From a virus: a stretch of DNA of 64,000 bases. Both the position numbers and the translations under genes were made by a program. The notes under the pieces were generated by a model. The model was given only the letters and a program-made list of their open reading frames with translations. It did not search any database and was not told the origin of the DNA. This document shows positions 1 to 64,000 of the stretch, piece by piece (positions within the stretch are counted from its first letter, which is position 1; each line of letters begins with the position of its first letter). The stretch is taken from the IMG/VR virus record IMGVR_UViG_3300034060_000856, positions 1 through 64,000 of that record; one strand, 5' to 3'.

Positions 1-301
1 AAAAACCCATTTGATCCAAATATGTTTAAAAACATTAATGAGTTAATGAAAAACTATCAAACAACACCACTATTACCAAAACAACCTATATTTGGTAATA
101 TGAAAAAATATATTTTTATTTTTGCCGGATTACTTTTTATGTCTGGATTTGGATTTGGTTTAATGATAGGTTTGTTATTCTAAAAAAAATTAATATGATA
201 AAGAAATTAAATAGATGGTTTGAACTCAACTGGGGTTGGTTCTTCATCAACGGAAGGAAACAAGAACAATGGAATGAATACTTAAAAAACAAATATAAAA
301 A

Positions 302-550
302 ATGAAAACAATAGAAGTAAATTTAGGGGTGGGGATGAATATGTTATTTCCAGAACCAATACAAATCGTTATTGACGATACATTTGAAAATAGATATAAA
401 AACTACCTTGAGTTTGTTAAAACCTTGGAAGATGTGGATTATGATTATATCACTGACGACCCAAATGAACATAAATTAAGAGAATTTACATTTGAAGAAT
501 TTGTTGAAGTGTGGGAAAGTAATACTAGGTTACAAGAACAATTTAAATAA
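302..550 (+). CDS. hypothetical protein
   Basis: ATG ORF in a tightly packed + strand run. Confidence 0.7.
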   Translation: MKTIEVNLGVGMNMLFPEPIQIVIDDTFENRYKNYLEFVKTLEDVDYDYITDDPNEHKLREFTFEEFVEVWESNTRLQEQFK

Positions 551-551
551 T

Positions 552-812
552 ATGGAAGCAGAAAAATTTGAACAAGCAAAAAAAATTAAAGGAGACCTTG
601 ATAGGTTGGAAACACAAAAGTATAAACTGGAATCCGCACTTAAATCTTGTAGTTTAGGAGCAACAATCGGATATTCAAGGGGAGGAGCTTATCCTAGTAA
701 ACAAGAGGTAAGTCTCTATAATAGGGATCTTATTAAAGAAATGATAACCAAAGCACTTGAGGGGTTGAATGAGGAAATAGATTTAGTGAAAGAAGAATTT
801 GAAAGATTATAA
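552..812 (+). CDS. hypothetical coiled-coil protein
   Basis: ATG at 552 right after the upstream stop (track start 492 overlaps the previous gene). Confidence 0.7.
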   Translation: MEAEKFEQAKKIKGDLDRLETQKYKLESALKSCSLGATIGYSRGGAYPSKQEVSLYNRDLIKEMITKALEGLNEEIDLVKEEFERL

Positions 813-813
813 T

Positions 814-1008
814 ATGGAAAAGACACCGGTTGAATGGTTAGTAGATGAAGGTATGAAATTATTAGTTCAAACTATGACAGGAACATTAAATGAAGACACT
901 ATTGAAGATGATGTTTATAGAATAGTAACTAAAGCCAAAGAAATGGAAAAAGAAAAATTAGAATCCCTTAAAGATTTTGATACTTGGAAAGAATGGAAAA
1001 ACTCATAA
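814..1008 (+). CDS. small phage protein (xTPVEWL N-terminus)
   Basis: MEKTPVEWL..AKEMEKE, a common phage small-protein pattern; related to 5049..5330. Confidence 0.7.
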   Translation: MEKTPVEWLVDEGMKLLVQTMTGTLNEDTIEDDVYRIVTKAKEMEKEKLESLKDFDTWKEWKNS

Positions 1009-1012
1009 TGAT

Positions 1013-1294
1013 ATGTATAGAATCAAAATACAAGAAAAAAATAATGGACAAAAAACTTACACACCACAAGTTGGAAAACTTGTAAAGGTTGGTAATTGGA
1101 TTAAAAAAAGACAAGAAATTGTTTGGTATACTATAGTTTATGCTCACCGTAACACATTTAGATTATCTGAAACAATAACTGTGGGATATGCCACCGAAGA
1201 TTCGGCATTAAAAGTTATTGATGATTATAAAAATAAAGATGGGATAGAAGAAGCTAATAAAGTTAAATCAACAACATATAAAACAATTGACTGA
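1013..1294 (+). CDS. hypothetical protein
   Basis: ATG at 1013, MYRIKIQE...YTPQV. Confidence 0.65.
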   Translation: MYRIKIQEKNNGQKTYTPQVGKLVKVGNWIKKRQEIVWYTIVYAHRNTFRLSETITVGYATEDSALKVIDDYKNKDGIEEANKVKSTTYKTID

Positions 1295-1676
1295 TGAGAA
1301 AATTTTATATATTTTTTTGGTGGTTATGGAATTATCCTGAAATAGTGTGGATGAAAATTAAATCATATTTTAAAAGATGACAGAAGAAACTAACTTTGAT
1401 AAGATCTACGATAAGATTGTTGAAGAACTACGTGGTAATCTAACAAATGAAGAATATAGAGAACTTATAACTCTTGAATATGTTGTATCACAAGGTTATG
1501 ATAGTCCAGGTGATGTTGAAAGGTATATGATATTAAGTAAAAAAAGATGACAGAAGAAGAAAAGGATATTAGAATAAAAGAACTTGAGGAATTTCTTGAA
1601 GAGGTTATAGAACATCCTTATATGTGTGGATCGCCAATATGGGAAGAAGGTTGGGAGTTATTAAATAAAGACAAAG

Positions 1677-2030
1677 ATGAATAAAGAACAGATTATTGAT
1701 GAGGTGTATGAAAACTACTCAAAGGAATATGAAAAGGATAATTCTATTGGGATGTGTCTTTTATATAAACGATTGGATGGTAAAAAAACCTACCGAAAGC
1801 CAGATAAAGAAATGTTTGTTGGGTTATGTAATCATGATAAAACATTCTCTGAAAAGTGGGGATTAAAGATTGAGGAACGAGAGTTGAGTTTGGAGGAAAG
1901 ATTTGAGTTATTCAAAAAACAAAATAATGGTTCACACCCTGAAGACATTGAAATTATGGATGACTATGATATCCCAACCAAACTAATCACACTAACATAC
2001 AACAACGAAACAATAGAAAGTTATGAATAA
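1677..2030 (+). CDS. paralogue 1 of FSEKWGLKIEERELSLEER family
   Basis: conserved blocks shared with 2023..2364 and the C-terminus of 2665..3285. Confidence 0.8.
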   Translation: MNKEQIIDEVYENYSKEYEKDNSIGMCLLYKRLDGKKTYRKPDKEMFVGLCNHDKTFSEKWGLKIEERELSLEERFELFKKQNNGSHPEDIEIMDDYDIPTKLITLTYNNETIESYE

Positions 2031-2364
2031 AGAAAGATACAATCAGATTATTGATGAGGTGTATGAGAATTTTGAAAAACAGTGTATTCCGGGTACAGGT
2101 AAAAAGATGTCAAAAGAAGGGTTCATTAATATTTGTAAAACCAATCCTGAGTTCTCTGAAAACTGTGGATTGAAGATTGAGGAACGAGAGTTGAGTTTGG
2201 AAGAAAGACAAGAATTACAAACAAAAATGTTTAATGGTCTTCATTATTTACATTATTCTTTAAATGGTGAAGAAGGTTTACATAAAGAATACGATAAACA
2301 AAACGTGCCTCGTAGAGTAATAACACTTGAATATAATAACGAAAAAACATATTATTATGAGTAA
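2023..2364 (+). CDS. paralogue 2 of FSEKWGLKIEERELSLEER family
   Basis: same conserved blocks. Confidence 0.8.
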   Translation: MNKERYNQIIDEVYENFEKQCIPGTGKKMSKEGFINICKTNPEFSENCGLKIEERELSLEERQELQTKMFNGLHYLHYSLNGEEGLHKEYDKQNVPRRVITLEYNNEKTYYYE

Positions 2365-2662
2365 AAGAGTTAAAATAGAAAATAATTGGAAAGCTGAACC
2401 TCTTGATCTATCTAATTGGTATGAAAGTCAAAAAAAACAAGAATTAGAAGAACAAGAACGAAAACGAACAGAAGAAGCATTAGAACAAGAACGAATTGAT
2501 AAAATAAATTGTCCTCTTTGCAAATCAACTGATAAGATACAAAGAATAAAAAGAAAAAGTAATGGAATAATGGGTCCAGGACATTCAAGTTGGATTACAG
2601 ATGATTACTTGGTTTGTAGAAGATGTGGAATACATTATGACGATGTTACAAAATTAAAATAA
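2357..2662 (+). CDS. Zn-ribbon protein
   Basis: CPLC...CRRC pairs. Confidence 0.7.
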   Translation: MSKRVKIENNWKAEPLDLSNWYESQKKQELEEQERKRTEEALEQERIDKINCPLCKSTDKIQRIKRKSNGIMGPGHSSWITDDYLVCRRCGIHYDDVTKLK

Positions 2663-2664
2663 CA

Positions 2665-3285
2665 ATGGGTGATAAAAAAATAATAACAGGAATTACGGTC
2701 TCTAAACAAAAAGTCAAAGCCGAAATGATTTTAGAAAATGTTGTTATACCAAGAGCCGAACTTTTTGAAATTAGAAAAACAAAAATAGATATGAATAAGG
2801 AAACAAAATTTAAGGTAGGTGACAAGGCTCACAAAACAAAGGGATATAAATTTCCTTGCACCATTGTGGGTGTATTTGAAACAATTAAAGGAGACATCAG
2901 AGTGGTTGGTGAAATGGATGAGTATGGATTACTACACATCTTCAACGAGGATCAATTGGAACATTACGGTAAAGACGAACCAGACTTATTGAATGAGGCT
3001 TATATGGATTATTACTGGATAATGGGGGATAAAATTAAAATAACACAAAATGAGTTCATCAACAAATGTAAAACAGATCCAGAGTTCTCTGAAAAGTGGG
3101 GATTAGAAATTGAAGAACGAGAGTTGAGTTTGGAAGAGAGAAAATCAATTTACGAAAAAGAATATACTGATGGTATGGAAGTCCCAAATAACAATTGGTT
3201 AAATTCAAAATTAACAACAAGAAACATCCCAACCAAACTAATCACAATCACATACATCGATAAAAAAATAGAAAGTTATGAGTAA
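2665..3285 (+). CDS. fusion of an SH3-like (DfrB/R67-like) domain and paralogue 3 of the FSEKWGL family
   Basis: FKVGDKAHK..GYKF..TIVGVF...GLLHIF then FSEKWGLEIEERELSLEER; alternative start at 2791. Confidence 0.65.
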   Translation: MGDKKIITGITVSKQKVKAEMILENVVIPRAELFEIRKTKIDMNKETKFKVGDKAHKTKGYKFPCTIVGVFETIKGDIRVVGEMDEYGLLHIFNEDQLEHYGKDEPDLLNEAYMDYYWIMGDKIKITQNEFINKCKTDPEFSEKWGLEIEERELSLEERKSIYEKEYTDGMEVPNNNWLNSKLTTRNIPTKLITITYIDKKIESYE

Positions 3286-3469
3286 ACACAGTATACAGAA
3301 TGATCCTGAAATCCAACAATGGATGGAAAATGAAAGGATAAGATATCATAATCAATCAAACGTAAGGATTCTAACAGATTTACTAGAATATCTTAAAGAA
3401 CAACATTCTAATCTACCAACACACGTATTTGAAGTATTAGGTGAAGTAATTGATGATTTAAAACAATAG
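3278..3469 (+). CDS. hypothetical protein
   Basis: overlapping start/stop coupling with neighbours. Confidence 0.6.
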   Translation: MSKHSIQNDPEIQQWMENERIRYHNQSNVRILTDLLEYLKEQHSNLPTHVFEVLGEVIDDLKQ

Positions 3470-3475
3470 AAAGGT

Positions 3476-4309
3476 ATGAATAAGGCCGACAAATATTATA
3501 TTCAAAATCTACAAAAAATTATATCAGAAGGGTCTTGGGATGAAAAACCGAGACCAAAATATTCTGACGGGACACCATCACACTCAAAGTTTATAACACA
3601 AGTGTTTGAAGAGTATGATATTTTAAAAGGTGAGTTTCCAATTACCACATTAAGAAACACAGCAATTAAAACCGGAATTAAAGAAATACTTTGGATATAC
3701 CAAAAACAAACTTCATCACTTGAGGTTGCTCGTGAATTGGGTATTAACTGGTGGGAAGAATGGAATATTGGTGATAATAGTATTGGGCAAAGATATGGCG
3801 CAACAATCAAAAGATACGATTTAATGAATAAATTACTTGATGGGTTAGTTAATGATCCATTTGGTAGGAGACACATTATTAGTATGTATCAGTATGTTGA
3901 TTTAGAAGAAACTAATGGGTTATTTCCTTGCGCATATGAAACAATTTGGTCTGTTAGAAAGGTAGGTGAAGATAAAGTGTTAGATATGACTTTAATTCAA
4001 AGATCAAACGATTACTTGGTTGCTGGATATATTAACAAGGTTCAATATTTGGCATTACAAATGATGATTGCAGGACATTGTGGTTATAAAGTTGGTAAGT
4101 TTTGTCATCTCGTTCAAAACCTTCATATATACGATAGACATTTTGATGGTGTTAGTGAATTATTAGATAGAACACCATTGGAAACTGATTTACCATACAT
4201 TGAGTTAACGGAGAATAAGAATTTTTATGACTACACAATTGATGATTTTAAAATCTATAATATTGATAAAATAATGAAAATAAATTCACAATTAGAACTA
4301 GCAATATGA
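3476..4309 (+). CDS. thyA: thymidylate synthase
   Basis: FPITT, EILW, GRRHII, LFPC catalytic Cys, QRSND, N, HIYDRH motifs. Confidence 0.96.
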   Translation: MNKADKYYIQNLQKIISEGSWDEKPRPKYSDGTPSHSKFITQVFEEYDILKGEFPITTLRNTAIKTGIKEILWIYQKQTSSLEVARELGINWWEEWNIGDNSIGQRYGATIKRYDLMNKLLDGLVNDPFGRRHIISMYQYVDLEETNGLFPCAYETIWSVRKVGEDKVLDMTLIQRSNDYLVAGYINKVQYLALQMMIAGHCGYKVGKFCHLVQNLHIYDRHFDGVSELLDRTPLETDLPYIELTENKNFYDYTIDDFKIYNIDKIMKINSQLELAI

Positions 4310-4518
4310 GTACACACAAACTAAACGCAATTAAAAACACATTTCCGGATCTTGATTTGGAAATACAAAAGGAAGTTGAACCACAAACACAACTGGAAGA
4401 ACTAAACGATTATTTGAGAATGTTGGCCGATATGGAAAATGTAACCATTAGAAGAAAGATTATGTTGTTGGAAGGATATACTAATTTAGTGGTTAAAAGA
4501 TTAAAGAATAAAAAATAG
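4306..4518 (+). CDS. hypothetical protein
   Basis: coupled to the thyA stop. Confidence 0.6.
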   Translation: MSTHKLNAIKNTFPDLDLEIQKEVEPQTQLEELNDYLRMLADMENVTIRRKIMLLEGYTNLVVKRLKNKK

Positions 4519-4600
4519 TATTTACACTGATCTTCATAGGGGTAAACCCCCAAATTTAATAAAATAATTTGTAAAAACCAAAAATCCTCATTATATTTGT
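4505..4600 (+). repeat. intergenic module copy 1 (hairpin plus host-type promoter)
   Basis: agaataaaaaatagtatttacactga.cttcataggggt..accccca repeated at 5324. Confidence 0.85.
4568..4599 (+). promoter_or_regulatory. Bacteroidota housekeeping-sigma promoter
   Basis: TTTG(4568)-N20-TATATTTG(4592). Confidence 0.8.
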
Positions 4601-4633
4601 TCTATAATTAAAAACAATTTAAAAAATAGAAAG

Positions 4634-4888
4634 ATGTTAGAAACAAAATATGTTATAGTAAATGGTTCTGCAATCGTATTTTCCGAAGCAATTACCCATA
4701 GTGATATGGTAGGTTATGGTCAGAAGGCTGAAGGTGCAGGTTTTGTTAGATTTGAAGCTGCGAAAGACCCTGAGTATGGAGATACCATAGTTGTTGCAAA
4801 ATGTTATGGAAGATCAATCTCATTAAATGTTGATTCTCGTGAAGAAGACTCAATGATTGTAACACGTCAAATTTGTGGAAATTATTAA
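4634..4888 (+). CDS. hypothetical phage protein
   Basis: ATG ORF after promoter; KYVIV..IVF...H..GAGF..CYG.S.SL. Confidence 0.75.
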   Translation: MLETKYVIVNGSAIVFSEAITHSDMVGYGQKAEGAGFVRFEAAKDPEYGDTIVVAKCYGRSISLNVDSREEDSMIVTRQICGNY

Positions 4889-5048
4889 CAATTAAAATTA
4901 GAATAAAATGAGAAAAAACACGGATTGGAAGGAATTTATTCCACAAGAAACTAAAGATGAATGTACTGATTCATTAAAGCTAAACCTTAAAGATGTAGAA
5001 GAAATACTTGAAAGGTGTAAAGAAATTATTAACAGTTAAATCAGAATA

Positions 5049-5330
5049 ATGAAACAGACAGCAATGCAAGAATTAAAAAGTGATTTAATACTTACTAAAT
5101 CACGTACTAAAGATTCTTTATCAGAAATTGAAAATCAAGAAATAAAAGATGCGTGTATAAAGGTTGTTGAAATGACTTTAAACAGTATTATTAAAAGAAT
5201 TGATGATGAACTTTTAAAAATGGAGAAGGAGCAGATTATGAGTGTTTATGCCGATGGTAGAATATCTGTAATAAGTAATAAAATAATTGGTTACGAAGAG
5301 TATTACAACGAAACCTTTAGATCAGAATAA
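5049..5330 (+). CDS. small phage protein (MKQTA...EKEQI family)
   Basis: MKQTAMQ...MEKEQI...EEYYNETF pattern. Confidence 0.75.
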   Translation: MKQTAMQELKSDLILTKSRTKDSLSEIENQEIKDACIKVVEMTLNSIIKRIDDELLKMEKEQIMSVYADGRISVISNKIIGYEEYYNETFRSE

Positions 5331-5420
5331 AAAATAGTATTTACACTGAGCTTCATAGGGGTTTACCCCCATATTAACTAAAAATACTTTTCAAATCAAA
5401 ATAGATTGTTTAAGTTTGTA
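5324..5420 (+). repeat. intergenic module copy 2
   Basis: near-identical to 4505-4552, followed by TAAGTTTG. Confidence 0.85.
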
Positions 5421-5618
5421 TAAGAAATTAAAAAATAAAAAATGAAAAGATTAAATGTAAAACTAATTAAATGGATTTCAAATAAATTGGGATTCAAAAT
5501 TGTTATGGTTAGAATTGGTAATGGTAATATTGATATTGAAGGTGATAAAGAATTAATGAGGTATACAGACATTTCTGGTTACACATTCAAGAAAGACCCA
5601 TTAAAAAGAAAATAAAAA

Positions 5619-5870
5619 ATGATACACCAAATTAAAACATCAACCAATAAAATTCTTGTGGAACTAAAAGTTATTGATCACGGAACAGAATTTTATACTT
5701 CAAACGAACTGTCAACACTCAGACAAAAAATAACTGAAGCAAACAAAGAACACGGTTTACAGTTTGGAAATGATTTCTCATCTTTAGAAGGAATCAAAAA
5801 AGAATTGATTGAAGAAACATTTAAAGATGTGAGTGAGAATTGGGGTTTAAAATATGAAATAAACAATTAA
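5619..5870 (+). CDS. hypothetical protein
   Basis: ATG ORF with A-rich upstream sequence. Confidence 0.65.
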   Translation: MIHQIKTSTNKILVELKVIDHGTEFYTSNELSTLRQKITEANKEHGLQFGNDFSSLEGIKKELIEETFKDVSENWGLKYEINN

Positions 5871-5967
5871 AATAAGAAAATGAAATTAGAAGAATTGGAA
5901 AACCAACCTATGATTGATGAGGTTGAAGAAGAAATAAACAGCACAATGTGTGAATCAATATAATAAT

Positions 5968-6225
5968 ATGAAATATAGAAAAAAACCAGTAGAAATTGAT
6001 GCGATACAATGGGTATCTGATAACATTGAACAAGTATATGAAATGTTAGGTGATAATCTAATAATAAATACAGATGAAGATAAAGATGAGGTAAAACATT
6101 TCATTAACACATTGGAAGGTAAAATGGAGATGTCTTGGGGTGACTACATAATCAAAGGAGTTAAGGGTGAATTTTATCCGTGTAAACCAGATATTTTTGA
6201 ATTAACTTACGAAATGGTAGAATAA
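5968..6225 (+). CDS. conserved phage protein (KYRKKPV.I.A.Q...GEFYPCKPDIF..TY)
   Basis: widely conserved phage motif set. Confidence 0.85.
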   Translation: MKYRKKPVEIDAIQWVSDNIEQVYEMLGDNLIINTDEDKDEVKHFINTLEGKMEMSWGDYIIKGVKGEFYPCKPDIFELTYEMVE

Positions 6226-6303
6226 ACAAATGAAAAAACTATTTAAATTTTTAGGTTGGTTAGAACAACAAAGAATAAACGCGATGTCACAATCCGGTAG
6301 AGG

Positions 6304-6540
6304 ATGGGTATAAAACGTATTCACGTTAATCAACACAATGTTAGGTCCAATAAAACAAAGGACACGGATCTTCCTGTAATAACAATTAAGGAAGGTAAGA
6401 CAAACACATATTGCAATGAAGTGGAAATACTTGGACCAAGTTTAATAAGGTATTGTGGTAGTGGAGATAAAAAACCAATACTTTCTTGTGGTGCCAGAGT
6501 GGTAATAGAAACTGAAAGTGAAATAAGAATTATTAGTTAA
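6304..6540 (+). CDS. conserved phage protein
   Basis: RIHVNQH...PVITIK...LSCGARV.IET pattern. Confidence 0.8.
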   Translation: MGIKRIHVNQHNVRSNKTKDTDLPVITIKEGKTNTYCNEVEILGPSLIRYCGSGDKKPILSCGARVVIETESEIRIIS

Positions 6541-6573
6541 TATTTATAAAAATAAACAAACAAATTAAAAAAA

Positions 6574-7452
6574 ATGGAAGTACTAAAAAAAGGTAGTAAG
6601 GGCGAATCAGTTAGAACCTTACAAGAGTTTTTAAAAATTACAGTTGATGGTGACTTTGGGTCAAAAACTGAAAGTGCAGTTAAAGCATTTCAAAAGAAAA
6701 CTGGGTTAACAGTAGATGGTGTTGTAGGTAAGAGTACATGGGCTGTTATGGGTATTTTAAATACCGATAATGCAGAAAATAGTGAAGTACAATCTGCGTT
6801 ACAAATCACTAAACATTATATGCCAAAAGGAACTTATTTTGAAGGACCTGTAAAAAAACAATGGATATTCTTACATCACACAGCAGGATGGGAAAATCCA
6901 TATCAAGTTGCGGATATGTGGGCTAGAGATAACCGTGGAAATGTTGCAACAGAATTTATATTAGGTGGACAATCGGTTAAAAACGGAAATACAAAATTTG
7001 ATGGTGAATTAATCCAATGTTTTCCAGAAGGTGGTTATGGTTGGCACACAGGAACCGGAAACTCGGTTATGCACAGAAACTCTGTTGCTATTGAGGTATG
7101 TAATATGGGACAAATTGTTAATGGTAAGACTTATGTAAATACACCAGCGGATCCATCACAAATCGTAAAATTAGCAAAACCATTTAGGGGTTTTCAGTTT
7201 TGGCATCGTTATTCAGATGAACAAATTAGAGTGTTAAGGAATTGGATTTTATATTGTGCAAATAAATACAATATTGATCCAAGAGTTGGATTAGTAGAGT
7301 ACGTTAAAGCTAAAGGTGCTGATGGATTTGATGTTTTAGACTTAGCAAAAGCTAACTCAACACCAGGAATGTATTCACATACAAATATTATTAGAGGTAA
7401 AGTGGATATGTTTCCACAACAAGAATTAATTGATATGTTACTTAGCTTGTAG
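6574..7452 (+). CDS. N-acetylmuramoyl-L-alanine amidase (PG-binding + Amidase_2), probable endolysin
   Basis: LQ..L...DG.FG..T..AVK.FQ...GL.VDG.VG PG-binding domain; LHHTAG, IEVCN, SH...K.D Zn motifs; TATTTAT at 6541. Confidence 0.9.
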   Translation: MEVLKKGSKGESVRTLQEFLKITVDGDFGSKTESAVKAFQKKTGLTVDGVVGKSTWAVMGILNTDNAENSEVQSALQITKHYMPKGTYFEGPVKKQWIFLHHTAGWENPYQVADMWARDNRGNVATEFILGGQSVKNGNTKFDGELIQCFPEGGYGWHTGTGNSVMHRNSVAIEVCNMGQIVNGKTYVNTPADPSQIVKLAKPFRGFQFWHRYSDEQIRVLRNWILYCANKYNIDPRVGLVEYVKAKGADGFDVLDLAKANSTPGMYSHTNIIRGKVDMFPQQELIDMLLSL

Positions 7453-7453
7453 T

Positions 7454-8065
7454 TTAATGTTCCAAGTGATTAATTAGAACACCGCCCAGTGTTGATGTAT
7501 GAACCATAAGATTATTTATTACTTCATCATCTAACTGGGTTTTATTTTTAGTATAATCTATACCTAAAACACCAATGAATTTATTGTCAATTGTTTTAAT
7601 TGCAAAAAGATACCCAGATTTACAACCACTTTCTTCGGCACTATATTTCAAACCATATGTTGCAATTGTAGGATCCCCAAAATCAGGAACTTCAATTATA
7701 TCCGCAATTACAAGTTGATTTAATGATTTAGAAAAAAGATGTACTGGAATGTTTTGATAATTACTTTGAACAGATAAAACACCAGTACTTACCGATTCAT
7801 ACATAATTGAAAATTTTGTAATTGACTTACCGGTTGGATAAAAATGACCACCATTATGAAACTGGGTAACCCAAACTCTATCCGCTTTAACACCTTCTTT
7901 TATTTCATCTATTTTGTGTGTTACTAATTCACTTATTCTTAAAGCATCCACAACCATATCTGGTTTTTTCTTTCTTTTGTCTAAAATTGTTTTAAAGTAT
8001 AATACCGATATTGGCCCCAAAACTCCTGTTGTAAATGCAACCCCTAACTCAACCCAACTATTCAT
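7454..8065 (-). CDS. N-terminal TM + GAF-like domain protein (candidate T4 T-like holin)
   Basis: hydrophobic N-terminus, ADRVWV.QFHNGG, FIGVLGIDY; lies between two cell-wall enzymes. Confidence 0.65.
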   Translation of the reverse strand: MNSWVELGVAFTTGVLGPISVLYFKTILDKRKKKPDMVVDALRISELVTHKIDEIKEGVKADRVWVTQFHNGGHFYPTGKSITKFSIMYESVSTGVLSVQSNYQNIPVHLFSKSLNQLVIADIIEVPDFGDPTIATYGLKYSAEESGCKSGYLFAIKTIDNKFIGVLGIDYTKNKTQLDDEVINNLMVHTSTLGGVLINHLEH

Positions 8066-8137
8066 ATAAATGTTTTTACTTAATAAATATATTAAAGTTT
8101 TAAAAGATATTCATATTTATTTATAAATTATAAAATT

Positions 8138-8746
8138 ATGTGTTATACAAGAGAACAAATTGAAACAGCTGTGAAAAACAAAGGATTTAAATGGTTTGAA
8201 GACACCGCTAACAAAAGTTACGATGTGAATATCATTGGGGTTAGAAATAACACACCAACTGTCTATAAAAAAGTAACAAACGTGTTTGACGATTGTATTA
8301 CAGTTACATTCAAAGACGAGAAAGGTATTTTACAATTTTATTATTGGATGGCAACAACTGATCCCGGTAAAAAAGGAGTTCAACAGTTTCACAATAAAAA
8401 AGGTGTCGCAAGATTAATTCCTGGTCAATACCGAACAACGTATGCAATTGATAAACATCAAGGTAAATATGACGCACTTTGTCAAAGATTAGGTGAAGTT
8501 ACAGTTTGGAGAGACGCAAATAAAGATCTAATTTTTGAAGAAAAAGTGACTGACACTGGTATGTTCGGTATTAATATACATAAAGCAGGTACAGACTCAA
8601 CTTGGGTTGAAAATTGGAGTGAAGGATGTCAAGTATTTAAAAGAGTAAAAGATTTTGACCAATTTATGTCAATATGTAAAAAGGCCGCAAAAATTCACGG
8701 TAACAAATTTTCTTACACACTTTTAGAATCAACAGATATTAAATAA
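8138..8746 (+). CDS. YkuD/L,D-transpeptidase-like Cys enzyme
   Basis: GINIHKAG...WSEGCQV resembles the H..S.GC motif. Confidence 0.6.
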   Translation: MCYTREQIETAVKNKGFKWFEDTANKSYDVNIIGVRNNTPTVYKKVTNVFDDCITVTFKDEKGILQFYYWMATTDPGKKGVQQFHNKKGVARLIPGQYRTTYAIDKHQGKYDALCQRLGEVTVWRDANKDLIFEEKVTDTGMFGINIHKAGTDSTWVENWSEGCQVFKRVKDFDQFMSICKKAAKIHGNKFSYTLLESTDIK

Positions 8747-8747
8747 G

Positions 8748-8831
8748 TTATTTATCCTCATAAGTCAAATAAGAAATCAATAAAATACCAATCATTACAA
8801 CTGGTACAATAAACGCTACAACAATTTCCAT
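8748..8831 (-). CDS. 27-aa hydrophobic peptide
   Basis: MEIVVAFIVPVVMIGILLISYLTYEDK; TATATTTG upstream on the minus strand. Confidence 0.5.
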   Translation of the reverse strand: MEIVVAFIVPVVMIGILLISYLTYEDK

Positions 8832-8887
8832 AGTTTTTGTTTTTATATAATTAATAAACAAATATACAAAAATTTAACCAAATGAAC

Positions 8888-8920
8888 AAGGATATGATTT
8901 TATTTATCATATCCTTTTTT
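8888..8920. terminator. intrinsic terminator
   Basis: aaggatatga/tcatatcctt stem plus T run. Confidence 0.7.
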
Positions 8921-8949
8921 TATTCTAATATTTTTTATATATTTGTCCT

Positions 8950-9648
8950 ATGATTAAAAAAATAACGTTCATTTCGGACACTCACACCAAACACGAAAAA
9001 CTAAATAGTTTTTTACCTGGTGGTGATATTCTTATTCACGCAGGTGATCTAACTAGTAGGGGTTATATCACTGAAATAGAAAACTTTTTTAAGTGGTACG
9101 ACAAAATAGATAATTACGATACCAAAGTGTTTATATGTGGTAATCACGATTTTGGTTTTCAAGAAGATTTAGAAAAAGTAAAAGGATTACTCACTGGTTA
9201 TAAGACCATAGACTATCTTCAAGATGATTGGATGATGGCGGGTGAGGATTACGAAAAACTAGTGAAGATCTGGGGCAGTCCTTGGCAACCGGAATTTCAT
9301 AACTGGGCATTTAACCTACCTCGTGGTGAAAAGATAAAAGAAAAATGGGATATGATACCAACTGATGTTGATATATTAATAACCCACGGACCACCATTGG
9401 GAAAACTTGATTATGTTAGATATTCTAATGAAAACGTTGGTTGTGAAGAATTGGTAAAACGAATTGAGGAAATCAAACCTAAAATCCACGTATTTGGGCA
9501 CATCCACGAAGGTTATGGTTATGTGTTTGATGGTAATACTCATTACATCAATGCGGCAGTCTTAAATGGTCGTTATGAATACCAAAATAAACCCTTAACA
9601 ATTAATTGGGATCCAGAAACAAATGAAATTGAGTTTGTTCAAGTATAA
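8950..9648 (+). CDS. calcineurin-like metallophosphoesterase (MPPED/239FB-like)
   Basis: SDTH, HAGD, GNHD, THGPP, FGHIHE. Confidence 0.93.
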   Translation: MIKKITFISDTHTKHEKLNSFLPGGDILIHAGDLTSRGYITEIENFFKWYDKIDNYDTKVFICGNHDFGFQEDLEKVKGLLTGYKTIDYLQDDWMMAGEDYEKLVKIWGSPWQPEFHNWAFNLPRGEKIKEKWDMIPTDVDILITHGPPLGKLDYVRYSNENVGCEELVKRIEEIKPKIHVFGHIHEGYGYVFDGNTHYINAAVLNGRYEYQNKPLTINWDPETNEIEFVQV

Positions 9649-9701
9649 TTTACTAAATTGTTAAATTCCGTAATATTTATAATAAATTAAAATATAAAAG
9701 T

Positions 9702-10223
9702 ATGGAAAAGAATTTAACAGAAAAACTTTATGAAGAGCTCAGAAAAAGGAGAATCTTTGAAGAAGACGAAGATGAGAAAGACGAAGATGATGAAAATGTT
9801 GATATTGAAGATGAACAAGACGACAACGATGAGGAAGACAATGTAGAAGACGAGTCAAACGACGGTTTTTGTGAAATGGTTTGTAATATCCTACATTCAA
9901 GAAATCAAGCACATGTCTTTCATTTACAAACAAAATCTTACGCTGAACACATCGCATTAAATACTTACTATGACGGTGTTGTTGATTTGTTTGACGGTAT
10001 TGTTGAATCATATCAAGGAAAGTACGGAATTATTAGTAATTTCAAGACATTCAAAATTGAACAATACAGAAATGGTAAAAAAACCATTTCGTATTTTGAA
10101 AGATTACTTGACATAATTGAAGAAAATAGAGATTCAGTTGACGACAGTTATCTCCAAAACCAAATAGACACTGTACAGGAATTAATCAATTCAACAATCT
10201 ATAAATTAAGATTTCTTAAATGA
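9702..10223 (+). CDS. ferritin/Dps-like phage protein (DUF5856-like) with acidic N-terminal tract
   Basis: AHVFHLQT.SYAEH.AL..YYD...D..VESYQGKYG...YKL.FL. Confidence 0.8.
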   Translation: MEKNLTEKLYEELRKRRIFEEDEDEKDEDDENVDIEDEQDDNDEEDNVEDESNDGFCEMVCNILHSRNQAHVFHLQTKSYAEHIALNTYYDGVVDLFDGIVESYQGKYGIISNFKTFKIEQYRNGKKTISYFERLLDIIEENRDSVDDSYLQNQIDTVQELINSTIYKLRFLK

Positions 10224-10579
10224 AAATAATAATCACAGAAAATGAAAGAAAGCCAATCTCCTCACAACACGAGGAGTTTGAGTCTTATATATTAAATTTT
10301 CTGATGAGAAGGATTAATGTTGAGAAAAGAAAACTTGGTGGTGATTTTGGTGATTTTGAACCACTTACAACTATAGAATATAATTTTAATGGTTTTCCTG
10401 GTCACGGATTTAATTCTTTTCAAAACAGATCATATTGGGAAAGAAGAGTTATTGAATTACTTGAAGAAGCTGAAATTATACCACAAGATTGGGCTGGTGA
10501 TTTAAAAGTTGAAAATTCAGAAAGACAAAAAATTATTAGAACAATTAGAAAATTTATTAAAAATATTTTGATTAACTAA
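10220..10579 (+). CDS. leader-bearing protein (MKIIITE)
   Basis: shared N-terminal leader. Confidence 0.75.
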   Translation: MKIIITENERKPISSQHEEFESYILNFLMRRINVEKRKLGGDFGDFEPLTTIEYNFNGFPGHGFNSFQNRSYWERRVIELLEEAEIIPQDWAGDLKVENSERQKIIRTIRKFIKNILIN

Positions 10580-10597
10580 AAAAAAGTATTACATTTG
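10567..10597 (+). promoter_or_regulatory. Bacteroidota promoter
   Basis: TTTG-N19-TACATTTG. Confidence 0.8.
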
Positions 10598-10629
10598 TTT
10601 ATTGTTTAACTTAAAATATAAAATAAAAA

Positions 10630-10878
10630 ATGGGATTAAAATCAGGAAGTAAAGGTCGTTACATCACAAAAGTTGGTTACTTGGATGTTTACGCAAAAGA
10701 CAGTCACAAACCAAAAAAAGAATCAAAATACAATTTTGTAAAGGCGGAAGTAAAATCAACAGTTTATAACATTCTTCACGCAAAGAAATTAGTTAAAGGT
10801 AACTTTAATACTAAAGAGGAGGCGGTACAACACGCAATTGAAGCTTTGGGTGATAAAAGAGTTCATTATTCTTTATAA
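10630..10878 (+). CDS. small basic protein
   Basis: has its own promoter and terminator. Confidence 0.75.
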   Translation: MGLKSGSKGRYITKVGYLDVYAKDSHKPKKESKYNFVKAEVKSTVYNILHAKKLVKGNFNTKEEAVQHAIEALGDKRVHYSL

Positions 10879-10883
10879 AAAAC

Positions 10884-10910
10884 AAACCGGATCACAAGTC
10901 CGGTTTTTTT
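10884..10910. terminator. bidirectional terminator
   Basis: aaaccgga/tccggttt stem between convergent genes. Confidence 0.8.
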
Positions 10911-10914
10911 ATGT

Positions 10915-11490
10915 CTAATCATCCCAATGTATTTCGGTATCTTCAAATTCTAAACCAAAATTTTTCGCTTGAATTAAAACGTAATCCTCAATTTCCCACT
11001 TCATAGTATCAGTTACGTCATCCCAAATTTCATCATATTCATCATCATATAATTCTTCCATAGATAAAACACCCTGATCAGTCATAAATTGACCATCAAG
11101 AAGAGCAAAACCAAATTCAAGTATTTCGTTTGAACCAACAATCCTTTTTCCACGGTAATCGGGATTATAAATCCTAGTAATTTTAACTCTATATTTATCA
11201 TCCGGGTGGACACGAATACCAATACTTTTTATATCTTCTTCGGTTATAATTTTACCATCAATAACGTTTTTAAATAATTTAAACGCCTCTTCTTCACCAC
11301 CAACAAAATCAAAATATACTTGTATTATCTCATCAAAATAATCAGATAATTTTTTTCTTTCCATATCTTTAATATCTAATTTTGGTGTTAAACCAGAATC
11401 AACTTGTCTCTGTAAATTTTTGACAATGTAATTTTTAAGAACTTGAATATTCTGATCTTCTTTTAATATTTTTCTTATTAAACTTTTCAT
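10915..11490 (-). CDS. leader-bearing acidic protein (MKSLIRKILKED)
   Basis: reads on the MINUS strand (cat at 11488-90, cta at 10915); track strand label is wrong; paralogous to the next gene. Confidence 0.85.
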   Translation of the reverse strand: MKSLIRKILKEDQNIQVLKNYIVKNLQRQVDSGLTPKLDIKDMERKKLSDYFDEIIQVYFDFVGGEEEAFKLFKNVIDGKIITEEDIKSIGIRVHPDDKYRVKITRIYNPDYRGKRIVGSNEILEFGFALLDGQFMTDQGVLSMEELYDDEYDEIWDDVTDTMKWEIEDYVLIQAKNFGLEFEDTEIHWDD

Positions 11491-12068
11491 TCCCAATCTA
11501 CAGTAATATAATCAAAATGGTTTTTTATGTCAAAACCAAACGATTCAAGAATGGTACCAACAAAATTCATAACAAAATTTTTAATCTCATCTTTAAAATC
11601 CCAATATGAAACAAAATCATCAAAAGGATTTTCGTTTGATGAAAAATTATAAGTTTCCTCTTCATCACTATTATAAAAAGAACCACTCAACACTTCAAAT
11701 TCAATGTCCAGATCTATAGTATTTATAGACACATTATCATTCTCTGTAAACTCAACTTTGGTAAATTTTATTTTTATTTTTCCTTCGTCTAGATATTTCA
11801 TATCTGTAATTTCATTTTCCGTGAAAGTGTGATTTAAGAGGTATTGTTTTACGGCCTCACTTCTACTATTAATATTACCATAACCCATAAATTCAACAAA
11901 ATATTGGATTATTTCATCTTTTTTACTAGAAAGACCCAATTTATTAATGTCAAAAATTGTAGGAAGTTCTCCTTTATTTACTTGGCCTTGCCATCTTTTA
12001 AAGAAAAAGTTTTTAAGAGGATTATTTGAGTTCTCCTCAAGTAGAATATTTTTTATACGTTCTCTCAT
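11487..12068 (-). CDS. leader-bearing acidic protein (MRERIKNILLEE)
   Basis: leader; TATTTAT upstream on the minus strand. Confidence 0.85.
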   Translation of the reverse strand: MRERIKNILLEENSNNPLKNFFFKRWQGQVNKGELPTIFDINKLGLSSKKDEIIQYFVEFMGYGNINSRSEAVKQYLLNHTFTENEITDMKYLDEGKIKIKFTKVEFTENDNVSINTIDLDIEFEVLSGSFYNSDEEETYNFSSNENPFDDFVSYWDFKDEIKNFVMNFVGTILESFGFDIKNHFDYITVDWE

Positions 12069-12182
12069 ATTAAAATAAATACTTCAAAAAGGACATTTAA
12101 TAAACTATAATTCTTAAAATATATTATGGTATATCTGGCAAGATAGTAATATTATGCGATATTTACAGTAAATGGGTGCGAT

Positions 12183-12905
12183 ATGGAGGACAAATTAAAA
12201 ATATTATTTGCTTATTTTAGAGCATTCAAAACCGAAAGCTTGGAGACTTATATGAATCTAATATATGATTCTATTGAAGATTGGGATAAAGAATTTACAA
12301 CATCTAATGGAAAGAACGTTAAGATTTTATCATCTATAACAAAAATTTTAGAAGAAATTGTTTATGATAATATGACCAGTTTTCATAGATATAACGACTA
12401 TGACGAATCAGATTATTGGACATTATATGTTAATATTTATCCACAGGAAAATAGAATAAATTTTAAAAGCGAGTGTGAAATTGTGACAGAAACAGAAAAA
12501 TCTTATGAATATGATTTAACATCATCTAGAGAAATGTCAAGAACTGGTGACAACCCAACATTACCACGACAAACACTAGGTGAAATTGATAAAACTTTTA
12601 AAAGTGAAGTTGATGAAGAAGACAAAATTGTGTCATATAGTTTTGATGGTTACGACTCTGAAATTTATGTTGATGAAATTTATGTTGATGAAATTAAATA
12701 TGATGCAAGAGAACAACCTTGGGCTGATCTATTAGATAAAATTATGAGAGAAATCTTTAATAGATGGTGGACAGAGGGTTTAGGAATGTATGGTACAATT
12801 ATAATTAATCGTGCGAAAAACACATTAAACATAGATCTAAACGAAAGAGATAAAGACCCTAAAATGACAAAAATGGATTTAAACCTAACACCAGATTCTT
12901 ATTAA
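12183..12905 (+). CDS. acidic paralogue A (KLK.LF.YF family)
   Basis: shares N-terminus, YW.L.(V/I).I.P and C-terminal (L/V)TP with the next two genes. Confidence 0.8.
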   Translation: MEDKLKILFAYFRAFKTESLETYMNLIYDSIEDWDKEFTTSNGKNVKILSSITKILEEIVYDNMTSFHRYNDYDESDYWTLYVNIYPQENRINFKSECEIVTETEKSYEYDLTSSREMSRTGDNPTLPRQTLGEIDKTFKSEVDEEDKIVSYSFDGYDSEIYVDEIYVDEIKYDAREQPWADLLDKIMREIFNRWWTEGLGMYGTIIINRAKNTLNIDLNERDKDPKMTKMDLNLTPDSY

Positions 12906-12907
12906 CA

Positions 12908-13615
12908 ATGAAACAAAAATTAAAATTATTATTTGGTTATTTTAGAAGTTTTAAAACCAATTCACTTCAAACAGTAATCACTTTAGATAGAAGCCATATA
13001 GAAGAATGGGATGGTTTATTTAAGACGACTGAAGGTAAACAAATAGAACCCGTTGGGTCAATAGAAAAAATAATTGAAGAGTTGATTGAAATTTATTATT
13101 ATAATAAATTTCTTAAATATTTAAATTTTGATTATGATGAGTATTGGAATTTGTCTATTGATATTAACCCAAATGAACAAAAACTACTTTTTACTGCAAC
13201 TTGTAAAGAAGAAACAGAAACTCCATTTGAAGAAGATTATGAATATAGATTATTACCTCTTGAAAGACAAAACAATATTGATTATTTATATTCTGAATTT
13301 GCTGATGGTGCAAAAATAGACTTTAAAGGATGGGGAAGATGGGGTGACGGAAACATTACTGAATTAGATGTTGAAGGAAGAACATTAGAAGTTACTGGGG
13401 ATGTAGAAATTGCACTTTGGGATATTGCAAACTACTTTATGAGTGAAATGAGTGGAAAGTATTGGAATGATGGGCCTGGAGGAGATTTTGATATTACAAT
13501 TTGGGGTGATGACATTTTTGTGAAAGGTATTAATTATGAACAAGAATATGAAGATACTGGAATGAACATTGAAGTAACACCGGATAATGTATTAGAAAAC
13601 GAAGATGATGAATAA
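12908..13615 (+). CDS. acidic paralogue B
   Basis: same motifs. Confidence 0.8.
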   Translation: MKQKLKLLFGYFRSFKTNSLQTVITLDRSHIEEWDGLFKTTEGKQIEPVGSIEKIIEELIEIYYYNKFLKYLNFDYDEYWNLSIDINPNEQKLLFTATCKEETETPFEEDYEYRLLPLERQNNIDYLYSEFADGAKIDFKGWGRWGDGNITELDVEGRTLEVTGDVEIALWDIANYFMSEMSGKYWNDGPGGDFDITIWGDDIFVKGINYEQEYEDTGMNIEVTPDNVLENEDDE

Positions 13616-14279
13616 CAAAAATAAATTCAAAGCCTTAATGGCCTATCTAAATCCCATTGGACCAATAGGAACCAATATTGATATGTTGTCAGATGATATT
13701 GAGTATTTTCCAAATATTTGGGGTTCACAAGACACACATAAATTTAAAATTATTGACCTATTTACAGATTTTATTCGTAAAGTTGTTGAAGAGAATGGTC
13801 AAAGACTTTATTATAGAACAGACAGACATGAATCAACGTACTGGGTCGATATCACAATAGACCCAAAAAATAGGTCAATTAAATTAATACCAAAATATTA
13901 TGTTTATAGCGAATCAAAAACTAATAAAAGATTTGATTGGAGAGAAACAAGAAATTATTATATAATATCAAAGTGGATGGAAGATAGAAACACAGAAGAA
14001 GTTACAATTGATTATACAGGACATGAGAGTAATTTTGATTTAACAATCACATATAATAATAAAGAAATGGATGGTTCAGAAAACAGATATTTTTCTTATG
14101 ACACAAGAATGATGATTAGTGAAATATTAGAAACTGATAGTTGGAATGAAGATGCTGGTGGTTACGGAGTTTTAAAGTTATATGATGAAGATAATAAAGG
14201 TTATTTATCACATACTTGGGTGGAAAAAGATGTTGCAAAAGGTGAACCAATAATATTAACAGAAAAAGATTTTGATTAG
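13605..14279 (+). CDS. acidic paralogue C
   Basis: same motifs, more diverged. Confidence 0.75.
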   Translation: MMNNKNKFKALMAYLNPIGPIGTNIDMLSDDIEYFPNIWGSQDTHKFKIIDLFTDFIRKVVEENGQRLYYRTDRHESTYWVDITIDPKNRSIKLIPKYYVYSESKTNKRFDWRETRNYYIISKWMEDRNTEEVTIDYTGHESNFDLTITYNNKEMDGSENRYFSYDTRMMISEILETDSWNEDAGGYGVLKLYDEDNKGYLSHTWVEKDVAKGEPIILTEKDFD

Positions 14280-14301
14280 TAGATTAAATTTTGTAAATTT
14301 G
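14271..14301 (+). promoter_or_regulatory. Bacteroidota promoter
   Basis: TTTG-N19-TAAATTTG. Confidence 0.75.
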
Positions 14302-14317
14302 GGAAAAAATTTAATTT

Positions 14318-15172
14318 ATGGTTAAAAAATTCATCATTGATGAGGTAAAAACAAATTCAGAGTTATTAGGAATAACAGATTATCAAACATCAAACCAAGA
14401 AGATCTCAAATTAAAAAACTATATTACAATATCAAAGGAAGACAAACTCCCAAAAAATTTAGAAATAAATTATATTAGTAATAATTGGAAAGTTGCACAA
14501 TTTTTAAATAAGATTCTGTACGAAATCTATAAAGACAATTTAGGATACAATCAAGATAAATCAAAGTATGGAATTGTTGATATATACACATTAGGAAATA
14601 AAATAAATTGGTCAATTTTAAATTATTTTGGTGGACACAAATACATTAAACAATATCTCCTTGATTTATTTAATACAAAGAACACCCAAGAAGATAAGAC
14701 ACCAGAGAATTTTTATTTATGGGTATTAATTAATATGACAACACTTTTTAAAAAAGGAAACATATTAGAAGAGTTCATAAAAACAAATATGTATACTTAT
14801 AATAAAGGAAGAAGTACTGAAAATTTTGTTTCAGAGATACTTGAAAAAAAAGGTTATAACATTATTTATTATCCACCAGGATCAAAATTTGATAGAGATT
14901 TTGGTATTGATATGGAAATAAACGGAACGACATATCAGGTAAAACAATTATTTGAAATAAGTGATGACGACATAAATTACTATTTATTAACACCATTACC
15001 AAAAAATTATCTTGGCTTACCGGTACAAAGGATTATGTTAGTTAATACAAATAATTCAAGTTTTGTGTCATTCTCAAATGAGAATTATGAAATTGATGAA
15101 GATGGTTGTAGGTATATTATTAAAAAAGAGATTAACAAACAAATAAAAAAAGGAAATTTAAACGACTTGTGA
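14318..15172 (+). CDS. PD-(D/E)xK nuclease-like protein
   Basis: G...E helix, D...GID.....YQVK. Confidence 0.6.
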   Translation: MVKKFIIDEVKTNSELLGITDYQTSNQEDLKLKNYITISKEDKLPKNLEINYISNNWKVAQFLNKILYEIYKDNLGYNQDKSKYGIVDIYTLGNKINWSILNYFGGHKYIKQYLLDLFNTKNTQEDKTPENFYLWVLINMTTLFKKGNILEEFIKTNMYTYNKGRSTENFVSEILEKKGYNIIYYPPGSKFDRDFGIDMEINGTTYQVKQLFEISDDDINYYLLTPLPKNYLGLPVQRIMLVNTNNSSFVSFSNENYEIDEDGCRYIIKKEINKQIKKGNLNDL

Positions 15173-15363
15173 AGATTATAATAACAGAAAAACAAGCTGA
15201 AAAATTATTTGGTGAAACTATAAAATGCCAATGTGGTCACTCTTGGAAAAAAGAAACAAATGACCAGGATCCCTATTTGTGTCATATGTGTGGTTGGGAT
15301 CAGAAACAAAAAAAATATAATGACGATAAATTAATTAAATTTTGGAGGACGTATAAAAAATGA
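15169..15363 (+). CDS. leader + Zn-ribbon protein
   Basis: GTG start, KIIITEKQ; CQCGHSW...YLCHMCG. Confidence 0.75.
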   Translation: MKIIITEKQAEKLFGETIKCQCGHSWKKETNDQDPYLCHMCGWDQKQKKYNDDKLIKFWRTYKK

Positions 15364-15959
15364 GATTAAATGAATTGGCAAGTAAGTATAATACGGATAA
15401 AAAAATACCAAATGGGATAAAGTGTAAAAACGGTTTATTAGGTCACGGTTATACAACACAGTACGAAAGCATAATCTCAAAAAGAGAAATAAATTGTTTA
15501 CTTGAAATAGGTGTTTCATTTGGTGACTCAATAAGAATGTGGGATGAGTATTTTGGTGGTAACTGTGATATAACTGGTGTTGATATTGAAGAAAAAAGAT
15601 TTAAAAAAATAAATCTAGAAACTAAAAATATTAGAATTAAAATTGGAGACCAGAGTGATGTCAAATTTCTTAAAACTTTAGCTGACAAAAGTTATGATTT
15701 AATCATTGATGATGGAAGTCACATAGACGAGCATCAACTAATTTCTTTCAAACACCTATTTAATTGTTTAAAACCAAAAGGGATTTATATAATTGAAGAT
15801 TTGCATGTACAAAAAGGTATAAAAACAAAAGAACTATTCAAACACTTTGAATTTGAAGGCAAACTAAATAACCCTTATTTTTTAGATTTTAATACTGAAG
15901 AAATTGAAAAGGTTGATTTTTTAGAAAAAGATAAACTATGCGTAATATATAAAAAATAA
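15360..15959 (+). CDS. class I SAM-dependent (sugar O-)methyltransferase
   Basis: LEIGV, GDQSD, IIDDGSH, YIIEDL. Confidence 0.88.
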   Translation: MRLNELASKYNTDKKIPNGIKCKNGLLGHGYTTQYESIISKREINCLLEIGVSFGDSIRMWDEYFGGNCDITGVDIEEKRFKKINLETKNIRIKIGDQSDVKFLKTLADKSYDLIIDDGSHIDEHQLISFKHLFNCLKPKGIYIIEDLHVQKGIKTKELFKHFEFEGKLNNPYFLDFNTEEIEKVDFLEKDKLCVIYKK

Positions 15960-15962
15960 ATT

Positions 15963-16598
15963 ATGAGTAACCATACAATTTTAACAAGATGCCGATTTGA
16001 AGACGAGCAAGTATTTGAAAAATATTTTGAAGTTATGAAAAAGATTTTCATACCAAGTATTAATAACCAAAAAAATAAAGATTTCACTCTTTTATTATCT
16101 AGTTTTCCAGAACACTTTGAAAAAATTAAAAATGAAATTAACAGTGATGTAAATGTTGTACAATTATTAAATCATAGTGAGGATTATAGAAATTATTTAA
16201 AAAAAAATAATATTACAATTCAAACAAGACACGATTGTGACGATTATATGAATCCAGATTATGTTGAAACAATAAAAAAATTATACGAAAGTAATAAAAT
16301 TAAACACGATGATTTTGTTTTAAATTTTCACCCAACTAAAATTATTTATGAAACAGGAGAGGAGTACACACATTCAAAGAATTATAGTATAACGTGCTCA
16401 ATGTTCTCAACACTAATTCAAAAAAATAATAGGACAAGTATTATGGCTGTCCAACACACCAAATTAAATGAAATAACAAAAAACATTATTTATATCCCAC
16501 CAGCTGGGTTAGTTAAACTCACAATACATAATAATAATAAACTATCTGTATTATTACCATTAGATGAACCATTAAATAAAAACTTCTACCAAAATTAA
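15963..16598 (+). CDS. GT-A glycosyltransferase-like (putative rhamnosyltransferase family)
   Basis: PSI.NQ..KDF, QTRHDCDD. Confidence 0.7.
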   Translation: MSNHTILTRCRFEDEQVFEKYFEVMKKIFIPSINNQKNKDFTLLLSSFPEHFEKIKNEINSDVNVVQLLNHSEDYRNYLKKNNITIQTRHDCDDYMNPDYVETIKKLYESNKIKHDDFVLNFHPTKIIYETGEEYTHSKNYSITCSMFSTLIQKNNRTSIMAVQHTKLNEITKNIIYIPPAGLVKLTIHNNNKLSVLLPLDEPLNKNFYQN

Positions 16599-16634
16599 TT
16601 TTGATTAGAAGATATTTATATATAAAGTATTCAT

Positions 16635-17306
16635 ATGAAAATTAAAGTAACAGAAAGTCAATTAAAAAAAATTGCAGAAAATGTAAAAACTGATAATTTA
16701 AATGAAGGATTAACCGATTTTTTAAAAGGTGCATATTCCTCAATTAAAACTCTTGTTACTAAATTTAAAGATGGAGATTTATCAAAAGTTGATTTTGAAA
16801 AAGAATTAGAAAAATTAAGAGGTAAAGAAGAAGATAGTGGTGAAAGTGGTGAGATACCAAAAGGTAAAGGTTATGGATTTAATAAAAGCAACGGTTTTAA
16901 ATCAAAAGAAAGACCAAGTCACGGAGGTGTAGATTTTCAAGGTAGGGAAGGGGATAAAATTGTGATTAAAAAAACAGGAGAAGTTGTAGGTGTAAGTACC
17001 GGATGTAGTACTGGAAATCAAAAATGTGGTGGTGGATGTGGAAATTACGTTAAAATTAAACACGAAGACGGTAATACAACAATGTATTGTCATATGACAG
17101 ATGTTTATTCAAATATAAAAACAGGAACGAAAATAAAACCAGGTAAAGTTATTGGTACTATTGGTAATACTGGTCATTCTTTTGGTGATCATTTACACTT
17201 CCAGTTTTGGAATGGTGGTAACTTATCTGATGGGTCATCACAAGCTGAAAAATATTTTGTTATTTTAGACAAGTCTTCAAAGTATGGAGAAAAAGATAAA
17301 GGATAA
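16635..17306 (+). CDS. leader + M23 peptidase
   Basis: MKIKVTESQL; HGGVD, YCHM, GNTG.S.G.HLHF. Confidence 0.9.
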   Translation: MKIKVTESQLKKIAENVKTDNLNEGLTDFLKGAYSSIKTLVTKFKDGDLSKVDFEKELEKLRGKEEDSGESGEIPKGKGYGFNKSNGFKSKERPSHGGVDFQGREGDKIVIKKTGEVVGVSTGCSTGNQKCGGGCGNYVKIKHEDGNTTMYCHMTDVYSNIKTGTKIKPGKVIGTIGNTGHSFGDHLHFQFWNGGNLSDGSSQAEKYFVILDKSSKYGEKDKG

Positions 17307-17315
17307 TTTTAGAAT

Positions 17316-18083
17316 ATGAAAATAATTGTCAAAGAATCACAAATTAAAAAAATCATTAAAGAAGAAAAAAAACAACAACTAAATGAAAGTTTGAGTTTGT
17401 TGGGATGGATCTTTACTCTTAGCCTAGGTACTTGGGCAATCAGTTTAGTTTGGAATTTATTTAAAAAATATAAAAAAGGTGAAATATCAAAAAAAGTTTT
17501 TAAACGAGGTGTTTCTAAAATAAAACAAAAAGATAGTGCAGGTTATTACAATAATGAAGAAAAACGTTATTATGGTAATACTGATGAATATAGGTCTGGT
17601 GGAGTAAAAACAACAAACATTGTAATCGGTGACCCACAAGCATCAGTTATTGCTGGTAAATCAAGAAAGGCAAACCTTATTGGTCGTAAGGCCGGTGAAT
17701 CAAACTTATGGTACCCAGGTGCTGACGTTTCTTGGTTAAAAAATGCACTTAGAAAGTTTCCCATTTCACCGGAAGTAAATAATGTTATTATATGTATTGG
17801 GACAAATGGTGGGTTCAACCCAAACGATGATGTAAACGGATTATTTGGGGAATTAAAGGGTAAATTTCCCAATGCTAATTTCCACACAGTTCAAGGATCC
17901 TGGGGTAAAGGTTCAAATGTTGAGGTGGAATTATATAATGTTGAAAGATATTATAATAATTTTAAAAACTACTCCAATATTATTGGCAGTGTTGGTGATA
18001 TAGGTAATTTAAAATTACATCCACACAACCCAAAAATTCGGTCTTATGATGAGATCGCAAACGAAATAGATAGATCACTTTAA
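17316..18083 (+). CDS. leader + TM + SGNH-like domain
   Basis: IGDP (for GDS), IGTNG, LHP. Confidence 0.6.
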   Translation: MKIIVKESQIKKIIKEEKKQQLNESLSLLGWIFTLSLGTWAISLVWNLFKKYKKGEISKKVFKRGVSKIKQKDSAGYYNNEEKRYYGNTDEYRSGGVKTTNIVIGDPQASVIAGKSRKANLIGRKAGESNLWYPGADVSWLKNALRKFPISPEVNNVIICIGTNGGFNPNDDVNGLFGELKGKFPNANFHTVQGSWGKGSNVEVELYNVERYYNNFKNYSNIIGSVGDIGNLKLHPHNPKIRSYDEIANEIDRSL

Positions 18084-18094
18084 ATTATATACAA

Positions 18095-18244
18095 ATGAAA
18101 AAGATTTTAATTTTATTGTTATTAACAATAGTATGTTCTTGTAAAACAACAAAAAAAGCCAGTTGTGACGCTTACGGAAAAGTTAATCCCGACAAGAATA
18201 CATTGAGTGGTGATACTCCAAGCGAACATCTGAAAACTCGTTAA
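18095..18244 (+). CDS. small lipoprotein
   Basis: MKKILILLLLTIVCS-C lipobox, SCDAYG. Confidence 0.65.
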   Translation: MKKILILLLLTIVCSCKTTKKASCDAYGKVNPDKNTLSGDTPSEHLKTR

Positions 18245-18542
18245 ATATTGGTTTAAATGTTGAGAAAAGCATATTACCAAGTACATGTGCTGTTGGGAAG
18301 TTACTGTAATCTCTACAATGACACTCAATAATCAATATAGTTTCCATTTGAATTAGGTTTTCCCAGTCCACACTACCAGTAGTTCTTTTTGTTATAGCTT
18401 GTTTCTTTACACCATTAATGTTAATGACATTACCATTACTATGTATATATAAAAACTTTTTAATATAATTATGGTGTTTTATATTAAAAAAACTTGAGTG
18501 ATTATTGGGATTGTAATGGGGGATTTGTACAGTATTACGCAT
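18183..18542 (-). CDS. hypothetical protein
   Basis: ATG ORF with TAATTTG upstream. Confidence 0.55.
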   Translation of the reverse strand: MRNTVQIPHYNPNNHSSFFNIKHHNYIKKFLYIHSNGNVININGVKKQAITKRTTGSVDWENLIQMETILIIECHCRDYSNFPTAHVLGNMLFSTFKPIFNEFSDVRLEYHHSMYSCRD

Positions 18543-18585
18543 AACAAATTATACAAATATTTATTTTAATAAACAATATTATAAT

Positions 18586-18972
18586 ATGAAATATCTCATA
18601 ACTGAAAATAAAATAAATTCTTTTACACAAAGAATAATAAATGATACATTAACTGAATTTAGAAATGTTTGTGAAGTTCCAGATGCCGATACTTGGCCAG
18701 ATTGGTTAAGTTTTGATGATTGTAATAGTTTAGAATCAATTGAAAAAATTGAAGTCGTAAATACACAAATTTTAAAATTGACAAAAGGATTAGGAAAACA
18801 ATACCCAACATTTGGGGTTGACATAAACATACATTTTTCAAGTATCTTTGCAAGTCAAGATTTTAGTGACTTTCTTATTGCATTAGCTTATAGGATAAGA
18901 CAAAAATATAAAGTCACCCTAATGTTCAATGAAAATGAATCAATTAACACCAACACTAATAAAGAGTGGTAA
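18586..18972 (+). CDS. leader-bearing protein
   Basis: MKYLITE; TATTTAT upstream. Confidence 0.8.
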   Translation: MKYLITENKINSFTQRIINDTLTEFRNVCEVPDADTWPDWLSFDDCNSLESIEKIEVVNTQILKLTKGLGKQYPTFGVDINIHFSSIFASQDFSDFLIALAYRIRQKYKVTLMFNENESINTNTNKEW

Positions 18973-19221
18973 TTACTTTAGACCTTTAAGAACCACCTCT
19001 AAAGTATATATTGATATTTGATCTTGTTTGGTTTTCACCTCTTTTGATTTGAGATAACTTAAAGCTTGAAGAGCCTCTTCTTTCTTTTCAAGATTTGACG
19101 TACTTAACTTTTCTTTTTGACAAGTGCCAATATCATTAACCTGTTTTTCTAATTCAAGAACTCTTTTAGCTAAAAAATGTATACGTAATTTTAATTTATG
19201 AATTTCGTTTGATTCTCCCAT
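18973..19221 (-). CDS. coiled-coil hypothetical protein
   Basis: ATG ORF, convergent with its neighbour. Confidence 0.65.
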   Translation of the reverse strand: MGESNEIHKLKLRIHFLAKRVLELEKQVNDIGTCQKEKLSTSNLEKKEEALQALSYLKSKEVKTKQDQISIYTLEVVLKGLK

Positions 19222-19290
19222 AACAATTATTTTGTTCTGTAAAGGTATAAAAAAAAATTGAATTATATTTATATTTATAGAATTTTTTTT

Positions 19291-19689
19291 ATGAAAGATA
19301 TAATTAGAAAAATATTAAGAGAAGAGGCTGAAAATGAGGAACGGCACAAATCAAACTTAAAAGTAAAACGTGCAATTGAGAGAGTGTTAGATTTGGTTAT
19401 TACTAATTATGATTACAACAAAGATGAAACAGAACTATTTTTTTTCGATAAAAATAAAAAATGTTTATTAACCTACAAAATTAAAGAAAAAAAAATATGG
19501 TATGATCACTACTTACTTAATGAAATAATATCACAAATGGTAAGAGTTCGGTTTTATATTAAGGACTTATTTAAAGAAGCACTTAAAATTTGGTTTGAGA
19601 AAAATTTTAAATCAAAAGGATTTGAAGTTGGTGATAAATATTGGTCTAATGGACCAAACATAGAAGGGGCAAATATTGCCTTATATTAA
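19291..19689 (+). CDS. leader-bearing protein (MKDIIRKILREE)
   Basis: leader plus TATTTAT. Confidence 0.8.
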   Translation: MKDIIRKILREEAENEERHKSNLKVKRAIERVLDLVITNYDYNKDETELFFFDKNKKCLLTYKIKEKKIWYDHYLLNEIISQMVRVRFYIKDLFKEALKIWFEKNFKSKGFEVGDKYWSNGPNIEGANIALY

Positions 19690-19690
19690 T

Positions 19691-20458
19691 ATGAGAATAA
19701 AACCAGAAATAATGAAAAAATATCATAAAATAACAAAATTTTATGATTTAAAAACAATTTTTAAGTTTTTAGAGTTAATTAGACAATCCGGTATTATTAA
19801 TATGTTTACAGCCGCACCCTTTTTATATAATGGTAAGGAATTTCTAGAGAATGAAATAAAAAGATATTATGGTAATACTGGTGGATTTTCTTTATTTAAT
19901 GATGATGATGATGATGAAGACGAAGATGATGAAGATAAATTTAAAGAAGTAATTGATATGGCCGGTAAGGTTAGAGATCTTATGATTTATGGTGCAACGA
20001 AAATGATTACCGATACTGATTCAGAAAATTATATGTATAACATAAAAAGAAGGTTAATGCAAGATTCACAAGAAATAGTAAAAATCTGGATGAGTTTTAA
20101 AGGTAATGTAGTTAAAGAAAATGTTATAGTTGAATCTAAATACGACAAAAAAACTGCTGCAAAATTTCTTTTTAGACGAGTAACAAAAGAAGAACTTGAC
20201 GAAGAGTTTGAAGAAAACTATAAATATTTCCGTGATTTTTGGGGTCAACTTACACACAGAGACAAACCTTTTAGTGAGTTCAAAAGAATATATATCACAT
20301 ATATTATGGATTCAATACACGGAAAATTGATTGATGGTTTTTTAGATATAAAAGATGAAACTGGTGAACTTTATGATAATGTATTGAAAATAATAGATGA
20401 GATATATGGAGATCGTATTGCAAAACTATGGACTCAAAAAACCGGTGAAAGAGTTTAA
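19691..20458 (+). CDS. two-module protein with C-terminal RR module
   Basis: LE.IRQSG..NMF.A.P domain; C-terminal module shared with 47274..48071. Confidence 0.8.
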   Translation: MRIKPEIMKKYHKITKFYDLKTIFKFLELIRQSGIINMFTAAPFLYNGKEFLENEIKRYYGNTGGFSLFNDDDDDEDEDDEDKFKEVIDMAGKVRDLMIYGATKMITDTDSENYMYNIKRRLMQDSQEIVKIWMSFKGNVVKENVIVESKYDKKTAAKFLFRRVTKEELDEEFEENYKYFRDFWGQLTHRDKPFSEFKRIYITYIMDSIHGKLIDGFLDIKDETGELYDNVLKIIDEIYGDRIAKLWTQKTGERV

Positions 20459-20467
20459 ACTATTAAT

Positions 20468-20971
20468 ATGAATATTAGACAATCCATAAAAAAAATTCTA
20501 AAAGAAGAATTTAACCGTGAATCTAAAATATTCTCGGCCGTTGAAAAATATGGTATTATAAAAACTTGTGGAATGGTTGGTGGCATCAATCAACTCGCCA
20601 GTATATTAAATGAAACACCGGAAGGACTACTTACAAAGTACTTGAGTAAAGAAACATTCTCAACCAACGACATAGAAAAAAACACTGGTGGTTATAACTT
20701 TAAATTTAAATTACAATTTGTAGAAAAATATAACGATTATTATAATTTTTTCTTTGTGATAGAAGAAGGAACTGTTGAATTAATTATGACCGATGATGAC
20801 ACTGAATATAATTTATTTGGTAACTATATTAGAGAACTAGAAAGTTGGTGGGAAATAAAATATGAAATAAAAGACATATTATATGATTTTGTTAAAGAAC
20901 TTAACAATAAAATAAAATTTGATGATATCACAGTTAATGATGTTGATTACACCTTCAAAGACAAAAGATAA
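20468..20971 (+). CDS. leader-bearing protein (MNIRQSIKKILKEE)
   Basis: leader. Confidence 0.8.
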   Translation: MNIRQSIKKILKEEFNRESKIFSAVEKYGIIKTCGMVGGINQLASILNETPEGLLTKYLSKETFSTNDIEKNTGGYNFKFKLQFVEKYNDYYNFFFVIEEGTVELIMTDDDTEYNLFGNYIRELESWWEIKYEIKDILYDFVKELNNKIKFDDITVNDVDYTFKDKR

Positions 20972-21016
20972 AATCATGGTCTTTTTTAATCAAAATGTTT
21001 TTTCTATATTTCTTTT

Positions 21017-21316
21017 ATGGATCAAAGGACTATAAGGTATCTTGCTAGACGAACTAAAATACTTGATGATAAATTAAATCACCTTTTTAGACCGGAATTA
21101 AATGAATTTATGGATATATACATAGATTATTGTGATGAGAGTTTTGTTAATTTAATTTGTGAAATACTTAAACAAGAAATAGTTAAAGACATACCATTAG
21201 GAGATAATTTTCCATTTTCAAATGTGATTTTATATAGTTCAGTTAGTGAACACATAAAAACTACCTACCAAACAAGAATTACGGAGTATTACTTTCATAG
21301 AAAGACATATTTATAG
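21017..21316 (+). CDS. RR-family protein
   Basis: YLARR...I.EYY. Confidence 0.7.
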   Translation: MDQRTIRYLARRTKILDDKLNHLFRPELNEFMDIYIDYCDESFVNLICEILKQEIVKDIPLGDNFPFSNVILYSSVSEHIKTTYQTRITEYYFHRKTYL

Positions 21317-21318
21317 TT

Positions 21319-21645
21319 ATGCAAATTGTCCTTACAGAATCACAATATAATACACTAATAAGAAGATTAGATGACTTTGTTGTAATTGACAGACAGTTTA
21401 AATACCAGTTAAGACAAAAAATACCTTGTAATTTTACTGATTTTGAAGATTATTTTAATTTTGTTTCATATAGAACAGAAGATTATGTTACTAATAAATT
21501 AATAGAAAATAAAATAATTGAGTTTGATTTAGAATTATCAAATAAGATTAGAAGTGAGATTGAAAACTATATTAAGGATAATTTTTTAGAATACGCAAAA
21601 GAGTATTACGATTATTATAAAGAAAAAAACTGTCCGGAAGAATGA
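21319..21645 (+). CDS. leader + RR-family protein
   Basis: MQIVLTESQ; LIRR, PCNF. Confidence 0.8.
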   Translation: MQIVLTESQYNTLIRRLDDFVVIDRQFKYQLRQKIPCNFTDFEDYFNFVSYRTEDYVTNKLIENKIIEFDLELSNKIRSEIENYIKDNFLEYAKEYYDYYKEKNCPEE

Positions 21646-22004
21646 ACCTACAAGAGAACATAAGAAGAATATTAAAGGAAGAGGTAAATGTTCCTCCATA
21701 TATTAAAAGAAGATTGTATGTTGTTGATGAATACATTAGTGATTTAGATCCTGAAGATGTTTGTAGATATTGGGATGATAATCACGCTAAAGAATATGTA
21801 AACCAACATATGTCAGACATTGTTAGAAGTATTGTAGATTTTAGAATCCAAGTAAATGATGATGAATATACTGAAAAGTATGATGAAATATACGGTTCAT
21901 TAATTGATTTAGGGTACAGAGAAAAATTAGAAGATTTCTTCTACGAATCATTACAAAACTGTAACCCAAAACATAGGATGAGGTTTATGAAATCACAGCA
22001 TTGA
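21642..22004 (+). CDS. MNLQE leader + RR-family protein
   Basis: MNLQENIRRILKEE; IKRR. Confidence 0.8.
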   Translation: MNLQENIRRILKEEVNVPPYIKRRLYVVDEYISDLDPEDVCRYWDDNHAKEYVNQHMSDIVRSIVDFRIQVNDDEYTEKYDEIYGSLIDLGYREKLEDFFYESLQNCNPKHRMRFMKSQH

Positions 22005-22049
22005 CAATATGAATTAAAAGTGTTATAGTTTAACATAAAATTATAACAT

Positions 22050-22679
22050 ATGAACTTATTAGAATCGTTAGAGTGGAGATACGCCACCAAGAAAATGAAT
22101 GGGGACAAGATCCCACAGGATAAATTAGACAGAATACTTCAAGCAACAAGACTGGCACCAAGTTCATACGGATTAACACCGTATAATGTTATTGTTGTTG
22201 AGGACCAGAAACTAAAAGAGGAACTACAAGGAGCTTGTTACGGTCAAACACAGTTAACAGAATCATCGGCGGTTCTTGTATTTGCAACCTGGGATGATGT
22301 AACGGAAGACTCTGTTAATATCTATATCAATGAGATTGCAAGACAAAGAGAAATTCCTGTAGAATCATTAGAAGGAATGACAGGTATGATGAAGGGGTCA
22401 CTATCCAATATGACACAAGAACAAAAGATTTCCTGGGCACAAAGACAAGCATACATCGGTTTGGGGTTTGCATTAACAGCAGCAGCCACAGAAGAAGTAG
22501 ACTCAACACCAATGGAAGGATTTAATCCGCCAGCAGTAGATAAAATATTAGGATTACAGGAACACGGATTAATGTCTGTAGTTGTATTACCATTAGGATA
22601 TAGAGATAGTGAAAATGACTACCTTTCAAATGCTAAAAAAGTAAGATGGGAGGATAGTATGTTTTTTATTAGAAAATAA
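22050..22679 (+). CDS. NAD(P)H-dependent nitroreductase (NfsB-like)
   Basis: WRYATK, LAPSS.G..P, QAYI.LG, DSTPMEGF, LGYR, K.R. Confidence 0.93.
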   Translation: MNLLESLEWRYATKKMNGDKIPQDKLDRILQATRLAPSSYGLTPYNVIVVEDQKLKEELQGACYGQTQLTESSAVLVFATWDDVTEDSVNIYINEIARQREIPVESLEGMTGMMKGSLSNMTQEQKISWAQRQAYIGLGFALTAAATEEVDSTPMEGFNPPAVDKILGLQEHGLMSVVVLPLGYRDSENDYLSNAKKVRWEDSMFFIRK

Positions 22680-22694
22680 TTCATATCTTTGTGT

Positions 22695-22973
22695 ATGAAC
22701 AAATACGAAAGAGCATTAATTAGAAGATTAGAGTGGATTGATGAACAGGCCAAATCTGTTATTCCCCAACAATTTGACAGGTTTGATCATATGGGTGAAG
22801 AGTATTTTCTTAAAACAACAATTAATATAATTTTATTTAGGATTCGTAATATTGGTTTTATAACTCTAAATGATGGGAACCAGGAATATCACAGATCAGC
22901 CAGAAAATTTGTAACTGAAAGATATGAAAAAGAAATAAGGGAGTATTTTCACAACATAAAAAATAATGTATGA
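22695..22973 (+). CDS. RR-family protein, no leader
   Basis: LIRR...EIREYF; TATCTTTG upstream. Confidence 0.7.
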   Translation: MNKYERALIRRLEWIDEQAKSVIPQQFDRFDHMGEEYFLKTTINIILFRIRNIGFITLNDGNQEYHRSARKFVTERYEKEIREYFHNIKNNV

Positions 22974-23287
22974 AGCGCTCAAAGTTAGAACTTTCCTTAA
23001 TTAGACGATCCGAAACTATTTTTGAACAAATAGAGGAAGTTATGATGTCACTAAAAGATTCAAAAAGAGTACAAATAAATTCATCATCTCATTTTATGGA
23101 AATAGTTTCAAGAAGAGTTAGACCTTGGATTATCTGGGAATTAATGGATAATGGTTTTAAATTGGAAGATAATAACATTGCTACTTATGTTGAGTTTAAT
23201 AATTTTATTGAGGATTATCTTAAAGAAAGATATGGTCACGAAATGGATGGATTTTATAGATGGAGAATCAAAGACAGAACAAAATAA
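22970..23287 (+). CDS. RR-family protein
   Basis: LIRR...ERYG. Confidence 0.7.
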   Translation: MKRSKLELSLIRRSETIFEQIEEVMMSLKDSKRVQINSSSHFMEIVSRRVRPWIIWELMDNGFKLEDNNIATYVEFNNFIEDYLKERYGHEMDGFYRWRIKDRTK

Positions 23288-23292
23288 TCCAT

Positions 23293-23580
23293 ATGACTAA
23301 ACACGAAAAATCTATAATTAGAAGAACTGAAATTATTGATGAGGTTTTTTATGAACATTTAAATAACAATAGCTCAATAGATCTGATTAAAATAGTGAAC
23401 CTTAATTTTACTCGGTGGAGTAGAAACATAATTGCAACAACAACAAACGATATTATGTTACATAGTTTTTATGTTAAACCGTGGGAAAATGACGCAAAAG
23501 ATATTTTTAATGACATATATAGTTTCATAGAAAATAAATATAGATACGAACTTGAATTATTTTATAATATTGTAATATGA
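23293..23580 (+). CDS. RR-family protein
   Basis: MTKHEKSIIRR, 5' end shared with the next gene. Confidence 0.75.
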   Translation: MTKHEKSIIRRTEIIDEVFYEHLNNNSSIDLIKIVNLNFTRWSRNIIATTTNDIMLHSFYVKPWENDAKDIFNDIYSFIENKYRYELELFYNIVI

Positions 23581-23903
23581 CTAAACACGAAAAATCTATA
23601 ATTAGAAGAGCTGAAGTTATTGATGATGTTTTTCACAACTGGTTAAATTCTGGTGGTGCTAGAAACTTAGTAAGGTCACTTGATTATCATAGGTGGGAAG
23701 AAGGATTATTACACGAGGTATCATATCACATTATGGTAGAATCTCTAAAAATGAATATCTATGATATAGTTCTTAACCCAACAGATGAAATGAAGATAAT
23801 TCATTCAAATTTGTGCACCTTTATAAGAAATAGACACAGAGACAAAATGAGAGACAAACATAGATTCTATAAGAACAGATTTAGAGAAACACATTATAGT
23901 TAA
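23577..23903 (+). CDS. RR-family protein
   Basis: MTKHEKSIIRR. Confidence 0.75.
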   Translation: MTKHEKSIIRRAEVIDDVFHNWLNSGGARNLVRSLDYHRWEEGLLHEVSYHIMVESLKMNIYDIVLNPTDEMKIIHSNLCTFIRNRHRDKMRDKHRFYKNRFRETHYS

Positions 23904-23913
23904 AGATAATACA

Positions 23914-23944
23914 AAAAGGGAAATCAAAACTGGTTTCCCTTTTT
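23914..23944 (+). terminator. intrinsic terminator
   Basis: aaagggaaa/tttcccttt. Confidence 0.8.
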
Positions 23945-23966
23945 GTTTTCCATATATTTATACAAT

Positions 23967-24281
23967 ATGAACCTACAAGAATCCATAAGAAAAGTATTAA
24001 GGGAAGAACTAAAATCAAAATTCTTTCTTAGGAGAATTAAATTAAATGATGTTAAAAGAATACTTCCACTTAATGCAGAACAGGTGTATTATGAAACGGA
24101 AAGTTATGGACAGTTCAAATATGAATTAACTTTAAGAGCTGTAGAAACAATTATGTACAATGAGTATGATATGGGGTGGGAAGATCTACCACAACAAGAA
24201 GAAATAGATTTTGTAACAGATGTTTCAGATATGTTTGATGACAAAATTAAATCATTATACAACCACTACAAAGAAAGATAA
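23967..24281 (+). CDS. MNLQE leader + RR-family protein
   Basis: TATTTAT at 23955; leader. Confidence 0.8.
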   Translation: MNLQESIRKVLREELKSKFFLRRIKLNDVKRILPLNAEQVYYETESYGQFKYELTLRAVETIMYNEYDMGWEDLPQQEEIDFVTDVSDMFDDKIKSLYNHYKER

Positions 24282-24622
24282 TGAACCTACAAGAATCCAT
24301 AAGAAGAATATTAAGGGAGGATACTATTAATATTGCAACAATCCTACGCAGAGTTAATTCTGATGATTTAGAAAGAGAGTTTGAGGAGTCATTAGACATG
24401 GCATCAACGTGGTTTTTAAATTTGACTTTCAATGGATTGGCTGTGAATTTAAACAGATTTATAGATGTGGCAATTTCAAATACAATTGACGGAATCCACC
24501 ATGACTTATACAGTACATTACCGGAAGATGTCCAATGGTATGAAGATGTTAAAGAAACTTTAAAAGAATATTATAGAGATAGAATCAAGGTTACATATAA
24601 AAGATTAATGTCAGAACTATAA
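24281..24622 (+). CDS. MNLQE leader + RR-family protein
   Basis: leader; ILRRV...L..EF. Confidence 0.8.
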   Translation: MNLQESIRRILREDTINIATILRRVNSDDLEREFEESLDMASTWFLNLTFNGLAVNLNRFIDVAISNTIDGIHHDLYSTLPEDVQWYEDVKETLKEYYRDRIKVTYKRLMSEL

Positions 24623-24623
24623 T

Positions 24624-25355
24624 ATGAACCTACAAGAAAACATAAGAAGAATATTAAGGGAAGAATTTAAATTACCTAATTTGATTAGAAGAAGATTTAA
24701 TGAAGAAGAACTTGATAAATTAGTCTCCAATGTAGAGAGAACATTTGAGACACACAGAATTTCCCAACAACACAGAGAAGATGTAATAGATGCCGAAGTA
24801 GATGACTTTATTATGAATAGTGTTTATTATGGTGAATTTGAGGACTTTGACGATGAAATATACCAAGATATATATAATCTGTACAGAGAACCATTGGTTA
24901 ATTATATAAAATCAAAATTAGATATGAACCTACAAGAATCCATAAAAAAAGTATTAAGGGAAGAACTAAATAATAGGGGTGACTGTAATATTATGTATGT
25001 TCCAGAACAATTTAGTAAATTAGATAGGTTTTCAAATCTGTGGGATATGGTGGTTAATGAAATTGATGAATTGATAGAAGTTTCTCAATTAGAAAAAGAA
25101 TTATTACCAAAAGACATTACAGTATATTCAGTTCAAGAAAAGTTTGATATAGAATACGTAAAAAGAATGGACGATGAAAGATACAATAAATCTGATATTA
25201 GTTTGTTCAAATATAAAAATAAATTATACATAATAGATGGGCATCATAGATTATGTTATGATAGATTAAATAATAGAGATTCCTATGTTTATATCTTTGA
25301 TAAAGATGACAGTCAAATTGTTGATTGTATATTTTACGGTATAGGAGATTGTTAA
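24624..25355 (+). CDS. two fused cassettes: leader-RR module + leader-ParB/Srx-like domain
   Basis: second MNLQE leader in frame at 24924; YIIDGHHR. Confidence 0.8.
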   Translation: MNLQENIRRILREEFKLPNLIRRRFNEEELDKLVSNVERTFETHRISQQHREDVIDAEVDDFIMNSVYYGEFEDFDDEIYQDIYNLYREPLVNYIKSKLDMNLQESIKKVLREELNNRGDCNIMYVPEQFSKLDRFSNLWDMVVNEIDELIEVSQLEKELLPKDITVYSVQEKFDIEYVKRMDDERYNKSDISLFKYKNKLYIIDGHHRLCYDRLNNRDSYVYIFDKDDSQIVDCIFYGIGDC

Positions 25356-25356
25356 T

Positions 25357-25956
25357 ATGAACCTACAAGAATCCATAAGAAGAATATTAAGGGAAGAACT
25401 AGACTCTGATGATATTAAATCCAGACAAGACGAGGCTGCCGAGTTAATAAAACAATACGGTCACTATTCCTCACCTGACTTACGATATATCACTCGACCA
25501 CTATACGCATACATTGAGAACCAAAACTTTGGGAGATTAAAGGAATTGGGGGTTAAATATAGATTTACACCAATCGGTGAGATTAATTTAAATGGTGCAT
25601 TATCCAGGTTTATAAAAGAAAGGGGTGTCTTTAATGGTATTGGTGGTAATATAATAAGGTTATACAATGATGAACCGGTAACAAAGAGTGATATTTCAAG
25701 AATAAAAAGAAAGATCCAGGATATTATAAATGAGTTCAATACAAAGTTAAGAACAAACTATCAGATTGATGGTGTTGTTGGTGATAAGAGTTCCGACACA
25801 TTAAGAAATCAATTAAATCAAAAATTAACAGATGGTGAGTACAATATAGAACCAACATATAATAATATTGGTATAAAAATTTCAAGAGGGTTTGAGGATG
25901 AATATCTGGCAACCATACCAATGGATGAAATTGATAAACCACAGATGTTAGATTAA
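25357..25956 (+). CDS. MNLQE leader + unknown domain
   Basis: leader. Confidence 0.8.
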   Translation: MNLQESIRRILREELDSDDIKSRQDEAAELIKQYGHYSSPDLRYITRPLYAYIENQNFGRLKELGVKYRFTPIGEINLNGALSRFIKERGVFNGIGGNIIRLYNDEPVTKSDISRIKRKIQDIINEFNTKLRTNYQIDGVVGDKSSDTLRNQLNQKLTDGEYNIEPTYNNIGIKISRGFEDEYLATIPMDEIDKPQMLD

Positions 25957-26000
25957 ATTAGTATAATAGGTAAAAACATTACAACATACTCACTCATTAC

Positions 26001-26029
26001 AAAGGGAGACCTCACACGGTCTCCTTTTT
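26001..26029 (+). terminator. intrinsic terminator
   Basis: aaagggagacc/ggtctccttt. Confidence 0.8.
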
Positions 26030-26585
26030 CATTCATTCATATCTTGTATTATTTTCCCCCATCTATTACATAAGCCCCCATCTTTTAATTAGTTCCCCCC
26101 ATTTAGTATGACCAATAAGGTACACAAATATAATAACACATAGAGTATAATGGTGAGGTGTTCTAAATTATATTCATAAACATATAATTGATTATAAATG
26201 AGATGAATTATATGAAAGAACATATAGTATTATATTTTGGTGTCGTAGTGAGAGGGATAATTAGTTGTATCACCATAGTAAGGTTTCACCTTATAACAAA
26301 GATACAAAATATATCCCATTTTTTACCACTTTAATTTCCTTTACTATGTGTTTATTTTTGTGTAGATTTAAAGGGTCAATTGTTTAAGGATCCCATAAAT
26401 GGGTCGTTGAAGATGTCTTTTTAATGATCTATAAGTGATCTACAAACAACATAAATGTCTATCTCCGGCCTCTGTACTCTAACGTACCTTTTTTACTGGG
26501 AAATAGGTATAGTAAAAAAAGTGGTCTTCTAGATATCAAAAACAAGGATAAATCGGTGTTCTATATATCAGGGGGACACATTATG

Positions 26586-26636
26586 GTGGGAGAAAGTGGT
26601 AAGTATATACACAATAAAAGTGGGAGAAAGTGGGGA
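26586..26636 (+). repeat. GTGG boxes in 10-bp phase (gtgggagaaagtgg x2)
   Basis: GTGG at 26586/26596 and 26620/26630; inverted pair near 26315-26332. Confidence 0.65.
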
Positions 26637-26723
26637 AGGGGATTGTGTGGTGTTTAACTCGTGACTGACATTTTGACAAAAACAAATAATTTAGTAGATA
26701 TTTATTAATAAAAACCCCATCTT

Positions 26724-27011
26724 ATGACATCAATAATGGACATCTTTATGGTAAACACAACAGAAAATGACGGTACCGTAACCGTGACATATTGTCACAA
26801 CTTGTACTCCGGGTCTTGTACATACAAATTAGTAACCCTTCAAGGAAAAAAATTAAGACAGGAGATTGAGTTATTAAGAAGTGTAGATATGGATGACATA
26901 CTGGAATGTCTATATAAAGAGGGGGAAATAACCGGACCAGATTGTTATGAGAGAATAAGGGGAGAAATTATAAATCATTCCCTCCACCAGGTTCAATCCC
27001 GGAATAAGTGA
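26724..27011 (+). CDS. hypothetical protein
   Basis: TATTTAT upstream; ATG ORF. Confidence 0.55.
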   Translation: MTSIMDIFMVNTTENDGTVTVTYCHNLYSGSCTYKLVTLQGKKLRQEIELLRSVDMDDILECLYKEGEITGPDCYERIRGEIINHSLHQVQSRNK

Positions 27012-27123
27012 TCTATTAAAGATCCGGCCAGAATAACTGTAAGTAATAACCATATCATTGTGAACATAAAAAAAGATAGGGGAAATATATAACTTTTTCA
27101 ATAGTGACGTATATTTATTATAA

Positions 27124-27269
27124 GAGTTCATTTTCCCCACAGTGTCGTAGACCGACACGTTAGTGAAGTAGGGAATTAGTTGTTCAAAGTCCTGGCGACT
27201 TGCAAAGATCAAGATGAATCTGAAACAACCTAATTTCTAATCCCCCTCAAATGGGTGGGGAATTTTTTT
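27124..27269 (+). ncRNA. putative structured ~145-nt RNA
   Basis: TATTTAT at 27112, no ORF; stems ttccccac/gtggggaa, gtgtcg/cgacac, tagggaattagttgttca/tgaaacaacctaatttcta, aagtc/gactt; ends in a T run. Confidence 0.65.
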
Positions 27270-27389
27270 ATGTCTTATATTTTTATAAGATGTTATGGAG
27301 TGTTCTAACCGACCACGCACGTGGGAGTCCACCCTCTGCGATCCCCAATACCTAGACCGAACCCGTCGTCGTTACTAACATAGACAATA

Positions 27390-27421
27390 CAAAGATACAA
27401 ATAATAATTGACATTAACAAA
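27390..27421 (-). promoter_or_regulatory. Bacteroidota promoter driving a GC-rich non-coding tract
   Basis: minus strand TTTG-N20-TATCTTTG. Confidence 0.7.
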
Positions 27422-27456
27422 GAATATGGTATTTATTTAATATAAAATACATTACT

Positions 27457-27909
27457 ATGGGATCCAGACTAGAAAACATTTCAGACGAACAACTAAAGAA
27501 GTATATGAAGTATGTATATAAAGTAATTGGGGCTTTTGAATTTGATGGTCCTGATCAATTATATTACTACGATAATATAACTACAATCTTCTCCCCCTTT
27601 GGTGGTAACATTAAAAGGTTGGATATTGAATACCTTTATTATGTGTTAAAGAACAACCCATTCTATTTTAAGGAGGGTTACCCAATTAATAGACCTACAC
27701 TTGTTGATCACGATTTACTTTATACAGTCAGGGAGTCACAGGTGGTTGAGATATATTATAACGGGGAGATTGAAACGTACATACCAGATGATCTGGAAGA
27801 AGAGTACCTCACCAAACTAACTGATGATCTGATTATTAACCCACGAACCTGGAACATAGACAGTGAGATTACTGATTCGGAATGGTTAAGTGATGATTGG
27901 GACTTTTAA
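27457..27909 (+). CDS. acidic protein, paralogue of 33696..34169
   Basis: S(R/K)LEN.SD..L.KY, RLDIEY..YVLK, W. Confidence 0.8.
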   Translation: MGSRLENISDEQLKKYMKYVYKVIGAFEFDGPDQLYYYDNITTIFSPFGGNIKRLDIEYLYYVLKNNPFYFKEGYPINRPTLVDHDLLYTVRESQVVEIYYNGEIETYIPDDLEEEYLTKLTDDLIINPRTWNIDSEITDSEWLSDDWDF

Positions 27910-27913
27910 TTAA

Positions 27914-28080
27914 GCCCTACCCTATATGACCCCTATGACCGGGGGGCGTATGATATAACCTGGGGGCCCCCTCCCGTATCCCCCCCATATATGACATTTT
28001 GACAGGTAGATAGGGGGCTCAATCCCAAAAGCGAAATATTCGTAAAAAAATTTCTGGAAAAAATTTTGGGAAAATCCGGT
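27914..28080. other. GC homopolymer/palindrome island (candidate origin or packaging site)
   Basis: G6, gggggccccc, C7, then A/T tracts, in an AT-rich genome. Confidence 0.4.
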
Positions 28081-28124
28081 TTATGTTTCCCCCAATTATT
28101 ATAACGTGGGTATATTTATCTTAT

Positions 28125-28532
28125 ATGAAAAGAATTGTAAGACTTACTGAATCTGATTTAACTAGAGTAATTAAAAAAATTATCTCTGAATCAGAGAAAG
28201 CCCCATCAATACAAAAGGTCTATAATAAAATATATAAAGTTTTAGAAAATATGGGGTTGTCTAAATTTAATGATGACTTTGATATATATTATATCCAAGA
28301 TGATATTCGGACGGAATATCCTGGTCCTGCAAGAAACTACGGTAAGTATGTAGGAAAATACCTATTTAAGGTGGCCTTTTATTTAGAAGATGGTGAAGAT
28401 GATATTAATATAAAAATGATTTCAAAAAAAGTTATCGATGAATTAAATAATGAGTTTGGTAATGAGTTCTTTGAATTGGGAAATTTATATAAAGAACATT
28501 TTTTAATAAAGTTCAATAAGTTGGCACTATAA
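28125..28532 (+). CDS. leader-bearing protein (MKRIVRLTESDL)
   Basis: leader plus TATTTAT. Confidence 0.8.
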   Translation: MKRIVRLTESDLTRVIKKIISESEKAPSIQKVYNKIYKVLENMGLSKFNDDFDIYYIQDDIRTEYPGPARNYGKYVGKYLFKVAFYLEDGEDDINIKMISKKVIDELNNEFGNEFFELGNLYKEHFLIKFNKLAL

Positions 28533-28549
28533 AATATTTTCCACAAAAC

Positions 28550-28571
28550 ACTCCACTAACGTGTCGGTCTA
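28550..28571. repeat. 22-bp inverted repeat of 27148-27169
   Basis: actccactaacgtgtcggtcta is the reverse complement of tagaccgacacgttagtgaagt at 21/22 positions. Confidence 0.9.
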
Positions 28572-28619
28572 GAAACACGACCCCCATTTTAAAATGATCC
28601 CAAATATCAAAAAAAAATT

Positions 28620-28651
28620 TTTGGAAAATTTCTAGGAAATTCCTATCTTTG
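28620..28651 (+). promoter_or_regulatory. Bacteroidota promoter
   Basis: TTTG-N20-TATCTTTG. Confidence 0.8.
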
Positions 28652-28657
28652 TACCCT

Positions 28658-29275
28658 ATGGAAAAAAAGACTTGTACAAAATGTGGTGAAGACAAACCAT
28701 TAACAGAATTTTATAGTGGTAGGACAAAGTGTAAATTTTGTTATAGCGAACAGAAAAAAGAATACAGAGAGAAAAATAAAGACGACATAAATGAAAAGAA
28801 TAAAACATATTATTATGAGAACCATAATAGGATGTTAGAAAAAAAGAAGAAGTATAGGGAAAATAATACCGAAACCATTAAATCCTATAATACGGAATAT
28901 TTTAAAACGTATGAAAAAAAGAGAAGTGAGAAAGATATTTTATACCGTATTGGGCGATCTTTACATAATTCAGTAAGAGGTTGTTTAAGACAGAAAAAAT
29001 TCCTTAAAAATTCTAGGACATATGAAATACTGGGTTGTACGTATGAAGAATTTAAAACCCATATTGAATTAAAATTTGAACCCTGGATGAGTTGGGATAA
29101 TTATGGGTTATATAACGGAAAGGAATGTTATGGTTGGGACTATGATCATATTATACCCAAATCTTCGGCAAAGTCGGAAGATGAACTAATTAAGTTATTT
29201 CATTATTCAAATCTCCAACCTTTATGTTCTTACGCAAATAGAGTTATTAAAAGAGACTCATTAGATTGGGAATAA
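28658..29275 (+). CDS. HNH endonuclease with N-terminal Zn finger
   Basis: CTKC..CKFC; W.NYG...DHIIP...HYSNLQPL...N. Confidence 0.88.
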   Translation: MEKKTCTKCGEDKPLTEFYSGRTKCKFCYSEQKKEYREKNKDDINEKNKTYYYENHNRMLEKKKKYRENNTETIKSYNTEYFKTYEKKRSEKDILYRIGRSLHNSVRGCLRQKKFLKNSRTYEILGCTYEEFKTHIELKFEPWMSWDNYGLYNGKECYGWDYDHIIPKSSAKSEDELIKLFHYSNLQPLCSYANRVIKRDSLDWE

Positions 29276-29310
29276 AACCAAAACACCCATTTTAAAAATT
29301 CTGAAAAAAT

Positions 29311-29341
29311 TTTGGTAATTTCAAGATTAATTATATCTTTG
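29311..29341 (+). promoter_or_regulatory. Bacteroidota promoter
   Basis: TTTG-N19-TATCTTTG. Confidence 0.8.
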
Positions 29342-29366
29342 TAATTCAAACAAAAATTTGTAATAT

Positions 29367-30425
29367 ATGAAAAAAGGAAAAAACCATAGTCCAAAAAGTT
29401 CGTATGCTTGGAAAGAGGATAAGACGATTAAAAAAGATTGTTGTTATGAATGTGGTTCAACTGAAGATATACAGTATCATCATATCATACCAGAAAGTAA
29501 AGGTGGGGGAATGACAATACCTTTATGTATTATATGTCACGGTAAAGTACACGATGTTGATTTTGTAAAAATGAAAAAATTACAAAAAGAAGGTATTGAG
29601 AGAGCAAAACAAAATGGGGTTTATAGTGAAACAATAGAAGAGTTTTTATCAAAACCAAGTCATTCTGAAGCTGTAAGATTAATAGATACTTGGCGTTTTG
29701 ATATTGATCAAATTTGTCAAATGGTAAATTTATCCAAAAGTACCGTTAAAAAAATATATAAAATTATGGATGATAATGATTTACGTACAAACAAACAAAG
29801 ATATTATCCATATGTTGAAGAAGTACTTGAAACGGAATATTCTATATTTTTTGACTGGGATGACCATAAAGAATTTGAAGAACGTTATAAAAACCAACAT
29901 AAATTTTGGTCAAATGATACATATATTGATAATGTAGTTGAATACCATATATGGTTAGAAGATTTATTACATTACTTTTATAAGAATTTGGTAGATATTG
30001 AGTCTGGTCTTATATTTGTTTTAGAGAATACTAACCCAAAAGATGAACATTTTAAATGTTTTGACGATTATCTTTCATATGTTTTAAATAAAACACTTAT
30101 AGAATATTATTATCTTTTAAAATCAAATCATAAAAACTACGCTTGGCGATTGTTTTGGGAACGTACTATAGACCTAGAGAACTTCCTTGGTCACTTCCCA
30201 AAAGATGATATGGAAGAAGCTGAAAAATATTTGCTTAAGTACCTTAATAAGAAATTTAAAGAAGAATATCTAATTGCTAAAGTTCATATAATACCACATT
30301 ATGACGATGATATAAGAAAAATATATGATAGTGGAACTTCAGGTAATACAATTAAACGTATAAGACCTGACACCTATAAGGATTACAACACCAAAAAGGA
30401 TGTGGATTGTGATGAACTTTGGTGA
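29367..30425 (+). CDS. HNH endonuclease + resolvase-type helix/HTH + unknown C-terminus
   Basis: CYECG..HHIIP..KGG...PLCIICHGKVH; KEGIERAK..G; LSKSTV.K. Confidence 0.82.
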   Translation: MKKGKNHSPKSSYAWKEDKTIKKDCCYECGSTEDIQYHHIIPESKGGGMTIPLCIICHGKVHDVDFVKMKKLQKEGIERAKQNGVYSETIEEFLSKPSHSEAVRLIDTWRFDIDQICQMVNLSKSTVKKIYKIMDDNDLRTNKQRYYPYVEEVLETEYSIFFDWDDHKEFEERYKNQHKFWSNDTYIDNVVEYHIWLEDLLHYFYKNLVDIESGLIFVLENTNPKDEHFKCFDDYLSYVLNKTLIEYYYLLKSNHKNYAWRLFWERTIDLENFLGHFPKDDMEEAEKYLLKYLNKKFKEEYLIAKVHIIPHYDDDIRKIYDSGTSGNTIKRIRPDTYKDYNTKKDVDCDELW

Positions 30426-30452
30426 AATAAAACCCAAATATCAAAAAACCCT

Positions 30453-30953
30453 ATGGAAAAAAAGACTTGTGTTAGTTGCAATGAAAATAAAATTCAAACT
30501 GAATTTAGAAATAGAAATACTTGTAAGACCTGTGAGAATAAACATAGGTATGAAAGAAAGAAGTTGCAAAGGATGGATCCCCTATATGATAAGAAGTGTA
30601 AGGAGTACGATGTTAAAAGAAAAAGAAAAAAGGAACATGAATGTCCCCTTACCAATTTTAAACAGATAATTAGACAAGCCGTTAGAAAATCATTTAAAAG
30701 AAATGGGTATACCAAAAAATCAAAAACGCATTTAATACTTGGGGATGACTGGGGTGTTGTTAAATTACATTTTGAATCTTTATTTCAACCGGGTATGTCC
30801 TGGGACAATTATGGGTTATGGGAAATTGATCACATAAAACCATTATCCCTTGCCAGTACCGAAGATGAGGTTATCAAGTTATGTGAATATAAAAACCTGC
30901 AACCCCTCTGGAAGGAAGATAATAATAAAAAGGGAACCTTTTATATTTTATAA
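30453..30953 (+). CDS. HNH endonuclease, paralogue of 28658
   Basis: MSWDNYG.WEIDHIKP...NLQPLW..DN..K. Confidence 0.88.
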   Translation: MEKKTCVSCNENKIQTEFRNRNTCKTCENKHRYERKKLQRMDPLYDKKCKEYDVKRKRKKEHECPLTNFKQIIRQAVRKSFKRNGYTKKSKTHLILGDDWGVVKLHFESLFQPGMSWDNYGLWEIDHIKPLSLASTEDEVIKLCEYKNLQPLWKEDNNKKGTFYIL

Positions 30954-30959
30954 AATACG

Positions 30960-30989
30960 ACCCCATTCCCAATAAGAGTGGGGTTTTTT
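30960..30989 (+). terminator. intrinsic terminator
   Basis: ccccattc/gagtgggg plus T run. Confidence 0.85.
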
Positions 30990-31000
30990 ATTTATTGATA

Positions 31001-31012
31001 TATTTATAAATA
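31001..31012 (+). promoter_or_regulatory. putative phage late promoter (TATTTAT; here TATTTATAAATA), representative of >25 sites
   Basis: recurs 5-25 nt upstream of ATGs on both strands (e.g. 6541, 23955, 27112, 31397, 35384). Confidence 0.75.
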
Positions 31013-31021
31013 AAAAATAAT

Positions 31022-31378
31022 ATGAAAAAAATTATAAAACTAACAGAATCAGATCTTACAAGAATTGTTAAACGTGTAATGAATGAAGACGAAGATTTTG
31101 ATTCTTTAGTAAAAAAAGTTTTTGGTAAAAATACTCCAGATGTTTCTAAAGTTAATAATAAATATGAAATGACTGAAGATTATTCAGATAGAAAGGGTGA
31201 TTTGTACTCAAGTATTAATAGAATAATTGACGGTGAATTTAATGATGTTGACCCATCTGAAATTGTTGATGTGTTGAGTAACATATTAGATCATCATAAA
31301 AGTCAATCATATAGACGTAAAAATAACACTAGGGGTATTAGCTCTGATGAGGTGCTTAGAAATTTTAGTAGACGTTAA
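31022..31378 (+). CDS. leader-bearing protein (MKKIIKLTESDLTRIVKRV.NE)
   Basis: leader. Confidence 0.85.
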   Translation: MKKIIKLTESDLTRIVKRVMNEDEDFDSLVKKVFGKNTPDVSKVNNKYEMTEDYSDRKGDLYSSINRIIDGEFNDVDPSEIVDVLSNILDHHKSQSYRRKNNTRGISSDEVLRNFSRR

Positions 31379-31414
31379 TTTTAAAATAAATCAATATATT
31401 TATAAATAAAAAAT

Positions 31415-31669
31415 ATGAAAAAAATTATAAAACTTACAGAATCAGATTTAACAAGAATTGTTAAACGAGCGATTAAAGAATATCATTATGAAGATGATGA
31501 CGATGCTCACGGCGCATATGTGGATGAACGTGATGAATTAACAAGTGCTGTTATGAGATTATTAAAACCTTACTATGAAAAACACGGTGAGGAGATAACA
31601 CTTGATTTTATTGATGACATTAAAACTTTTTTGGAAGATGGGTTGCTAGGCGGTGACTCTTATAATTAA
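31415..31669 (+). CDS. leader-bearing protein
   Basis: promoter and leader nearly identical to 31022. Confidence 0.85.
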   Translation: MKKIIKLTESDLTRIVKRAIKEYHYEDDDDAHGAYVDERDELTSAVMRLLKPYYEKHGEEITLDFIDDIKTFLEDGLLGGDSYN

Positions 31670-31682
31670 GGAAATGATTTAA

Positions 31683-31712
31683 TCCCCATCTTCAGTAGAG
31701 GTGGGGTTTTTT
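31683..31712 (+). terminator. intrinsic terminator
   Basis: ccccatct/aggtgggg plus T run. Confidence 0.85.
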
Positions 31713-31818
31713 ATTTTTCTTCCTTTTGTAATGGGGGTATAAACCGGGCCCGGACTTCGTCCGTGGTTTTCTTGGTTCTTTGGCGACCTTTTTTTGAAAT
31801 GGCCAATATTTATCTTAT

Positions 31819-32394
31819 ATGAACATCATTATAACCGAAAATCAAAATAGTAAATTAAAAACAAAAATATTAGATTCGTTTGAAGATATTGGTGTGTTTA
31901 AAACATTAACAAGATATAGTCTGTCACCAAAAGGCCTTGATATTATTTTTAATAATGAATTTCCAGAATTTAATTGTGAGCATTTAGGTGCTTTATTTCA
32001 ATATTTCTACTTTAAAAACTTCTATGACAAAAGTTTTTCTTATGATTTTAATGGTAAAACTTATTTGGTTTTAACATCAAAAAGATTTGATGGTGTTATG
32101 GAGTATGATATAAAGGATTCCGAAAATAATGACGGTATTACAATACTTGCGACACCTTATTATGAAGGTGATTGTTTTATACCTGTTGATACCACGGATT
32201 ATTTTGTCGGAGACGATTATTATGAAATATGGGGTGAAGAACATTTTGATGGCATTTCACCACCGGAAAACTTTTCCAGTTTTGTTGAATTTTTTAATTG
32301 GTTTAAAATTGATGCTTTGGAACAAATGTTTGAAACTGTTATTCCCCATTTGGAAATGACAAGAGATAAATACGAAAATGGTGAGTTAAATTAA
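31819..32394 (+). CDS. leader-bearing protein
   Basis: MNIIITENQ. Confidence 0.8.
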   Translation: MNIIITENQNSKLKTKILDSFEDIGVFKTLTRYSLSPKGLDIIFNNEFPEFNCEHLGALFQYFYFKNFYDKSFSYDFNGKTYLVLTSKRFDGVMEYDIKDSENNDGITILATPYYEGDCFIPVDTTDYFVGDDYYEIWGEEHFDGISPPENFSSFVEFFNWFKIDALEQMFETVIPHLEMTRDKYENGELN

Positions 32395-32430
32395 TTTTCT
32401 TCCTTTTGTTGTTTTATATATTTATATTAT

Positions 32431-32955
32431 ATGAAAATCATTATTACCGAAGAACAACGTGAATATATTTCAGAAATGATTAAACTTAACATTAAGGTTG
32501 GGGATGTAATTATGGGTGGTAAATTTAAGAACAAGAAAGTTGTTGTTAAAACCATTGGTAAAAATGAAAAGGGGGATATTACAATTAATGGAAAACCATT
32601 ATTAAGGTTTAGATTAATAAAGGAAAATATAATGTCCGTATCTCGGCGTAAAATTATATGGTTACTTAGAAGATTGGGTGACCCAGAAATTAATGATTTA
32701 TTAAAATCTATCGTTGATGAATCTTTTGACTATAGTGATCCTTGTGACTACGAAACTTATGATAGTTATGAGTTTGAGATTGCAAATAATAGTACAATAA
32801 CATTTATTAATTCATACATTGAACTTTATGGTGAAGAACATTTTGATTCTACCGAACTTGAGGAGTTTGTTCATAAATTAATCATTAGTAAGTATAATTT
32901 CAAAATTCTACGAGAATATAGGGATCGTGAATGTGAGGATGAATCAGATTATTAA
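32431..32955 (+). CDS. leader + beta module (IKVGD...GGKFKNK) + RR module
   Basis: modules joined at ISE and IKE. Confidence 0.8.
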   Translation: MKIIITEEQREYISEMIKLNIKVGDVIMGGKFKNKKVVVKTIGKNEKGDITINGKPLLRFRLIKENIMSVSRRKIIWLLRRLGDPEINDLLKSIVDESFDYSDPCDYETYDSYEFEIANNSTITFINSYIELYGEEHFDSTELEEFVHKLIISKYNFKILREYRDRECEDESDY

Positions 32956-32968
32956 CTATTTATAGATT

Positions 32969-33709
32969 ATGAAAATCATTATTACCGAAGAACAATTTAA
33001 TAACCTCATCCCCCCATCTGTTAAAAGAAGGATGAACCCGGAAGATTTTGTTCTTATTGATAATATTATTCAAACTAATAAAAAATATTATTTAAACTTT
33101 TCTTTTGATATCTTTTTTGAAAGTCTTATACGTGATTCTTTAAATGAGTTTATTGAAGAATATAAAGTAAAAGAAATAAACCCAAGTCTTGATGGTGATG
33201 TTTGGGCGCTTGAAGAAAACCTTATTTATGAAATTTTCTGGCAATTAACTCCATTTCTAAAAAAGAAATATTACGATGAGTATTATGATTATTATATAGA
33301 GTATCATAGACGACGTGGAAATATAACTGAATCGGAACATCTTAAAGGTCTTTTTTCAGAACTTCCATCATCTCTTAAACGAAGGGTTACAATGGAAGAT
33401 CTAGAATGGCTTGATAAAAGTATTACTGGGGTAATTCCGGGAACACCAACAAGAAGAGACTTTGATCTTTTTTGTCAAGATGTTCTTGGTGATTTGCTTC
33501 ACGAATTTGTGGTTGAAAGAAAAGATGATGAAATTGATACAGTTGAAGATCCGGATTATGGTTTAGTGTATAGTGAAGATGGTTTTGATAAAGTTGCATC
33601 AATTTATTGGGAATTAATGCCCTTTCTTAAAAAAAGATATGAAATAAAACTTCGTCAATCCTTTGAAAGGAAAAGACAACAATTAAAAAATTTTTATGGA
33701 AAAATCTAA
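32969..33709 (+). CDS. leader + two tandem RR modules
   Basis: P.S.KRR...IYW.L.PFLKK.Y twice, joined at ITE. Confidence 0.8.
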   Translation: MKIIITEEQFNNLIPPSVKRRMNPEDFVLIDNIIQTNKKYYLNFSFDIFFESLIRDSLNEFIEEYKVKEINPSLDGDVWALEENLIYEIFWQLTPFLKKKYYDEYYDYYIEYHRRRGNITESEHLKGLFSELPSSLKRRVTMEDLEWLDKSITGVIPGTPTRRDFDLFCQDVLGDLLHEFVVERKDDEIDTVEDPDYGLVYSEDGFDKVASIYWELMPFLKKRYEIKLRQSFERKRQQLKNFYGKI

Positions 33710-34169
33710 ACTTGAAAATATGTCAGACGGAAGTCTATTAAAATATGTGCGTTACGTTGAGGACGTTGTTAAAGATGAATTTAGTAATTGGGATAGTGTA
33801 GATATTGATGATTTTTTTAATTATGTGTTTTACACAACGGTTATTGAAACTAAAATTAGTGGTCCGGTTGGTTCATTATCAAGACTTGATATTGAATATA
33901 TATTTTATGTTTTAAAAAATTCCGCTCTGGAGGCGGGCTCATTAATACGACCAAAGTTAAGTGAGACACCAATTGATTATGTGACAGCTGAAAAAGTTTT
34001 TATTCGTTATACAAGAAGTGGGTCCATTCAAACTTACTTGGGTAATGACCTAACGAATGGGTATTTATTCATTTTGAAGGAGGAAGACGATTTTGATCCT
34101 TGGTCTTGGGAAGTAACAGATGAAGATATGCGAGATAGTTCAATTAATGATGAATGGTTTGATGTTTAA
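33696..34169 (+). CDS. paralogue of 27457..27909
   Basis: shared motifs. Confidence 0.8.
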   Translation: MEKSKLENMSDGSLLKYVRYVEDVVKDEFSNWDSVDIDDFFNYVFYTTVIETKISGPVGSLSRLDIEYIFYVLKNSALEAGSLIRPKLSETPIDYVTAEKVFIRYTRSGSIQTYLGNDLTNGYLFILKEEDDFDPWSWEVTDEDMRDSSINDEWFDV

Positions 34170-34198
34170 ATTATATTTTTATCACCTATATATTAGTT

Positions 34199-34378
34199 AT
34201 GAATGACACACAAAAAGCAGAAAGGTATAATCAACTGATGTATGAATATACAAGAATACAAAATCAGATTTCATCCATAAAGGGAGAATCTTTAGAATTA
34301 AACGAAGGCCAGTTAAGAACAATTGGGGAACTTGAAAATAAGTTAAGGTTTCTTATGGAAACCGCATCTCGTTTGTGA
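34199..34378 (+). CDS. small coiled-coil protein
   Basis: 59-aa ATG ORF, below the track cutoff. Confidence 0.6.
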   Translation: MNDTQKAERYNQLMYEYTRIQNQISSIKGESLELNEGQLRTIGELENKLRFLMETASRL

Positions 34379-34400
34379 TAATATTATTAGTTATAATTTT

Positions 34401-34592
34401 ATGCGTAAAGTTAGAAGAAGAAAAAATCATATGAATATTATGGTTTTAAATGAACAAAATGAAATTGAGATTGTTCACGTACCAAACCACTTGGGAGATG
34501 AGTACATTAAACGATATAATTTAATGACAATTCAAACAAAAGATGAAATTTATGACTTTTTATTGGATCATAATAGTTTAAAAGTTAAATAA
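34401..34592 (+). CDS. hypothetical protein
   Basis: ATG ORF. Confidence 0.55.
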   Translation: MRKVRRRKNHMNIMVLNEQNEIEIVHVPNHLGDEYIKRYNLMTIQTKDEIYDFLLDHNSLKVK

Positions 34593-34637
34593 TAACTAAA
34601 AATTAGGTTTTTTTGGTTTATATAATATTTATTTTAT

Positions 34638-35036
34638 ATGAAAAAAACTATAAAACTTTCAGAAAGAAATTTATCACGTATTATTAAAAAAATAATTTTA
34701 GAAGAATTTAGTGATGACCAGCCTAAAGAGCTCTCATTAGATGAATGGAGTGATATATGGTATAATTTAAGACGTGAAAATAAAAGTTTTAACTATCCGG
34801 ATATGAATGGTGTGTTTAGCTTTGGTAATCTTGATTTTATGTTAAGTGAAGACGGTAAGTCGTTAGAACTTATTGAGTTTTTAAGAAGTCCACGTAATTG
34901 GGGAGACGATTATGAACAAGGTTCTAATGTTCTTGAAAAATATTTTGATAAACTATCAAGTATTGTTAATAATTCTAATTTAGGTTTAAGACTTAAAATG
35001 GGTCCTAGATACCATATGAAAATTGTAAAAGTCTAA
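34638..35036 (+). CDS. leader-bearing protein
   Basis: MKKTIKLSERNLSRIIKKIILEE. Confidence 0.8.
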   Translation: MKKTIKLSERNLSRIIKKIILEEFSDDQPKELSLDEWSDIWYNLRRENKSFNYPDMNGVFSFGNLDFMLSEDGKSLELIEFLRSPRNWGDDYEQGSNVLEKYFDKLSSIVNNSNLGLRLKMGPRYHMKIVKV

Positions 35037-35040
35037 ACTT

Positions 35041-35334
35041 ATGAAAAGATTACCCCCAGTTTTTATTAGAAGGTTTAACGGACATAAACTTGAAAAAATT
35101 ATGCGGAAGGGTGCTATTCACGCATATTTTGATACTACAAATAGAGAACAATTCAAAAAAGAATTGGCGTCATCGGCAGTTGATGGTTTTTTATATACAA
35201 TACATAGAATTGAGTCGGAAGAAGAATTAACAAAAGAAGATATGGATACTATTGTTGACTATATTATTGGGATTTATGGTTCTGTAATGGATATGTATTA
35301 TAATAATTTGAGAAAAGACTACCCAATGGGTTAA
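35041..35334 (+). CDS. RR-family protein
   Basis: FIRR; resembles the 23967 payload. Confidence 0.7.
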   Translation: MKRLPPVFIRRFNGHKLEKIMRKGAIHAYFDTTNREQFKKELASSAVDGFLYTIHRIESEEELTKEDMDTIVDYIIGIYGSVMDMYYNNLRKDYPMG

Positions 35335-35406
35335 TATCTGTAAAAAAGTTATATCATTAAAATAATTTTTTAAAACTTTGGTATATTTATAAATAAAATA
35401 ATAATT

Positions 35407-35742
35407 ATGGGAAAATTTGTAATTTCAGAAGAAGAAAAAAAAAGAATACTTAATATGCACCAATCACAGTATTCAAAAAATGTGTTAAAAGAGAATGTTA
35501 ATGTTAGTAAAGGTAGTATGTTAAATAATGGTAAAACCATTTTAAGTATTGGTAAACCAATGATGGCTGGTAACCCACCGTCAACCGCTGTGTTTATTGA
35601 AACTGAAAAAGGAAGTGGAGGAAATTTTGTTTGTAAAGCTCACGAAGCAAAAAAGTATTATCTACAACCAAATAGTACTAACCTACCACTAACACCAGAA
35701 GAATCTCAAGCATTATACGATACATATTGTAAGGCTGTTTAA
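35407..35742 (+). CDS. leader-bearing protein (ISEEEKKRILNMH...LKE)
   Basis: leader plus TATTTATAAATA. Confidence 0.8.
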   Translation: MGKFVISEEEKKRILNMHQSQYSKNVLKENVNVSKGSMLNNGKTILSIGKPMMAGNPPSTAVFIETEKGSGGNFVCKAHEAKKYYLQPNSTNLPLTPEESQALYDTYCKAV

Positions 35743-35761
35743 TTTAAAATCAAAAAATATT

Positions 35762-35790
35762 AAACCCATCTAAATTCTAGGTGGGTTTTT
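35762..35790 (+). terminator. intrinsic terminator
   Basis: aaacccatcta/taggtgggttt. Confidence 0.85.
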
Positions 35791-35812
35791 AATTTATACT
35801 ATATTTATTTAT

Positions 35813-36355
35813 ATGGCAAAATACATCATTTCAAAAAAACAAACGCTACTACTTGAAGCCACAGATTCAAAAAAGGTTGCAAATAAATTACTTGCTAGTA
35901 TTTTAAAAAGATATTATCCATATATTATTGGTGTTGAGATTGAAGAAAAAGATTATTATACAACATTGGTCAGTGCGAATATATACGTTGATTTAAATAA
36001 ATTTTACCAAACTACAAACACAACACCACCTTTAGAATACCTTGAATATGATTATTTACTAGATTTATTAGAAGACCCAAGTTCGTATTTGATGACTTAT
36101 GTTGATGAAAAATACAAAAAATCTTTTGCTGCAGTATTTAACCACATTCTTGAAGAAAACCTACAAAAAATATATCAAACATTACCGACTCATATTATTA
36201 AGACCAAATTTCAAAATATCCCAGATGATTATGAACCATCAACCATATCACCAGAGTTTATACAAAAATGGAAAGAGGAACTTGAACCGGTTGATTTAAG
36301 AATAGGGAAATTCATACCAACGGTTAACCTTGAAGAATTGAAAACTTTAAAATAA
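35813..36355 (+). CDS. leader-bearing protein
   Basis: KYIISKKQTLLLE. Confidence 0.75.
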   Translation: MAKYIISKKQTLLLEATDSKKVANKLLASILKRYYPYIIGVEIEEKDYYTTLVSANIYVDLNKFYQTTNTTPPLEYLEYDYLLDLLEDPSSYLMTYVDEKYKKSFAAVFNHILEENLQKIYQTLPTHIIKTKFQNIPDDYEPSTISPEFIQKWKEELEPVDLRIGKFIPTVNLEELKTLK

Positions 36356-36373
36356 CAAGATATTTATTTTATT

Positions 36374-37114
36374 ATGGGAAAAAAATTAATTATAACAGAA
36401 GAAGAAAAAAGACAAATAAGAAAGTCATATGGTTTAAATGAAAACTTGCCAGAATTAGATGCCTTCCCAATTGCCGGTGGTAGATATAACATTGGTTACG
36501 ATAATGATTGGGATGATTTTGGAAATCCTCGTGGTACCGCAAATTCAGATTATTCTAAAAAACCAACTTATGCTGGTGCTGGAGGACATTTAAAAGGACA
36601 TATTGGTGTTGATATCTTTGGATCAAAAGGTACACCAATTTTGGCACCTGTTGATGGTAAAGTAAAGTTTGGTGGTAATGGGCTAACTGTTATAATTGAG
36701 GATCCAGAAACCGGTTATTCACATTGGTTAGGACATTTAGATAGTAGAACTGTTGATGAAGGTGAATTTGTAACTGCTGGTACTAAAGTCGGTACATTAG
36801 GTGATTCTGGTAATGCTAAAGGAACCGCACCACATTTACATTATAATATTTATAAAACCTCTAGTGGTTTTTATTCAGGAGAAGATCCTTTGGACGTACT
36901 AAAAGGTGCTATGGATAAAAAAGGTGAAAACTTAAAAGATAAGGATCTTGATTCTATGGGCGAAAAATTTAAAAAAGCATTTAAAAACTTATTCAGTGAT
37001 GAAGAAAAAAATGAAAAGGGTGAAATTAGTGCTAAAGATGAAGAAGATTTATGGGATAAAATGAAAAAGGCTGGAAGTACCTTTTTTAATAAAATAGGAA
37101 ATTTTTTTAATTAA
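36374..37114 (+). CDS. leader + M23 peptidase
   Basis: HIGVDIF..KGTPI.APVDG, GHL, GNA..T.PHLHY. Confidence 0.9.
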   Translation: MGKKLIITEEEKRQIRKSYGLNENLPELDAFPIAGGRYNIGYDNDWDDFGNPRGTANSDYSKKPTYAGAGGHLKGHIGVDIFGSKGTPILAPVDGKVKFGGNGLTVIIEDPETGYSHWLGHLDSRTVDEGEFVTAGTKVGTLGDSGNAKGTAPHLHYNIYKTSSGFYSGEDPLDVLKGAMDKKGENLKDKDLDSMGEKFKKAFKNLFSDEEKNEKGEISAKDEEDLWDKMKKAGSTFFNKIGNFFN

Positions 37115-37115
37115 A

Positions 37116-37637
37116 ATGAAAAAATATATCCTAACAGAAGAACAAATAACAAAAGCTTTAACAAGTGGTGGAATCAAAAAAGGTATTGGTTTAAAAATCA
37201 ATGAGGGTGATTCTTTTTATTATAAATCAGTTATAAAAGAATTTGACAACGAAGATGATTTTGAAGAATGGAAAGATAATCTACCGGAAGATCAAAAAGT
37301 AGTTGGTGTCATTGATATTAAAAATGATACAATTACAGAGTCCATAAAACCGGAAGAATTAAAAAGATTAAGGAGAATCCAGGAGGTTAGAGATATTATA
37401 GATTTTCAAATGGAGATTCAATACCCTTGTAATTTTGATGATGGTGAAGAATATGCTGATTTTTGTATTGGAGAAGGAATGAGATTTTTCTATGGTGATG
37501 AAGACTATGAGAGAGAAGACGATATTTTTGCCGATGAAACTGAAGATCATATGAGAGATGAAATTGAAGAAATGATGATTGATGAATATTATAACCAACT
37601 AGTTGAGTTCTGGGAGGAAGAAAGTAAAGACTGTTAA
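37116..37637 (+). CDS. leader + small module + RR module
   Basis: MKKYILTEEQ; ITE junction; LRR, PCNF. Confidence 0.8.
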   Translation: MKKYILTEEQITKALTSGGIKKGIGLKINEGDSFYYKSVIKEFDNEDDFEEWKDNLPEDQKVVGVIDIKNDTITESIKPEELKRLRRIQEVRDIIDFQMEIQYPCNFDDGEEYADFCIGEGMRFFYGDEDYEREDDIFADETEDHMRDEIEEMMIDEYYNQLVEFWEEESKDC

Positions 37638-37648
37638 TATTTGTAAAG

Positions 37649-38707
37649 ATGAAAATAATATTAACAGAATCACAATTAAAATTAATCACTGAAGCATCAT
37701 TGGCTTATGATGAAGAATTTAAAAAACTTGTAAGGGGGTTTGAAGGTAAGGTTATTGACCCAACAACAAAAAAACACATTACTTATGATGATGAAACAGG
37801 AAAACCAATAACATCGTCAAAACAACTTAAAGGTACTATGACAATTGGTTATGGTACAACAGACGATATTTATCCAGAAATGAGACCTGGTCAAAAAATT
37901 TCAGATTCAGTTGCAAACGAATTACTCAGTAAAGGTATAACAAAAAAAGAAGACGATTTAAGAAGGTTATTACCTAATTTTGATAAATACCCAAGGTATG
38001 TTCGTGCCGCGTTATTAAACGCCAAATATAGAGGTGATTTAGGATCAAAAACAATTGAGTTAATAAATCAACGTAAGTGGGATTCTGTCTCAAGAGAGTA
38101 CTTGGATCACTCAAACTATAAAAACCCAGATAAATTTCCTGGTGTTGTTGCTAGGATGAAATCTAATGGTGATGCGTTTGATAGATATGCGAAAGAATTG
38201 AAAAACCCAACCAAACAACAAACAACAACTCAAAATGATTTTACTGACCCAATACTTTTATCTTTAGAGTCAAGACTTAAAATGTCAACATCTATGAAGG
38301 TTCATAGATTTAAAACAAATAAAGGTTATAGATTAGAAGTAGGGCCGTATCCACCACCAGCTAGAGAAGGACGTTATTTAGTATTTTTTAGGGATGGAAG
38401 GATTATATGGTATAATGGAAATAATTTTGATAGCTATGTTGGTAGGTGGGGCAGTACAACATTAGTATTTAACCAAGTACAATCTAAAACTGGTATAACA
38501 TCATTAAAGGACGCTTTAAATAATCCGGTAAAACATTTTGCAACAACTACAAAAACTGGTGGTGTGTATTACACCGTAAAACAAAATGATACATTATCAA
38601 AAATTGCCGCAAATTACGATAAATCTGTTACACCACAATCAATAGTCAAATTGAATAATCTAAAGGGCGGAATCATACGACCTGGTCAAAAATTAAGAAT
38701 TAAATAA
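37649..38707 (+). CDS. leader + T4-type lysozyme + C-terminal LysM
   Basis: FEG...YDD...TIGYG; YTVKQNDTLSKIA...LNNL...I.PGQKLRI. Confidence 0.87.
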   Translation: MKIILTESQLKLITEASLAYDEEFKKLVRGFEGKVIDPTTKKHITYDDETGKPITSSKQLKGTMTIGYGTTDDIYPEMRPGQKISDSVANELLSKGITKKEDDLRRLLPNFDKYPRYVRAALLNAKYRGDLGSKTIELINQRKWDSVSREYLDHSNYKNPDKFPGVVARMKSNGDAFDRYAKELKNPTKQQTTTQNDFTDPILLSLESRLKMSTSMKVHRFKTNKGYRLEVGPYPPPAREGRYLVFFRDGRIIWYNGNNFDSYVGRWGSTTLVFNQVQSKTGITSLKDALNNPVKHFATTTKTGGVYYTVKQNDTLSKIAANYDKSVTPQSIVKLNNLKGGIIRPGQKLRIK

Positions 38708-38785
38708 AAGTTTTAATTGATTTTTACGAACCAATGTTTAAACATTTGGAATCCAAGTAATATTTATTTGTATAAAATTTAATTT

Positions 38786-39250
38786 ATGAAAAAAGTAGTA
38801 AGACTAACAGAAGCTGATTTGACAAGAATTATTAAACGAGTAATTAGTGAAGCAACAAATGTACAATCACAAGAAAAGATTATGGTGCTTAGGAATAATG
38901 CTAAAGGAGAAGCAAAAATGAGTCCTTGTTGGACAAAAGGTATGTGTCCTAGAGTAGATGCTGGAAAAATTTATAGAAATGAGTGTGAAGTTTGTGCTGG
39001 ACCTATAGCTGGTATTTTAATACCAACTGTTGGTGCTATTACTGGGGCAATTATTGGGATCACAAATAGAGCCGAACAACAAAAAAGAAGAGTTCAAGAG
39101 AACGAATGGATAAAAACTAACCCAGAACTTCAAGACAGAACGTTTACATATTTTAAAGATGGTAGTGTACAAGCAATTAAAGATGGATTTGCTGAAGATG
39201 TTATGATATTAGAAAAAGGTGGGACTTGGAAAAAATTAAGTGATTACTAA
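38786..39250 (+). CDS. leader-bearing protein with a hydrophobic segment
   Basis: MKKVVRLTEADLTRIIKRVISE. Confidence 0.8.
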   Translation: MKKVVRLTEADLTRIIKRVISEATNVQSQEKIMVLRNNAKGEAKMSPCWTKGMCPRVDAGKIYRNECEVCAGPIAGILIPTVGAITGAIIGITNRAEQQKRRVQENEWIKTNPELQDRTFTYFKDGSVQAIKDGFAEDVMILEKGGTWKKLSDY

Positions 39251-39307
39251 ATAAAGAAAAAGTAATTGGTGTTTGACATAACGACATTTTTGTTTTATAT
39301 TTTACAT

Positions 39308-39838
39308 ATGCCAAAAAAACAAAAATATACTTTAGAACAAATCAAAACAAAGACAACAGATAAACTGTTCAAAAAGTTAGAAGTTTTATATGAACTATTT
39401 AAACGAAATCTAACTTTATATAAAAAATATAAAGCATTAGAAGACCAAGAATACGTTGAAATGTTTATTAGTATGTTTCGTAGTCCTATCTGGGACGTAA
39501 CATCAACATCCTTTTTTAAAAGTGGTTTAAAGTCAACTTGTGTACCTGACATCAAATCTAAAGACAATGTTGATGATCATTTTATACAACGTGTTAAAGC
39601 TGCTAAGTTTCTTTTTGAAATTTTTTATGAGAATCCAAAAACAACCTTTGTTTCATTTTTAAATTTTTTAATAAAATACGGATCAACAATAGCTTTGACA
39701 AAAGAAGAACATAATCTTGTTACCAGTACTGCAAAGAAGAACAAAGAACTTATGAACTATCAAATATATGAATCTTGTGGTGTTGAAATACCTGGACTAA
39801 ATGAACTTTTACAATCATTAGAAATAGAATCAACTTAA
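39308..39838 (+). CDS. hypothetical protein (possible degenerate HNH-like)
   Basis: DH...R, T...TKEEH. Confidence 0.55.
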   Translation: MPKKQKYTLEQIKTKTTDKLFKKLEVLYELFKRNLTLYKKYKALEDQEYVEMFISMFRSPIWDVTSTSFFKSGLKSTCVPDIKSKDNVDDHFIQRVKAAKFLFEIFYENPKTTFVSFLNFLIKYGSTIALTKEEHNLVTSTAKKNKELMNYQIYESCGVEIPGLNELLQSLEIEST

Positions 39839-39876
39839 TTTTTTATTTTATTTGATATTTATAATAAAATATCAAA

Positions 39877-40428
39877 ATGAAAAAAGACATTCTTTTATCC
39901 GAAGACCAATTAAAAAAATTAATATATAAAATAATTAAAGAAGTTCGCGGTGGTTATGACGATTATGATGTTATGGCAACACACGCTGAATCCTCAATGA
40001 AAACAATGATCCATTCTCTCTCGGATCTTACAGCATCCTTATTGAATATGATCCAGTCAGTGGCATTTCTTGATGATCCAATCGGTTCTAAAGGTTTTTT
40101 TGAGTCTGCAAATGAATTTATTTCTTTAGTTGATGATTATAGGGATGTAAACAAAATTGTTTATAGAGACTTTTCTGAAGATGAAGTGATTAACGCCGGA
40201 CGGAAGCTTCTAAAAAAACTTAACACACTCCAAGAAAATTTAAGAAGGATACAAACATTTGGTAGAGAATTTTTTCAATCAAATGATGATTTTAAAGAAA
40301 AATTTAAAAATTACGCCATTGACGTTTTCCAAAGTATTCAAGATTATGACCAAACTCTTGAGAAAACACATAATATGTTTGCCGGAAGATTATCTGGAAA
40401 GGGACGACAAAAAAACGAAGAATCTTAA
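39877..40428 (+). CDS. leader-bearing helical protein
   Basis: LLSEDQLKKLI.KIIKE. Confidence 0.8.
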   Translation: MKKDILLSEDQLKKLIYKIIKEVRGGYDDYDVMATHAESSMKTMIHSLSDLTASLLNMIQSVAFLDDPIGSKGFFESANEFISLVDDYRDVNKIVYRDFSEDEVINAGRKLLKKLNTLQENLRRIQTFGREFFQSNDDFKEKFKNYAIDVFQSIQDYDQTLEKTHNMFAGRLSGKGRQKNEES

Positions 40429-40430
40429 AG

Positions 40431-40688
40431 ATGAGAAAAATAATAATAACAGAAAATCAACTACAATATGTTGTTGATTCAGTAGGTAAAAAAAAATCAA
40501 TACAAGAATCAATTTATGATTCTGAAAAAATGTATTCTAAAGAATATGTTAATTCTGTAACTAGGACAGCACCCAAATACGTCAAAAAAGTAATTAAAAA
40601 TTTACCAGAATATGACTGTCCAAATCGTCCTGGTAAATGTGTTAAAATTCCAGAGATGATTTTTCAATATATAAAAGGTAATTTCTAG
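40431..40688 (+). CDS. leader-bearing protein
   Basis: MRKIIITENQL. Confidence 0.8.
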   Translation: MRKIIITENQLQYVVDSVGKKKSIQESIYDSEKMYSKEYVNSVTRTAPKYVKKVIKNLPEYDCPNRPGKCVKIPEMIFQYIKGNF

Positions 40689-40721
40689 GTTATTGGTATA
40701 TTTATATATAAATAATATATT

Positions 40722-41027
40722 ATGAAAACAGTTAGACTAACAGAATCAGATTTAAGAAGAATAATTAATAGAATTTTAAAAGAAGACGAAATTGATTTAG
40801 CGGATGACGTTAAAGCATTTGAAGATCATAGTGACATTCCTGGATGCGATCCATCAAGTCTAGATTTTCAAATGTGTACAACAGAAGCTTTTAAAAAATT
40901 GCCAGCTGAAGAATTTCTTGCTTTATTTACAAAATTATCTAATCAATCTAAAGAACCATTAGAAAACCCAATGGAAAAAATGGGTACTATGGCAGAATCT
41001 AGAAGAAGAAGATACGGAAGAAAATAA
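40722..41027 (+). CDS. leader-bearing protein
   Basis: MKTVRLTESDLRRIINRILKE; ends ESRRRRY. Confidence 0.8.
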   Translation: MKTVRLTESDLRRIINRILKEDEIDLADDVKAFEDHSDIPGCDPSSLDFQMCTTEAFKKLPAEEFLALFTKLSNQSKEPLENPMEKMGTMAESRRRRYGRK

Positions 41028-41042
41028 AAAAAATTGTTGGTA

Positions 41043-41468
41043 TCAAGCGATACCAACAATTTCTAAATCAAAAATTAACTTTTTTCCTGCTAAAGGGTGA
41101 TTTGCATCCAAAACAACAGTTTCTTCTTTAACCTCTAATACGTTAAAATTTACAATACCCATAGGAGTTTCCGTTTGTAAAACGTGACCAACTTCTACTT
41201 CTTGTGGTACTCTATCTTTTGGTACTTCTTGAACCATACCTTCGTTTACATCACCATAAGCATCAGCTGATTCAATCTCAACAGTCTTTTTATCACCAAC
41301 TTGCATTTCTAATAAACCTTGTTCAAATCCACGAATAAGCTGTCCTTGTCCTAACGTTGCAACTAACGGCTCACGGCCTTCTGTCAATGATGAATCAAAA
41401 ATAGACCCATCTTCTAGTCTTCCTGTGTAATTTACAGTCACAGTACTGTTTTCATTAATTTTTGTCAT
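41043..41468 (-). CDS. FKBP-type peptidyl-prolyl isomerase (SlyD/SlpA-like)
   Basis: V.YTG.L.DG..FDSS, G.GQLI.GFE, AYG, DANHPLAGK.L.F. Confidence 0.95.
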   Translation of the reverse strand: MTKINENSTVTVNYTGRLEDGSIFDSSLTEGREPLVATLGQGQLIRGFEQGLLEMQVGDKKTVEIESADAYGDVNEGMVQEVPKDRVPQEVEVGHVLQTETPMGIVNFNVLEVKEETVVLDANHPLAGKKLIFDLEIVGIA

Positions 41469-41519
41469 AACTTTTTTTTATACAAAGTTAGAATATTTAT
41501 TTTAATAAGTCAAATTAAA

Positions 41520-42023
41520 ATGAGAAAAATTATTATCACAGAAAATCAATTAAGATTACTTTTAGAAAATCAAGAATATATTGATTCATTATTAGATAAA
41601 ATAAGTACAAAGGGTGTTGAGTCATTAACTCCCAGTGAAAAGAAATATTTAGATGGTCTATCATCACACGAAGGGCATATGGATGATTACGATAATCCAA
41701 ACTATAAAGATGATTATGATGAAAGAAGAGGAGAGAAAATAACCTCATCATTACCAAACTTACCACAAGTACAATTTATTTTTGATTATGAAGAACGTGA
41801 GGGAGACGAAATACTATTATACGGATCCGTATATTTCCAAGGGAATGAATATATTGGTGTTATTATTACAAACAATAACGGAAATTTAATTGACTTTGAT
41901 TTTGAAATTGCAGAACTCAGCTATGATGAATCAGAAGTGACCAATTTACTAGATGATGCAGAAGGTTTAGAACACGAATTAAGTGTATTTTTTGAAGATG
42001 ATGTTATTCCGACTTTAATGTAA
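41520..42023 (+). CDS. leader + DUF6576-like helix pair + acidic domain
   Basis: IDSLLDKIS..G..SLT..EK..L. Confidence 0.75.
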   Translation: MRKIIITENQLRLLLENQEYIDSLLDKISTKGVESLTPSEKKYLDGLSSHEGHMDDYDNPNYKDDYDERRGEKITSSLPNLPQVQFIFDYEEREGDEILLYGSVYFQGNEYIGVIITNNNGNLIDFDFEIAELSYDESEVTNLLDDAEGLEHELSVFFEDDVIPTLM

Positions 42024-42025
42024 CT

Positions 42026-42241
42026 ATGGTAGATTTTTTCAAATATCTTATAATCCAACTAATGAACAAATATGGTTCGTTTATGTGGTTTGGGACTCAC
42101 CTATCTATGACACAAATAGAATGGCACTATTTAATTGAAACTTTTTTATGTATTTTTGTTAACTTTTTAATTTTATTTTCATTATATTTGCAATACAAAG
42201 AAGAAGAAAATGAAAAATTACGAAAAACTAACAATACCTGA
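42026..42241 (+). CDS. small membrane protein
   Basis: hydrophobic segments. Confidence 0.6.
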   Translation: MVDFFKYLIIQLMNKYGSFMWFGTHLSMTQIEWHYLIETFLCIFVNFLILFSLYLQYKEEENEKLRKTNNT

Positions 42242-42800
42242 AGAATCCGCTTGGAATAGGAAAGGGTTATCTGCACGTATTTGGAGAAACCTACATTGGA
42301 GAATAAGATACTTTATTGGTGGGTGTAAAAATATAATAAGGTGGATACCAACATTATATAAAGATAAGGATTGGGACGAATGGTATATCTACACTATTTT
42401 ACAAAAGAAAATTGAGTTCCAAAGAAAGGAAATTATCTATGCAAACCGTCATATACAAGTTGATCGTGATAATCGTGATATGACTATTGTTTTAAATCTC
42501 ATAGAAAGAGTAAAAGAAGAACATTATGGGTCGGAGTATCTTGATTACTCTGAAAGTAAAATTAGATTTGAGGTAATTGAGGGGGATAGAGAGCTTTACT
42601 CAATGGAGGAAGATGTTATATCAGAAACTTATGATGACTATTTAAAAAAATATCCGTCAAGTGTTCGTAAAGTATTAAAAGAAAAACCTAACCTTAATAA
42701 AAAAGATTTGTGTTATTATGTTGCAAAACATAATGGAGAAAGGGCACACGATCTTTTACATAGAGTATTAAAAGAAAGAATGAAATTGTGGTGGGACTAA
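42210..42800 (+). CDS. conserved phage protein (W.P...KD.DWD...WWD)
   Basis: motif pattern common in large phages. Confidence 0.75.
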   Translation: MKNYEKLTIPEESAWNRKGLSARIWRNLHWRIRYFIGGCKNIIRWIPTLYKDKDWDEWYIYTILQKKIEFQRKEIIYANRHIQVDRDNRDMTIVLNLIERVKEEHYGSEYLDYSESKIRFEVIEGDRELYSMEEDVISETYDDYLKKYPSSVRKVLKEKPNLNKKDLCYYVAKHNGERAHDLLHRVLKERMKLWWD

Positions 42801-42944
42801 ATGTGTACAAAGTAAAAAATAAAGAAACTTATAACCAGTTAAATTCGTTATTAGTTGGTTGGTGTTTTTTTAGACACGAAGATGGTGAATACTTTATTAA
42901 AGCACCACTTAATAAGACAATTAAAAATTTAATAGAAATGGGTT

Positions 42945-43226
42945 CTATTTTTGAGTTAAGTCAAAAGACGACTGAATAATAATATCTTTTTTATCCCCAA
43001 CAACACTCCAAGCTCTTTGTACTAACATCTCTAACCCAATAGGGTAAACTTCGTCTAATTTTGTTGGGTCATCAACAAATAATGTAATATTTATTAGGTG
43101 TGATTTTTTACTCCTTACATATGTTATGTTACTTATTTTCACATAACTACTTTCACCAAAAAGTTGAGTCAAATTTTTACATAATTGTTTGTCAAAAAAT
43201 AGTTGTAGATATTTCTTTCTATTCAT
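42945..43226 (-). CDS. hypothetical protein
   Basis: ATG ORF. Confidence 0.6.
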   Translation of the reverse strand: MNRKKYLQLFFDKQLCKNLTQLFGESSYVKISNITYVRSKKSHLINITLFVDDPTKLDEVYPIGLEMLVQRAWSVVGDKKDIIIQSSFDLTQK

Positions 43227-43305
43227 ATAATAAATTATAACCAGCAAATGTTCATTTGACAAGTTAAATTGTGTGTAATCATTAAAACTTTAATATTTAT
43301 TGTAT

Positions 43306-43899
43306 ATGAAATTTATACTTTTAATATTATTCTGTTTTAAAATTATTATAAGTATTGGACAATGTAATGGTGTACAATCTTTTACATTAAATCCGGCTCC
43401 AGTTAATAATACTTATAACCCAGGACAAGTGGTAACTATGTGTTATACAATGAATGGATATACTCAAGCTGGAACAAACTGGATTGAAGGATTTGATCTA
43501 ACATTAGGACCGGGTTGGGGTTCAGTTACACCACAATCAGCTCCGGCAAACTGTGGTGGTAATGCAACTGGGGGTCAATGGGTTTGGAAGACTTCCGTAA
43601 CCTCAACAACAACGCCAATTGTAACGGTTGGTCCTGGTTATTTCTTTGATTTAACCGTTGATGGTAACCCAGGTAATGATTTTGGTGATGCCGGATCCTG
43701 TGTTTGGACATTCTGTGTCACTTTAACTGTTACAAACGTATGTACACCACAAAATTTACTAATACAAGTAACTCCTGGATCAGATGGAATGTGGGGGAGT
43801 TACACAAGCACAACTTGTGACGTTGCAACACCTTTTGCCGTATTTAACGGAATAATAAACATAACCCTACCAACAGTAGGACCAATAAACCATAATTAA
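43306..43899 (+). CDS. secreted Cys/Thr/Gly-rich beta protein
   Basis: Sec signal ending before Q; ends GPINHN. Confidence 0.8.
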   Translation: MKFILLILFCFKIIISIGQCNGVQSFTLNPAPVNNTYNPGQVVTMCYTMNGYTQAGTNWIEGFDLTLGPGWGSVTPQSAPANCGGNATGGQWVWKTSVTSTTTPIVTVGPGYFFDLTVDGNPGNDFGDAGSCVWTFCVTLTVTNVCTPQNLLIQVTPGSDGMWGSYTSTTCDVATPFAVFNGIINITLPTVGPINHN

Positions 43900-43902
43900 T
43901 TT

Positions 43903-44466
43903 ATGAAAAAACTATTATTTTCTCTTATGATGTTGATAACCGGAGTGGTATCAGCTCAATCAACAGTAAACCCAGACACAGTTTGCTACCAAACTAACGG
44001 ATCAACCTATACTGTACCCTCTTTAGGTGTTGGTTATACCTACACTTGGACAGTTTTAGCACCTGGAACACTAACATCCGGACAAGGTACTAACTCAATC
44101 AACGTAAACTGGTCTGCTGCAGCGTCCGGATTGATAAATAACGCCATCTCTGTCGTTGCGACAAGCCCAAGTGGGTGTCAAAGTACCCCAGTTACATTAA
44201 ACGTGTTTATATTGCAAGTAATACCTACCATTACAGCTATTGGACCTTACTGTTCAACAGACCCTTGTGTCAATTTAGTAGGTGCTCCAGCAGGTGGTAC
44301 TTGGTCTGGTACTGGTGTTAGTGGTAATCAGTTCTGTCCTAACCTTGCAAGTAGTGGTTCTAACACTGTAACTTATACTGTAACACAAGGCGGATGTACG
44401 TTTTCAACAACAAGTACTGTAATTGTTAACGCTCAACCAGTATTATCGCCGATACAACACAATTAA
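43903..44466 (+). CDS. secreted PKD/Ig-like protein
   Basis: signal peptide; YTWTV..G...SGQGTNSI.V.W, P.GG.WSG.GV; ends SPIQHN. Confidence 0.85.
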   Translation: MKKLLFSLMMLITGVVSAQSTVNPDTVCYQTNGSTYTVPSLGVGYTYTWTVLAPGTLTSGQGTNSINVNWSAAASGLINNAISVVATSPSGCQSTPVTLNVFILQVIPTITAIGPYCSTDPCVNLVGAPAGGTWSGTGVSGNQFCPNLASSGSNTVTYTVTQGGCTFSTTSTVIVNAQPVLSPIQHN

Positions 44467-45035
44467 TGAGGTATATTTTACTAATATTATTCATTTTTTA
44501 CGGGTTTTTATCCTTCACACAACAATTTATTGAGATATGTGAAGGATATACACCCACTTATACCTATTTTTCAACAACAAATGACCCTGGAAACAACGAA
44601 TGGACGGTAAATGGACAGTATTTTTACACAGAAGAGCTAGAAATTACGTGGAATACACCCGGAAATTATCAAATTAACGTAATTAGGTATTCAGATGGCT
44701 GTCCATCGCCAGAAATGACCTATAATGTAGCCGTAACACAATGTCCAGAGCTCATTTATTGGATACCAAACACATTTACACCTAACCAAGATGAGTTTAA
44801 TACCCTTTGGGGGCCTGTTTTTACCTCTGGATATGATGTTGATGGGTTTAAATTACTTGTTTTTAACCGTTGGGGTAACATTGTATGGGAATCTAACGAC
44901 CCAAATGGCCGTTGGGACGGTACATATGACAATAAAATGTGTTTAGATGGTGTTTATACGTGGAAAATTAATTTTGGGGTAAAAAATACGGACGAAAGGA
45001 AAGAAATACACGGTTTTGTGACTATAATTAGGTAA
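44466..45035 (+). CDS. secreted protein with T9SS type-B (gliding-motility-associated, CHU_C) CTD
   Basis: IPNTFTPN.D..N, FNRWG..V.ES, WDG, GVY.W.I, G.VTIIR*. Confidence 0.9.
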   Translation: MRYILLILFIFYGFLSFTQQFIEICEGYTPTYTYFSTTNDPGNNEWTVNGQYFYTEELEITWNTPGNYQINVIRYSDGCPSPEMTYNVAVTQCPELIYWIPNTFTPNQDEFNTLWGPVFTSGYDVDGFKLLVFNRWGNIVWESNDPNGRWDGTYDNKMCLDGVYTWKINFGVKNTDERKEIHGFVTIIR

Positions 45036-45036
45036 T

Positions 45037-45483
45037 TTACCACAAAAAATCATCATTTTCGGTATTAATTTCTTCAATTTTGATAATTTTTACGTTTTTT
45101 CCCTTATTTTTAACAGTAATTTCGTTTTCGTGGGGATAAAGTATGTTATTTCTAACAGTTTCACCCAAATTTATCTCATTTTTGGGTATTTTAGCCGTAA
45201 TTAAGTAGTATTTGTCACCTAAACCGGTCAAATATGAGTGATTTGAGAGTAAATCAGCCTTATTTTCGGCAAAATGTGACCCAATTTCGTCAAAATTGAT
45301 GTCTTTTTTGTCATTTACCCTTAAAATTCGGTATCCTTTGACCATTTCTGGTAGGTTTTTTAACCTATTTAGGTGGTATTTTAGCTCTTTTTCGGCCTCT
45401 TTTTCACTAAAATCCATCGTTTTTAGGGCTAAAATGAGCTCTTTTTTGTCTATTATTTCACTTAAAATGGGTAATAATTTCAT
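45037..45483 (-). CDS. putative ADP-ribosyltransferase-fold protein
   Basis: YR...GSHF...ENEI (R-S-ExE-like); short leader ending ILSE; TATTTAT upstream. Confidence 0.5.
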   Translation of the reverse strand: MKLLPILSEIIDKKELILALKTMDFSEKEAEKELKYHLNRLKNLPEMVKGYRILRVNDKKDINFDEIGSHFAENKADLLSNHSYLTGLGDKYYLITAKIPKNEINLGETVRNNILYPHENEITVKNKGKNVKIIKIEEINTENDDFLW

Positions 45484-45500
45484 ATAAATAAATACTTTAA

Positions 45501-45656
45501 TTAACTCTTTTTCTTATTGTATTTGATTTCTACCTCATATGGGCCGGAATTTGACTTATAATTGTCATATTTCCAGATCAAAACACAATCTTCGTGTTTA
45601 ATAACCCTCTCAAATGCCTTTCTTTCTACTTGTTTTTTAACTTTTTTGTCAATCAT
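45501..45656 (-). CDS. small basic protein
   Basis: 51-aa ORF behind TATATTTG. Confidence 0.55.
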   Translation of the reverse strand: MIDKKVKKQVERKAFERVIKHEDCVLIWKYDNYKSNSGPYEVEIKYNKKKS

Positions 45657-45732
45657 AGGATACAAATATAATAATAATTATTTAAAAAAAGAAACCCCTC
45701 TTGCGGAGGGGAGTAAAAAACTTAATAAAATG

Positions 45733-45966
45733 TTAATCTTGGGGTTCTTTATTATCCTCTTTAAAGAAGTTTGTTAAAAATTTACCAACAACACCAAATA
45801 TGATTGATGATACGATCATAATTTTAAGTTCCTGTGGTGTAAAAATTTCTTTTAAACTGTCATACTGCCAGATACCACCAACAGCAATTATTGTAGCTAC
45901 TGCTAATAATGAATCCCCAAGTTTTCTCCACTTTTTTGGGGTGGGTTTCCAATAATTTTTCATCAT
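45733..45966 (-). CDS. two-TM holin-like protein
   Basis: MMKNYWKPTPKKWRKLGD, 2 TM segments, charged tail; TATTTAT upstream. Confidence 0.65.
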   Translation of the reverse strand: MMKNYWKPTPKKWRKLGDSLLAVATIIAVGGIWQYDSLKEIFTPQELKIMIVSSIIFGVVGKFLTNFFKEDNKEPQD

Positions 45967-45997
45967 AATTGTTTTTATAATAAATATCTTTAAATTA

Positions 45998-46027
45998 AAA
46001 AAGGGACAGTAGCGAATTGTCCCTTTT
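45998..46027 (-). terminator. intrinsic terminator
   Basis: aaaagggaca/tgtccctttt. Confidence 0.8.
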
Positions 46028-46064
46028 GTGTTACCAATAACGGTAACGATCCTAAGCAAAACTT

Positions 46065-46604
46065 TTATTTACCTTTAATAATGTTTAAACACTGTTTTAA
46101 ATATTCTTTAGCTCTAGCCGATGGTGTAAATTCATCATCTTTTGATTGTAAAGCTAAAACTCTCTCAATATCTTTTACTAATTCTGTACCGTGTTCATTT
46201 TCTTTATATAGTTCAGATATTTTATCTAATGCTTTATGACATTCACCAGTTGTTTCATCGTGATAGTTTTTATTTCTAAACTTATCTAAATGATTCATCA
46301 TTTCATAAGCCAAATGTGATCCACCATCTTTTACATCATTAGCCCAACGGATATTATTTAAAATACCTAAAGTATCAACCATTGAATTAACACCAAAGGC
46401 TCTTTTTTTAATTCCGGGTGAATATTTCACATATTCATTTGCCTGACCAACCATTTCATCTAATGGTGTGATGTTTTCTGGAATACATCTAGGTTTTTTT
46501 TCTTTTTCTTCTTTAGCCGGACTAGACGGATTTGCATCTTCTTCTTTAAGAACTCTTTTAACGATTCTTTTGATATCTGACTCTGTCAATATAATTTCTT
46601 TCAT
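46065..46604 (-). CDS. leader-bearing protein
   Basis: MKEIILTESDIKRIVKRVLKEE. Confidence 0.85.
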   Translation of the reverse strand: MKEIILTESDIKRIVKRVLKEEDANPSSPAKEEKEKKPRCIPENITPLDEMVGQANEYVKYSPGIKKRAFGVNSMVDTLGILNNIRWANDVKDGGSHLAYEMMNHLDKFRNKNYHDETTGECHKALDKISELYKENEHGTELVKDIERVLALQSKDDEFTPSARAKEYLKQCLNIIKGK

Positions 46605-46680
46605 ATTATATATTTTTTTTAATAAATATTCTATAAACAATTAAATAATAAAGTATTTATAAACATAAATATCTATTGTT

Positions 46681-47271
46681 ATGGTAATTTTAGAAAATCT
46701 AATAAAGAAAGTTTTGAAAGAAGAGTTTTCAAAACCTATGGAATTGAAAAAACGTATAAAAATTTCAGAAAATTTAAAATACCATTTAGATAATCAAATA
46801 ACTTTATCTGAAAATATTTTTAGAATTTATTCACAGTCTTATTTTGATTTAATTAACGAAGTAAGAGATTTATATGAGGATAATTTAATTAATTTAAATC
46901 AGGAAGATAAATGGGTCGTTGAAAGTGATTTAGGGAAATCTGTTTTAAGTGAGGAACAGTTTAATTACGAAGACTTTTATGGTTCTGTAGAAAATGTAGA
47001 TCTATTGAATGAGGCCGAGTATCAAGGAAGAAATGTACAACTTGGAAAAATTATGCAAGGGGACATTAAGAAGTTTAAAGTTTATGTTAAAAACGACAAA
47101 GGAAAAGTTGTTAAAGTAAATTTTGGTTTTGGTGGTAAATCAGCAAAAGGTAAAAGAATGGTTATTAAAAAGAACAATCCAGAAAGAAGACGTTCTTTTA
47201 GAGCTAGACATAATTGTGATAATCCAGGCCCAAGATGGAAACCAAGATATTGGGCTTGTAAAACTTGGTAA
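46681..47271 (+). CDS. leader + basic SFRARH.C domain (conserved in large phages)
   Basis: LNE-AEYQGR...KKFKVYV...V.FG...RR.SFRARHNC...YWAC. Confidence 0.8.
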   Translation: MVILENLIKKVLKEEFSKPMELKKRIKISENLKYHLDNQITLSENIFRIYSQSYFDLINEVRDLYEDNLINLNQEDKWVVESDLGKSVLSEEQFNYEDFYGSVENVDLLNEAEYQGRNVQLGKIMQGDIKKFKVYVKNDKGKVVKVNFGFGGKSAKGKRMVIKKNNPERRRSFRARHNCDNPGPRWKPRYWACKTW

Positions 47272-47273
47272 AA

Positions 47274-48071
47274 ATGAAACTATACGAAAAATTTATTAAC
47301 CCTAGATATATCAAAATGTTCAACCACTTTTTACAAAAAGTTTGTGAACCAAAAATTAAACAAAAATATAATAGGGATGTTAAATTAACTTTATATGGAA
47401 TTTCTATTAAACCAAAAAATTCTAGTTATAATTTGATACCAAAAGATGAATTAACACAATCACAAGGAAAGGTTAGTTTTTTTATTGACTCTAATCCTTC
47501 AAAGTTAACCCCACACAACTTTGTTGAGGGTTTAATCCTTGGTGATGGTAGAACATTTTTAAATTTACAAGATGCAACTTACTATGGGGGCGGGTTTGAT
47601 AAATTCCTAGTTGATGTTCATTTTGACAAAAGACCACTATATCCTTTAGATTATGTTGCTGAAGATCCGATTACTGAAAATAAATTAGAATTTAAAAAAA
47701 ATAATATAAAAACCAAGTTATTAAAAGAAAGTGTAATACTTGAATCTAGATACAATAAAAAAAGCGCTGCAAATTTTCTTTTTAGAAGAGTAACAAAAGA
47801 AAAACTTGACGATGAATTTAAAGACACATACCAATACTATTCTGATAATTGGAGTAAAAGACATAAATACAGATTTGAAAATTTTGACCTATTTAAAAAA
47901 GTGTTTACAACAACTATAATGGATGGTGTACACGGAAGATTGATTGATGGTTTTTTAGAAACAGATGATGAAATTGGTGAACTTTATGATAATGTATTGG
48001 AAATAATAGATGATATTTATGGTAATCGTATAGCAAGACTATGGACTCAAAAAACCGGTGAAAGAGTTTAA
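47274..48071 (+). CDS. two-module protein with C-terminal RR module
   Basis: C-terminus shared with 19691..20458. Confidence 0.8.
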   Translation: MKLYEKFINPRYIKMFNHFLQKVCEPKIKQKYNRDVKLTLYGISIKPKNSSYNLIPKDELTQSQGKVSFFIDSNPSKLTPHNFVEGLILGDGRTFLNLQDATYYGGGFDKFLVDVHFDKRPLYPLDYVAEDPITENKLEFKKNNIKTKLLKESVILESRYNKKSAANFLFRRVTKEKLDDEFKDTYQYYSDNWSKRHKYRFENFDLFKKVFTTTIMDGVHGRLIDGFLETDDEIGELYDNVLEIIDDIYGNRIARLWTQKTGERV

Positions 48072-48084
48072 AAATTAAAGAATA

Positions 48085-49050
48085 TTAAGTTCTAATAACA
48101 TATCTGACACTACTCAAACATTCTATCGAATTTGGGTTACCACCAGCATAAGAAATTGAACTTTGTAGTGATTCTTCAATATCATTTAATTTATCAAAAA
48201 TAGAAACGTCTTTATACGGTACTAATTTTCTGATACCCTCAATTCTATTTGCCTTACCAGATTGTGAAGATGATGCACTACCCCAAAATTCTTTGTACCA
48301 ATGACCGTCTACTTCGTTTTTAAGTTTGTCTCCTGGTGAATCTATGTATCCAGATAACATACCACCAACCATAACCATAGAAGCCCCTAAAACAAGACTT
48401 TTTGTAATATCACAATGTTCTTTTATTGACCCATCAGCAATAATTGGTTTTTTAGCCACCTTAACACACTTCTTAATCATTGATGCTTGCCAACCACGAT
48501 TACCAAATCCAGTTGAGTGATATGTAGTGCAAGCGGATCCCCCACCAATACCACATTTAACGGCGTCACAACCCCAAGACTCCAAATCAGTAACGGCTTC
48601 TGGTGTACAGACATTCCCACCAATTAAAAATACATCTGGCATTTTATTTTTGATGTATTTAACCATTTTTTTCATTTTAATAGAATGACCGTGTGCAATA
48701 TCTACAGTAATAAAGTGTGGTATTAAATCTTCTGATACAAGTTCATCAATTAGTTTATACGAATCGTCATTTACACCAACAGATATTGAAGAAATTAAGT
48801 TATGTTCTTTCATATCTCTCACAAAAGAAACCTCATCAATATTAAATCTGTGTAATATATAAAAATAATCATCTTTTGCCAATTTTTTTGCTAGATTAAT
48901 ATCTATAATACTTTCCATATTTGCTGGAACTATCGGTAGTTTAAACCTATGACCACCAAATACACAAGTTGTATCACAATCACTTCTACTCTCAACACGA
49001 CTAAAGTTTGGTAGTAATGTTATATTATCAAAATCAAATACTTTTTTCAT
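48085..49050 (-). CDS. guaC: GMP reductase
   Basis: SRS.CDT, PIVPANM, DIAHGHS, GNV.T, GIGGGSACTT, IADG, GSAS; no CBS domain. Confidence 0.92.
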   Translation of the reverse strand: MKKVFDFDNITLLPNFSRVESRSDCDTTCVFGGHRFKLPIVPANMESIIDINLAKKLAKDDYFYILHRFNIDEVSFVRDMKEHNLISSISVGVNDDSYKLIDELVSEDLIPHFITVDIAHGHSIKMKKMVKYIKNKMPDVFLIGGNVCTPEAVTDLESWGCDAVKCGIGGGSACTTYHSTGFGNRGWQASMIKKCVKVAKKPIIADGSIKEHCDITKSLVLGASMVMVGGMLSGYIDSPGDKLKNEVDGHWYKEFWGSASSSQSGKANRIEGIRKLVPYKDVSIFDKLNDIEESLQSSISYAGGNPNSIECLSSVRYVIRT

Positions 49051-49456
49051 TCTCGTTATTTTTTTCTATTAGTTTTGTGATTCTATTTTTTCCTTTTTCA
49101 CCAATTGGAATTGGGTTACCCTCTTCGTCAATTCTTACAAATCGTATATTTGTCTTTAAAACAACAACTTGATTCCCGGTATATACATTGTGAGCTCGGG
49201 CTTCCATATATAATGTTGTTGAACTGTTACCTAATACTGCTGGTTCACCATAGATCTTTAGTAACTGACCCTCCTTTGCTGGTTTTTCAAAGTTACATTT
49301 ATCAATAGATACTGTAACCATTCTTGGTGTATCACATAACTGCATGGCATAACCAGCGGCAGAAGCATCAATCCAAGCTAGAAGTTTACCACCAAATAAA
49401 TTTCCGTGAAAACCTAGGTCTGATTTTTTAATTGGGTGTGAATTTAATAATTCCAT
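49034..49456 (-). CDS. hotdog-fold acyl-CoA thioesterase (YciA-like)
   Basis: HGNLFGG.LL.WID, VTVSID...F..P, FV.ID..G.P.P. Confidence 0.9.
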   Translation of the reverse strand: MELLNSHPIKKSDLGFHGNLFGGKLLAWIDASAAGYAMQLCDTPRMVTVSIDKCNFEKPAKEGQLLKIYGEPAVLGNSSTTLYMEARAHNVYTGNQVVVLKTNIRFVRIDEEGNPIPIGEKGKNRITKLIEKNNENEKSI

Positions 49457-49522
49457 TTTTTGTTTTTTTAAAAAAAATACGTAAATTTGAAATTATAGTC
49501 AAATCAACTATTTATTATTATT

Positions 49523-50107
49523 ATGTCAAAGGTGTTGTTAGAAGATTCTAGGTTAAGAAATGTGATCAGAACTATTGTTAAAGATATAATCATCACCTAC
49601 AAAGAAAATGGTGAGGGTGAGTTTTATTTGCCTAAAGGTGATGATGATTCGTATAATTTTCCTGGGTTTGAACACGACATTATAGTACAATTAAATTTAG
49701 TTGAAAATGGTGATATTGATGATTATGTTGCAAACGCTCATCTTTGGCAGGACACCGACATAATTGAAATTGGTCTTGAGTATAATCCGGAAAAAAAATC
49801 AAAAATACTATATGACGTTGTTGGTGAGATGAATGAATTGATTGCTCACGAACTTCGGCATATTTATCAAAGAGAAACCGGTATGTTTAATATTAGTGGT
49901 AAAGAAAAAACTAACCCACTAAAATATTACACTCAACCTCACGAAATTGACGCACAAGTATTTGGTTTTAATAGATTAGCAAAACTATCAAAAAAACCAT
50001 TTGATGTTGTTGTCAATAACTGGTTTGAAAAAAATAAAGAAACACACAGGTTAAACGATAAAGAGATTCAAAAAGTGATAAACTTAATAATGAAACATAA
50101 GAAATGA
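49523..50107 (+). CDS. HExxH zinc-metalloprotease-like protein
   Basis: AHELRH..Q...Y...P.EIDA. Confidence 0.7.
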   Translation: MSKVLLEDSRLRNVIRTIVKDIIITYKENGEGEFYLPKGDDDSYNFPGFEHDIIVQLNLVENGDIDDYVANAHLWQDTDIIEIGLEYNPEKKSKILYDVVGEMNELIAHELRHIYQRETGMFNISGKEKTNPLKYYTQPHEIDAQVFGFNRLAKLSKKPFDVVVNNWFEKNKETHRLNDKEIQKVINLIMKHKK

Positions 50108-50511
50108 AAAATGTACCAGAAAATTATTTGAGTAAAATTAAAACGATGAAAAACGTTATACTAACCACTTCTGGTCTATTATCTGAATATGGTAACTCCA
50201 TTAGTTTAGAACTTGGTGATATTGATTACAACCAAAACGTCAATGACGTTTACGAAATTGTGTTAGAATTAAAATTAACAGATGTTTATTGTCCAGATTG
50301 TGATCACGAGCCCAATATGGTAAGTAATACGATAAATGAAATTATTAAAAAAATATATAAAGGGTGTAATTTTGGTTTGACAGGTGATTTACAATTTAAA
50401 AATTCATTTATGTCAACAAGAGGTGTCTTATTGTACGAAACTAAATTGTGGAGGGATAATTTTGAATATATAGTTTTTGGTATTTTTATTGATCCAGGAC
50501 AAAAATATTAA
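50104..50511 (+). CDS. hypothetical protein
   Basis: coupled ORF. Confidence 0.65.
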   Translation: MKNVPENYLSKIKTMKNVILTTSGLLSEYGNSISLELGDIDYNQNVNDVYEIVLELKLTDVYCPDCDHEPNMVSNTINEIIKKIYKGCNFGLTGDLQFKNSFMSTRGVLLYETKLWRDNFEYIVFGIFIDPGQKY

Positions 50512-51125
50512 TTTCCAAACTTTTTTACAATTCCTTGTAATAGGTTTTTTATCATAGACCCACTTAACGTTACACCAACAAAACCAATTACTCTTTTTAT
50601 CATTTCTTCAATTTCCATAGAAGAATGACCTTGCGAATATTCATATAATTCAGGTATTATTGGTATTATAAAAGTATAGGCCATCATATTTGATATTTTT
50701 GAAACCGGTATTGCTAGACTACCAATAAAAGAAATAAAATAATCTTTTAACTCTGATGCTTTATTTAACATATGGTCAAATTCTTGAATTAAAGATTTTT
50801 CTTTTACCTTATCTAAAACTTTTTTCAGACCTTCTTTATTGGTTGTAAAATACGTTAAAATAACCCCTGTTGAAAGTAATGCTAATTCCGTATTTGTTAA
50901 TTCTGGATAATTACCTTTTATAAATTCAGCTATTGGTCTAACAAATCCGGCGATTGTAACACCCCACGTTGCTAAAAATTCAAGATCTAAACCAATCTGT
51001 TTTTTTGACTCTGAAGAGACGGTTTTAAAAAACTTTTTTAGTGATTGTAATTTATCAACAACATTATTTGTTCTTTCTTCAAATATTATTTTTTTGTATT
51101 GTGATTCTGTCAAAATAAACTTCAT
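50508..51125 (-). CDS. leader + multi-TM membrane protein
   Basis: MKFILTESQYKKIIFEE; several hydrophobic helices. Confidence 0.8.
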   Translation of the reverse strand: MKFILTESQYKKIIFEERTNNVVDKLQSLKKFFKTVSSESKKQIGLDLEFLATWGVTIAGFVRPIAEFIKGNYPELTNTELALLSTGVILTYFTTNKEGLKKVLDKVKEKSLIQEFDHMLNKASELKDYFISFIGSLAIPVSKISNMMAYTFIIPIIPELYEYSQGHSSMEIEEMIKRVIGFVGVTLSGSMIKNLLQGIVKKFGN

Positions 51126-51158
51126 AACAAATAAATATTTCGCTATATTTATATTTGT

Positions 51159-51485
51159 ATGGCAAAGAAAATTAAATATGTAAAAAATGCACCACTAGAG
51201 GTTGGTGACAATGTTGTTTGTATGCATATGGCTGACGACTTTTCAGCTGTGGCAGGAGGAACACCAGGTATTGTACAAACGGTTAGTAATGTTGGTGGAC
51301 AAAATATTTATTACGTTAAATGGCGTAGTGGTTCAAAATTAGCATTATTAGAAGGTGTTGATATGTGGAAAAAAGTTGTTGAAGAAGACGATGACGAAGA
51401 GGGACAAGAAGATTTAGCAGAAGGTATCTTGTTTGTAACAACAAAGAATAATCTGTTAAAAGAAATAAAAAGAAAAAAATATTAA
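51159..51485 (+). CDS. DUF4314-like SH3-fold protein
   Basis: VGD.V...M.DD...GT.G.V...VKW..GS.LAL..G.D. Confidence 0.7.
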   Translation: MAKKIKYVKNAPLEVGDNVVCMHMADDFSAVAGGTPGIVQTVSNVGGQNIYYVKWRSGSKLALLEGVDMWKKVVEEDDDEEGQEDLAEGILFVTTKNNLLKEIKRKKY

Positions 51486-51488
51486 AAT

Positions 51489-52094
51489 ATGAACTCTTAC
51501 TTTTTTAAAATGACAAAAGAAGAAAAACAAAACATTTTAGACTCACATAAAAGTGTCTATGATGGTTTTGCAACACAGTATGGTCAAAATACAAATCAAC
51601 AACCTTTATACGTTCAAGACTTTGCAAACGACAAAAATGGTATTACTGTTAACAACAAAGGAGAAGTAAAAACATATACAAATATGAATATCAATGAACG
51701 TTTTGATAGTAGAGATAAAATTGCTGACGGACCACACGATTTACAAAATGGTACTGTTGATTTTAGAGGTACACCAGATATGTCAGAGGTGAATAGTGAA
51801 TATTTTCACGATTTAAAGTCATCACCAAACGAAGATGAGGTAGAATTTATTTCATTAGGTATTGATGAACCAGAAAGTGAAGAAAGTGAAGAAGAACCAT
51901 TTGACGATTATAACGATTTAAGTATGTATAACCCATATTATGGTAGTGACGATTATGATATAGATGAACCAACTGACAATACTGAAGATGATTATGATGT
52001 ATTTTCAGAATTAGGTGTGGAAGAAAAACCAGAAGTGATTGAGAAAATAAACGAGTCTTTAGATATGTTTAAAAGATTCAAAAGATATAATTAA
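51489..52094 (+). CDS. acidic leader-bearing protein
   Basis: MTKEEK.NIL..H; C-terminal INESLDMFKRF. Confidence 0.75.
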   Translation: MNSYFFKMTKEEKQNILDSHKSVYDGFATQYGQNTNQQPLYVQDFANDKNGITVNNKGEVKTYTNMNINERFDSRDKIADGPHDLQNGTVDFRGTPDMSEVNSEYFHDLKSSPNEDEVEFISLGIDEPESEESEEEPFDDYNDLSMYNPYYGSDDYDIDEPTDNTEDDYDVFSELGVEEKPEVIEKINESLDMFKRFKRYN

Positions 52095-52095
52095 A

Positions 52096-52401
52096 ATGGA
52101 AATACTGGAAATCGTCAATTATTATCTTTACGAAGATACTAAAAGATTAGAGGTTTCTTTTCGTTTAACTTCTGATACGGAAGATGAAATTAGAAATGAT
52201 ATACTCAACCTAGACGAAGCTGAAGAATTTGGATATGAATTGGTCAAAGATACTTTGAGTTTTTTTGACGTATCCGATGAAGAAGAAGATGATGACGATT
52301 TTGAAGATTTTGATACAATAGATGAGGACGTTTTACAAAACTTCCTAAATGAGTATTATGTTGTTTACCCAGATAAATTACCCAAAAGTGAACTAGTATA
52401 A
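52096..52401 (+). CDS. acidic protein
   Basis: coupled ORF. Confidence 0.75.
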   Translation: MEILEIVNYYLYEDTKRLEVSFRLTSDTEDEIRNDILNLDEAEEFGYELVKDTLSFFDVSDEEEDDDDFEDFDTIDEDVLQNFLNEYYVVYPDKLPKSELV

Positions 52402-52646
52402 TGGAATTAGATGTAATATTGGGTTTAATGAGTAAATACACAAGGACACATAAAAATGAACTTGACGAAGAAGGTGAAGGTGCCCCAGAATCTGGTACAT
52501 CAGCACCGGCTGCGGCTAGTGGTTACCCAACAGTTACAAAATGGGAGACAGGTCTTACAAGAAGTGTTGCAAACACAATTGACGATAAAGTTACTTGGAA
52601 GTCTTTAAATAAAATAACGAGAGGAAAAGCAAATACATTATTATGA
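52401..52646 (+). CDS. small protein with a W...TR..AN dyad
   Basis: KWETGLTRSVAN / TW...ITRGKAN. Confidence 0.75.
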   Translation: MELDVILGLMSKYTRTHKNELDEEGEGAPESGTSAPAAASGYPTVTKWETGLTRSVANTIDDKVTWKSLNKITRGKANTLL

Positions 52647-53884
52647 GCAATTTAGATGATGTAATAAAGGATATATTGGGTAATATGTATTATGATGTTA
52701 GTGATACGTTGTCTGAACAAAAATTAGTTAAAGGGGTACAAACACCAGCTCTTACAAATTATTTAAATCAATCTAAAACAAACCCTTTATCGGTAGGAAT
52801 TGATCCACTTGGGATTTTTAATAAACAAAAAACCCCACAACCTTCTGTAGGTGTGTCTAATCAAATTGTTCAGTTTGACACTTGTGTTAGGGGGATGTCA
52901 TTTAGAATTGCCGCTAGAGGTTCAGATTTTGGAATCAAACCAATAACTTGGTTAAATAGAGACGAACCTTATAATCAAGATAAAGCACGTATGTTTTTTG
53001 GTACTGCGTGTAAATTTTGGTCAAAAATTCCAAGCACTAGTCAATTTGTTGAGCCTAGCGATCAATACTTCTTCAACCAGGAAACACTATTACCTTGTCA
53101 GGCAATATACAATAATGAAAGGTATACCGCTTATAATACGACTGATCAAGAAATACAAAAAAATAAAACAAAAAATAGATATAATACTTTTGTGTCAAAT
53201 TTACAAAAAATTGGACAAAAAAAATGGAATGAAATTTTAAAAAAAAGTAATGGACAAATTTTTAAATCTGGTAATGGTTGGTTTGAAGCAAATGGAAAAA
53301 AAATTCCCGCGAGAGAATACACATATGAAAAAAATTGTATAAGAATTACTGAAGATGTCTGTTTGAAATTAAGTTGGCAATCTTTACATTTAAATTCAAA
53401 TGTTGGGATGAAAACATTTGCAACAATAGATAGAAGAAAGGATAAAAACCGCCCAACAAAAATTAATTGGTGTGCTTGCACTGGAAAACAACTATCTTTT
53501 GATAATTTAACTTCAGAAAATAAAGCAGATTATTACGCCACAACTAATTTTAAATATCCTTGGGATTATACATACATTGGGTTTAAAAACTGCGCTGCTG
53601 GCAGTGGCGAATGTTTAATGGAACCACAAAAAATAGTCCCTGTTGATATTCAATTTAAATTACCGGGCAATGAAATAGGCTCTTTAGATTTTCAACAAAA
53701 ACAAAATTTACTTCAAAAAAATGAAGTGCCTATGGAAAATGCTATAAGATATAATTTATATGGTGTACCTTATGATGCTTCAGCTACTTTTGGTAAACAG
53801 CCGACAATTACACCAGAAGAAATTCAAAAAAGACAACAAGCTTTGGCTTTATTCGGTAATGGTGCGATAATACCTGGAACTTAA
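52643..53884 (+). CDS. large hypothetical (probable virion/internal) protein
   Basis: M.YD...TLSEQ leader-like N-terminus. Confidence 0.7.
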   Translation: MSNLDDVIKDILGNMYYDVSDTLSEQKLVKGVQTPALTNYLNQSKTNPLSVGIDPLGIFNKQKTPQPSVGVSNQIVQFDTCVRGMSFRIAARGSDFGIKPITWLNRDEPYNQDKARMFFGTACKFWSKIPSTSQFVEPSDQYFFNQETLLPCQAIYNNERYTAYNTTDQEIQKNKTKNRYNTFVSNLQKIGQKKWNEILKKSNGQIFKSGNGWFEANGKKIPAREYTYEKNCIRITEDVCLKLSWQSLHLNSNVGMKTFATIDRRKDKNRPTKINWCACTGKQLSFDNLTSENKADYYATTNFKYPWDYTYIGFKNCAAGSGECLMEPQKIVPVDIQFKLPGNEIGSLDFQQKQNLLQKNEVPMENAIRYNLYGVPYDASATFGKQPTITPEEIQKRQQALALFGNGAIIPGT

Positions 53885-53889
53885 AAATT

Positions 53890-56109
53890 ATGAAAAAAAT
53901 AGATAACATATTATTTGAAGAACTAAACCGAATTAAAGCCCTTTTAAACGAACAAAGTGTAAAAAGTGATAGACTAGGTACAACAGGACAATTTCAAAGT
54001 TTTGTTCCACAAACACCAAAATTTAAAGGTAAATTAGTTCCATCTTTATCACAAAATGAACAGTATAGATCAAAATTTTTGAAGGATCCTTGTGAACTTT
54101 CTGGTGTTGATGCGTTTTATAGACAAAAAATGGTTGACGTTCCTGGGTACTATTCCGATTTTAAATTAGGGGAATGTTCTGCTGTGGAGTATTTTGGAGG
54201 ACAAGAAACCGCACTAAACACTATGAATATTAATAGAAATATTTACCAAGACGAACAAGGTTATTTTTTTAAAGTAAATACAGAAGGTAGTACTAAAGAA
54301 ACACAATTTGACGTTTCAATATACTTACCGCAAGATGAGTTTTTTAAACAATTACAAGGCAAAGCTAAATCATTTATTACTTTTTCTACGTGTCCTGCGG
54401 CTTGTAAATACAAACAAGGTCAACAATTAAATGATGATGAACAAAGTTCTAGATATGTACTTTTGTATCAATTAGCTGATCCTAGTAAAGCCACAGAAAC
54501 TAGTATTGCAACGCCACAAGGAATACAAACGTTTGGTTTAGAAACTATAGATAGAGGTTGGCAGTTCTCAACCGTAAATGTTTTAGAATCTGGTTATTAC
54601 TCGGTTTCAAATCCAGAACAAATGGCAACTTCAGAAATAAAAGAATATACAAGCACTGATTATGGTGAAAATCAAGCTAGAAGTGAATTTGATATATGGT
54701 ATGATGGTACTGCCGGTACAATAGCTCAAATAGGTATTGCCGTATTATTATCATACGTAACAGCTGGCGCAGCCGCTCCATATCTTGCCGCAATTGAGTC
54801 ACAAGGCGCTAGAATTTTTGCAAATTTAGCTTTGCAAACAACCGTTGAGTTAACCGTTGCAATACCTGAAGCGGTATATCTTTACGGTAGAGGAATGAAC
54901 AGTAATGCGGCCTTTGTGATAATGCTATCATTAATTCCAGTTGTACAAGCAAAAGTATTTAAAGGTGAATTTGCGGATCCGGCAGCATTTGGTTATGTCC
55001 ACGAATTAACAAGAAGATATGGTACTGGTCAGTTTAAAACACCGGCGGATTTAAAAAGATATGTAAATAGTTTAGGAAAAACAGAAAAAGCATCTCTTGA
55101 AAAATTATTAAAAGGGACACAGGATGCTTTAATTGCTAATGGTGGAAAAATGGCACAAGAAGAAGTTGCTGCAGTTATGGGGCTTGTTTTAAAAAATTCA
55201 GATACTGGAATAAATAAAATTGGATTTAGTTTAGGTCGTGTTGGTTATGAACAAATTATAGCACAATATGTACCAACCGCAACTCAAAATTTGATTAAAA
55301 ATGCAACATCTTTATTCGGGACACTTGGGTCAACATTATTGATCCACCCAATTACGGCATACCTAATAAAAGATGCCGATTGGGTCAAAAATCCACAAAA
55401 AATAGATATTGCACAAAAAACTTTAGAAAAGATTTTTAATTCTCAAAAAGATAAAAATAAAGAAAAAGTACAAAAAGAAGTAAAAGGTTTACAGACAAAA
55501 ATAGAAAAAGCAGCATATAATCAAAATAAATCAGAGGTCATCCAACCTATTTACGATTTAATTTTTTATATAGACGATTTATTAAAAATTGCGGAAAATA
55601 AGATAGTACTTGGACAAAGTTTAGAAGTTTTAAAAACCCAGTATAAAAGTGTAATAATTGGTCAATTACTATCGGAAATTGCTAGGGCTATTTATGAAGA
55701 AATGAAAGCTAGTCAAGGGGCTTCTTCTCCGACTGCGAATTATTTAGACCAAAATGGGTTACCGGTATCAACAAAACCTTGGTTTGAGATTCAGATCGAA
55801 ACTTGTAAATCTGAAGAACTTTATAAAATGAAACAACTAAACTTTACAAATATTGATAATCCTAGTGATATTGAAATAAAAAGAGCTTGTTCATTTAGAG
55901 ATTTTATTAGGTCAACATATCCTAGTATGGCTAATTTAAAACATTGTGGTTTTTATGAAGAAGGGGAACAAGTTCCACCACCAAAATGGTTTTATATAAA
56001 AGATTGTGAATTTAAGAAAATTTGGAATGGGGTTGAAACTAAAACCAATAAAAGATATTGTGAATTGTGGCTAGAATCGTTAATTAACAAAAAAAAACAA
56101 AAAGTATAA
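53890..56109 (+). CDS. large probable virion/ejection protein with a hydrophobic region
   Basis: LFEELNRIKALLNEQ leader; Ala-rich TM-like helices. Confidence 0.7.
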   Translation: MKKIDNILFEELNRIKALLNEQSVKSDRLGTTGQFQSFVPQTPKFKGKLVPSLSQNEQYRSKFLKDPCELSGVDAFYRQKMVDVPGYYSDFKLGECSAVEYFGGQETALNTMNINRNIYQDEQGYFFKVNTEGSTKETQFDVSIYLPQDEFFKQLQGKAKSFITFSTCPAACKYKQGQQLNDDEQSSRYVLLYQLADPSKATETSIATPQGIQTFGLETIDRGWQFSTVNVLESGYYSVSNPEQMATSEIKEYTSTDYGENQARSEFDIWYDGTAGTIAQIGIAVLLSYVTAGAAAPYLAAIESQGARIFANLALQTTVELTVAIPEAVYLYGRGMNSNAAFVIMLSLIPVVQAKVFKGEFADPAAFGYVHELTRRYGTGQFKTPADLKRYVNSLGKTEKASLEKLLKGTQDALIANGGKMAQEEVAAVMGLVLKNSDTGINKIGFSLGRVGYEQIIAQYVPTATQNLIKNATSLFGTLGSTLLIHPITAYLIKDADWVKNPQKIDIAQKTLEKIFNSQKDKNKEKVQKEVKGLQTKIEKAAYNQNKSEVIQPIYDLIFYIDDLLKIAENKIVLGQSLEVLKTQYKSVIIGQLLSEIARAIYEEMKASQGASSPTANYLDQNGLPVSTKPWFEIQIETCKSEELYKMKQLNFTNIDNPSDIEIKRACSFRDFIRSTYPSMANLKHCGFYEEGEQVPPPKWFYIKDCEFKKIWNGVETKTNKRYCELWLESLINKKKQKV

Positions 56110-56190
56110 ATCAAAAAACATAAATAAAAAAAAATAGATTTTATTATATTTTTTTTATTTATTTAATATATTTATTAAAAAATGTAAAAT

Positions 56191-58218
56191 ATGAAAAATT
56201 CAAAACTACTCCTTGAGGAGGTTTTTAGAATGCGCGAACTTATGGGGTTTCCCTCAACTGATAAAGTCTTAAATTTATTAAAAGAAAGTGTTGGTGAAGG
56301 AATAAATGATTTTTGGAAATTTTTAGGGAAGGAATTAGCTTCTACTACTGACGAAGCAACAAAACTTACCAACATACAGAAGGCCTACGATGGTTTAGAT
56401 GCTTTAGACAAAAATACGATTGACGAGTTCATAAGAATTAAAAGAGGAGTTAGTGGTAGCTTTACAATCACCGATTTGATGAGTCTTTATAAAACTAAAG
56501 GATTACAACAATTAGTTAATGATATGGCAAATGATCAAGCACGATTACAACAATTACTTATAAAAAACCGTTTTAGCTTTAATATCCGTCCTGGTGAAAA
56601 TATTATTACTTCAACAACAAGACTTTTAAACGATCCAAATATCTCAGATGAGGTAAAAGGAATTTATCAAAAAACACAACAAATGGCAAAAAATCCTAGT
56701 GAAGTAGTTGGTGAATCAGAATTGGAGGCCTATTTAACCCAAATGGTTAAATTTAAAAATTCCCCAGAGTTCAAAAAGTTGAGTTCAGATGTACAAGACG
56801 ATATAAATAAAACGTATGACGAATTGAATGCCATACAAGTTAAGGCTGAAAAAGAAAGAATTGCTTTTGAAGCGTCGATTGAACCTGGTAGGTATGATGA
56901 CGATGTGTTAGCTGATGTTGACACAAATCTTGGTGATGATTTTGAAGCAGAACAAATCATAACAAGAGCTGAAGATGAAGCCGGTGATGCCGCAAGAGGT
57001 GCTGATGAGACTGGTGGTCGAACATATAGTATGCCAGAAGTAGAAGAAGAACGAATTGTAGAACTATCCATAGATGAAATAAGGACTCAAAAATACACCG
57101 GTATGGATGATATGTTATTAAAACAAGAATATGCAGTATTGATTGCAGGTATTAAAGGTAATAAAGTTAAATTCCCATTTGATAAAAACGTCCTAGCTCT
57201 ATTCAAAGAAATGGAACAAAGAGGTTTATTAAAAAATGATGATCTTGTTGGTAATATTTTAGCTAGTAACATCACAATGAACCCTAATGTTATTGCAATG
57301 CAAAAATTATTATCTGAATATGAAATATATAAAAAGAAAATGTTGAAAGACAATGTTAAAATTGTTGGTCCTGATGGTATCCTTAAAGATAGTGCACCAT
57401 TAGATTTTGTTGATTGGGCAATTAAAAATAAAAGAACAATACCAACTAATGTAAATTCACAAACTTTACTAAATAAAACTTCGGAGTATTTAGATTTTGT
57501 TTTTCTATGGCCACTTAGAAGACTCATTGGTAAAAGTACAGAGCAAGGAAGTTTCTCTAGAGCTTTACTTAATTTATTATTAGGATATGGGGGTGGAGCA
57601 TCTCTTGGTTGGGGTTTTTACGCCTCTTTAAAAAGTTATGGTCAAGCTGGAATTAGTTTTTTGGATTCAACACCTATCGCACAAAAACAAGCAATAAAAA
57701 CTGGTTTAAAAACTTACTTTACTTATGATAATCCTCAATTAATTATTAATGGTGAAACAGAGTCTATCTATGGTACAAGTATTGACCAAAGTAGACAAGC
57801 AAACATACAATTTAAAAATGCCACACCAACACCAATTTTTGATTTAGATATTAAACAAAGACAGTTTTCATTGGATCCTGGCATAGTAATAAAGGGTAAA
57901 ACATATAATGCATTTCTTATTAATTTTGGTGAAGGTAATTTTATTACACAAGGTTCAGAAAATTTTGGTAATAAAAATATATTAGTTGCAATAACCCAAT
58001 CAACTAAAACACCTACAACCACAACTCAAAAAGGAACAGAAGCAATTTTTAAAACCTCAAATTTCGCACAAGGTAAAACAATAACAGCATTTGTTTATAA
58101 AGGAATTGTAAATAACAAAGAACAATACGAAGTGAAATTCTATTCAAATACAGATCCTGATAAAAATGTAGTATCAAGAACATATTACTTTGATGGTACT
58201 AATTGGACAAAAAATTAA
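56191..58218 (+). CDS. large probable virion/ejection protein
   Basis: LLEEVFRMRELM...LLKE; TATTTAT upstream; Gly-rich hydrophobic segment. Confidence 0.7.
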   Translation: MKNSKLLLEEVFRMRELMGFPSTDKVLNLLKESVGEGINDFWKFLGKELASTTDEATKLTNIQKAYDGLDALDKNTIDEFIRIKRGVSGSFTITDLMSLYKTKGLQQLVNDMANDQARLQQLLIKNRFSFNIRPGENIITSTTRLLNDPNISDEVKGIYQKTQQMAKNPSEVVGESELEAYLTQMVKFKNSPEFKKLSSDVQDDINKTYDELNAIQVKAEKERIAFEASIEPGRYDDDVLADVDTNLGDDFEAEQIITRAEDEAGDAARGADETGGRTYSMPEVEEERIVELSIDEIRTQKYTGMDDMLLKQEYAVLIAGIKGNKVKFPFDKNVLALFKEMEQRGLLKNDDLVGNILASNITMNPNVIAMQKLLSEYEIYKKKMLKDNVKIVGPDGILKDSAPLDFVDWAIKNKRTIPTNVNSQTLLNKTSEYLDFVFLWPLRRLIGKSTEQGSFSRALLNLLLGYGGGASLGWGFYASLKSYGQAGISFLDSTPIAQKQAIKTGLKTYFTYDNPQLIINGETESIYGTSIDQSRQANIQFKNATPTPIFDLDIKQRQFSLDPGIVIKGKTYNAFLINFGEGNFITQGSENFGNKNILVAITQSTKTPTTTTQKGTEAIFKTSNFAQGKTITAFVYKGIVNNKEQYEVKFYSNTDPDKNVVSRTYYFDGTNWTKN

Positions 58219-58229
58219 TTTAAGTAAAA

Positions 58230-60248
58230 ATGGGTAAATGTAAAGGTAAAATAGTAGACTGTGATGGACCATATGATTGTTATGATCCGTCTGATGATGA
58301 ATGCTATAAAAATGTTGGTAATTCAAAACCACAACCAGTGCCAGATAATAATAAGAAAAAAACAACTCCGATACCAGCACCAGTACCAAAAAATGTCTGT
58401 AAGGATGACTACGGTATTGAAATATCTGATAAATTTTTCGATCCGGAAATGAAAACAGAAAGGGGTATTAAAGCTTTTAAAGACTTTTTAAAAAAATATT
58501 ATCCAGAGTTAGTAACAAGAATTGCAGGTAGTCCAGATAATTTAGATAAAGCTAAATATAATGATTGTATTGTTATTAAACTTTTCAATACATCTGATCC
58601 AGTAAGAAACAGAATTATTGGTGATTATGTGTATGATGATTGGAAGGACTTTGTTAATGGTTGGGAAAACTCAACAAGTAAAACACCTGAAGAATTTCAA
58701 ACCTGGTTGAGGCGTGAAAAAAAATCAAGTGGGAAAATAAACGCAACAAAAGAAGATTGGGAAAAAATAGTTGGCGAGGGTTGGTTTTCATCTGGAGGAA
58801 GAATATCAGAAATAAACAACAATACGGTTCTTCTATATAAGTACGATTCTCAAGATAATATACTTAAATTTGATGCTTTAACCGAAACAGGTGAACTTGA
58901 TTTTGAAAAGATCAAATCTGATTTAGAAGTTAAGGATGGTAGTATTAGTTATTATTATAATACATACCCAGTTGATTATACTGGTGATGTATTATACCCT
59001 AAAATTTCTGATGAATATCAACTCTATTTAGGTGAAACAGGTTCTTTAAGAACAAAGAAAACAGCAACTATTGGTCTTGAGAGTCCTGTTGTACTTAAAG
59101 AAAACTATTTTAGAAAATTTCTTTTAGAAAAAATAAGAGAAAAGAATGTATATAAGACTATTTTTGTTGAGGATATAAAAACACCACAGACATCACAACC
59201 AACTGTTATTGGAAAACGTGGTGGTACTAAAATCAATACTGAAACAAAAACAGAAACAGATGTTTTCGGGTTAAACAATCCAGAAAATAATTTGGTAACT
59301 ACCGAAGCAAAAAAGAATTTCATTAATACTAAAACACCAACGATTCAAATTCTAATTAATAGAGGTGCGAGATCAAATGACTTTTTAGCTTGGAATACAC
59401 TAGCTGCTTCATTGGATGCTACAGAATTGACATATAAAGATAAAGACGGTAAAGACATAACAATTGATGAAAATAATTCATTTAATGTTGGCGAACCAGC
59501 ACAAAAGGGTCAATATACTGAACAACCATTTTATAATGTTTTAAATATAACCGGTAACGAATTAAACACCGGAAAAATTTACACACCAATATCGGTTACA
59601 AATAAACAACCATATATAGATGTTAAAGTAAGTATTCCTTTTTGTAGAACACAATTAATTAATTATTTAAAAGACGGTTTAAGTCAAAATTATTCAGGTA
59701 ATCCCCAACAAAATTGGAATAGAAAATATGAAATCTGTGGTTGTAACCAAAGAGGTGGATATGAACCATTTAAATTCTATCGTAAATTACCACAATTCGG
59801 AAAAAATCAAACTGGTCGTGAAAAACTAGATGTAAGACCAAATTCTTCTGTCTTTACTCAAACTGACAAGATTATAAATCCGGAAACGGGAGAGGAAGAA
59901 GTTTTTGTTGGTGATGTTGGGGGATCAGCGTCTCCATTTATACCGGTACTCAATAAGAAATTAAATTGGGAAGAAATAAAAAACATACTTAGCGGTGGGA
60001 TTTATAAAAGTAGAGATGGTGTTAATAGAACAATTGATTCAGAATTAGTTATAGCTGGTTTTGACGAAGGTGGTGATTGTGTAAGTAATAAATTTATAAG
60101 TGCATACCCATATAAACCAACAACAGAAATACAAAAAGAATCATTTGATGAAAGAATTGATAATAAACTTTTAGAGTCAATTAAAGATAAAAATAAAAAA
60201 GAAAGTATAATAGAGAACGTTCTTAAAAATTTACTAAAAGATAAATAA
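58230..60248 (+). CDS. large hypothetical protein
   Basis: 672-aa ORF; internal and C-terminal (L/I)xE clusters. Confidence 0.7.
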   Translation: MGKCKGKIVDCDGPYDCYDPSDDECYKNVGNSKPQPVPDNNKKKTTPIPAPVPKNVCKDDYGIEISDKFFDPEMKTERGIKAFKDFLKKYYPELVTRIAGSPDNLDKAKYNDCIVIKLFNTSDPVRNRIIGDYVYDDWKDFVNGWENSTSKTPEEFQTWLRREKKSSGKINATKEDWEKIVGEGWFSSGGRISEINNNTVLLYKYDSQDNILKFDALTETGELDFEKIKSDLEVKDGSISYYYNTYPVDYTGDVLYPKISDEYQLYLGETGSLRTKKTATIGLESPVVLKENYFRKFLLEKIREKNVYKTIFVEDIKTPQTSQPTVIGKRGGTKINTETKTETDVFGLNNPENNLVTTEAKKNFINTKTPTIQILINRGARSNDFLAWNTLAASLDATELTYKDKDGKDITIDENNSFNVGEPAQKGQYTEQPFYNVLNITGNELNTGKIYTPISVTNKQPYIDVKVSIPFCRTQLINYLKDGLSQNYSGNPQQNWNRKYEICGCNQRGGYEPFKFYRKLPQFGKNQTGREKLDVRPNSSVFTQTDKIINPETGEEEVFVGDVGGSASPFIPVLNKKLNWEEIKNILSGGIYKSRDGVNRTIDSELVIAGFDEGGDCVSNKFISAYPYKPTTEIQKESFDERIDNKLLESIKDKNKKESIIENVLKNLLKDK

Positions 60249-60255
60249 TAAGAAA

Positions 60256-60354
60256 CTTGTTTGGTGTAGTTACCGAATAAGGATAAACCATCTAAAGAAA
60301 GGGAGGTGTTCAGTTTATCTAGCAGAATAGGAGCTTAGGTTCCTATTTTGTTTT
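60256..60354 (+). ncRNA. putative structured RNA with an anti-16S-tail segment, ending in a terminator
   Basis: 11-bp hairpin 60256-81; gataaac/gtttatc stem enclosing AGAAAGGGAGGTGTTC; terminator 60323-54. Confidence 0.55.
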
Positions 60355-60388
60355 AAGGTTGGGCTATATTTATTATTAAATATCTTTT

Positions 60389-60985
60389 ATGTTTTCAGTG
60401 GTAATACCAACAATGTGGCAAAGTGAATATCTTTTACTTATGCTACCAATATACGAAAATTGTGATTTAGTAGTGGAAGTCATATTGATAGATAATGCTT
60501 TTGAAAAAAAACCGAATTTAACAGATTTTAAAAAAATTAGATATTATTCAGAATTTAAAAATATTTTTGTAAACCCAGCATGGAATGTTGGTTACAAACT
60601 GGCTAAACACAAAATCATTTTAGCAAATGATGATATATTAATTGAAAATTTAACAGAAGTTTTACAAGAAATAAAAAATTCTAATTTTGATATTATAGGT
60701 GTTAGTTGGGAGCAAAGTAACACTTTAAGAATTGAAGAGATTGACGAATTTAAAAGATCCGGATTTGGATGTTTTATGTATGTAAAACATTATACAACAA
60801 TTCCAGAAAATTATCTAATATTTAGAGGTGATTATATTTTATTCCAAAATAACACTAGGAGGGGTGAATTATTCAATCCAAAGATAAAAGGTGAAATTGG
60901 TAAAACAAGAAAAAGCGATGAGACACTAAGAGAAATTTCATTAAATGATCTGTGTAAATATTCCCAAAACAATTTAAATGTATGA
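60389..60985 (+). CDS. GT-A (GT2-like) glycosyltransferase
   Basis: SVVIPT, ILIDN, N..VNPAWN.G, LANDD. Confidence 0.85.
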   Translation: MFSVVIPTMWQSEYLLLMLPIYENCDLVVEVILIDNAFEKKPNLTDFKKIRYYSEFKNIFVNPAWNVGYKLAKHKIILANDDILIENLTEVLQEIKNSNFDIIGVSWEQSNTLRIEEIDEFKRSGFGCFMYVKHYTTIPENYLIFRGDYILFQNNTRRGELFNPKIKGEIGKTRKSDETLREISLNDLCKYSQNNLNV

Positions 60986-61953
60986 ATAAAATTTTTGACA
61001 TAACGGTTGTAATCCCAACGTATAATAACATTGAATATCTTGAAGAAATGCTAGAGTCTATAAATAACTCTAAACAAAATTATACAGTTGAGGTTCTAGT
61101 TGGTATTGACGGTTGTAAAAAAACTTTGGACTTTGTTAAAACCAATTTTTTTGACGAGAATGTAAGGTTTCTTTTTTTTGAACAAAATGGTGGCCCGTAT
61201 ACAATAAAAAATACCCTAGTACAAAAAGCAAGTGCGGAAAAAATAATTTTTTTTGATTCTGATGATTTAATGTCAGAAAATTTAATACCAAAAATAATAA
61301 AGACATTGGATTTGTTTAAGATTTGTAAATTTCGTTATAAAAACTTTATTTATAATAAAACTGATAATTATAAACAATCGGTTTCATATGGTGAAGGTGT
61401 TTTTGGTATAACAAAAAGTTTATTTTTAGAAATGAATGGGTTTGAGCCTTGGATTTGTGCTGCAGATAGTGATTTTTGGGGTAGGGTATATAAATCAAAT
61501 GTAAAAGCTAGATTTATAAATGAAATATTAATGCTTCGCAGAATACATAATAATCAATTAACAAAAAGAAATGATACTGGAATGCGATCAACTTTGCGAG
61601 CTTATTATTGGAAATTAAGTAAGTCAAAAAGAGGAAATGGTAACCCATCTTTTTTGAGTGTTCGAAAATACTTTGAAATCCACGATGTTAATTCAGAAAG
61701 ATTAAAATTTGAACAAATTAGTATTTTAAGAAAAAAGGAAGTTCTAATTGAGAGTGTAAAATCGGTATTAATGTCTAACAATTTAATTGTTCCACCATCG
61801 AAACCAAAAAAACAACCTCCAGTCGAGTTAAACTACGATCTTGTAAATAAGTTAATGATAAAAAAATTAAATCAAACTCAAGAACAAGAAAAAAAACCAA
61901 GTTTAATCCCAGATAGACAAAATCTTTTTGATTTAAAAAGAAAAAAGGTTTGA
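60982..61953 (+). CDS. GT2 glycosyltransferase
   Basis: VVIPTYN, IDG, N.GPY...N, FFDSDD, D.DF..R, R.H..Q. Confidence 0.9.
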   Translation: MNKIFDITVVIPTYNNIEYLEEMLESINNSKQNYTVEVLVGIDGCKKTLDFVKTNFFDENVRFLFFEQNGGPYTIKNTLVQKASAEKIIFFDSDDLMSENLIPKIIKTLDLFKICKFRYKNFIYNKTDNYKQSVSYGEGVFGITKSLFLEMNGFEPWICAADSDFWGRVYKSNVKARFINEILMLRRIHNNQLTKRNDTGMRSTLRAYYWKLSKSKRGNGNPSFLSVRKYFEIHDVNSERLKFEQISILRKKEVLIESVKSVLMSNNLIVPPSKPKKQPPVELNYDLVNKLMIKKLNQTQEQEKKPSLIPDRQNLFDLKRKKV

Positions 61954-61993
61954 TATATTATATAATATTTTTTATCTTTATAAAAAAGAAAAT

Positions 61994-62173
61994 ATGTACG
62001 TAATAGTTAAACACATCAAATTAGAGGAAAGTAAAAAAAGAGTTCCTGTTATCTTACTTAATACTCAAAGTGAAATTTGGGAATTTGACACAGAAAAAGA
62101 GGCTGAAAAAATGAGAGAAGTTTTTGAATTAAATTCAGATTCGGGACATATTTACGAAATTAAAAGGATTTAA
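61994..62173 (+). CDS. small protein
   Basis: 59-aa ATG ORF. Confidence 0.6.
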   Translation: MYVIVKHIKLEESKKRVPVILLNTQSEIWEFDTEKEAEKMREVFELNSDSGHIYEIKRI

Positions 62174-62305
62174 TAAAAATGTTATACTATGGAAGAAATA
62201 CTTGAAGAAATCCATTTTGAGTTTGTTGATTCGGACGATTTCATACATTTTATAAAATTATTGGTAGAATTACAACAAACTGAAGATAACTGATATTTAT
62301 TTTAT

Positions 62306-62737
62306 ATGAAAGTAAGATTAACTGAATCAGAATTAGTTTCTTTGATAGAAAAAATCATCAAAGAAGAAAGAACAACTATGGATGATATTAAATACATACA
62401 TCCAGAGACAGGGAAAGAATGTCTTATAAAAGTTGCAAAACACAAATATACAAATAGGTTTGGTGCTGAATATGGATCTATTTTGGTTTGTGATGAATAT
62501 GGTGATGGTGAATATATGACCGTTGCCGAATTACCAATTAATGGTTCTAGTTTTGAAGAGGTGAGTGATATGATATGTAATAATCTTGAACGAGTATTTG
62601 AGATTTTAAACAAAATGTTAGCTGGCGAAAGTGAAGAAATAACAGAAGATTATAGTAAATACAGTAAATGGGATGTTATAGACCAGCCTATTGTTTGTTC
62701 AGGTAGACCAAAAAGGAAAAGAAGTTGGGAAGCTTAG
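62306..62737 (+). CDS. leader-bearing protein
   Basis: MKVRLTESELVSLIEKIIKEE. Confidence 0.8.
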   Translation: MKVRLTESELVSLIEKIIKEERTTMDDIKYIHPETGKECLIKVAKHKYTNRFGAEYGSILVCDEYGDGEYMTVAELPINGSSFEEVSDMICNNLERVFEILNKMLAGESEEITEDYSKYSKWDVIDQPIVCSGRPKRKRSWEA

Positions 62738-63618
62738 TTAATGACAATTAATTTTTGTTTTTCTTTATAAACTAAACAACCAAAAATTCGTTCCATTGCA
62801 TGATTTGGTGATGGTTCGTAAACATAACCACTTGGAAGTGTTGTTAATATTTTATCTATATTATTTGGGGTTAAATATTTTTTTAAAACACTGTTTCTAA
62901 CCCAGAAAACGGTACCACCAACAAAAAAACAATTATTGTGGTTATTAGGTGTGTTAAAAATTCTAAAAATAGAGTTCATTTCTTTAATATTTGTTGAAAA
63001 ATTATTATATTGTTTAAATCCAACCATACCACATTCTGGATTATGTTTAAATTCATTTAAAATATTATTAACTTTTAGTTCGTTTAATAATACACCATCC
63101 ATTAAACGTTTAAACCAACCATTACCTGAATTTTTTGCTGCAACAATACCTTTATTTAAGACACCTCTTGACGGTGTTTGAGTACTACCCAAACCAGCTT
63201 TAGTGTGTATTTTTAATATTAAATCAGTTTTTGGATCTACGTGTTTATAGGTATATAAAAAACCACCAATATCAACACCTTTATTTGGTGAAGATATTAT
63301 TTTAGCGTTTGGTTTAAACTTTTTTATTCTATCCTCAATCAATATATTATTTGTATACTTTCTCTTTTCTTTAATTCCGTGTTTTAAATAGTGTCTAATA
63401 GCTAGAGGTTCTGTTTTAACACCATTTGGTATAAGGTCTGGATTTAAACTTGTGTATTTGGACCAGATAAAATCTGCCGGAAGATTATTGTCAAATTGTG
63501 TTTCTTTTATTGGTAAATTCACATATAAATCATATTCTACTTTTAAATTATTCAAATAAGGTATAATTTCTTCCCACATATTTGTATGATATAAGTGAAT
63601 ACAGACAGCAATTTTCAT
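62734..63618 (-). CDS. RgpF-family rhamnan synthesis glycosyltransferase
   Basis: HLYH..W, N.G.DIGGF, KIHTK, GGT.FW.R, HAMER.FG; inserted Y...NPDL...HY..HG..E.R module. Confidence 0.85.
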   Translation of the reverse strand: MKIAVCIHLYHTNMWEEIIPYLNNLKVEYDLYVNLPIKETQFDNNLPADFIWSKYTSLNPDLIPNGVKTEPLAIRHYLKHGIKEKRKYTNNILIEDRIKKFKPNAKIISSPNKGVDIGGFLYTYKHVDPKTDLILKIHTKAGLGSTQTPSRGVLNKGIVAAKNSGNGWFKRLMDGVLLNELKVNNILNEFKHNPECGMVGFKQYNNFSTNIKEMNSIFRIFNTPNNHNNCFFVGGTVFWVRNSVLKKYLTPNNIDKILTTLPSGYVYEPSPNHAMERIFGCLVYKEKQKLIVIN

Positions 63619-63642
63619 ATTTAATAAATATGTAAAAATAAA

Positions 63643-63674
63643 TTTGGTAGATTAAAAAATTATTTATACTTTTG
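63643..63674 (+). promoter_or_regulatory. Bacteroidota promoter
   Basis: TTTG-N20-TACTTTTG. Confidence 0.75.
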
Positions 63675-63678
63675 TTTT

Positions 63679-63984
63679 ATGATAACATTTAAGGATATAG
63701 AGTTTATACCACATCCAACTGGTGAAGGATCACAAGGACTGATTTTTTTTCCTGGTGGATACGGACTTTCAGTTGTTAGATTTAAACATCCTTATAATGT
63801 CAGATATTCGTCTTACACAGATGATAAAACCTGGGAGGTTGCAATTTTAAAAGGAACAAAAAATCATTGGGATATCTGTTATGATACAGAACTAACAAAT
63901 GATGTTTTGGCTTACCAAACAGAAGAAGATATAAATAAAATAATTAAACACGTTCAAAGATTATATAACGATGAAAATAATTGA
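63679..63984 (+). CDS. conserved phage protein
   Basis: F..GYG.SVV...EVAIL...T.DV.....E. Confidence 0.8.
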   Translation: MITFKDIEFIPHPTGEGSQGLIFFPGGYGLSVVRFKHPYNVRYSSYTDDKTWEVAILKGTKNHWDICYDTELTNDVLAYQTEEDINKIIKHVQRLYNDENN

Positions 63985-64000
63985 GATCACATATCAAGAA

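Follow-up and report, generated by a model that had tools for sequence, protein, structure and literature searches.

The window analysed here, a 64,000-nt stretch, comes from a 98.7-kb record (160 open reading frames, ORFs) of an uncultured giant T4-type lake phage, and about one-quarter of the fragment's genes begin with one of a few short common tags. A sequence-only reading had described four leader types, and every coordinate it listed translated as stated. Two of the types proved real in leader HMM searches: the A leader (MKIIITE-SQL or MKKIIKLTESDLTRIVKRVIKE) was matched in 25 and the B leader (MNLQESIRRILREE) in 11 of the 160 ORFs, nearly all from residue 1. Shuffled N-termini (20 shuffles of each) gave no N-terminal HMM match, and the sole decoy match was an unshuffled internal copy at 24924, in frame within ORF 24624-25355. 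Scanning an independent, complete 257-kb relative recovered 18 A and 12 B proteins. The A leaders divided into A-long (22 aa) and A-short (~12 to 16 aa) forms. The proposed type C (35407, 36374, and 51489) was better described as a weak A-like variant, (I/L)(S/T)E-EEK, than as a separate type, and type D (53890 and 56191) was unsupported, consisting of only two sequences that were little alike. The tagged genes are listed below.

28125..28532, + strand: A-long, 135 aa; LTE-9, ISE-22; ATG internal to a longer ORF, yet 5 nt after TATTTAT
31022..31378, + strand: A-long, 118 aa; LTE-9; helix 9-21 is the most confident part of the AF2 model
31415..31669, + strand: A-long, 84 aa; LTE-9, IKE-22
34638..35036, + strand: A-long, 132 aa; LSE-9, ILE-22
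38786..39250, + strand: A-long, 154 aa; LTE-9, ISE-22; hydrophobic segment at about residue 74
39877..40428, + strand: A-long, 183 aa; LSE-9, IKE-22
40722..41027, + strand: A-long, 101 aa; LTE-8, LKE-21
46065..46604, - strand: A-long, 179 aa; LTE-8, LKE-21; payload 83% identical to a G001 protein with a diverged leader
62306..62737, + strand: A-long, 143 aa; LTE-7, LIE-15, IKE-20
10220..10579, + strand: A-short, 119 aa; ITE-7
15169..15363, + strand: A-short, 64 aa; GTG start (ATG in the G001 orthologue); ITE-7; zinc-ribbon Cys pattern
16635..17306, + strand: A-short, 223 aa; VTE-7, IAE-15, LNE-24; M23 peptidase (PF01551, E 5e-21) without signal peptide
17316..18083, + strand: A-short, 255 aa; VKE-7, IKE-16, LNE-24; hydrophobic segment directly after the leader
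18586..18972, + strand: A-short, 128 aa; ITE-7, LTE-24
21319..21645, + strand: A-short, 108 aa; LTE-7
31819..32394, + strand: A-short, 191 aa; ITE-7
32431..32955, + strand: A-short, 174 aa; ITE-7, ISE-15
32969..33709, + strand: A-short, 246 aa; ITE-7
35813..36355, + strand: weak A-like, 180 aa; HMM E 1.4e-4; payload homologue in G001 with a clear A leader
37116..37637, + strand: A-short, 173 aa; LTE-8
37649..38707, + strand: A-short, 352 aa; LTE-7, ITE-15; phage lysozyme (PF00959) and LysM (PF01476)
40431..40688, + strand: A-short, 85 aa; ITE-8, IQE-26
41520..42023, + strand: A-short, 167 aa; ITE-8, LLE-16; DUF6576 directly after the leader
50508..51125, - strand: A-short, 205 aa; LTE-7, IFE-16; hydrophobic segment
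10915..11490, - strand: B, 191 aa; LKE-11
11487..12068, - strand: B, 193 aa; LLE-11
19291..19689, + strand: B, 132 aa; LRE-11
20468..20971, + strand: B, 167 aa; LKE-13
21642..22004, + strand: B, 120 aa; LQE-5, LKE-13
23967..24281, + strand: B, 104 aa; LQE-5, LRE-13
24281..24622, + strand: B, 113 aa; LQE-5, LRE-13
24624..25355, + strand: B, 243 aa; second in-frame B leader from 24924; HMM stretches 1-20 and 101-117
25357..25956, + strand: B, 199 aa; LQE-5, LRE-13
46681..47271, + strand: B, 196 aa; ILE-5, LKE-14
35407..35742, + strand: type C (weak A-like), 111 aa; ISE-8; HMM E 0.047
36374..37114, + strand: type C, 246 aa; ITE-9; second M23 peptidase (PF01551, E 3e-20)
51489..52094, + strand: type C, doubtful, 201 aa; no leader-HMM support
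53890..58218, + strand: so-called type D, two large ORFs (739 and 675 aa); common leader unsupported

The leader residues under the strongest conservation made up a pair of (L/I)-x-E motifs, near residues 7 to 9 and 15 to 22. Among 144 metagenomic A-long members, L7 and E9 were invariant, T8 and L12 were at least 90% conserved, and the closing Glu (E22, or E21/22) was kept in at least 90%. In 31 of 43 A leaders, the first Glu was followed by a second [LI]xE no more than 18 residues on, compared to 24% of background windows. The claim that similarity ends at the Glu held for A-long (E21/22) and B leaders, but in A-short it continued 3 to 5 residues beyond the first Glu.

As the sequence-only reading had noted, most leaders sit behind TATTTAT, which lay at most 60 nt upstream of 26 of 41 leader genes compared to 29 of 119 others (Fisher p=1.6e-5). 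The promoter-like ATATTTAT box was common to head genes and leader genes, upstream of both, and also to tail genes, while a block of 71 small ORFs in G001 had few boxes and only 3 leaders. TATTTAT was not confined to evident late genes but also preceded a DnaB-like gene and glycosyltransferase-like ORFs, so that late timing of the box-bearing genes is presumptive, a point against the loading of tagged proteins into the phage head. None of the RNA runs searched for this stretch contained it. The box stood 4 to 6 nt before the ATG in half of the leader genes, compared to 23% of other box-bearing genes, a spacing that points to leaderless mRNAs, in which the 5' codons influence initiation. On this evidence, the leaders could be a portable cassette for expression that combines a promoter box with a near-leaderless start and favourable initial codons, was spread by duplication and recombination, and encodes a functionless peptide; the payload mosaicism and high turnover described below would suit this, as would the B cluster at 21642-25956, where genes abut and the leaders hardly differ in their DNA (of 171 comparisons between identical residues, 14 showed a codon difference). 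However, A-long leaders used different codons at 37% of identical residues, which indicates selection on the peptide, and conservation reached residue 22 across thousands of clusters. Upstream DNA of the leader genes was also unconserved except for the box, and internal copies occur without promoter and without Met. We give such a cassette only a slim chance.

By homology, the phage is a member of the T4 superfamily, with a gp20-type portal, an S77 (gp21-type) prohead protease and, in its relatives, a gp23-type capsid protein. The gp21-like protease whose presence had been proposed as a check is encoded on the same contig (Peptidase_S77, PF03420, E 1.4e-22), and its catalytic His, Ser, and Asp align with T4 gp21 and are invariant. 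The portal (PF07230, E 1e-74) lies on this contig too, and the relatives' MCP matches PF07068 (E 3e-72). In close relatives, the MCP reads ASFLINE(60) followed by ATS, compared to GSFLTE(65) followed by AEI in T4 gp23, and given this T4-like maturation site the specificity of the protease has probably been retained. Conserved head-module proteins also carried similar N-proximal (L/I)xE motifs. T4 itself has roughly ten such N-termini by count, six of which we observed in the T4 record (gp67, gp68, gp21, gp22, gp24, and Alt, each with (L/I)xE in the first 10 residues).

In T4, the capsid-targeting sequences (CTSs) are N-terminal propeptides of 10 to 19 aa, borne by proteins that otherwise differ widely (PMC9026906, PMC3012670). 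Like the CTSs of IPI, IPII, IPIII, and Alt and the propeptides of gp24, gp67, and gp68, all removed by gp21, the tags described here are short, N-terminal, and borne by unrelated, fast-evolving proteins. They share with T4 the (L/I)-x-E motif and even the tripeptides ITE and LTE, which are documented gp21 sites (ITE-6 and LTE-619, at which Alt is processed, and LTE-65 in gp23; PMC5694885, PMC9026906, PMC3012670). The S77 protease, portal, and capsid families are likewise shared, and the capsid maturation site is conserved. In contrast to the roughly ten N-termini of T4, some 30 to 36 genes per genome are tagged here (~36 of 160 ORFs in the 98.7-kb record and ~30 of 333 in the complete relative), a scale that is unprecedented and counts against head loading. 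The tags also differ in that they can be as long as 22 aa and as a rule contain two motifs, in occurring as several interchangeable types, and in having no sequence homology to T4 tags beyond the motif; they are also found internally, and they precede payloads that are mostly acidic, the nameable ones being cell-wall hydrolases.

In AF2 models, the tag sits outside the payload fold: residues 1 to 29 of the M23 protein at 16635 had pLDDT <50, and in the A-long protein at 31022 residues 1 to 8 were extended and 9 to 21 helical. The A-long helix was amphipathic (muH 0.85, top 0.3% of shuffles), with a heptad-like pattern, and its nearest PDB matches were designed helices. Such a helix could also belong to a docking or oligomerisation peptide for a partner other than the prohead (a Clp-type AAA+ unfoldase, a chaperone, or a membrane or assembly hub), with (L/I)xE as a by-product of its I/L/K/E-rich composition, and a Clp-type AAA+ gene was conserved in 5 of 5 large relatives tested. 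The [LI]xE background is indeed high (1.6 per 100 aa, present in 24% of 18-aa windows). Conservation of the leader, moreover, exceeds what a cleavage site needs, with a conserved T at P2 and S/N-D/Q-L after the Glu, which also speaks against head loading. The tag was found inside metagenomic proteins as well, frequently without Met, and some held 2 to 3 internal tags; N-terminal placement is therefore not obligatory, a further point against head loading, and the internal copies could serve as inter-module elements. On the other hand, no positions vary less than the two Glu and the P3 Leu/Ile, the first motif falls within the non-helical residues 1 to 8, and ITE and LTE equal the documented gp21 sites (PMC5694885). 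On balance, we consider a docking partner outside the prohead unlikely.

The payloads were unrelated, as had been claimed: with the first 26 residues removed, they gave no mutual BLASTP match at E<=1e-3, trivial cases excepted. Homologous payloads in G000 and G001 can bear different leader types, and a G001 homologue was present for 17 of 41 tagged compared to 54 of 89 untagged proteins, indicating faster turnover of the tagged ones. The labels given to the payloads stood in part. Pfam recovered both M23 peptidases (16635 and 36374) and the lysozyme with LysM (37649), and the sequence itself showed the Cys pattern of a Zn ribbon at 15169 and hydrophobic segments at 17316, 38786, and 50508, whereas SGNH, ParB, and response-regulator domains were not found in the tagged proteins scanned at E<=0.01. 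The only nameable payloads were peptidoglycan hydrolases, and their lack of signal peptides fits delivery from the virion. For the M23 protein at 16635, phage orthologues retain the leader, while in cellular homologues its place is taken by a signal peptide or another N-terminal region. Two features of the payloads point away from head loading: the lysozyme-LysM protein looks like an ordinary endolysin, and most payloads are acidic, with a median pI of 5.0, unlike the internal proteins of T4, which are basic.

An unconventional export or membrane-targeting signal, routing proteins to or across the cell envelope, would explain a tag on cell-wall hydrolases that lack Sec signals, and the hydrophobic segments in some payloads and the amphipathic, cationic helix agree with it. 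We nevertheless regard it as highly improbable; the tag has no hydrophobic core and a charged residue at every 3 to 4 positions, the payloads are mostly small, acidic, soluble-looking ORFans, and the proteins at 43306-45035 that are predicted to be secreted are untagged and begin with hydrophobic stretches resembling signal peptides. That many small, unrelated proteins start with one short sequence also fits the general pattern of a RiPP-style recognition leader for a common modifying enzyme. This scarcely seems credible, since Radical_SAM (PF04055) had no match in G000 and four leader-bearing relatives that were 96 to 100% complete, although 14 of 14 control genomes were matched, and no other candidate maturase was seen beside the tagged genes.

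In metagenomes, 7,632 protein clusters (cluster representatives) bear the A-long leader. Its core was found in at least 118 IMG/VR viral stretches, whereas prokaryote genomes totalling 596 Gb gave a single match. This phage-specific leader was encountered exclusively in an S77-bearing jumbo-phage group, whose MCPs are at most 30% identical to those of deposited cultured phages. Of 5 large leader-bearing contigs, 4 encoded S77, among them 3 of 3 that are at least 90% complete; mid-size leader-bearing contigs are 11 to 18% genome fragments. This co-occurrence could reflect common ancestry in one clade, which weakens it as an argument for head loading.

Encapsulin cargo-loading peptides are likewise short and portable and send unrelated cargo inside an HK97-fold shell, but they belong to a cellular system, differ in sequence, are usually C-terminal, and stay uncleaved. 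In the heads of the giant phages phiKZ, 201phi2-1, and SPN3US, which contain tens of different proteins, an S80 protease cuts the propeptides of inner-body and ejection proteins after Glu, many at a short motif and with several sites per propeptide (PMC5694885, PMC9026906). The paralogues gp53 and gp54 of this group have an identical N-terminus, and a transmembrane segment is retained in one ejection protein after maturation (PMC5694885, PMC9026906). Their propeptides are, however, mostly >100 aa and share no portable tag, and S80 cuts at A/S/G-x-E, compared to S77 and a short common tag here. The multi-module polyvalent proteins of phages and conjugative elements (Iyer et al. 2017, PMC5512222), thought to be codelivered with DNA and processed to separate effectors, resemble the metagenomic proteins with 2 to 3 internal tags, but are defined by conflict domains of known kinds and by processing peptidases of their own, whereas the modules here are ORFans with the tag itself between them.

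Most of the computational checks proposed for the head-loading interpretation thus came out in its favour, while type D and several payload labels failed. Under this interpretation, each tagged gene would be transcribed from its own ATATTTAT box, like those before the terminase, portal, protease, scaffold, and capsid genes. The tag would begin with a short extended stretch that runs to (I/L)-T-E; in the long and B forms, an amphipathic helix closing with a second (I/L)-x-E would come next. By way of the tag, the new protein would dock on the prohead during its assembly, at the scaffold or core. The gp21-type S77 protease would then cut after one or both Glu, releasing the cargo within the shell and fragmenting the tag to small peptides, and proteins with internal tags would be split into separate modules. 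The cargo would enter with the DNA at the next infection; the ~36 tagged proteins are candidate cargo, and any anti-defence role of theirs is hypothetical. From the analogy with T4, we lean toward the view that the tags are a greatly expanded capsid-targeting propeptide system of the T4 kind, by which proteins would be packaged, cleaved, and injected. Because the tags hold the cutting motif of the head protease, they are probably an enlarged version of the T4 "load into head, then clip" signal.

Using leader HMMs built from the first 26 residues (type A) or 20 residues (type B), we searched the ORFs of the source record (98,693 bp, CheckV 34% complete, GC about 30%, with the window as its first 64 kb), for which 158 ORFs were called and three adjusted to give a set of 160. 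The A model matched 25 ORFs and the B model 11, with residue 1 as the start in nearly all. The same HMMs identified 18 A and 12 B proteins among the 333 ORFs of G001, a complete relative of 257,166 bp. When all N-termini were shuffled 20 times, no N-terminal match to the leader HMMs was obtained, the sole recurring decoy match being an unshuffled internal leader copy, and the tagged proteins minus their first 26 residues showed no mutual BLASTP similarity. Three forms were seen: A-long (M-K-K-I-I-K-L-T-E-S-D-L-T-R-I-V-K-R-V-I-K-E), A-short (M-K-I-I-I-T-E-S/N-Q-L) and B (M-N-L-Q-E-S-I-R-R-I-L-R-E-E). The tag, about 12 to 22 amino acids long and starting from residue 1, is present on 36 ORFs with unrelated payloads; internal copies are the exception. 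All leader coordinates of the sequence-only reading translated as described, and its claim that leaders A and B are shared by unrelated payloads was borne out by these searches. Its type C was found to be a weak A-like variant and not a separate type, and type D was unsupported. The observation of tags is real and large.

The tag extends well beyond these genomes. When 1.84 billion proteins were searched with a profile of nine A-long leaders, 7,632 representatives of clusters at 50% identity matched at E ≤ 0.001. Matches of a single stretch almost always start at residue 1, and many metagenomic members have two or three tags each, the internal ones often without Met. A 13-residue tag core was searched as a degenerate DNA pattern in IMG/VR, where at least 118 stretches matched, and in 596 Gb of prokaryote genomes, where the only match was one 3.3-kb MAG contig. 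The tag family is large and specific to phages. The prokaryote contig (CANKZE010000111.1, binned into a Bacteroidetes MAG) probably stems from a phage and was mis-binned, though it could hint at the host; a freshwater Bacteroidota is the suspected host. Among 144 metagenomic members, L7 and E9 were invariant and T8, L12 and E22 invariant or near-invariant (E22 in at least 90%). A second [LI]xE no more than 18 residues after the first Glu was present in 31 of 43 A leaders, compared to 24% of background windows. Read from sequence, the tag carries the gp21 cleavage motif (L/I)-x-Glu, a match at the level of the motif. A Pfam census of the 144 proteins found a domain in 6 only (LysM in two; QueF, GNAT, DUF6576 and two weak ones in one each), and a motif search did not locate the QueF-bearing member. 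The clusters of 10 NCBI-sourced tag matches were annotated 'hypothetical protein' only, a PDB profile search with the tag returned designed helices only (E 0.5 or worse), an ESM Atlas search with one payload gave no usable match, and a literature search, including a text search for the motif strings, found no paper describing the tag.

Among ten A-long leaders, different codons were used in 152 of 415 identical-residue comparisons (37%), and selection acts on the tag peptide, not on the DNA. An RNA-level element was ruled out because of this synonymous variation. In the B cluster at 21642-25956, the leaders are nearly identical in DNA, which indicates recent duplication. The tagged proteins are modular and show turnover: a G001 homologue was present for 17 of 41 tagged payloads compared to 54 of 89 untagged proteins, homologous payloads bear different tag types in the record and in G001, and halves of payloads are also shuffled.

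The tagged genes were said in the sequence-only reading to sit mostly behind TATTTAT, and the counts agree: ATATTTAT is found no more than 60 nt upstream of 26 of 41 tagged and 29 of 119 other genes in the record (p=1.6e-5), and of 20 of 29 tagged and 74 of 304 other genes in G001. The same box precedes the terminase, portal, protease, scaffold, MCP, sheath and gp25 homologue genes, although some genes outside these groups and the leader genes have it too. No box was found at the DNA polymerase gene or at six neighbours of the DnaB-like gene, whereas the DnaB-like gene itself has one. This distribution fits co-expression of the tagged genes with head genes, short of proving late timing. In G001, the block at 110-135 kb (about 71 small ORFs, 4 TATTTAT boxes, 3 tagged genes) probably contains early genes with a different promoter class. 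Over the record and G001, the box-to-ATG distance is bimodal: among 149 genes with a box, 47 have a spacing of 4-6 nt and most of the rest one of about 11-20 nt. Were the box a -10-type element, transcripts of the 5-nt class would be leaderless. The shared 5' ends could in principle be a by-product of an expression cassette, as the box lies only 4-6 nt before the ATG in half of the tagged genes (23/46, compared to 24/103 others), and leaderless translation may therefore shape their first few codons. However, the synonymous divergence of the leaders and the internal tag copies contradict a cassette origin.

In the AF2 model of an M23 protein, the tag (residues 1-29) was flexible (pLDDT <50) and outside the catalytic domain. 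For a small A-long protein, residues 1-8 were predicted as extended and residues 9-21 formed the most confident helix, which is strongly amphipathic. This prediction agrees with the absence from the tags of a Sec, Tat or lipoprotein hydrophobic core (at least about 10 residues following a basic N-terminus), a charged residue occurring every 3-4 positions. Phage M23 proteins bear the tag where cellular M23 homologues have signal peptides. The tag is unlikely to be an export signal, since it has no hydrophobic core. Nearly all nameable tagged payloads are peptidoglycan hydrolases without a signal peptide.

Nameable tagged payloads; all are tagged and have no signal peptide
Window 16635-17306, M23 peptidase
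Window 36374-37114, second M23 peptidase
Window 37649-38707, lysozyme and LysM
Genome 67406-68185, endolysin-like
G001, L090:14481-15479 (locus coordinates), GH19 and PG_binding_1

The two M23 labels and the lysozyme-LysM label given earlier to payloads in the window thus stand, but the remaining tagged proteins are ORFans in Pfam and PHROGs, with no PHROGs families for 10 of them.

Beyond the window, the record encodes a large terminase (phrog_2), a portal of the gp20 type (PF07230), a helical 239-aa protein rich in K and E and, at genome 95899-96624, a Peptidase_S77 protease. The last of these (PF03420, E 1.4e-22, above cut-off) is the gp21-like prohead protease that the sequence-only reading had proposed to look for, and its His, Ser and Asp, the catalytic triad, are invariant in an alignment with T4 gp21. 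In relatives, these are followed by genes for a scaffold-like acidic protein and a capsid protein of the gp23 family (PF07068), just past the contig end of the record, and G001 has gp18, gp19 and gp25 homologues. The head module is of the T4-superfamily type, with gp20 portal, gp23 MCP, gp17 terminase and gp21 protease. In the complete relative, the terminase ORF (L033:6-2987) is 993 aa compared to 590 aa in the record, and the portal ORF (L033:4052-8074) 1340 aa compared to 617 aa, which suggests intein-like insertions.

The N-terminal region of the relatives' MCP aligns with T4 gp23, with ..SFLINE/ATS.. at the T4 cut site ..SFLTE/AEI.. (slash, cut), and from this match the (L/I)-x-Glu specificity of the protease is probably retained. 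Directly after the protease gene, the record has a 381-aa A-long-tagged gene, an insertion not found in relatives. Conserved genes in the neighbourhood of the capsid and terminase genes likewise begin with B-like tags, and an internal A-long tag is present in one. In T4 (AF158101), similar motifs end at LIE (gp67, residue 6), IPE (gp68, residue 6), LIE (gp21, residue 9), ITE (Alt, residue 6), LKE-4 and IAE-9 (gp22), and INE-6 and LRE-10 (gp24). The tags resemble these N-termini at the motif level only, the peptides being too short for a homology test. In T4, gp21 removes the 10-19-residue capsid targeting sequences (CTS) of internal proteins, Alt is processed at ITE-6 and LTE-619, and the CTS may serve T4-like phages as a means of loading varied proteins (PMC9026906, PMC5694885, PMC3012670). 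The protein at 9702-10223 (LTE-7, a long Asp/Glu tract, DUF5856 E 5e-22) looks like an acidic core protein of the T4 gp67/gp68 type but has no BLASTP similarity to either.

The best supported reading, to which we lean and which rests entirely on sequence logic, is that the tags are capsid-targeting, protease-clipped peptides. Tagged proteins would be loaded into the capsid, the tag clipped by the head protease and the cargo injected, and polyproteins would be cut apart at internal tags. T4-style loading is a mechanism known in kind that would here be greatly expanded, and the expansion would be the new part. More tentatively, and with the odds somewhat against the full claim, the tag could be a swappable address on 10-25% of genes across a clade of uncultured freshwater jumbo phages and on more than 7,600 public protein clusters, serving capsid loading, head-protease clipping and injection. 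A RiPP-style leader recognized by a radical-SAM maturase was rejected, as PF04055 matched neither the record nor any of four relatives with 96-100% completeness, whereas it matched in 14 of 14 controls. It is improbable, though worth naming, that the tag docks to another partner such as a conserved Clp-type AAA+ protein (686 aa; genome 78780-80840, minus strand; L004:14780-16840; phrog_4871, E 1e-236), which is kept in 5 of 5 large relatives tested. In G001 and two other relatives, G005 and G007, an insertion of roughly 1.7 kb interrupts the gene of this protein.

In a sequencing-run search, near-identical DNA turned up in 20 DNA metagenome runs (17 studies), most of them of lake water and a few of sediment; no RNA run was among those listed. 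At the DNA level, window 52643-60248 had no match among 50,697 deposited phages, and two proteins with leaders had no tblastn match in that set, even at E ≤ 10. The best deposited MCP match was an uncultured 484-kb phage (46% identity), with cultured phages at 30% or less.

If capsid targeting by the tags is true, the head contents of a large uncultured phage group would be readable from sequence alone, a protein set otherwise accessible only via virion proteomics of cultured phages, and T4-style cargo loading, known on the scale of a handful of proteins, would reach dozens per phage. The tag would put a label on ORFan families in their thousands and single out candidates for injected cell-wall hydrolases and counter-defence proteins, and the longer, two-site targeting peptide would be usable to package foreign proteins into capsids. 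The tagged ORFans, polyproteins included, would then form a ready-labelled catalogue of first-strike proteins, i.e., cell-wall openers, host-takeover and counter-defence factors.

Follow-up and report, generated by a model that had tools for sequence, protein, structure and literature searches.

In a lake jumbo phage of a bS21-encoding, Bacteroidota-infecting clade with T4-type head genes, small genes are set head to tail without intergenic space, and each of them opens with the same 41-bp coding sequence. The leader recurs almost base for base in the arrays of dozens of related lake jumbo phages, and it is here that cassettes enter or leave an array, replace one another, change order and fuse. 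As the best overall explanation we consider it probable that the locus is a shuffled array of leader-headed genes, that cassettes are exchanged by homologous recombination on the repeat, and that the leader encodes a putative capsid tag. The window analysed here comprises positions 1 to 64,000 of the IMG/VR record IMGVR_UViG_3300034060_000856.

Layout of the array

The 41-nt leader encodes the peptide MNLQE(S/N)IRRILREE and heads six back-to-back genes, one of which is fused in frame (Table 1). All six copies of the repeat listed in the initial annotation were recovered on the plus strand with 0 mismatches to the degenerate pattern, against 0 copies expected by chance (100 shuffles), and no seventh copy was found in the entire 98.7-kb record. 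Five of the six copies coincide with ORF starts; the exception, at 24924, lies in frame within ORF 24624-25355, as had been described. The 0-1 nt spacing that was claimed between the genes holds for the starts at 24624 and 25357, each of which follows a 1-nt spacer, whereas the start at 21642 overlaps the upstream gene by 4 nt (ATGA), that at 24281 overlaps it by 1 nt, and the one at 23967 is preceded by a promoter-like spacer.

Table 1. Features of the leader locus, in coordinates of the window.
Feature	Position	Strand	Description
Gene with diverged leader variant (MNIRQSIKKILKEE)	20468..20971	+	Upstream edge of locus; family D3
Cassette 1	21642..22004	+	Leader 21642-21682 and RR-family helical module, 120 aa
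Nitroreductase gene	22050..22679	+	Untagged, inside locus
Four RR-family genes (22689, 22970, 23293, 23577)	22689..23903	+	Untagged
Short spacer with TATTTAT promoter-like motif	23940..23966	+	5' of cassette A; read from alignments
Cassette A	23967..24281	+	Leader 23967-24007 and RR module, 104 aa
Cassette B	24281..24622	+	Leader 24281-24321 and RR module, 113 aa
Cassette C	24624..24923	+	Leader 24624-24664 and RR module, 100 aa; no stop, reads in frame into D
Cassette D	24924..25355	+	Internal leader 24924-24964 and 128-aa payload unrelated to RR
Cassette E	25357..25956	+	Leader 25357-25397 and 185-aa payload unrelated to RR
GC-rich hairpin and T-run, terminator-like	26004..26029	+	Array end; alignment

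The gene at the upstream edge is 36% identical to its orthologs in L038, L011 and L030, and the ortholog of the nitroreductase gene in L056 (74% amino acid identity) is located at the end of a leader array. Two of the untagged RR-family genes, 23293 and 23577, constitute a backbone common to L007, in which three leader cassettes stand between them. Cassette A has an ortholog in L007 (85% amino acid identity) with different neighbours; cassette B is missing in L007 and L087 and finds its best relative in L038 (66%). The spacer upstream of cassette A probably acts as a promoter, and a similar spacer precedes the stand-alone cassette D of L028. The terminator-like hairpin at the array end is the first part of a conserved downstream flank common to L007, L083 and L086.

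The payloads behind the six leaders had been taken to be six different, divergent or unrelated sequences. Only D and E are unrelated to the rest; the other four (21642, 23967, 24281 and the N-terminal half of the ORF at 24624) are diverged paralogs, 20-31% identical, of one helical 'RR' domain of ~90 aa. The payload of cassette D carries an IIDGHHR motif and may be ParB/Srx-like, which we mention as a lead only.

Exchange between relatives

Leader DNA heads 137 non-redundant ORFs on ~55 related contigs, and IMG/VR holds 55 leader stretches on ~45 contigs. A genome carries 1 to 9 copies, which are grouped in one or two loci, and the array maps vary from contig to contig. Conservation sets in sharply at the ATG (position 0) and breaks off just as sharply at +41, with the flanks at background; no conservation was found upstream of the leader ATG.

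On the metagenome contig L083, cassette C is followed by a single leader and then by E, with D missing, and a three-way alignment places the crossover within the 41 nt. Cassette D itself is 94.5-98.9% identical to its counterparts in L028 and L016, whereas the other genes in common with L028 reach only 68-80%; the left breakpoint falls inside the leader of D and the right one at the end of the leader of E. Judged by these identities, cassette D appears to have been exchanged recently. The closest complete relative is arranged as E-A-D'-solo leader, as against A-B-C=D-E here. In L007, a solo leader followed by a stop stands at the place occupied by E in the window, E lies upstream of A, and the homology of the A block stops at the end of the next leader; another solo leader is present in G005. 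Leaders make up 1.9% of the sequence and coincide with 91 of 421 ends of high-identity HSPs (22%), an enrichment that is partly built in because homology between diverged phages is detectable only where sequence is conserved. The strong candidates for crossover are the specific cases, L083 and cassette D against L028.

The C=D fusion recurs in 5 diverged protein clusters (90-100% identity) and the C=E fusion in 4 clusters (91-95%), the latter in L083 and P0027-P0031; D is absent from the C=E variants. Both D and E also stand alone, and D is also fused to other modules. Logan contigs (k=31) break at leaders, with 'joints' whose sides measure 22-44 nt; the 'goes back' joints that bear on mini-circles were seen in these k=31 contigs only, have sides of 31-44 nt and may derive from other phages. 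The comparison with relatives that the initial annotation had proposed gave the result it predicted: arrays differ in how many cassettes they contain, in the order of these and in their fusions, and the breakpoints lie inside the repeat. Its view of the leader as a recombination handle draws support from L083, from D against L028, from the E-A-D'-solo order, from the HSP ends and from the synonymous differences between leaders and payloads given below.

We infer that the 41-bp repeat would serve as the substrate of general homologous recombination or of template switching, and that no site-specific recombinase would take part. Within one genome, unequal exchange between direct repeats would delete or duplicate a cassette, and exchange between co-infecting relatives would swap one cassette for another. 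Since the crossover sits in an in-frame coding leader, every product would retain an intact start and tag, and where the gene before a leader ends without a stop, translation would run on in frame through the leader and produce a fused protein, as in C=D or C=E. A RecA/UvsX-like ORF (weak match) is found in 4/4 complete relatives. For homologous recombination to be efficient, 41 bp is a short stretch, which speaks against the leader as a handle.

Constancy of the leader DNA and rival explanations

The leader had been described as conserved even at synonymous sites, and a codon-blind search of IMG/VR, in which it was defined by its amino acids only, bears this out. Among the 59 distinct copies obtained, rare codons are nearly fixed: AAC is used in 56/59 (27% genome-wide), CTA in 48/59 (10%), TCC in 35 of 36 serine codons (5%), ATA in 57-59 of 59 (34%) and AGG in 56/59 (14%). 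As a control, the LTESDL and IIITE leader families of the same phages display normal synonymous variation. Between orthologs, synonymous differences amount to 0.00-0.14 in leaders versus 0.22-0.31 in payloads, a contrast for which this comparison had originally been suggested. The further 5' sharing noted at 23293/23577, 31022/31415 and 32431/32969 is present at 86-89% identity, but it concerns local pairs whose leader types are ordinary in synonymous variation clade-wide.

Leader copies differ on average less within a genome than between genomes, at 4.69 versus 5.33 differences (4/500 permutations). As this homogenisation is only slight, concerted evolution of the leaders is weak and nucleotide-level selection of some kind is a real alternative. 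Three causes are conceivable for the near-fixation of rare codons: one master sequence that spread repeatedly by recombination, selection that keeps the homology uninterrupted, or a further constraint acting on the mRNA. We speculate, as a possible if doubtful extension, that the 41-bp leader is itself a selected, recombinase-free and self-framing exchange site, whose nucleotides would stay constant because uninterrupted identity permits any phage of the clade to take up any tagged cassette in frame from whichever relative co-infects. The jumbo phages of the lake community would thereby draw on a common pool of effector genes delivered in the capsid, with the tag serving the protein as an address label and the gene as a docking site.

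The 41 nt could instead be conserved as mRNA, that is as an initiation or regulatory element for Shine-Dalgarno-less Bacteroidota ribosomes (perhaps remodelled by bS21) or as a RegA-like repressor site, with recombination incidental; we regard this as unlikely. It fits the fixation of rare codons across ~45 contigs alongside weak homogenisation within genomes, and it fits the layout of the genes: starts abut the previous stop, which leaves most cassettes without a 5' UTR of their own, and 52% of leaders begin -4 to +1 nt from the upstream stop codon, so that initiation must rely on the first codons. The phage encodes bS21, which has been proposed to favour phage transcripts (Chen et al., 2022, PMC9723584). 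Folding is slightly poorer in each of the six copies than in shuffled sequence (z +0.24 to +1.29), but no single z-score is significant and conserved structure is absent; nor was an antisense partner of at least 12 nt found in the record. Other abutting or leader-bearing gene families of the same phages lack such codon fixation, and internal fused copies (24924 and, in L007, 7874) retain the same codons even though they are no longer start sites. An mRNA element would moreover leave the documented crossovers unexplained and could merely coexist with them. Less probable still is an ordinary tandem paralog family, in which the leader would be the conserved first helix of an RR domain of ~105 aa and would have neither a tag function nor a special exchange role, while the arrays would lengthen and shorten through normal duplication and deletion. 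After removal of the leader, the payloads of the 137 ORFs fall by BLAST into ~34 superclusters, one large ~105-aa helical family and ~33 others; 85 of the 137 belong to the large one, which means that ordinary expansion of a family accounts for some of the pattern. The four RR payloads of the window can likewise be aligned as a single family and share a second conserved RR motif, and untagged RR genes adjoin the array. Paralogy does not account for the ~33 further superclusters with the same leader, which besides D and E include an ART-PolyVal domain (48 bits), a C45/AAT peptidase and a peptidoglycan-hydrolase-like domain. The D payload is also found behind another leader and the E payload behind N-termini that are not leaders, and in the AF2 model the leader is the poorly packed, low-confidence part (pLDDT 54-64) of an otherwise confident helical domain. 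Given the low identity of the paralog bodies, simple paralogy also leaves the nucleotide fixation unexplained.

A dedicated site-specific system of integron-like or homing-like type, in which an unrecognised recombinase or nuclease such as a nearby HNH endonuclease acts on the 41-bp sequence and drives cassette exchange, would agree with a sharp-edged block conserved across the clade and with three HNH-type genes 2.7-5 kb downstream (28649-30953), one of which has weak HNH Pfam matches. However, neither a tyrosine (PF00589) nor a serine (PF00239) recombinase, integrases and resolvases included, is present in this record or the four complete relatives, in line with the earlier remark that no integrase was visible, and no inverted repeat or foldable attC-like structure was found in or around the leader. 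The arrays of relatives are not consistently beside HNH genes, and the crossover position varies within the leader, as homologous exchange predicts; we consider a dedicated system very improbable. The smallest weight of all goes to an assembly artefact, in which metagenome assemblers would have jumped from one co-occurring phage to another at the shared 41-nt sequence, so that the cassette orders would be chimeric. The leader is indeed common to many co-occurring genomes, leader-bearing bins reach up to ~40 times the flank depth, and k=31 contigs break at every leader. The large k-mers and reads customary in such assemblies would exceed a 41-nt repeat, however, and the same architectures recur in diverged form from different sources (C=D in 5 clusters, C=E in 4 clusters). 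The independent contigs X1 record 6 and X4 record 30 span B-C-D without mismatch, and L088 is collinear with the window over F86-A-B-C at 90%.

The leader peptide and comparable systems

Among 55 diverse tagged proteins, M1, N2, I7, L11 and E13 are invariant and residue 14 varies. Peptidase_S77, the gp21-type prohead protease, lies above cut-off in this record (96049-96474) and in 4/4 complete relatives. In phage T4, gp21 cuts Alt at ITE-6 and LTE-619, and processing of the CTS is determined by residues 8 and 10 (PMC5694885, PMC9026906). Because these phages encode a T4-type prohead protease and the invariant L11-x-E13 is its cut motif, the leader peptide may well be a capsid-targeting propeptide, a reading that we hold to have an even chance. 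The N-terminal helix would carry cargo into the prohead core, the gp21-type protease would cut after L11-x-E13, and the array would be a changeable kit of proteins injected along with the DNA. Homologs of D with the alternative leader show a leader that likewise ends in I-T-E. L-x-E is a short motif and occurs here in Glu-rich proteins, which is a caveat for the tag.

The likeness to the polymorphic IP loci of T-even phages, drawn in the initial annotation, is apt, as the gp21-type protease is encoded and L-x-E is invariant in the leader. In both systems, as far as the accounts of the T-even loci go, unrelated small proteins have a short common N-terminal peptide that ends at a gp21-type (L/I)xE, one or two hyperplastic loci vary in gene content among close relatives, and a gp21-family protease is present (Repoila et al., 1994, via PMC2839356; PMC3012670; PMC9026906). 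The T-even CTS has 10 aa and the leader 14 aa; homology between the two is not demonstrable, and peptides of 10-14 aa are too short for a meaningful test. Within the account in PMC2839356, IP shuffling is attributed to intergenic promoter and stem-loop elements, whereas here the genes abut and the tag-coding DNA provides the homology. The near-fixed rare codons across the clade and the frequent in-frame fusions also set the present locus apart, and packaging and cleavage are here only predicted. PeSL cassettes of T4-type phages (Arbiol et al., 2010, PMC2839356; Comeau et al., 2014, PMC4122927) similarly have short conserved repeats that flank ORFan cassettes in hyperplastic regions, with no dedicated recombinase and with indels and replacements between relatives that break in the repeat. 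The PeSL is a non-coding promoter-terminator unit, for which mini-circles have been demonstrated, whereas the leader is coding, lies at the 5' end of the gene and lacks a hairpin; unlike the PeSL, it exchanges automatically in frame and is able to fuse genes. With a coding, putatively tag-encoding leader as the shuffling site, the locus represents a new form of the modular shuffling known from T4-type phages.

With integrons the locus has in common a unidirectional array of tightly packed promoterless cassettes whose content varies between relatives. An integron has an IntI-type integrase and attC inverted repeats at the 3' ends of its cassettes, neither of which was found here; the leader repeat is at the 5' coding end, and its crossover position is variable. 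In the orphan toxin modules of CDI/Rhs systems, a conserved coding motif before the variable C-terminal domain provides the homology for swapping. There, as here, conserved coding DNA ahead of variable modules brings a new module into frame; these systems are bacterial, the conserved part belongs to a large delivery protein, a C-terminal toxin goes with an immunity gene, and tandem genes with their own starts are not known there. In the phiKZ-like giant phages, paralogs occur among the ejection and inner-body proteins; gp53 and gp54 of SPN3US begin with 15 identical residues and are processed by the prohead protease (PMC5694885). That protease is of the S80 type with the cut motif A/S/G-x-E, the paralogs are few, and no DNA-level repeat or cassette exchange is reported there, unlike here; as in our proposal, jumbo-phage head-cargo paralogs have a common N-terminal propeptide, which a gp21-related protease cleaves.

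The leader array, its payloads and the host phage

The leader is a 41-nt coding repeat that opens small genes in the array at 21642-25956. All six copies reported by the initial annotation match the degenerate 41-nt pattern with 0 mismatches; the pattern is expected 0 times in shuffled sequence, and a pattern search of the whole 98,693-bp record found no copies beyond these six. The encoded peptide reads MNLQE(S/N)I(R/K)(R/K)(I/V)L(R/K)E(E/D) and opens an ORF at every copy except that at 24924, which is fused in frame as had been described. The reported close packing of the genes is visible as overlaps and 1-nt spacers, and the other instances of local 5' sharing (23293/23577, 31022/31415 and 32431/32969) are likewise present, at 86-89% identity.

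Coordinates of leader copies, tagged genes and neighbouring features (window numbering unless a contig is named)
Feature	Position	Strand	Remarks
Leader copy	21642	+	ATGA overlap with upstream gene
Leader of cassette A	23967	+	
Leader of cassette B	24281	+	1-nt overlap
Leader of cassette C	24624	+	1-nt spacer
Leader of cassette D	24924	+	In frame within ORF 24624-25355
Leader of cassette E	25357	+	1-nt spacer
Gene with diverged leader variant MNIRQSIKKILKEE at 5' end	20468		
Untagged genes of the RR family	22689-23903		
T4-type prohead protease, Peptidase_S77	G000:C1 96049-96474	+	Past window end
Ribosomal protein bS21 gene	G000:C1 95165-95320	-	Adjoins prohead protease, opposite strand, past window end
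Leader-tagged ADP-ribosyltransferase, ART-PolyVal (polyvalent-protein) type	L021:8821-9297		48 bits vs cut-off 31
Leader-tagged ADP-ribosyltransferase, ART-PolyVal type	L056:7419-7901		
Leader-tagged C45/AAT-type peptidase	L007:3932		
Leader-tagged domain in common with virion-associated endolysin and tape-measure profiles	L027:6680		
Solo leader	L007:11492-11535		At the window's E site
Solo leader	G005:C1:31531-31571		Stop codon directly after
Apparent two-module fusion ORF	32431-32955		174 aa
Conserved intergenic blocks	30960-31021, 31375-31414		Precede LTESDL-type-leader genes; similar spacers exist
40-nt direct repeat	28048-28087, 28614-28653, 29304-29343		68-70% identity
Site of 26-nt difference	27141		

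The description of the array as carrying six different payloads holds only in part. The bodies at 21642 and in cassettes A, B and C form one ~90-aa helical family (20-31% identical), in which a second conserved motif, hydrophobic-RR, directly follows the leader; this RR family also includes untagged genes of the window. D and E are unrelated to the family and to each other. AlphaFold models the RR module as a confident helical bundle (residues 21-104, pLDDT 82-98; model overall 84) with the leader segment at pLDDT 54-64, and no PDB fold match to this model had an E below 2. The window's tagged proteins gave nothing significant against Pfam and PHROGs. The structure model of payload D is unusable (pLDDT 37), profile-against-PDB sequence searches returned no match for D or E, and in the Atlas D yields a weak ParB/Srx lead alone and E nothing. 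Clade-wide, 85 of the 137 non-redundant leader-initiated ORFs from all fetched loci belong to the RR supercluster, the remainder being spread over ~33 more.

The source record, with a completeness of 34% (CheckV), encodes a LysM-bearing phage lysozyme, an amidase, a thymidylate synthase and a GMP reductase. Its bS21 gene lies beside the T4-type prohead protease, a context that defines freshwater, Bacteroidetes-infecting bS21 jumbo phages, and the phage is therefore placed in this clade (Chen et al., 2022; PMC9723584). Complete relatives measure 257-321 kb, and the sequencing runs containing the sequence are all lake or freshwater metagenomes. No annotated relative was matched in INPHARED by blastn of the array or tblastn of one large window protein.

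Conservation of the leader DNA

Within IMG/VR, the leader DNA pattern was found in 55 stretches on ~45 contigs. Genomes carry 1-9 copies, grouped in one or two loci; among the 137 leader starts, 52% lie -4 to +1 nt from the stop of the upstream ORF and 4 are fused in frame. The information-content profile goes up at the ATG, is back to background at +41 and reveals no conserved bases upstream of the ATG.

In order to guard against ascertainment bias, codon usage was assessed by searching IMG/VR with a fully back-translated pattern in which the amino acids alone were fixed, which gave 59 distinct copies. Rare codons are nearly fixed across these copies, in agreement with the synonymous conservation noted at the outset: AAC encodes N2 in 56/59 (genome-wide share 27%), CTA encodes L3 in 48/59 (10%), TCC encodes 35 of the 36 serines at S6 (5%), ATA is used at I7 and I10 in 57/59 and 59/59 (34%), and AGG encodes R12 in 56/59 (14%). 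When orthologous cassettes are compared, identical residues have different codons at a rate of 0.00-0.14 in the leader versus 0.22-0.31 in the payload. As an internal control, the LTESDL and IIITE types of N-terminal leader, which these phages carry as well, vary ordinarily at synonymous sites. Leader copies show 4.69 differences within a genome versus 5.33 between genomes (4/500 permutations); because this difference is small, strong within-genome concerted evolution was rejected, and simple concerted evolution of this kind is not the main cause of leader conservation. Searches for leader RNA structure or a hairpin found none, and the record holds no complementary stretch of at least 12 nt that might represent an antisense partner.

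Cassette turnover and mode of exchange

The initial annotation proposed that cassettes are inserted, deleted and shuffled at the leader, and among relatives cassette number, order and fusion indeed vary, with crossovers within the leader. The closest complete relative, the 257-kb contig L007, has the flanks and two backbone genes in common with the window, its other shared genes being 68-80% identical at the DNA level. Its array runs ...E-A-D'-solo leader versus A-B-C=D-E in the window (= denoting in-frame fusion), and three additional leader cassettes lie between its two backbone genes. Homology of A with L007 (89.6%) spans A and the next leader, ending at that leader's last base. The solo leader of L007 is followed by an immediate stop (GAA to TAA) and then by the shared downstream flank; like the second solo leader, in contig G005, it appears to be the remnant of a deleted cassette.

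Over 24922-25397, cassette D is 94.5-98.9% identical to its counterparts in the relatives L028 and L016, versus 68-80% for other genes shared there. Its left breakpoint lies inside its own leader, where six differences in the first two thirds give way to near-identity, and its right breakpoint is the final base of E's leader. In L028, D (2103-2495) is a free-standing gene preceded by a terminator and promoter-like spacer, and an 83-nt internal deletion relative to window 25141-25223 cuts its ORF to 80-86 aa. The metagenome contig L083 represents the fusion C=E as DNA: positions 1-326 correspond to window 24643-24968 (95%) and 280-881 to 25355-25956 (93%), the overlap of both matches is the leader, and a three-way alignment puts the switch within its 41 nt. 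Additional leader cassettes lie between E and the downstream flank in L083 and two further contigs (L085 and L086); in another, L087, an A-like module immediately precedes C, which is fused to another payload.

Architectures were also counted, as diverged sequences, in a public protein set. C=D (243-248 aa) occurs in five clusters with 90-100% identity to the window, C=E (299 aa) in four (C 93-95%, E 91-93%), D alone (143 aa) in many (80-96%) and E alone (199 aa) in several (83-92%); D is found fused to other RR modules too, and E behind non-leader N-termini. Among loci with <25% of their length in common, 91 of the 421 HSP ends (at least 88% identity) fall no more than 12 nt from a leader, a zone making up 1.9% of the sequence, a descriptive count given that pairs are non-independent and conserved islands draw alignment ends.

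A 41-nt repeat common to co-occurring phages could mislead assembly and generate chimeras. Examined for circles and heterogeneous junctions, Logan k=31 contigs break at every leader and include skip or go-back 'joints' with 22-44-nt sides, possibly from other phages. However, the same architectures recur at 4-10% sequence divergence and from separate sources, independent contigs (records 6 and 30) bridge B-C-D without mismatch, and the window's order is backed by the collinear contig L088. Shuffling of cassettes at the leader is, as an outcome, supported.

As to how exchange proceeds, tyrosine or serine recombinases are absent from the record and from four complete relatives, consistent with the earlier remark that no integrase is visible; a weak RecA/UvsX-like ORF is present in 4/4 of these relatives. 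Crossover points vary in position within the leader, which together with the lack of a hairpin points to homologous rather than site-specific exchange. Because the leader is an in-frame gene start, a crossover within it would always restore a complete tagged ORF, and where the upstream gene has no stop it would create an in-frame fusion. Both predicted product types are seen, and it is from such products that we infer the steps of exchange.

Possible role of the leader peptide and related systems

Across 55 diverse tagged proteins, residues M1, N2, I7, L11 and E13 are invariant and residue 14 is variable. Proteases of the T4 gp21 family have L-x-E as their cleavage motif, as in Alt at ITE-6 and LTE-619 (PMC5694885), and T4 CTS processing hinges on residues 8 and 10 (PMC9026906). 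A gp21-type protease family is encoded by these phages. Homologs of D (P0020-P0022 and P0025, ~50% identical) begin instead with another leader, MNLQEQISR(M/I)..MG.I(T/N)E, a second kind of tag that starts like the first and likewise ends in I-x-E (I-T-E). Several leader-tagged payloads are effector-like, and the ADP-ribosyltransferases of L021 and L056 parallel T4 Alt, which is head-loaded and gp21-trimmed. Judged from these sequence features, namely the cleavage motif, the protease family, I-T-E on the alternative leader and the effector-like payloads, the likeliest role of the leader peptide is that of a capsid-targeting propeptide, a reading to which we give an even chance of being correct. 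The gene after the protease was considered as a tagged scaffold and rejected: although it starts with an LTESDL-type leader, the rest of the protein matches just a PHROG without assigned function.

Phage hyperplastic regions hold most genes without known function and probably most anti-defence genes, and their turnover is understood in outline only, via coliphage PeSLs and IP loci. Here, cassettes turn over through homology in the DNA that encodes a protein tag. One 41-bp unit couples start codon, probable capsid address and recombination point, so that every exchange would give an expressible, correctly tagged gene. With the leader as bait, metagenomes could be searched for all the exchangeable cargo of this phage clade, which is abundant in fresh water; the cargo known so far includes ADP-ribosyltransferases, peptidases, hydrolases and many proteins without known function. 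If the tag loads heads, it would constitute a second, independent, natural CTS system that could serve foreign-protein packaging in Bacteroidota phages.

Among known systems, the locus comes closest to the polymorphic IP loci found in T-even phages and to the PeSL cassettes of T4-type phages, both of which shuffle through homology in a non-coding unit of promoter and stem-loop (PMC2839356, PMC4122927). Unlike these, the leader array has as its repeat tag-coding DNA, with rare codons nearly fixed clade-wide and in-frame fusion allowed. By the tests that define an integron, the locus is not one. A limited literature search found no published description of the leader.

Several neighbouring features of the window were also observed. 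The 174-aa ORF appears to fuse two modules, each a gene of its own elsewhere: the first (residues 1-63) matches a 64-aa ORF of L038 (82%), and the second (residues 68-171) matches 119-120-aa ORFs of L025, L055 and L032 (33%). In the spacer blocks before LTESDL-type-leader genes, a G-rich hairpin and a T-run are followed by an AT-rich stretch; the blocks are 75-86% identical with those of many relatives and look like PeSL-type terminator-promoter units. The 40-nt direct repeat precedes each of three consecutive genes; the second has weak HNH matches, and the first and third are paralogs with Cys-rich N-termini. At 27141, contigs without 26 nt occur in all four lake metagenome runs compared, which fits a small strain-specific insertion in the window copy.

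What the first reader, a model, noticed from the sequence alone, without database searches (positions are those of the whole stretch)
27112..27269. Structured ~145-nt RNA with its own promoter and terminator
Seen: TATTTAT at 27112 is followed by no ORF. Instead there is a nested fold: closing stem ttccccac/gtggggaa, hairpin gtgtcg/cgacac, a long bulged stem tagggaattagttgttca/tgaaacaacctaatttcta enclosing an aagtc/gactt hairpin, then T7. The 3' gtggggaa can alternatively pair with tcccc (27241) as a terminator, which would allow a switch. It does not look like a tRNA, or like any ribozyme or riboswitch that I recognise.
Basis: partly seen in the sequence, partly recalled or inferred. Interest (0 to 1): 0.72.

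Follow-up and report, generated by a model that had tools for sequence, protein, structure and literature searches.

The report
Conserved small RNA of lake jumbo-phages
This stretch, about 120-145 bases with no protein-coding frame and its own start and stop signals, is kept almost unchanged in at least 27 related uncultured lake phages, and two of its hairpins are preserved by matching mutations, so it is very likely a real, undescribed phage small RNA whose job is still unknown.

Summary
The described features are all present. The fold alone is not better than chance (z -1.8). Comparative evidence is what makes the case. I found 27 distinct homologues, one per contig, in lake viral and metagenome contigs, some 275-290 kb long. 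None was found in Rfam, cultured phages or bacterial reference genomes.

- **Boundaries:** Conservation starts at a sigma-70-like promoter (TTGACT, 16-17 nt, TATTTAT). TATTTAT sits 7-49 nt before 50 of this phage's + strand genes. In the nearest relative the RNA is about 98% identical while the flanks are about 70%.
- **Structure:** The apical hairpin (four stem versions, loop CNGGY) and the terminator hairpin show compensatory changes. The long stem shows only wobble-compatible changes. The 5'/3' closing stem is thermodynamically favoured but shows no covariation.
- **Correction:** It is a 26-nt optional cassette, missing in contigs from three other lake samples that match this phage exactly apart from the gap, and in 24 of 27 homologues. 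It sits elsewhere in one homologue and in a neighbouring hairpin element. An inverted copy lies ahead of a homing-endonuclease gene.
- **Switch:** A termination switch is unlikely, because both pairings use the same 3' strand next to the U-tract.

No RNA-seq data exist. The scan has not noted this family on other DNA. Best reading: a new phage small-RNA family of unknown function.

The parts
27089..27094 (+). -35-like position of the promoter. It reads ATAACT here (weak) and TTGACT in 8 homologues. It lies 16-17 nt before TATTTAT.
   Evidence: Alignment of the upstream regions of the homologues. Sequence similarity between homologues begins here.
27111..27119 (+). Promoter -10-like motif A-TATTTAT-T, this phage's general gene-start motif.
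   Evidence: In the 98.7-kb record, 73 of 119 TATTTAT lie in the 13.7% of sequence that is intergenic. Of 81 on the + strand, 50 lie within 120 nt upstream of a + strand ATG ORF start, 49 of them 7-49 nt upstream. The consensus has A at -1 and A/T at +8. The motif is invariant in all homologues that have upstream sequence.
27125..27269 (+). Predicted transcript: about 145 nt here, about 119 nt without the cassette. The 5' end is inferred from the promoter spacing and the 3' end from the terminator.
   Evidence: Covariance model R1 matches window 27122-27271 at 130.9 bits and one site in each related contig at 97-148 bits. There is no experimental mapping of the ends.
27127..27140 (+). Nearly invariant 5' segment TTCATTTTCCCCAC. 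Its C-run is the 5' strand of closing stem P1. Its first 8 bases, with the preceding base, can instead pair with AAGATGAAT (27211-27219).
   Evidence: Invariant or nearly so in 27 sequences, although no search pattern behind 24 of them required it. P1 mean pair probability is 0.84. The alternative 9-bp helix comes from RNAalifold; the CA-to-TG variant keeps pairing through wobble.
27142..27167 (+). Optional 26-nt hairpin cassette (stem GTGTCG/CGACAC, loop TAGAC, plus tail), flanked by the 3-nt repeat AGT.
   Evidence: Left out in long contigs of runs X4, X5 and X11 that are otherwise identical. Absent in 24 of 27 homologues. Present at the same site in L030, inside the terminator loop in L065, and in the neighbouring hairpin element of L026, L052, L028, L029 and L048.
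27171..27238 (+). Long bulged stem P2 (27171-27184 with 27224-27238), which encloses P3 and a conserved internal region.
   Evidence: 92% of cells paired. All changes are one-sided and wobble-compatible (G-U to G-C). The bulged base varies between C, U and A. The search pattern fixed the 5' strand, so double changes could not be seen. The G-U pairs would be C-A on the other strand, which argues for a + strand RNA.
27187..27201 (+). Apical hairpin P3: stem AAGTC/GACTT, loop CTGGC.
   Evidence: Three of 4 counted pairs changed on both sides in 11-12 of 27 sequences. Four stem versions occur with the loop kept as CNGGY, and 99% of cells are paired.
27204..27221 (+). Conserved internal stretch AAAGATCAAGATGAATCT. 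It may form a small helix or be the partner of the 5' tail.
   Evidence: Ten of its bases were fixed by the search pattern, so its conservation is only partly informative.
27241..27269 (+). Intrinsic terminator: an 8-bp hairpin with one bulged base, loop AAAT, then T7.
   Evidence: Found by the terminator scan. Folds at -11.6 kcal/mol. Three pairs have double compensatory changes and the loop varies freely; 97% of cells are paired. It has the same build as other terminators of this genome.
27272..27291 (+). A second, AT-rich hairpin directly after the U-tract (CTTATA/TATAAG). Present in most homologues and absent in some.
   Evidence: The stem varies with matching changes (GTCTTATA, GCTTATAA, GCTTTAT) and the loop varies, in the alignments.
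27331..27394 (+). Conserved G+C-rich DNA element that follows the RNA gene in nearly all homologues and precedes the next promoter (TTGACA 27408-27413, TATTTAT 27430-27436).
   Evidence: Conserved in sequence with no consensus RNA fold (-4 kcal/mol, no covariation). Depth is about 10-fold higher in lake metagenomes, so many other phages share it.
28550..28571 (+). Inverted copy (21 of 22 bases) of the 3' arm and tail of the cassette. It lies between ORF 28083-28532 and the endonuclease VII-like homing endonuclease gene 28649-29275.
   Evidence: The copy is conserved in the related phage G001/G002 and in L051. Predicted hybrid gain with the RNA is -20.3 kcal/mol, against a mean of -5.5 (sd 2.4, best -12.9) for 210 control windows.
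26228..26330 (+). Neighbouring long hairpin element ('paralog-1') that shares GTGTCGTAG...GGGATAATTAGTTGT with the candidate.
   Evidence: Fold z = -4.33. Local alignment with the candidate region scores 72, against 44.6 +/- 7 for shuffles. It is conserved in L026 with two compensatory pairs, and there it carries the full cassette. Model R1 does not detect it.

Best explanation
The stretch is a single-copy gene for a small non-coding RNA. The family is shared by uncultured freshwater jumbo phages.

Transcription would start about 7 nt after a sigma-70-like promoter (a -35 TTGACT-like element, 16-17 nt, then TATTTAT). It would stop at an intrinsic terminator at 27241-27269.

The conserved core, about 120 nt, has four parts:
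- an invariant 5' tail ending in a C-run;
- a 14-bp bulged stem with a small apical hairpin whose stem sequence is free but whose loop is CNGGY;
- a conserved internal stretch;
- the terminator.

After release, the 5' C-run probably displaces the terminator's own 5' strand and pairs with its G-run, tying the two ends of the RNA together.

The most likely role is a trans-acting regulatory or protein-binding RNA made from a host-type promoter. It would act through the invariant unpaired stretches (the 5' tail, the internal stretch, the CNGGY loop).

The 26-nt hairpin seen in this record is an accessory cassette. It is present in only 3 of 27 variants. Here it adds 21 of 22 bases of antisense complementarity to the leader of a homing-endonuclease gene.

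Shown: conservation, single copy, the promoter-motif statistics, covariation in two helices, the strain-level indel.
Inferred: the transcript itself, its ends, the end-to-end pairing, and any function.
For: - **Promoter:** TATTTAT is this phage's gene-start motif. Of 119 copies, 73 are intergenic, and 49 of the 81 on the + strand lie 7-49 nt before an ATG ORF. The copy at 27112 has the consensus A at -1 and no ORF behind it.
- **Homologues:** 27 distinct homologues were found, one per contig, with CM scores of 97-148 bits and nothing else below E = 1e-4.
- **Boundary:** Similarity between homologues begins at the -35 position, and the upstream genes differ between groups.
- **Conservation:** Against L026 the flanks are about 70% identical. 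The RNA outside the cassette and the apical hairpin differs at only 2 positions.
- **Covariation:** Seven pairs changed on both sides, in 54 cells. 94% of cells are paired, against 36-60% when the partners are slid. None of 500 shuffles reach the covariation score.
- **Strand:** G-U pairs in the long stem and the terminator fit only the + strand RNA.
- **Non-coding:** Indels of 1, 2, 6 and 26 nt, and no conserved frame.
- **Recombination:** The variants are recombinant mosaics of hairpin type, internal variant and terminator type, so the helices are maintained independently.
- **Closing stem:** P1 has a mean pair probability of 0.84 across the 27 variants.
Against: - No RNA data exist. No sequencing run that holds this DNA is recorded as RNA, so the transcript, its ends and its timing are unproven.
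- The fold energy of the single sequence is not significant.
- Exact patterns taken from the RNA itself found the homologues. The sample is therefore narrow (effective sequence number 1.29), and 26 of its bases could not vary in 24 of the 27 sequences.
- The long stem and the closing stem have no double compensatory change.
- RNAalifold prefers a different partner for the 5' tail.
- Conservation runs on past the terminator into a second hairpin and a G+C-rich DNA element, so the 3' border is not marked by a drop in conservation.
- No complementary target for the invariant stretches exists in the 98.7 kb held, which is about a third of the genome.
Confidence: 0.62

Rival explanations
1. It is a cis-acting transcription unit tied to the non-coding island and the G/C-homopolymer island next to it. 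It could be a leader or attenuator, a transcriptional insulator, or an origin- or terminus-associated transcript such as a primer or R-loop precursor or its regulator. The RNA would have no trans function.
For: - In nearly all homologues the gene is followed by the same G+C-rich DNA element, a TTGACA...TATTTAT promoter and then G/C homopolymer tracts. The 150-aa ORF found here is an insertion missing in L026 and L028.
- The contigs of the related phage (G001 and G002, from two samples) both end at the same base about 1 kb before the homologue of 28035, which fits a physical genome end or a repeat nearby.
- The whole island 25957-27456 is better conserved than the coding flanks.
Against: - The unit has its own promoter and a strong terminator with covariation.
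- What lies downstream has its own promoter, and the gene there differs between homologues, so there is no constant gene to attenuate.
- The two alternative pairings share the 3' strand, so they cannot act as terminator and antiterminator (inference).
- Nothing here shows an origin or a packaging site.
Confidence: 0.15
2. It is a DNA-level module rather than a functional RNA: a promoter-plus-terminator recombination cassette (PeSL-like) left behind after an ORF was lost, or a set of protein-binding inverted repeats.
For: - This genome does use terminator-hairpin-then-TATTTAT junctions between genes, as described for PeSLs of T4-like phages (PMC4122927, PMC2839356).
- The variants are recombinant mosaics.
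- The cassette moves between sites and orientations.
- The - strand of the single sequence folds at least as well.
Against: - It is single-copy, not a dispersed repeat.
- The order is promoter, then a 115-nt conserved interior, then a terminator. That is the reverse of a PeSL.
- The interior is far better conserved than neighbouring genes.
- Compensatory changes and strand-specific G-U pairs point to an RNA.
- No remnant of an ORF is detectable.
Confidence: 0.12
3. Its main job is antisense control of the homing-endonuclease gene at 28649-29275. The cassette hairpin would kiss the complementary hairpin in the endonuclease leader and form a 22-bp duplex that changes processing or translation.
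For: - Complementarity is 21 of 22 bases, including the two hairpin loops.
- The predicted hybrid gain is -20.3 kcal/mol, about 6 sd beyond 210 control windows.
- The target copy is conserved in three phage lineages.
Against: - The cassette is missing from the RNA in contigs of three other lake samples that match this phage exactly apart from the gap. At least one of those runs (X5) also has an identical contig over the target site.
- The cassette is missing in 24 of 27 homologues.
- Where present, it sits at different places, and no inverted partner is seen on those short contigs.
- The match may simply reflect common descent through inverted duplication or gene conversion.
Confidence: 0.06

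Closest known systems
Phage-encoded trans-acting small RNAs with their own promoter and Rho-independent terminator, as catalogued by transcriptome maps of cultured phages (e.g. PMC8244752, PMC10914365)
   Same: A short non-coding unit between genes, with a host-type promoter, stem-loops, an intrinsic terminator with a U-tail, and conservation among relatives.
   Different: There is no sequence or Rfam relationship to any of them. This family is known only from uncultured lake phages. No expression data and no target are known.
tRNA-Leu-scaffold 'carrier' RNAs of the same genome (record positions about 64669-66270) and the stable RNAs of phages T4 and T5
   Same: Small stable-looking phage RNAs of 100-150 nt with paired ends and a variable, swappable inner hairpin.
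   Different: The scaffold RNAs keep a canonical T arm (GGTTCGAATCC) and acceptor stem. The candidate has neither. ARAGORN finds nothing, and it lies 37 kb from that array.
PeSL composite terminator/promoter motifs of T4-like phages (PMC4122927, PMC2839356)
   Same: A sigma-70-like promoter and a stem-loop terminator sit together in a hyperplastic, ORFan-rich region. They are associated with indels and mosaic recombination.
   Different: PeSLs are about 50-bp dispersed repeats in the order stem-loop then promoter, and they flank variable ORFs. This unit is single-copy, runs promoter to terminator, and has a conserved structured interior of about 115 nt.
RNA anti-CRISPRs (Racrs, solitary CRISPR-repeat units in phages; PMC10651486)
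   Same: The 26-31-nt cassette has the build of a palindromic CRISPR repeat: a short hairpin plus a 9-11-nt tail. It is carried inside a small phage transcript.
   Different: The cassette pattern was not found in 185,579 reference genomes, so no host repeat is known that it would mimic. It also occurs in the inverted orientation.
phi29 packaging RNA (pRNA)
   Same: A phage RNA of about 120-170 nt with a 5'/3' end helix. It lies near a possible genome end and has internal complementarity that could act between molecules (5' tail with the internal stretch).
   Different: No Rfam hit. pRNA belongs to small phi29-like phages with a terminal protein. Nothing here links this RNA to packaging.

Membership tests
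Any Rfam 15 family | Covariance-model score at or above the family's gathering threshold | tested here: not met
   No match in the whole window at gathering thresholds. At E up to 10 on 26900-27500 there were only 6 sub-threshold chance matches; the best was NsiR1 at 17.3 bits against 39 needed, covering the terminator only.
tRNA and tRNA-scaffold carrier RNAs | 7-bp acceptor stem plus a T arm with the GGTTCGAATCC-type loop | tested here: not met
   ARAGORN finds no tRNA or tmRNA in the window. The array members in L013 carry the T-arm motif. The candidate has only a 3-bp CCC/GGG option at that place.
Independent trans-acting small RNA gene | Own promoter | tested here: met
   The TATTTAT motif is strongly tied to gene starts in this genome. 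It is invariant in the homologues, and a TTGACT-like -35 lies 16-17 nt upstream. This is motif-level evidence only.
Independent trans-acting small RNA gene | Intrinsic terminator at the 3' end | tested here: met
   A hairpin plus T7, with compensatory changes in 3 pairs.
Independent trans-acting small RNA gene | No conserved reading frame | tested here: met
   No ORF of 25 aa or more on the + strand. Homologues differ by indels of 1, 2, 6 and 26 nt, and the short ATG frame at 27213 changes length and frame between them.
Independent trans-acting small RNA gene | A discrete transcript is detected | not testable with these tools
   No run that holds this DNA is recorded as RNA.
Independent trans-acting small RNA gene | An identified target or protein partner | tested here: inconclusive
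   No site with 13 or more of 16 complementary bases to the invariant stretches exists in the 98.7-kb record. Only the optional cassette has a partner. The host and two thirds of the phage genome are not available.
Riboswitch or transcription attenuator | Terminator and a mutually exclusive antiterminator, controlling a downstream gene in the same transcription unit | tested here: not met
   The two alternative helices share the 3' strand next to the U-tract. The downstream gene differs or is absent among homologues, and a separate promoter precedes it.
PeSL (promoter-early stem-loop) | A dispersed repeat of about 50 bp, stem-loop followed by a sigma-70-like promoter, flanking variable ORFs | tested here: not met
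   Single copy in the 98.7-kb record and in each related contig. The order is reversed, and the conserved interior is 115 nt.
RNA anti-CRISPR (solitary repeat unit) | Close similarity of the hairpin unit to a CRISPR repeat of a host | tested here: inconclusive
   An exact-pattern scan for the cassette in 185,579 reference genomes found nothing. The host is unknown and diverged repeats would be missed.

The most novel reading that the evidence does not exclude
The RNA is a modular carrier. Its conserved frame accepts a movable 26-31-nt hairpin cassette at several sites: after the 5' C-run, inside the terminator loop, and in the neighbouring hairpin RNA.

The cassette would give the carrier a new specificity. 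One option is antisense, kissing-loop control of a selfish homing-endonuclease gene whose leader holds the inverted copy. The other is capture of a host or phage RNA-binding protein, as a decoy in the way of RNA anti-CRISPRs.

That would be a small RNA whose targeting part is exchanged by recombination between phage strains.
Probability: 0.12. Interest if true: 0.8.

Novelty: new member of a known kind. Interest (0 to 1): 0.58.

Why it matters
Few phage small RNAs are known, and almost none come from uncultured environmental phages. This one is a family with clear borders, 27 natural variants and helices preserved by matching mutations, found in jumbo phages from many lakes.

It gives a concrete RNA to look for in metatranscriptomes and to test in a cultured relative. 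Its invariant unpaired stretches are candidate contact sites.

The optional hairpin cassette differs between otherwise identical strains, sits at different places in the same RNA family, and has an inverted copy ahead of a homing-endonuclease gene. It is an unusual and testable case of a small structured module moving between transcripts.

If the RNA proves to be only a local transcription unit of the non-coding island, it would still mark a conserved regulatory region, possibly near an origin or a genome end, in this phage group.

Tried and rejected
- **Known families:** Rfam at gathering and permissive thresholds gave nothing usable. ARAGORN found none.
- **Cultured phages:** megablast and blastn against INPHARED gave no match.
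- **Neighbouring proteins as anchors:** the 95-aa and 150-aa ORFs have no Pfam or PHROG family and no confirmed relative in IMG/VR.
- **Related phage G001/G002:** no homologue of the RNA was found in its 72-kb and 128-kb contigs, which end just before the syntenic place.
- **Expression:** no RNA holder is listed among the sequencing runs.
- **Bacterial and archaeal reference genomes:** the RNA pattern and the cassette pattern were both absent. This gives no host clue and no support for a CRISPR-repeat mimic.
- **Paralogues:** model R1 finds no second copy in the window, the tRNA-array locus, G001/G002 or the related loci. The neighbouring hairpin element is not detected. The weak hit L065 5936-6056 on the - strand (25.8 bits) lies over an ordinary terminator next to a gene start.
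- **Targets:** no complement of the invariant stretches exists within the record.
- **RNAduplex:** it did not discriminate on these long AU-rich sequences, since controls reached -68. I used cofold differences instead.
- **Downstream G+C-rich element as a second RNA:** it has no consensus structure.
- **Micro-ORF at 27213:** it encodes 8 aa here, and its length and frame are not conserved.
- **Earlier notes of the scan:** no look-alike stretch was found on other DNA.

Full report
**Setting**

The window is the first 64 kb of a 98.7-kb IMG/VR virus record that CheckV rates 34% complete, which implies a genome of roughly 290 kb. It has about 29% G+C and consists almost wholly of small + strand ORFs.

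The finding lies in the only long gene-poor zone, 25957-27456, which holds a single 95-aa ORF and has raised G+C. Three HNH or endonuclease VII-like homing endonuclease genes follow at 28649-30953.

**Observation**

By energy alone this is unremarkable:
- z = -1.81 on the + strand and -2.53 on the - strand;
- z = -1.4 for the long stem and -0.9 for the terminator on their own.

No ORF of 25 aa or more follows the TATTTAT on the + strand. There is no Rfam family at any threshold and no tRNA.

**The promoter claim**

TATTTAT is not a chance AT-rich word in this genome.
- Of 119 copies in the record, 73 lie in the 13.7% that is intergenic.
- Of the 81 on the + strand, 50 lie within 120 nt upstream of a + strand ATG ORF start. 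Forty-nine of them lie 7-49 nt upstream, with clusters at 11-14 and 18-28 nt.
- The extended consensus is A-TATTTAT-W with T-rich positions near -13 and -15.
- Several copies directly follow a terminator hairpin.

The copy at 27112 fits the consensus and is one of very few intergenic + strand copies with no ORF behind it. In the homologues, a TTGACT-like -35 element lies 16-17 nt upstream. The same layout, TTGACA-N16-TATTTAT, precedes the next gene at 27408-27436.

**Homologues**

Cultured-phage records hold nothing similar. Exact-pattern scans then found:
- the syntenic homologue L026;
- two more through the downstream element;
- 28 JGI metagenome contigs;
- four IMG/VR contigs through a pattern that fixes only the C-run and the terminator G-run, three of them 274-291 kb long.

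After removing duplicates there are 27 distinct sequences, always one per contig. A covariance model built from 24 of them scores 97-148 bits on each and finds nothing else below E = 1e-4 in 546 kb of related DNA. The pattern is absent from 185,579 bacterial and archaeal reference genomes.

**Conservation**

L026 is about 70% identical to the window in the flanking regions. From the TATTTAT to the U-tract it differs at only two positions outside the cassette and the apical hairpin.

Across the family, similarity begins at the -35 position. Upstream of that, the sequences fall into unrelated groups with different upstream genes. The unit is therefore conserved together with its promoter as a block.

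Conservation also continues downstream into an AT-rich hairpin whose stem co-varies, and into a G+C-rich element.

**Structure**

On the 27-sequence alignment, 94% of cells pair, against 36-60% when partners are slid by 1-3 columns. Seven pairs show changes on both sides, in 54 cells, and none of 500 shuffles reach the covariation score.

- **Apical hairpin P3.** It has four different 5-bp stems (AAGUC/GACUU; GUA-N-CC/GGUAC with a bulged base that varies; UCUCC/GGA-A; AGACC/GGUCU) and a kept CNGGY loop.
- **Terminator.** Three pairs changed on both sides, for example C-G to G-C and U-G to A-U, and the loop varies freely.
- **Long stem P2.** It is 92% paired and shows only wobble-compatible one-sided changes, plus a bulged base that varies between C, U and A. 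My search pattern fixed its 5' strand, so double changes could not be observed.
- **Strand.** G-U pairs that predominate in P2 and in the terminator would be C-A on the other strand. That argues for a + strand RNA rather than a DNA cruciform.
- **Closing stem P1.** It can form in every variant, but both strands are nearly invariant. Its A-U pair is broken without compensation in 6 of 24 sequences, so covariation neither supports nor refutes it. Thermodynamically it dominates, with mean pair probability 0.84 against 0.06 for the local terminator hairpin.
- **Alternative for the 5' tail.** RNAalifold instead pairs the 5' tail AUUCAUUUU with AAGAUGAAU over 9 bp, and the rare CA-to-UG variant keeps both pairs through wobble. 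This helix crosses P2, so it is either an alternative state or part of a strained pseudoknot. Single-sequence folding gives it about 1%. Which of these holds is open.

**The switch idea**

P1 and the terminator hairpin use the same G-rich 3' strand directly before the U-tract. Either helix would therefore be in the position that drives termination, and neither is an antiterminator. I read the pair as a local hairpin that forms during transcription, followed by a more stable end-to-end helix after release. This is inference.

**The hairpin that is not core**

Contigs from three lake metagenome runs of three studies cover the locus over 1229, 1117 and 461 nt. They show no other difference but lack 26 nt after 27141. 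The indel is flanked by the 3-nt repeat AGT and removes exactly the gtgtcg/cgacac hairpin and its tail.

Twenty-four of the 27 homologues lack it too. L030 has a variant at the same site, with the same stem and a different loop and tail. L065 has it inside the terminator loop.

The same cassette forms the 5' part of a neighbouring long hairpin element, 'paralog-1':
- it lies at window 26228-26330 and folds with z = -4.3;
- it is conserved in L026 with two compensatory pairs;
- the cassette is partly deleted there in the window and complete in L026 and L052;
- it occurs in either orientation relative to the RNA gene in L028, L029 and L048.

The cassette's 3' arm and tail also occur inverted at 28550-28571, ahead of the endonuclease VII-like gene. 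That copy is conserved in the related phage G001/G002 and in L051.

The RNA with the cassette is predicted to gain 20 kcal/mol by hybridising to that leader, about 6 sd beyond controls. Antisense control of the endonuclease gene is therefore possible in this strain. It cannot be the family's main function, because most variants lack the cassette, and run X5, which lacks it, also has an identical contig over the target site.

The cassette has the build of a palindromic CRISPR repeat, but no reference genome holds it. What moves it is unresolved; gene conversion between the three sites is the simplest idea.

**What it is not**

- It is not one of the tRNA-Leu-scaffold RNAs of this genome, which keep a canonical T arm.
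- It is not a PeSL, because it is single-copy, in the reverse order, and has a conserved interior (PMC4122927).
- It is not a leader for a constant gene, because the downstream gene varies and has its own promoter.
- It does not code for a conserved peptide.

**Verdict**

This is a real, conserved, structured non-coding unit, most likely an independently transcribed small RNA of an undescribed family in freshwater jumbo phages (confidence about 0.6).

Its function is unknown. I favour a trans-acting regulatory or protein-binding role through the invariant unpaired stretches. A cis role tied to the neighbouring non-coding and G/C island is the main rival.

The first hairpin, the length and the switch need correction. 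Earlier notes of this scan hold no look-alike on other DNA.

Noticed in passing
window 26228-26330: A long hairpin element ('paralog-1') with a T-run in its 3' strand. Its fold has z = -4.33. It is conserved in L026 with two compensatory pairs and carries the same movable hairpin cassette in relatives. It may be a second small RNA or a terminator-like element.
   Followed up: partly
window 26360-26560: Non-coding blocks that are nearly identical to L026 over about 200 nt, while neighbouring coding DNA is about 70% identical. No ORF, and the function is unknown.
   Followed up: no
window 26586-26650: The direct repeat GTGGGAGAAAGTGG occurs twice, 34 nt apart, followed by a conserved G-rich block (AAAGTGGGGAAGGGGATTGTGT) that contains the complement of the RNA's TTCCCCAC. 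Metagenome depth here is about 10-fold higher, so many other phages share it. It looks iteron-like.
   Followed up: no
window 27331-27394: A G+C-rich element, conserved in sequence, lies between the RNA gene and the next promoter. It is present after the RNA gene in nearly all homologues and occurs in two sequence types. It has no consensus RNA fold, and its depth in lake metagenomes is about 10-fold higher. It is probably a protein-binding DNA site.
   Followed up: partly
whole record (window 1-64000 and beyond): A-TATTTAT-W is the general gene-start motif: 49 + strand copies lie 7-49 nt before ATG ORFs, many at exactly 12 nt. This implies very short or absent leaders. Some copies have TTGACA 16-17 nt upstream.
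   Followed up: yes
L018 1-130 / L017 end (phage G001/G002): Two independent assemblies of the related phage, from two samples, end at the same base about 1 kb before the homologue of window 28035. This suggests a physical genome end or an assembly-breaking repeat near the G/C island.
   Followed up: no
window 27457-27909: The 150-aa ORFan is an indel. It is present in L029, L036, L032 and L046 and absent in L026 and L028, where the promoter runs straight into the G/C-homopolymer island.
   Followed up: partly
window 26053-26110, 26708, 28086, 28580: The motif CCCCCAT(C/T)T recurs in the non-coding island and ahead of the endonuclease genes. With the phased A/T tracts at 28044-28072 and 28611-28639, it forms a repeated upstream region that is also present in G002.
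   Followed up: no
window 28123-28166: A 40-nt stretch at the start of ORF 28083-28532 has very high metagenome depth, and contigs diverge on both sides of it. It is a DNA segment shared among many phage genes.
   Followed up: no
L043 1806-2025 and L065 4461-4600: In two homologues, an extra block of about 120 nt with G/C-rich hairpins is inserted between the RNA's terminator and the G+C-rich element.
   Followed up: no

Follow-up and report, generated by a model that had tools for sequence, protein, structure and literature searches.

The window analyzed here, the whole 64,000-nucleotide stretch presented above, corresponds to the initial 64 kb of an IMG/VR virus record from lake water that is 98.7 kb long and has a G+C content of 30.5%. 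CheckV places the completeness of the record at 34%, which implies a genome of ∼290 kb. On the plus strand, a 140-nt gap separates an ORF at 58230–60248 from the next one at 60389–60985 (198 aa), and within this gap lies the motif AGAAAGGGAGGTGTTC, at exactly the position where an earlier note on this DNA had put it (60296–60311, plus strand), 48 nt 3′ of the stop codon and 11 nt 5′ of a terminator stem. The features of the locus are as follows.

58230–60248, plus strand: upstream gene, an ORF of 672 aa, whose stop codon TAA is followed by a second TAA
60256–60281, plus strand: hairpin 1, an 11-bp stem with the loop UAGU, from the predicted fold
60283–60289, plus strand: AUAAACC, a motif just 3′ of hairpin 1 that is invariant in our alignment of relatives (alignment A1)
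60296–60311, plus strand: extended Shine–Dalgarno (SD)-like core AGAAAGGGAGGUGUUC, complementary to the 16S 3′ tail GAACACCUCCUUUCU
60317–60322, plus strand: AUCUAG (conserved as AUCUA(A/G)), invariant in alignment A1
60322–60354, plus strand: intrinsic terminator, with a 13-bp stem at 60322–60351, a UUAG loop, and the U-run UUUUGUUUU
60365–60373, plus strand: TATATTTAT, a promoter-like box that belongs to the next gene (start codon ATG, 60389) and marks the end of the unit

The 672-aa gene is the last in an array of large proteins with a common N-terminal motif. In the window, this array spans 52643–60248 on the plus strand and comprises four large proteins of 413, 739, 675, and 672 aa, none of which matched Pfam or PHROG; its counterparts in relatives have in common an N-terminal motif of the type E..R(I/M)..LMG or E.EK..IL..(H/Y). 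A peptide-pattern search of viral contigs confirmed no relatives of the 672-aa protein, and BLASTN of 58230–61953 against GenBank phages gave no match. We saw no conserved promoter motif between the stop codon and hairpin 1. The transcript of the 672-aa gene, a late-type mRNA, probably carries the element as its 3′ end.

On the 3′ side of the element (60389–63618) lies a glycan-synthesis cluster that includes a GT2 glycosyltransferase (60982–61953) and an RgpF-like protein (62734–63618, minus strand); in family-1 relatives, the corresponding place is occupied by GT and RgpF-like genes in a different arrangement. A TATTTAT box stands 4 to 20 nt before a large share of ATGs, for example at 60365–60373 and 56175–56185, suggesting that 5′ leaders are very short or absent. 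The box also lies directly 3′ of the terminator in relatives and is not part of the RNA. Elsewhere in the window, the stretch at 26050–28100 (plus strand) holds few ORFs, with CCCCCAUCU-type words repeated at 26056, 26075, and 26095 and a palindrome-like run, GGGGGCCCCCUCCC, at 27961–27985.

The predicted fold of 60245–60395 contains three hairpins, with a minimum free energy of −42.7 kcal/mol (z = −4.1) that none of 200 shuffles equaled. Three consecutive hairpins had been described in the earlier note; hairpin 1 and the terminator are real, but the middle one amounts to a weak helix of 6 bp, formed around the motif between ACC.UCU and GGAGGU, and is not conserved as such. The central segment, in the order AUAAACC, UAAAGAAAGGGAGGUGUUC, and AUCUAG, is unstructured or weakly structured, and the core, with a predicted unpaired probability of ∼0.5, is not clearly exposed. 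RNAalifold also draws a small AGGU:AUCU helix, which never varies and hence gives no evidence for or against itself. At 60322–60354, a G+C-containing hairpin is followed by a U-run on the transcribed strand, as expected of an intrinsic terminator. We also confirmed that no start codon intervenes before the terminator: none of ATG, GTG, and TTG occurs at a usable distance, and the sole GTG overlaps the motif itself. Rfam 15 gave no match in the window at gathering thresholds and chance-level matches only (E of 1 or more) in 60150–60450.

Searching relatives for the motif had been suggested at the outset. An exact scan of IMG/VR with 14 bases of the motif returned 98 loci, 11 of which were low-G+C contigs with the same architecture. 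Subsequent scans used the flanks as anchors and left the core free, first in part and then entirely (AUAAACC was one of the anchors in scans of this kind), and together with a metagenome collection they brought the total to ∼55 homologous loci from lake phages in IMG/VR and JGI metagenome contigs. All have the same architecture, their flanks and stems have diverged, and a GGAGG-type core and U(G/A)UUC are kept. The members begin with a hairpin with G-U-A at its top, followed by (G/C)AUAAACC, 0 to 4 nt, UAAAGAAA, and the G-rich core; then come U(G/A)UUC(C), 2 to 5 nt, AUCUA(A/G), and the terminator, often with a GNRA or UUCG loop. In relatives, the element always lies directly 3′ of the last gene of an array like that in the window.

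Hairpin 1 and the terminator form in all 24 distinct relatives despite sequence differences. The G-U-A at the top of hairpin 1 is invariant, and compensatory changes occur at all five scorable pairs of this hairpin and at 7 of 10 terminator pairs, whose loops in relatives are GNRA or UUCG. In a 16-sequence alignment, 92.4% of cells paired, compared with 70% in shuffles, and the covariation score was 0.608 compared with 0.217 in shuffles; none of 500 shuffles scored as high, and sliding the partners abolished the signal. Two further pairings were tried and rejected: an antiterminator between the core and the terminator 3′ strand (the upper stems vary freely and the core is fixed, leaving no covariation) and a pseudoknot between the GUAG loop and AUCUA, where the substitutions do not compensate one another. 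Contigs from four lake metagenomes, when their depths are summed, cover the element to several times the depth of its flanks; they break at the element and run on into different flanks, indicating that several co-occurring phages share it. We conclude from these sequence comparisons that the element is a real, conserved, and unannotated phage RNA, not a chance occurrence.

We then compared the core with 16S tails read from 401 Bacteroidota genomes, of which 158 matched. Three tail variants occur in these real genomes, GGAACACCUCCUUUCU, GGAAUACCUCCUUU(C/U)U, and GGAUCACCUCCUUUCU. RNAduplex pairs the window element with GGAACACCUCCUUUCU over 15 bp with one bulged G, or over 13 contiguous bp with one G-U, in agreement with the initial estimate of ∼13 contiguous bp or 15 with one bulge. 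The predicted energy is −22.6 kcal/mol, which 1 of 2000 shuffles reached (shuffle mean −6.8, SD 2.5). Among 197,344 scanning windows on both strands of the 98.7-kb record, the element is the strongest tail-complementary site. It is also the top site in a complete 322-kb relative (G423), by a margin of 5.6 kcal/mol. In another relative (G418), the element ranks fourth; two of the higher-ranked sites were examined, and one has stops in all three frames on its own strand and is probably antisense to a gene, while the other is within an ORF. On the same scale, a family 2 member scored −26.2 and the G423 element −27.2. The complement to the tail is imperfect in every one of the ∼55 members, each of which has an extra G or a G-U wobble.

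As a reference, we located rpsU in five Bacteroidota genomes and scored each leader against the tail of its own genome. Four leaders gave −22.0, −22.2, −17.6, and −24.8, and the fifth had no strong SD; at −22.6, compared with −17.6 to −24.8, the window element is as strong as a host rpsU SD. We also searched for an 18-mer in 185,579 species, each represented by a single genome. None of the 14 matches is an rpsU leader or 16S sequence from Bacteroidota, and the search thus yielded no host whose tail has CCUCCC. The single Bacteroidota match (Lacibacter) is a chance match.

The earlier note had staked its reading on conservation of the core. The core is indeed kept, but its GGAGG is not fixed at the A: in many members the run consists of G throughout, with pairing kept through G-U. 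Because only pyrimidines occur in the tail from C1535 onward, and G can pair with either of them, all the G-run variants retain the pairing. The commonest core variant, GGGAGGUGUUC, is that of the window; the others are GGGGAGGUGUUC, GGGGGGUGUUC, GGGGGGGGUGUUCC, GGGGGUAUUCC, GGGGGGUAUUC, and GGGGGGUGUUU, and two variants, each from a single contig, weaken the pairing (GGGAGAUGUUC, −16.1; GGGGGGGCGUUC, −18.9). In lake samples, the purine run is polymorphic through A/G transitions, and the length of the G-run also varies among members. The other variable position is the G or A of U(G/A)UUC, opposite the C/U that separates GGAACACC from GGAAUACC tails, both of which exist in Bacteroidota. The best scores came from UGUUC cores on GGAACACC tails and UAUUCC cores on GGAAUACC tails, the latter reaching −27.2 with 16 contiguous pairs. 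Host rpsU leaders have a GGUGU/GGUAU switch that likewise follows the tail of each genome, with GGAGGUGU in two ACA-tail genomes and GGAGGUAUU in one AUA-tail genome. The covariation with host tails that had been proposed as a check thus appears as core variants that fit natural tails, an indirect fit in that the tails are those of sampled Bacteroidota rather than of identified phage hosts.

The wider genome is one in which SDs are nearly absent. No SD-like motif lies upstream of 125 of the 129 ORFs in the 98.7-kb record, which largely bears out the initial claim that no other gene here has an SD, and GGAGG occurs 51 times on the plus strand. We also found a phage bS21 gene, another check that had been proposed. 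It and two RNA genes lie outside the window.

Record 95143–95328 (∼95.2 kb), minus strand: bS21 gene, 61 aa (PF01165, 36 bits)
Record 75056–75462, plus strand: GOLLD RNA (RF02032, 314 bits)
Record 75794–76201, minus strand: tmRNA

The phage bS21 gene is without an SD, and A/T-rich sequence alone precedes its ATG. A tyrosine near the C terminus of the protein, in KAIYRQK, is possibly the equivalent of Tyr54 in Flavobacterium johnsoniae bS21. At its 5′ end, the GOLLD RNA of the record has a conserved extension of ∼450 nt, with which it spans record 74600–75462 (plus strand). A GTTCTTTGAAA box precedes this extension, within which lie GGGCCGUGUAUAGUCC and a GNRA hairpin. The record also encodes several tRNAs outside the window. 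Five Rfam tRNA matches fall in record 64669–66269; three of these span 106 to 126 nt without an ARAGORN call and may be tRNA genes with insertions or introns.

Counting this record, bS21 was found in 19 of 30 element-bearing records. Of the six that are at least 90% complete, four have bS21 and all six have GOLLD; two near-complete relatives had no bS21 match over threshold. The co-occurrence of the element and bS21 may simply reflect shared ancestry. Phage bS21 clades with genomes of ∼300 kb infect Bacteroidota in lakes (PMC9723584), and the size, lake habitat, and opposite-strand bS21 of the present record agree with those clades of Chen et al. (PMC9723584). We take the element-bearing phages to be a clade of freshwater Bacteroidota phages with genomes of roughly 290 kb, in which the element is a conserved RNA that does not code for protein.

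The anti-SD of Flavobacteriales ribosomes lies buried under bS21, bS18, and bS6 (PMC7797042, PMC9976891). The only gene there with an extended SD is rpsU, which is best read by ribosomes lacking bS21 (PMC9976891), and cryo-EM indicates that a 13-bp SD–anti-SD helix sterically excludes bS21 (PMC13000457). Against this background, we propose, with roughly even confidence, that the element reproduces the extended SD of rpsU without its start codon and binds anti-SD tails that have been liberated. Its central segment would pair over 13 to 16 nt with the host 16S 3′ tail, which would be free only on subunits without bS21, and the long helix could not coexist with bS21. The element would probably dock in this way onto host ribosomes without being translated, and with no start codon to follow, the bound subunits would be occupied unproductively. 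By competing with the rpsU mRNA of the host, the RNA would blunt the host bS21 feedback; alternatively, it might help to drive host bS21 off the ribosome. In either case, the phage would supply its own bS21 from a gene without an SD. We would put the chances that 16S is the partner, and that binding would have these consequences, at about one in two. The earlier note had already read the element as an RNA that binds 30S subunits and acts as a sponge, a 3′ translational enhancer, or an mRNA stabilizer, any of which the present comparisons would allow. Conservation, the phage bS21, the tail-matched variants, and the rpsU-level energy speak for that reading, while the rival partner in the GOLLD leader described below, the variable A, and a core that is not clearly exposed temper it, so that the reading is partly supported.

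The rival partner emerged from two sister phages. In G418, the GOLLD leader contains a 16-nt perfect complement of that phage's own element, with GGGGGG opposite CCCCCC, and in G419 a 21-nt complement with one G-U; the two same-genome pairs of core and leader match GGGGGG with CCCCCC and GGGGGG with CCUCCC. The position of this segment is as follows.

G418:C1:19252–19267, minus strand: tail look-alike in the GOLLD leader; also at L437:1490–1520 (G419) and in L580–L616

In both phages the complement sits ∼430 nt upstream of the Rfam-modeled GOLLD domain, ∼40 to 60 nt into the GOLLD 5′ extension, in the variable first part of that extension and 3′ of the conserved GTTCTTTGAAA box. In all, 37 viral contigs have such leaders, which read AACACCUCCCUUUCUUUAA or AACCCCCCUUUCUUUAA; the 25 leader-bearing records searched for same-genome covariation beyond G418 and G419 are fragments holding the leader alone. 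The segment is a look-alike of the 16S tail plus one extra C that matches the extra G of the element, and its pairing reaches into the conserved UUAAAG, with which 16S cannot pair; in G418 and G419, the leader therefore explains the extra G and UUAAAG better than 16S does. Since the same face is complementary to the GOLLD leader in two sister phages, the partner may not be 16S alone, and the true partner could be another phage RNA carrying a 16S-tail look-alike, such as the GOLLD 5′ leader, so that the SD likeness is a by-product and ribosomes are not the target. We consider this, the main rival reading, unlikely. No complement of at least 11 nt to the core was found in the record, its own GOLLD leader included, or in G420 (a 99%-complete family-1 genome) or G423 (complete), and the core, with its extra G, is kept in these partner-less lineages. 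A second complementary RNA in the same genome, as in pairs of small RNAs and anti-small RNAs, was found in G418 and G419 and not in the record. Moreover, the UGUUC/UAUUCC switch fits the 16S tail variants, and the leader's own likeness to the 16S tail leads back to the ribosome. The GOLLD leader may also belong to the same system, in which it would titrate the decoy. Scanning for partners with G-U allowed gave T-rich noise only, and a 14-nt complement of GGGAUAAACCAUCU occurs at G420:183717. Other candidate sites were rejected: that in G003 is an ordinary bidirectional terminator, and those in G009, G014, and G015 do not resemble separate RNA genes, the G014 site being inside an ORF.

The element could also act in cis, as a 3′-end module of hairpin, protein-binding strand, and terminator that sets mRNA stability or termination, its core being read by a protein and not by rRNA. 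Its constant place directly after the last array gene, the strong terminator at its end, the lack of any recognized promoter of its own, and the invariant loop GUA, AUAAACC, and AUCUA, which 16S pairing does not explain, all fit such a module. We nevertheless find it improbable, because it leaves unexplained the top rank of the core among 16S-tail complements across whole genomes, the restriction of substitutions to those that keep the pairing, and the way in which the one variable position tracks a natural tail variant. Ribosomes might otherwise be parked in cis by a start-stop arrangement, in which the SD would set AUC in the P site with UAG or UAA next, leading to immediate initiation and termination, for a purpose such as stabilizing the 3′ end or influencing the terminator. 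AUCUA(A/G) lies 5 to 7 nt past the base that would pair with A1532, roughly the place of the rpsU AUG (7 to 9 nt in host rpsU leaders), and AUCUAG read as codons is AUC and then a stop; across members, the stop varies between UAA and UAG and the AUC is fixed. However, AUC is a very poor start codon, one member has AUCUAU and thus no stop, and the same bases can form the small AGGU:AUCU helix instead. The spacing also differs by single bases, which argues that the stretch is not coding, and we regard both the start-stop arrangement and any such parking purpose as highly unlikely. Finally, an SD-like word might have arisen by chance in the region of an ordinary terminator, or the core might be the functionless remnant of an rpsU leader that was captured and is decaying. 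The coding strand is rich in purine-rich words (the 51 GGAGG noted above), and the spacer after the core loosely resembles the CUAAAU of host rpsU leaders. Conservation at ∼55 loci with diverged flanks contradicts this explanation, as do the single shuffle in 2000 at the observed energy and the top rank of the site in whole genomes, and we judge it extremely improbable.

If the element is a start-less copy of the rpsU extended SD, it could conceivably do more than occupy subunits. The authors of PMC9976891 speculated that bS21-encoding phages encode factors aiding bS21 exchange. We entertain, as a tentative and rather doubtful extension, a trans-acting RNA that remodels host ribosomes, with the sister-phage GOLLD leader as a co-evolved 16S-tail look-alike that titrates it. 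In such a scheme, the long helix would pry host bS21 off or hold the platform pocket open, the host rpsU feedback loop would be starved, and phage bS21 would take over the ribosome pool; if true, this would be the first link between GOLLD and a molecular function. Many aquatic phages carry bS21, which raises the matter of how their copy could take the place of that of the host. To our knowledge, the anti-SD of Bacteroidia has one job, which is to sense bS21 on the ribosome. A protein-less phage RNA that copies the pocket-opening signal lends itself to simple experiments in the existing F. johnsoniae in vitro system, and the link to the GOLLD leader in sister phages gives a second testable lead on a long-unexplained RNA. 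Our literature search found no paper tying an ORF-less SD RNA, or GOLLD, to bS21 phages.

Among known systems, the STAB-SD of the Bacillus thuringiensis cryIIIA mRNA starts no translation and is thought to pair with the 16S 3′ end (PMC4113751). Both it and the element are SD-like and have no associated start codon. They differ in that the STAB-SD is in a 5′ untranslated region, where it guards against 5′ decay, whereas the element is at a 3′ end; the ribosomes of its host read SDs freely, whereas the anti-SD of the element's host is normally sequestered; and the complementarity of the element is much longer. RNA sponges, of which the prophage-encoded AgvB acting against GcvB is an example, provide another comparison. 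Like the anti-small RNAs, the element is a phage RNA that would titrate a host RNA face by base pairing, but its proposed target is rRNA on the subunit whereas theirs is a regulatory small RNA, and a second complementary phage RNA occurs in the sister phages and was not found in this genome.

The closest likeness is to the extended SD of Bacteroidia rpsU (PMC7797042, PMC9976891, PMC13000457, PMC13000453). The two form a helix of the same 13-bp class with nearly the whole free 16S tail, their energies fall in the same range on one scale, the GGUGU/GGUAU variation of the leaders is likewise matched to the tail, and in both cases SDs are otherwise virtually absent from the system. The differences lie in what surrounds the pairing. 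The element is phage-encoded, has no start codon or ORF, and stands after a gene and before a terminator, whereas the SD of rpsU is in a 5′ leader; its pairing register is shifted toward 1530–1542, and the host leaders do not have its GUA loop, AUAAACC, and AUCUA motifs. An rpsU-type extended SD makes 9 to 13 or more consecutive bp at less than −13 kcal/mol, and the element does so as well. Such an SD also has a start codon ∼7 nt downstream that opens the bS21 frame, where the element has AUC and UAG with the terminator next, and it lies directly upstream of the bS21 gene, which here is 35 kb away on the other strand. The element thus pairs like the rpsU extended SD yet falls outside that class.
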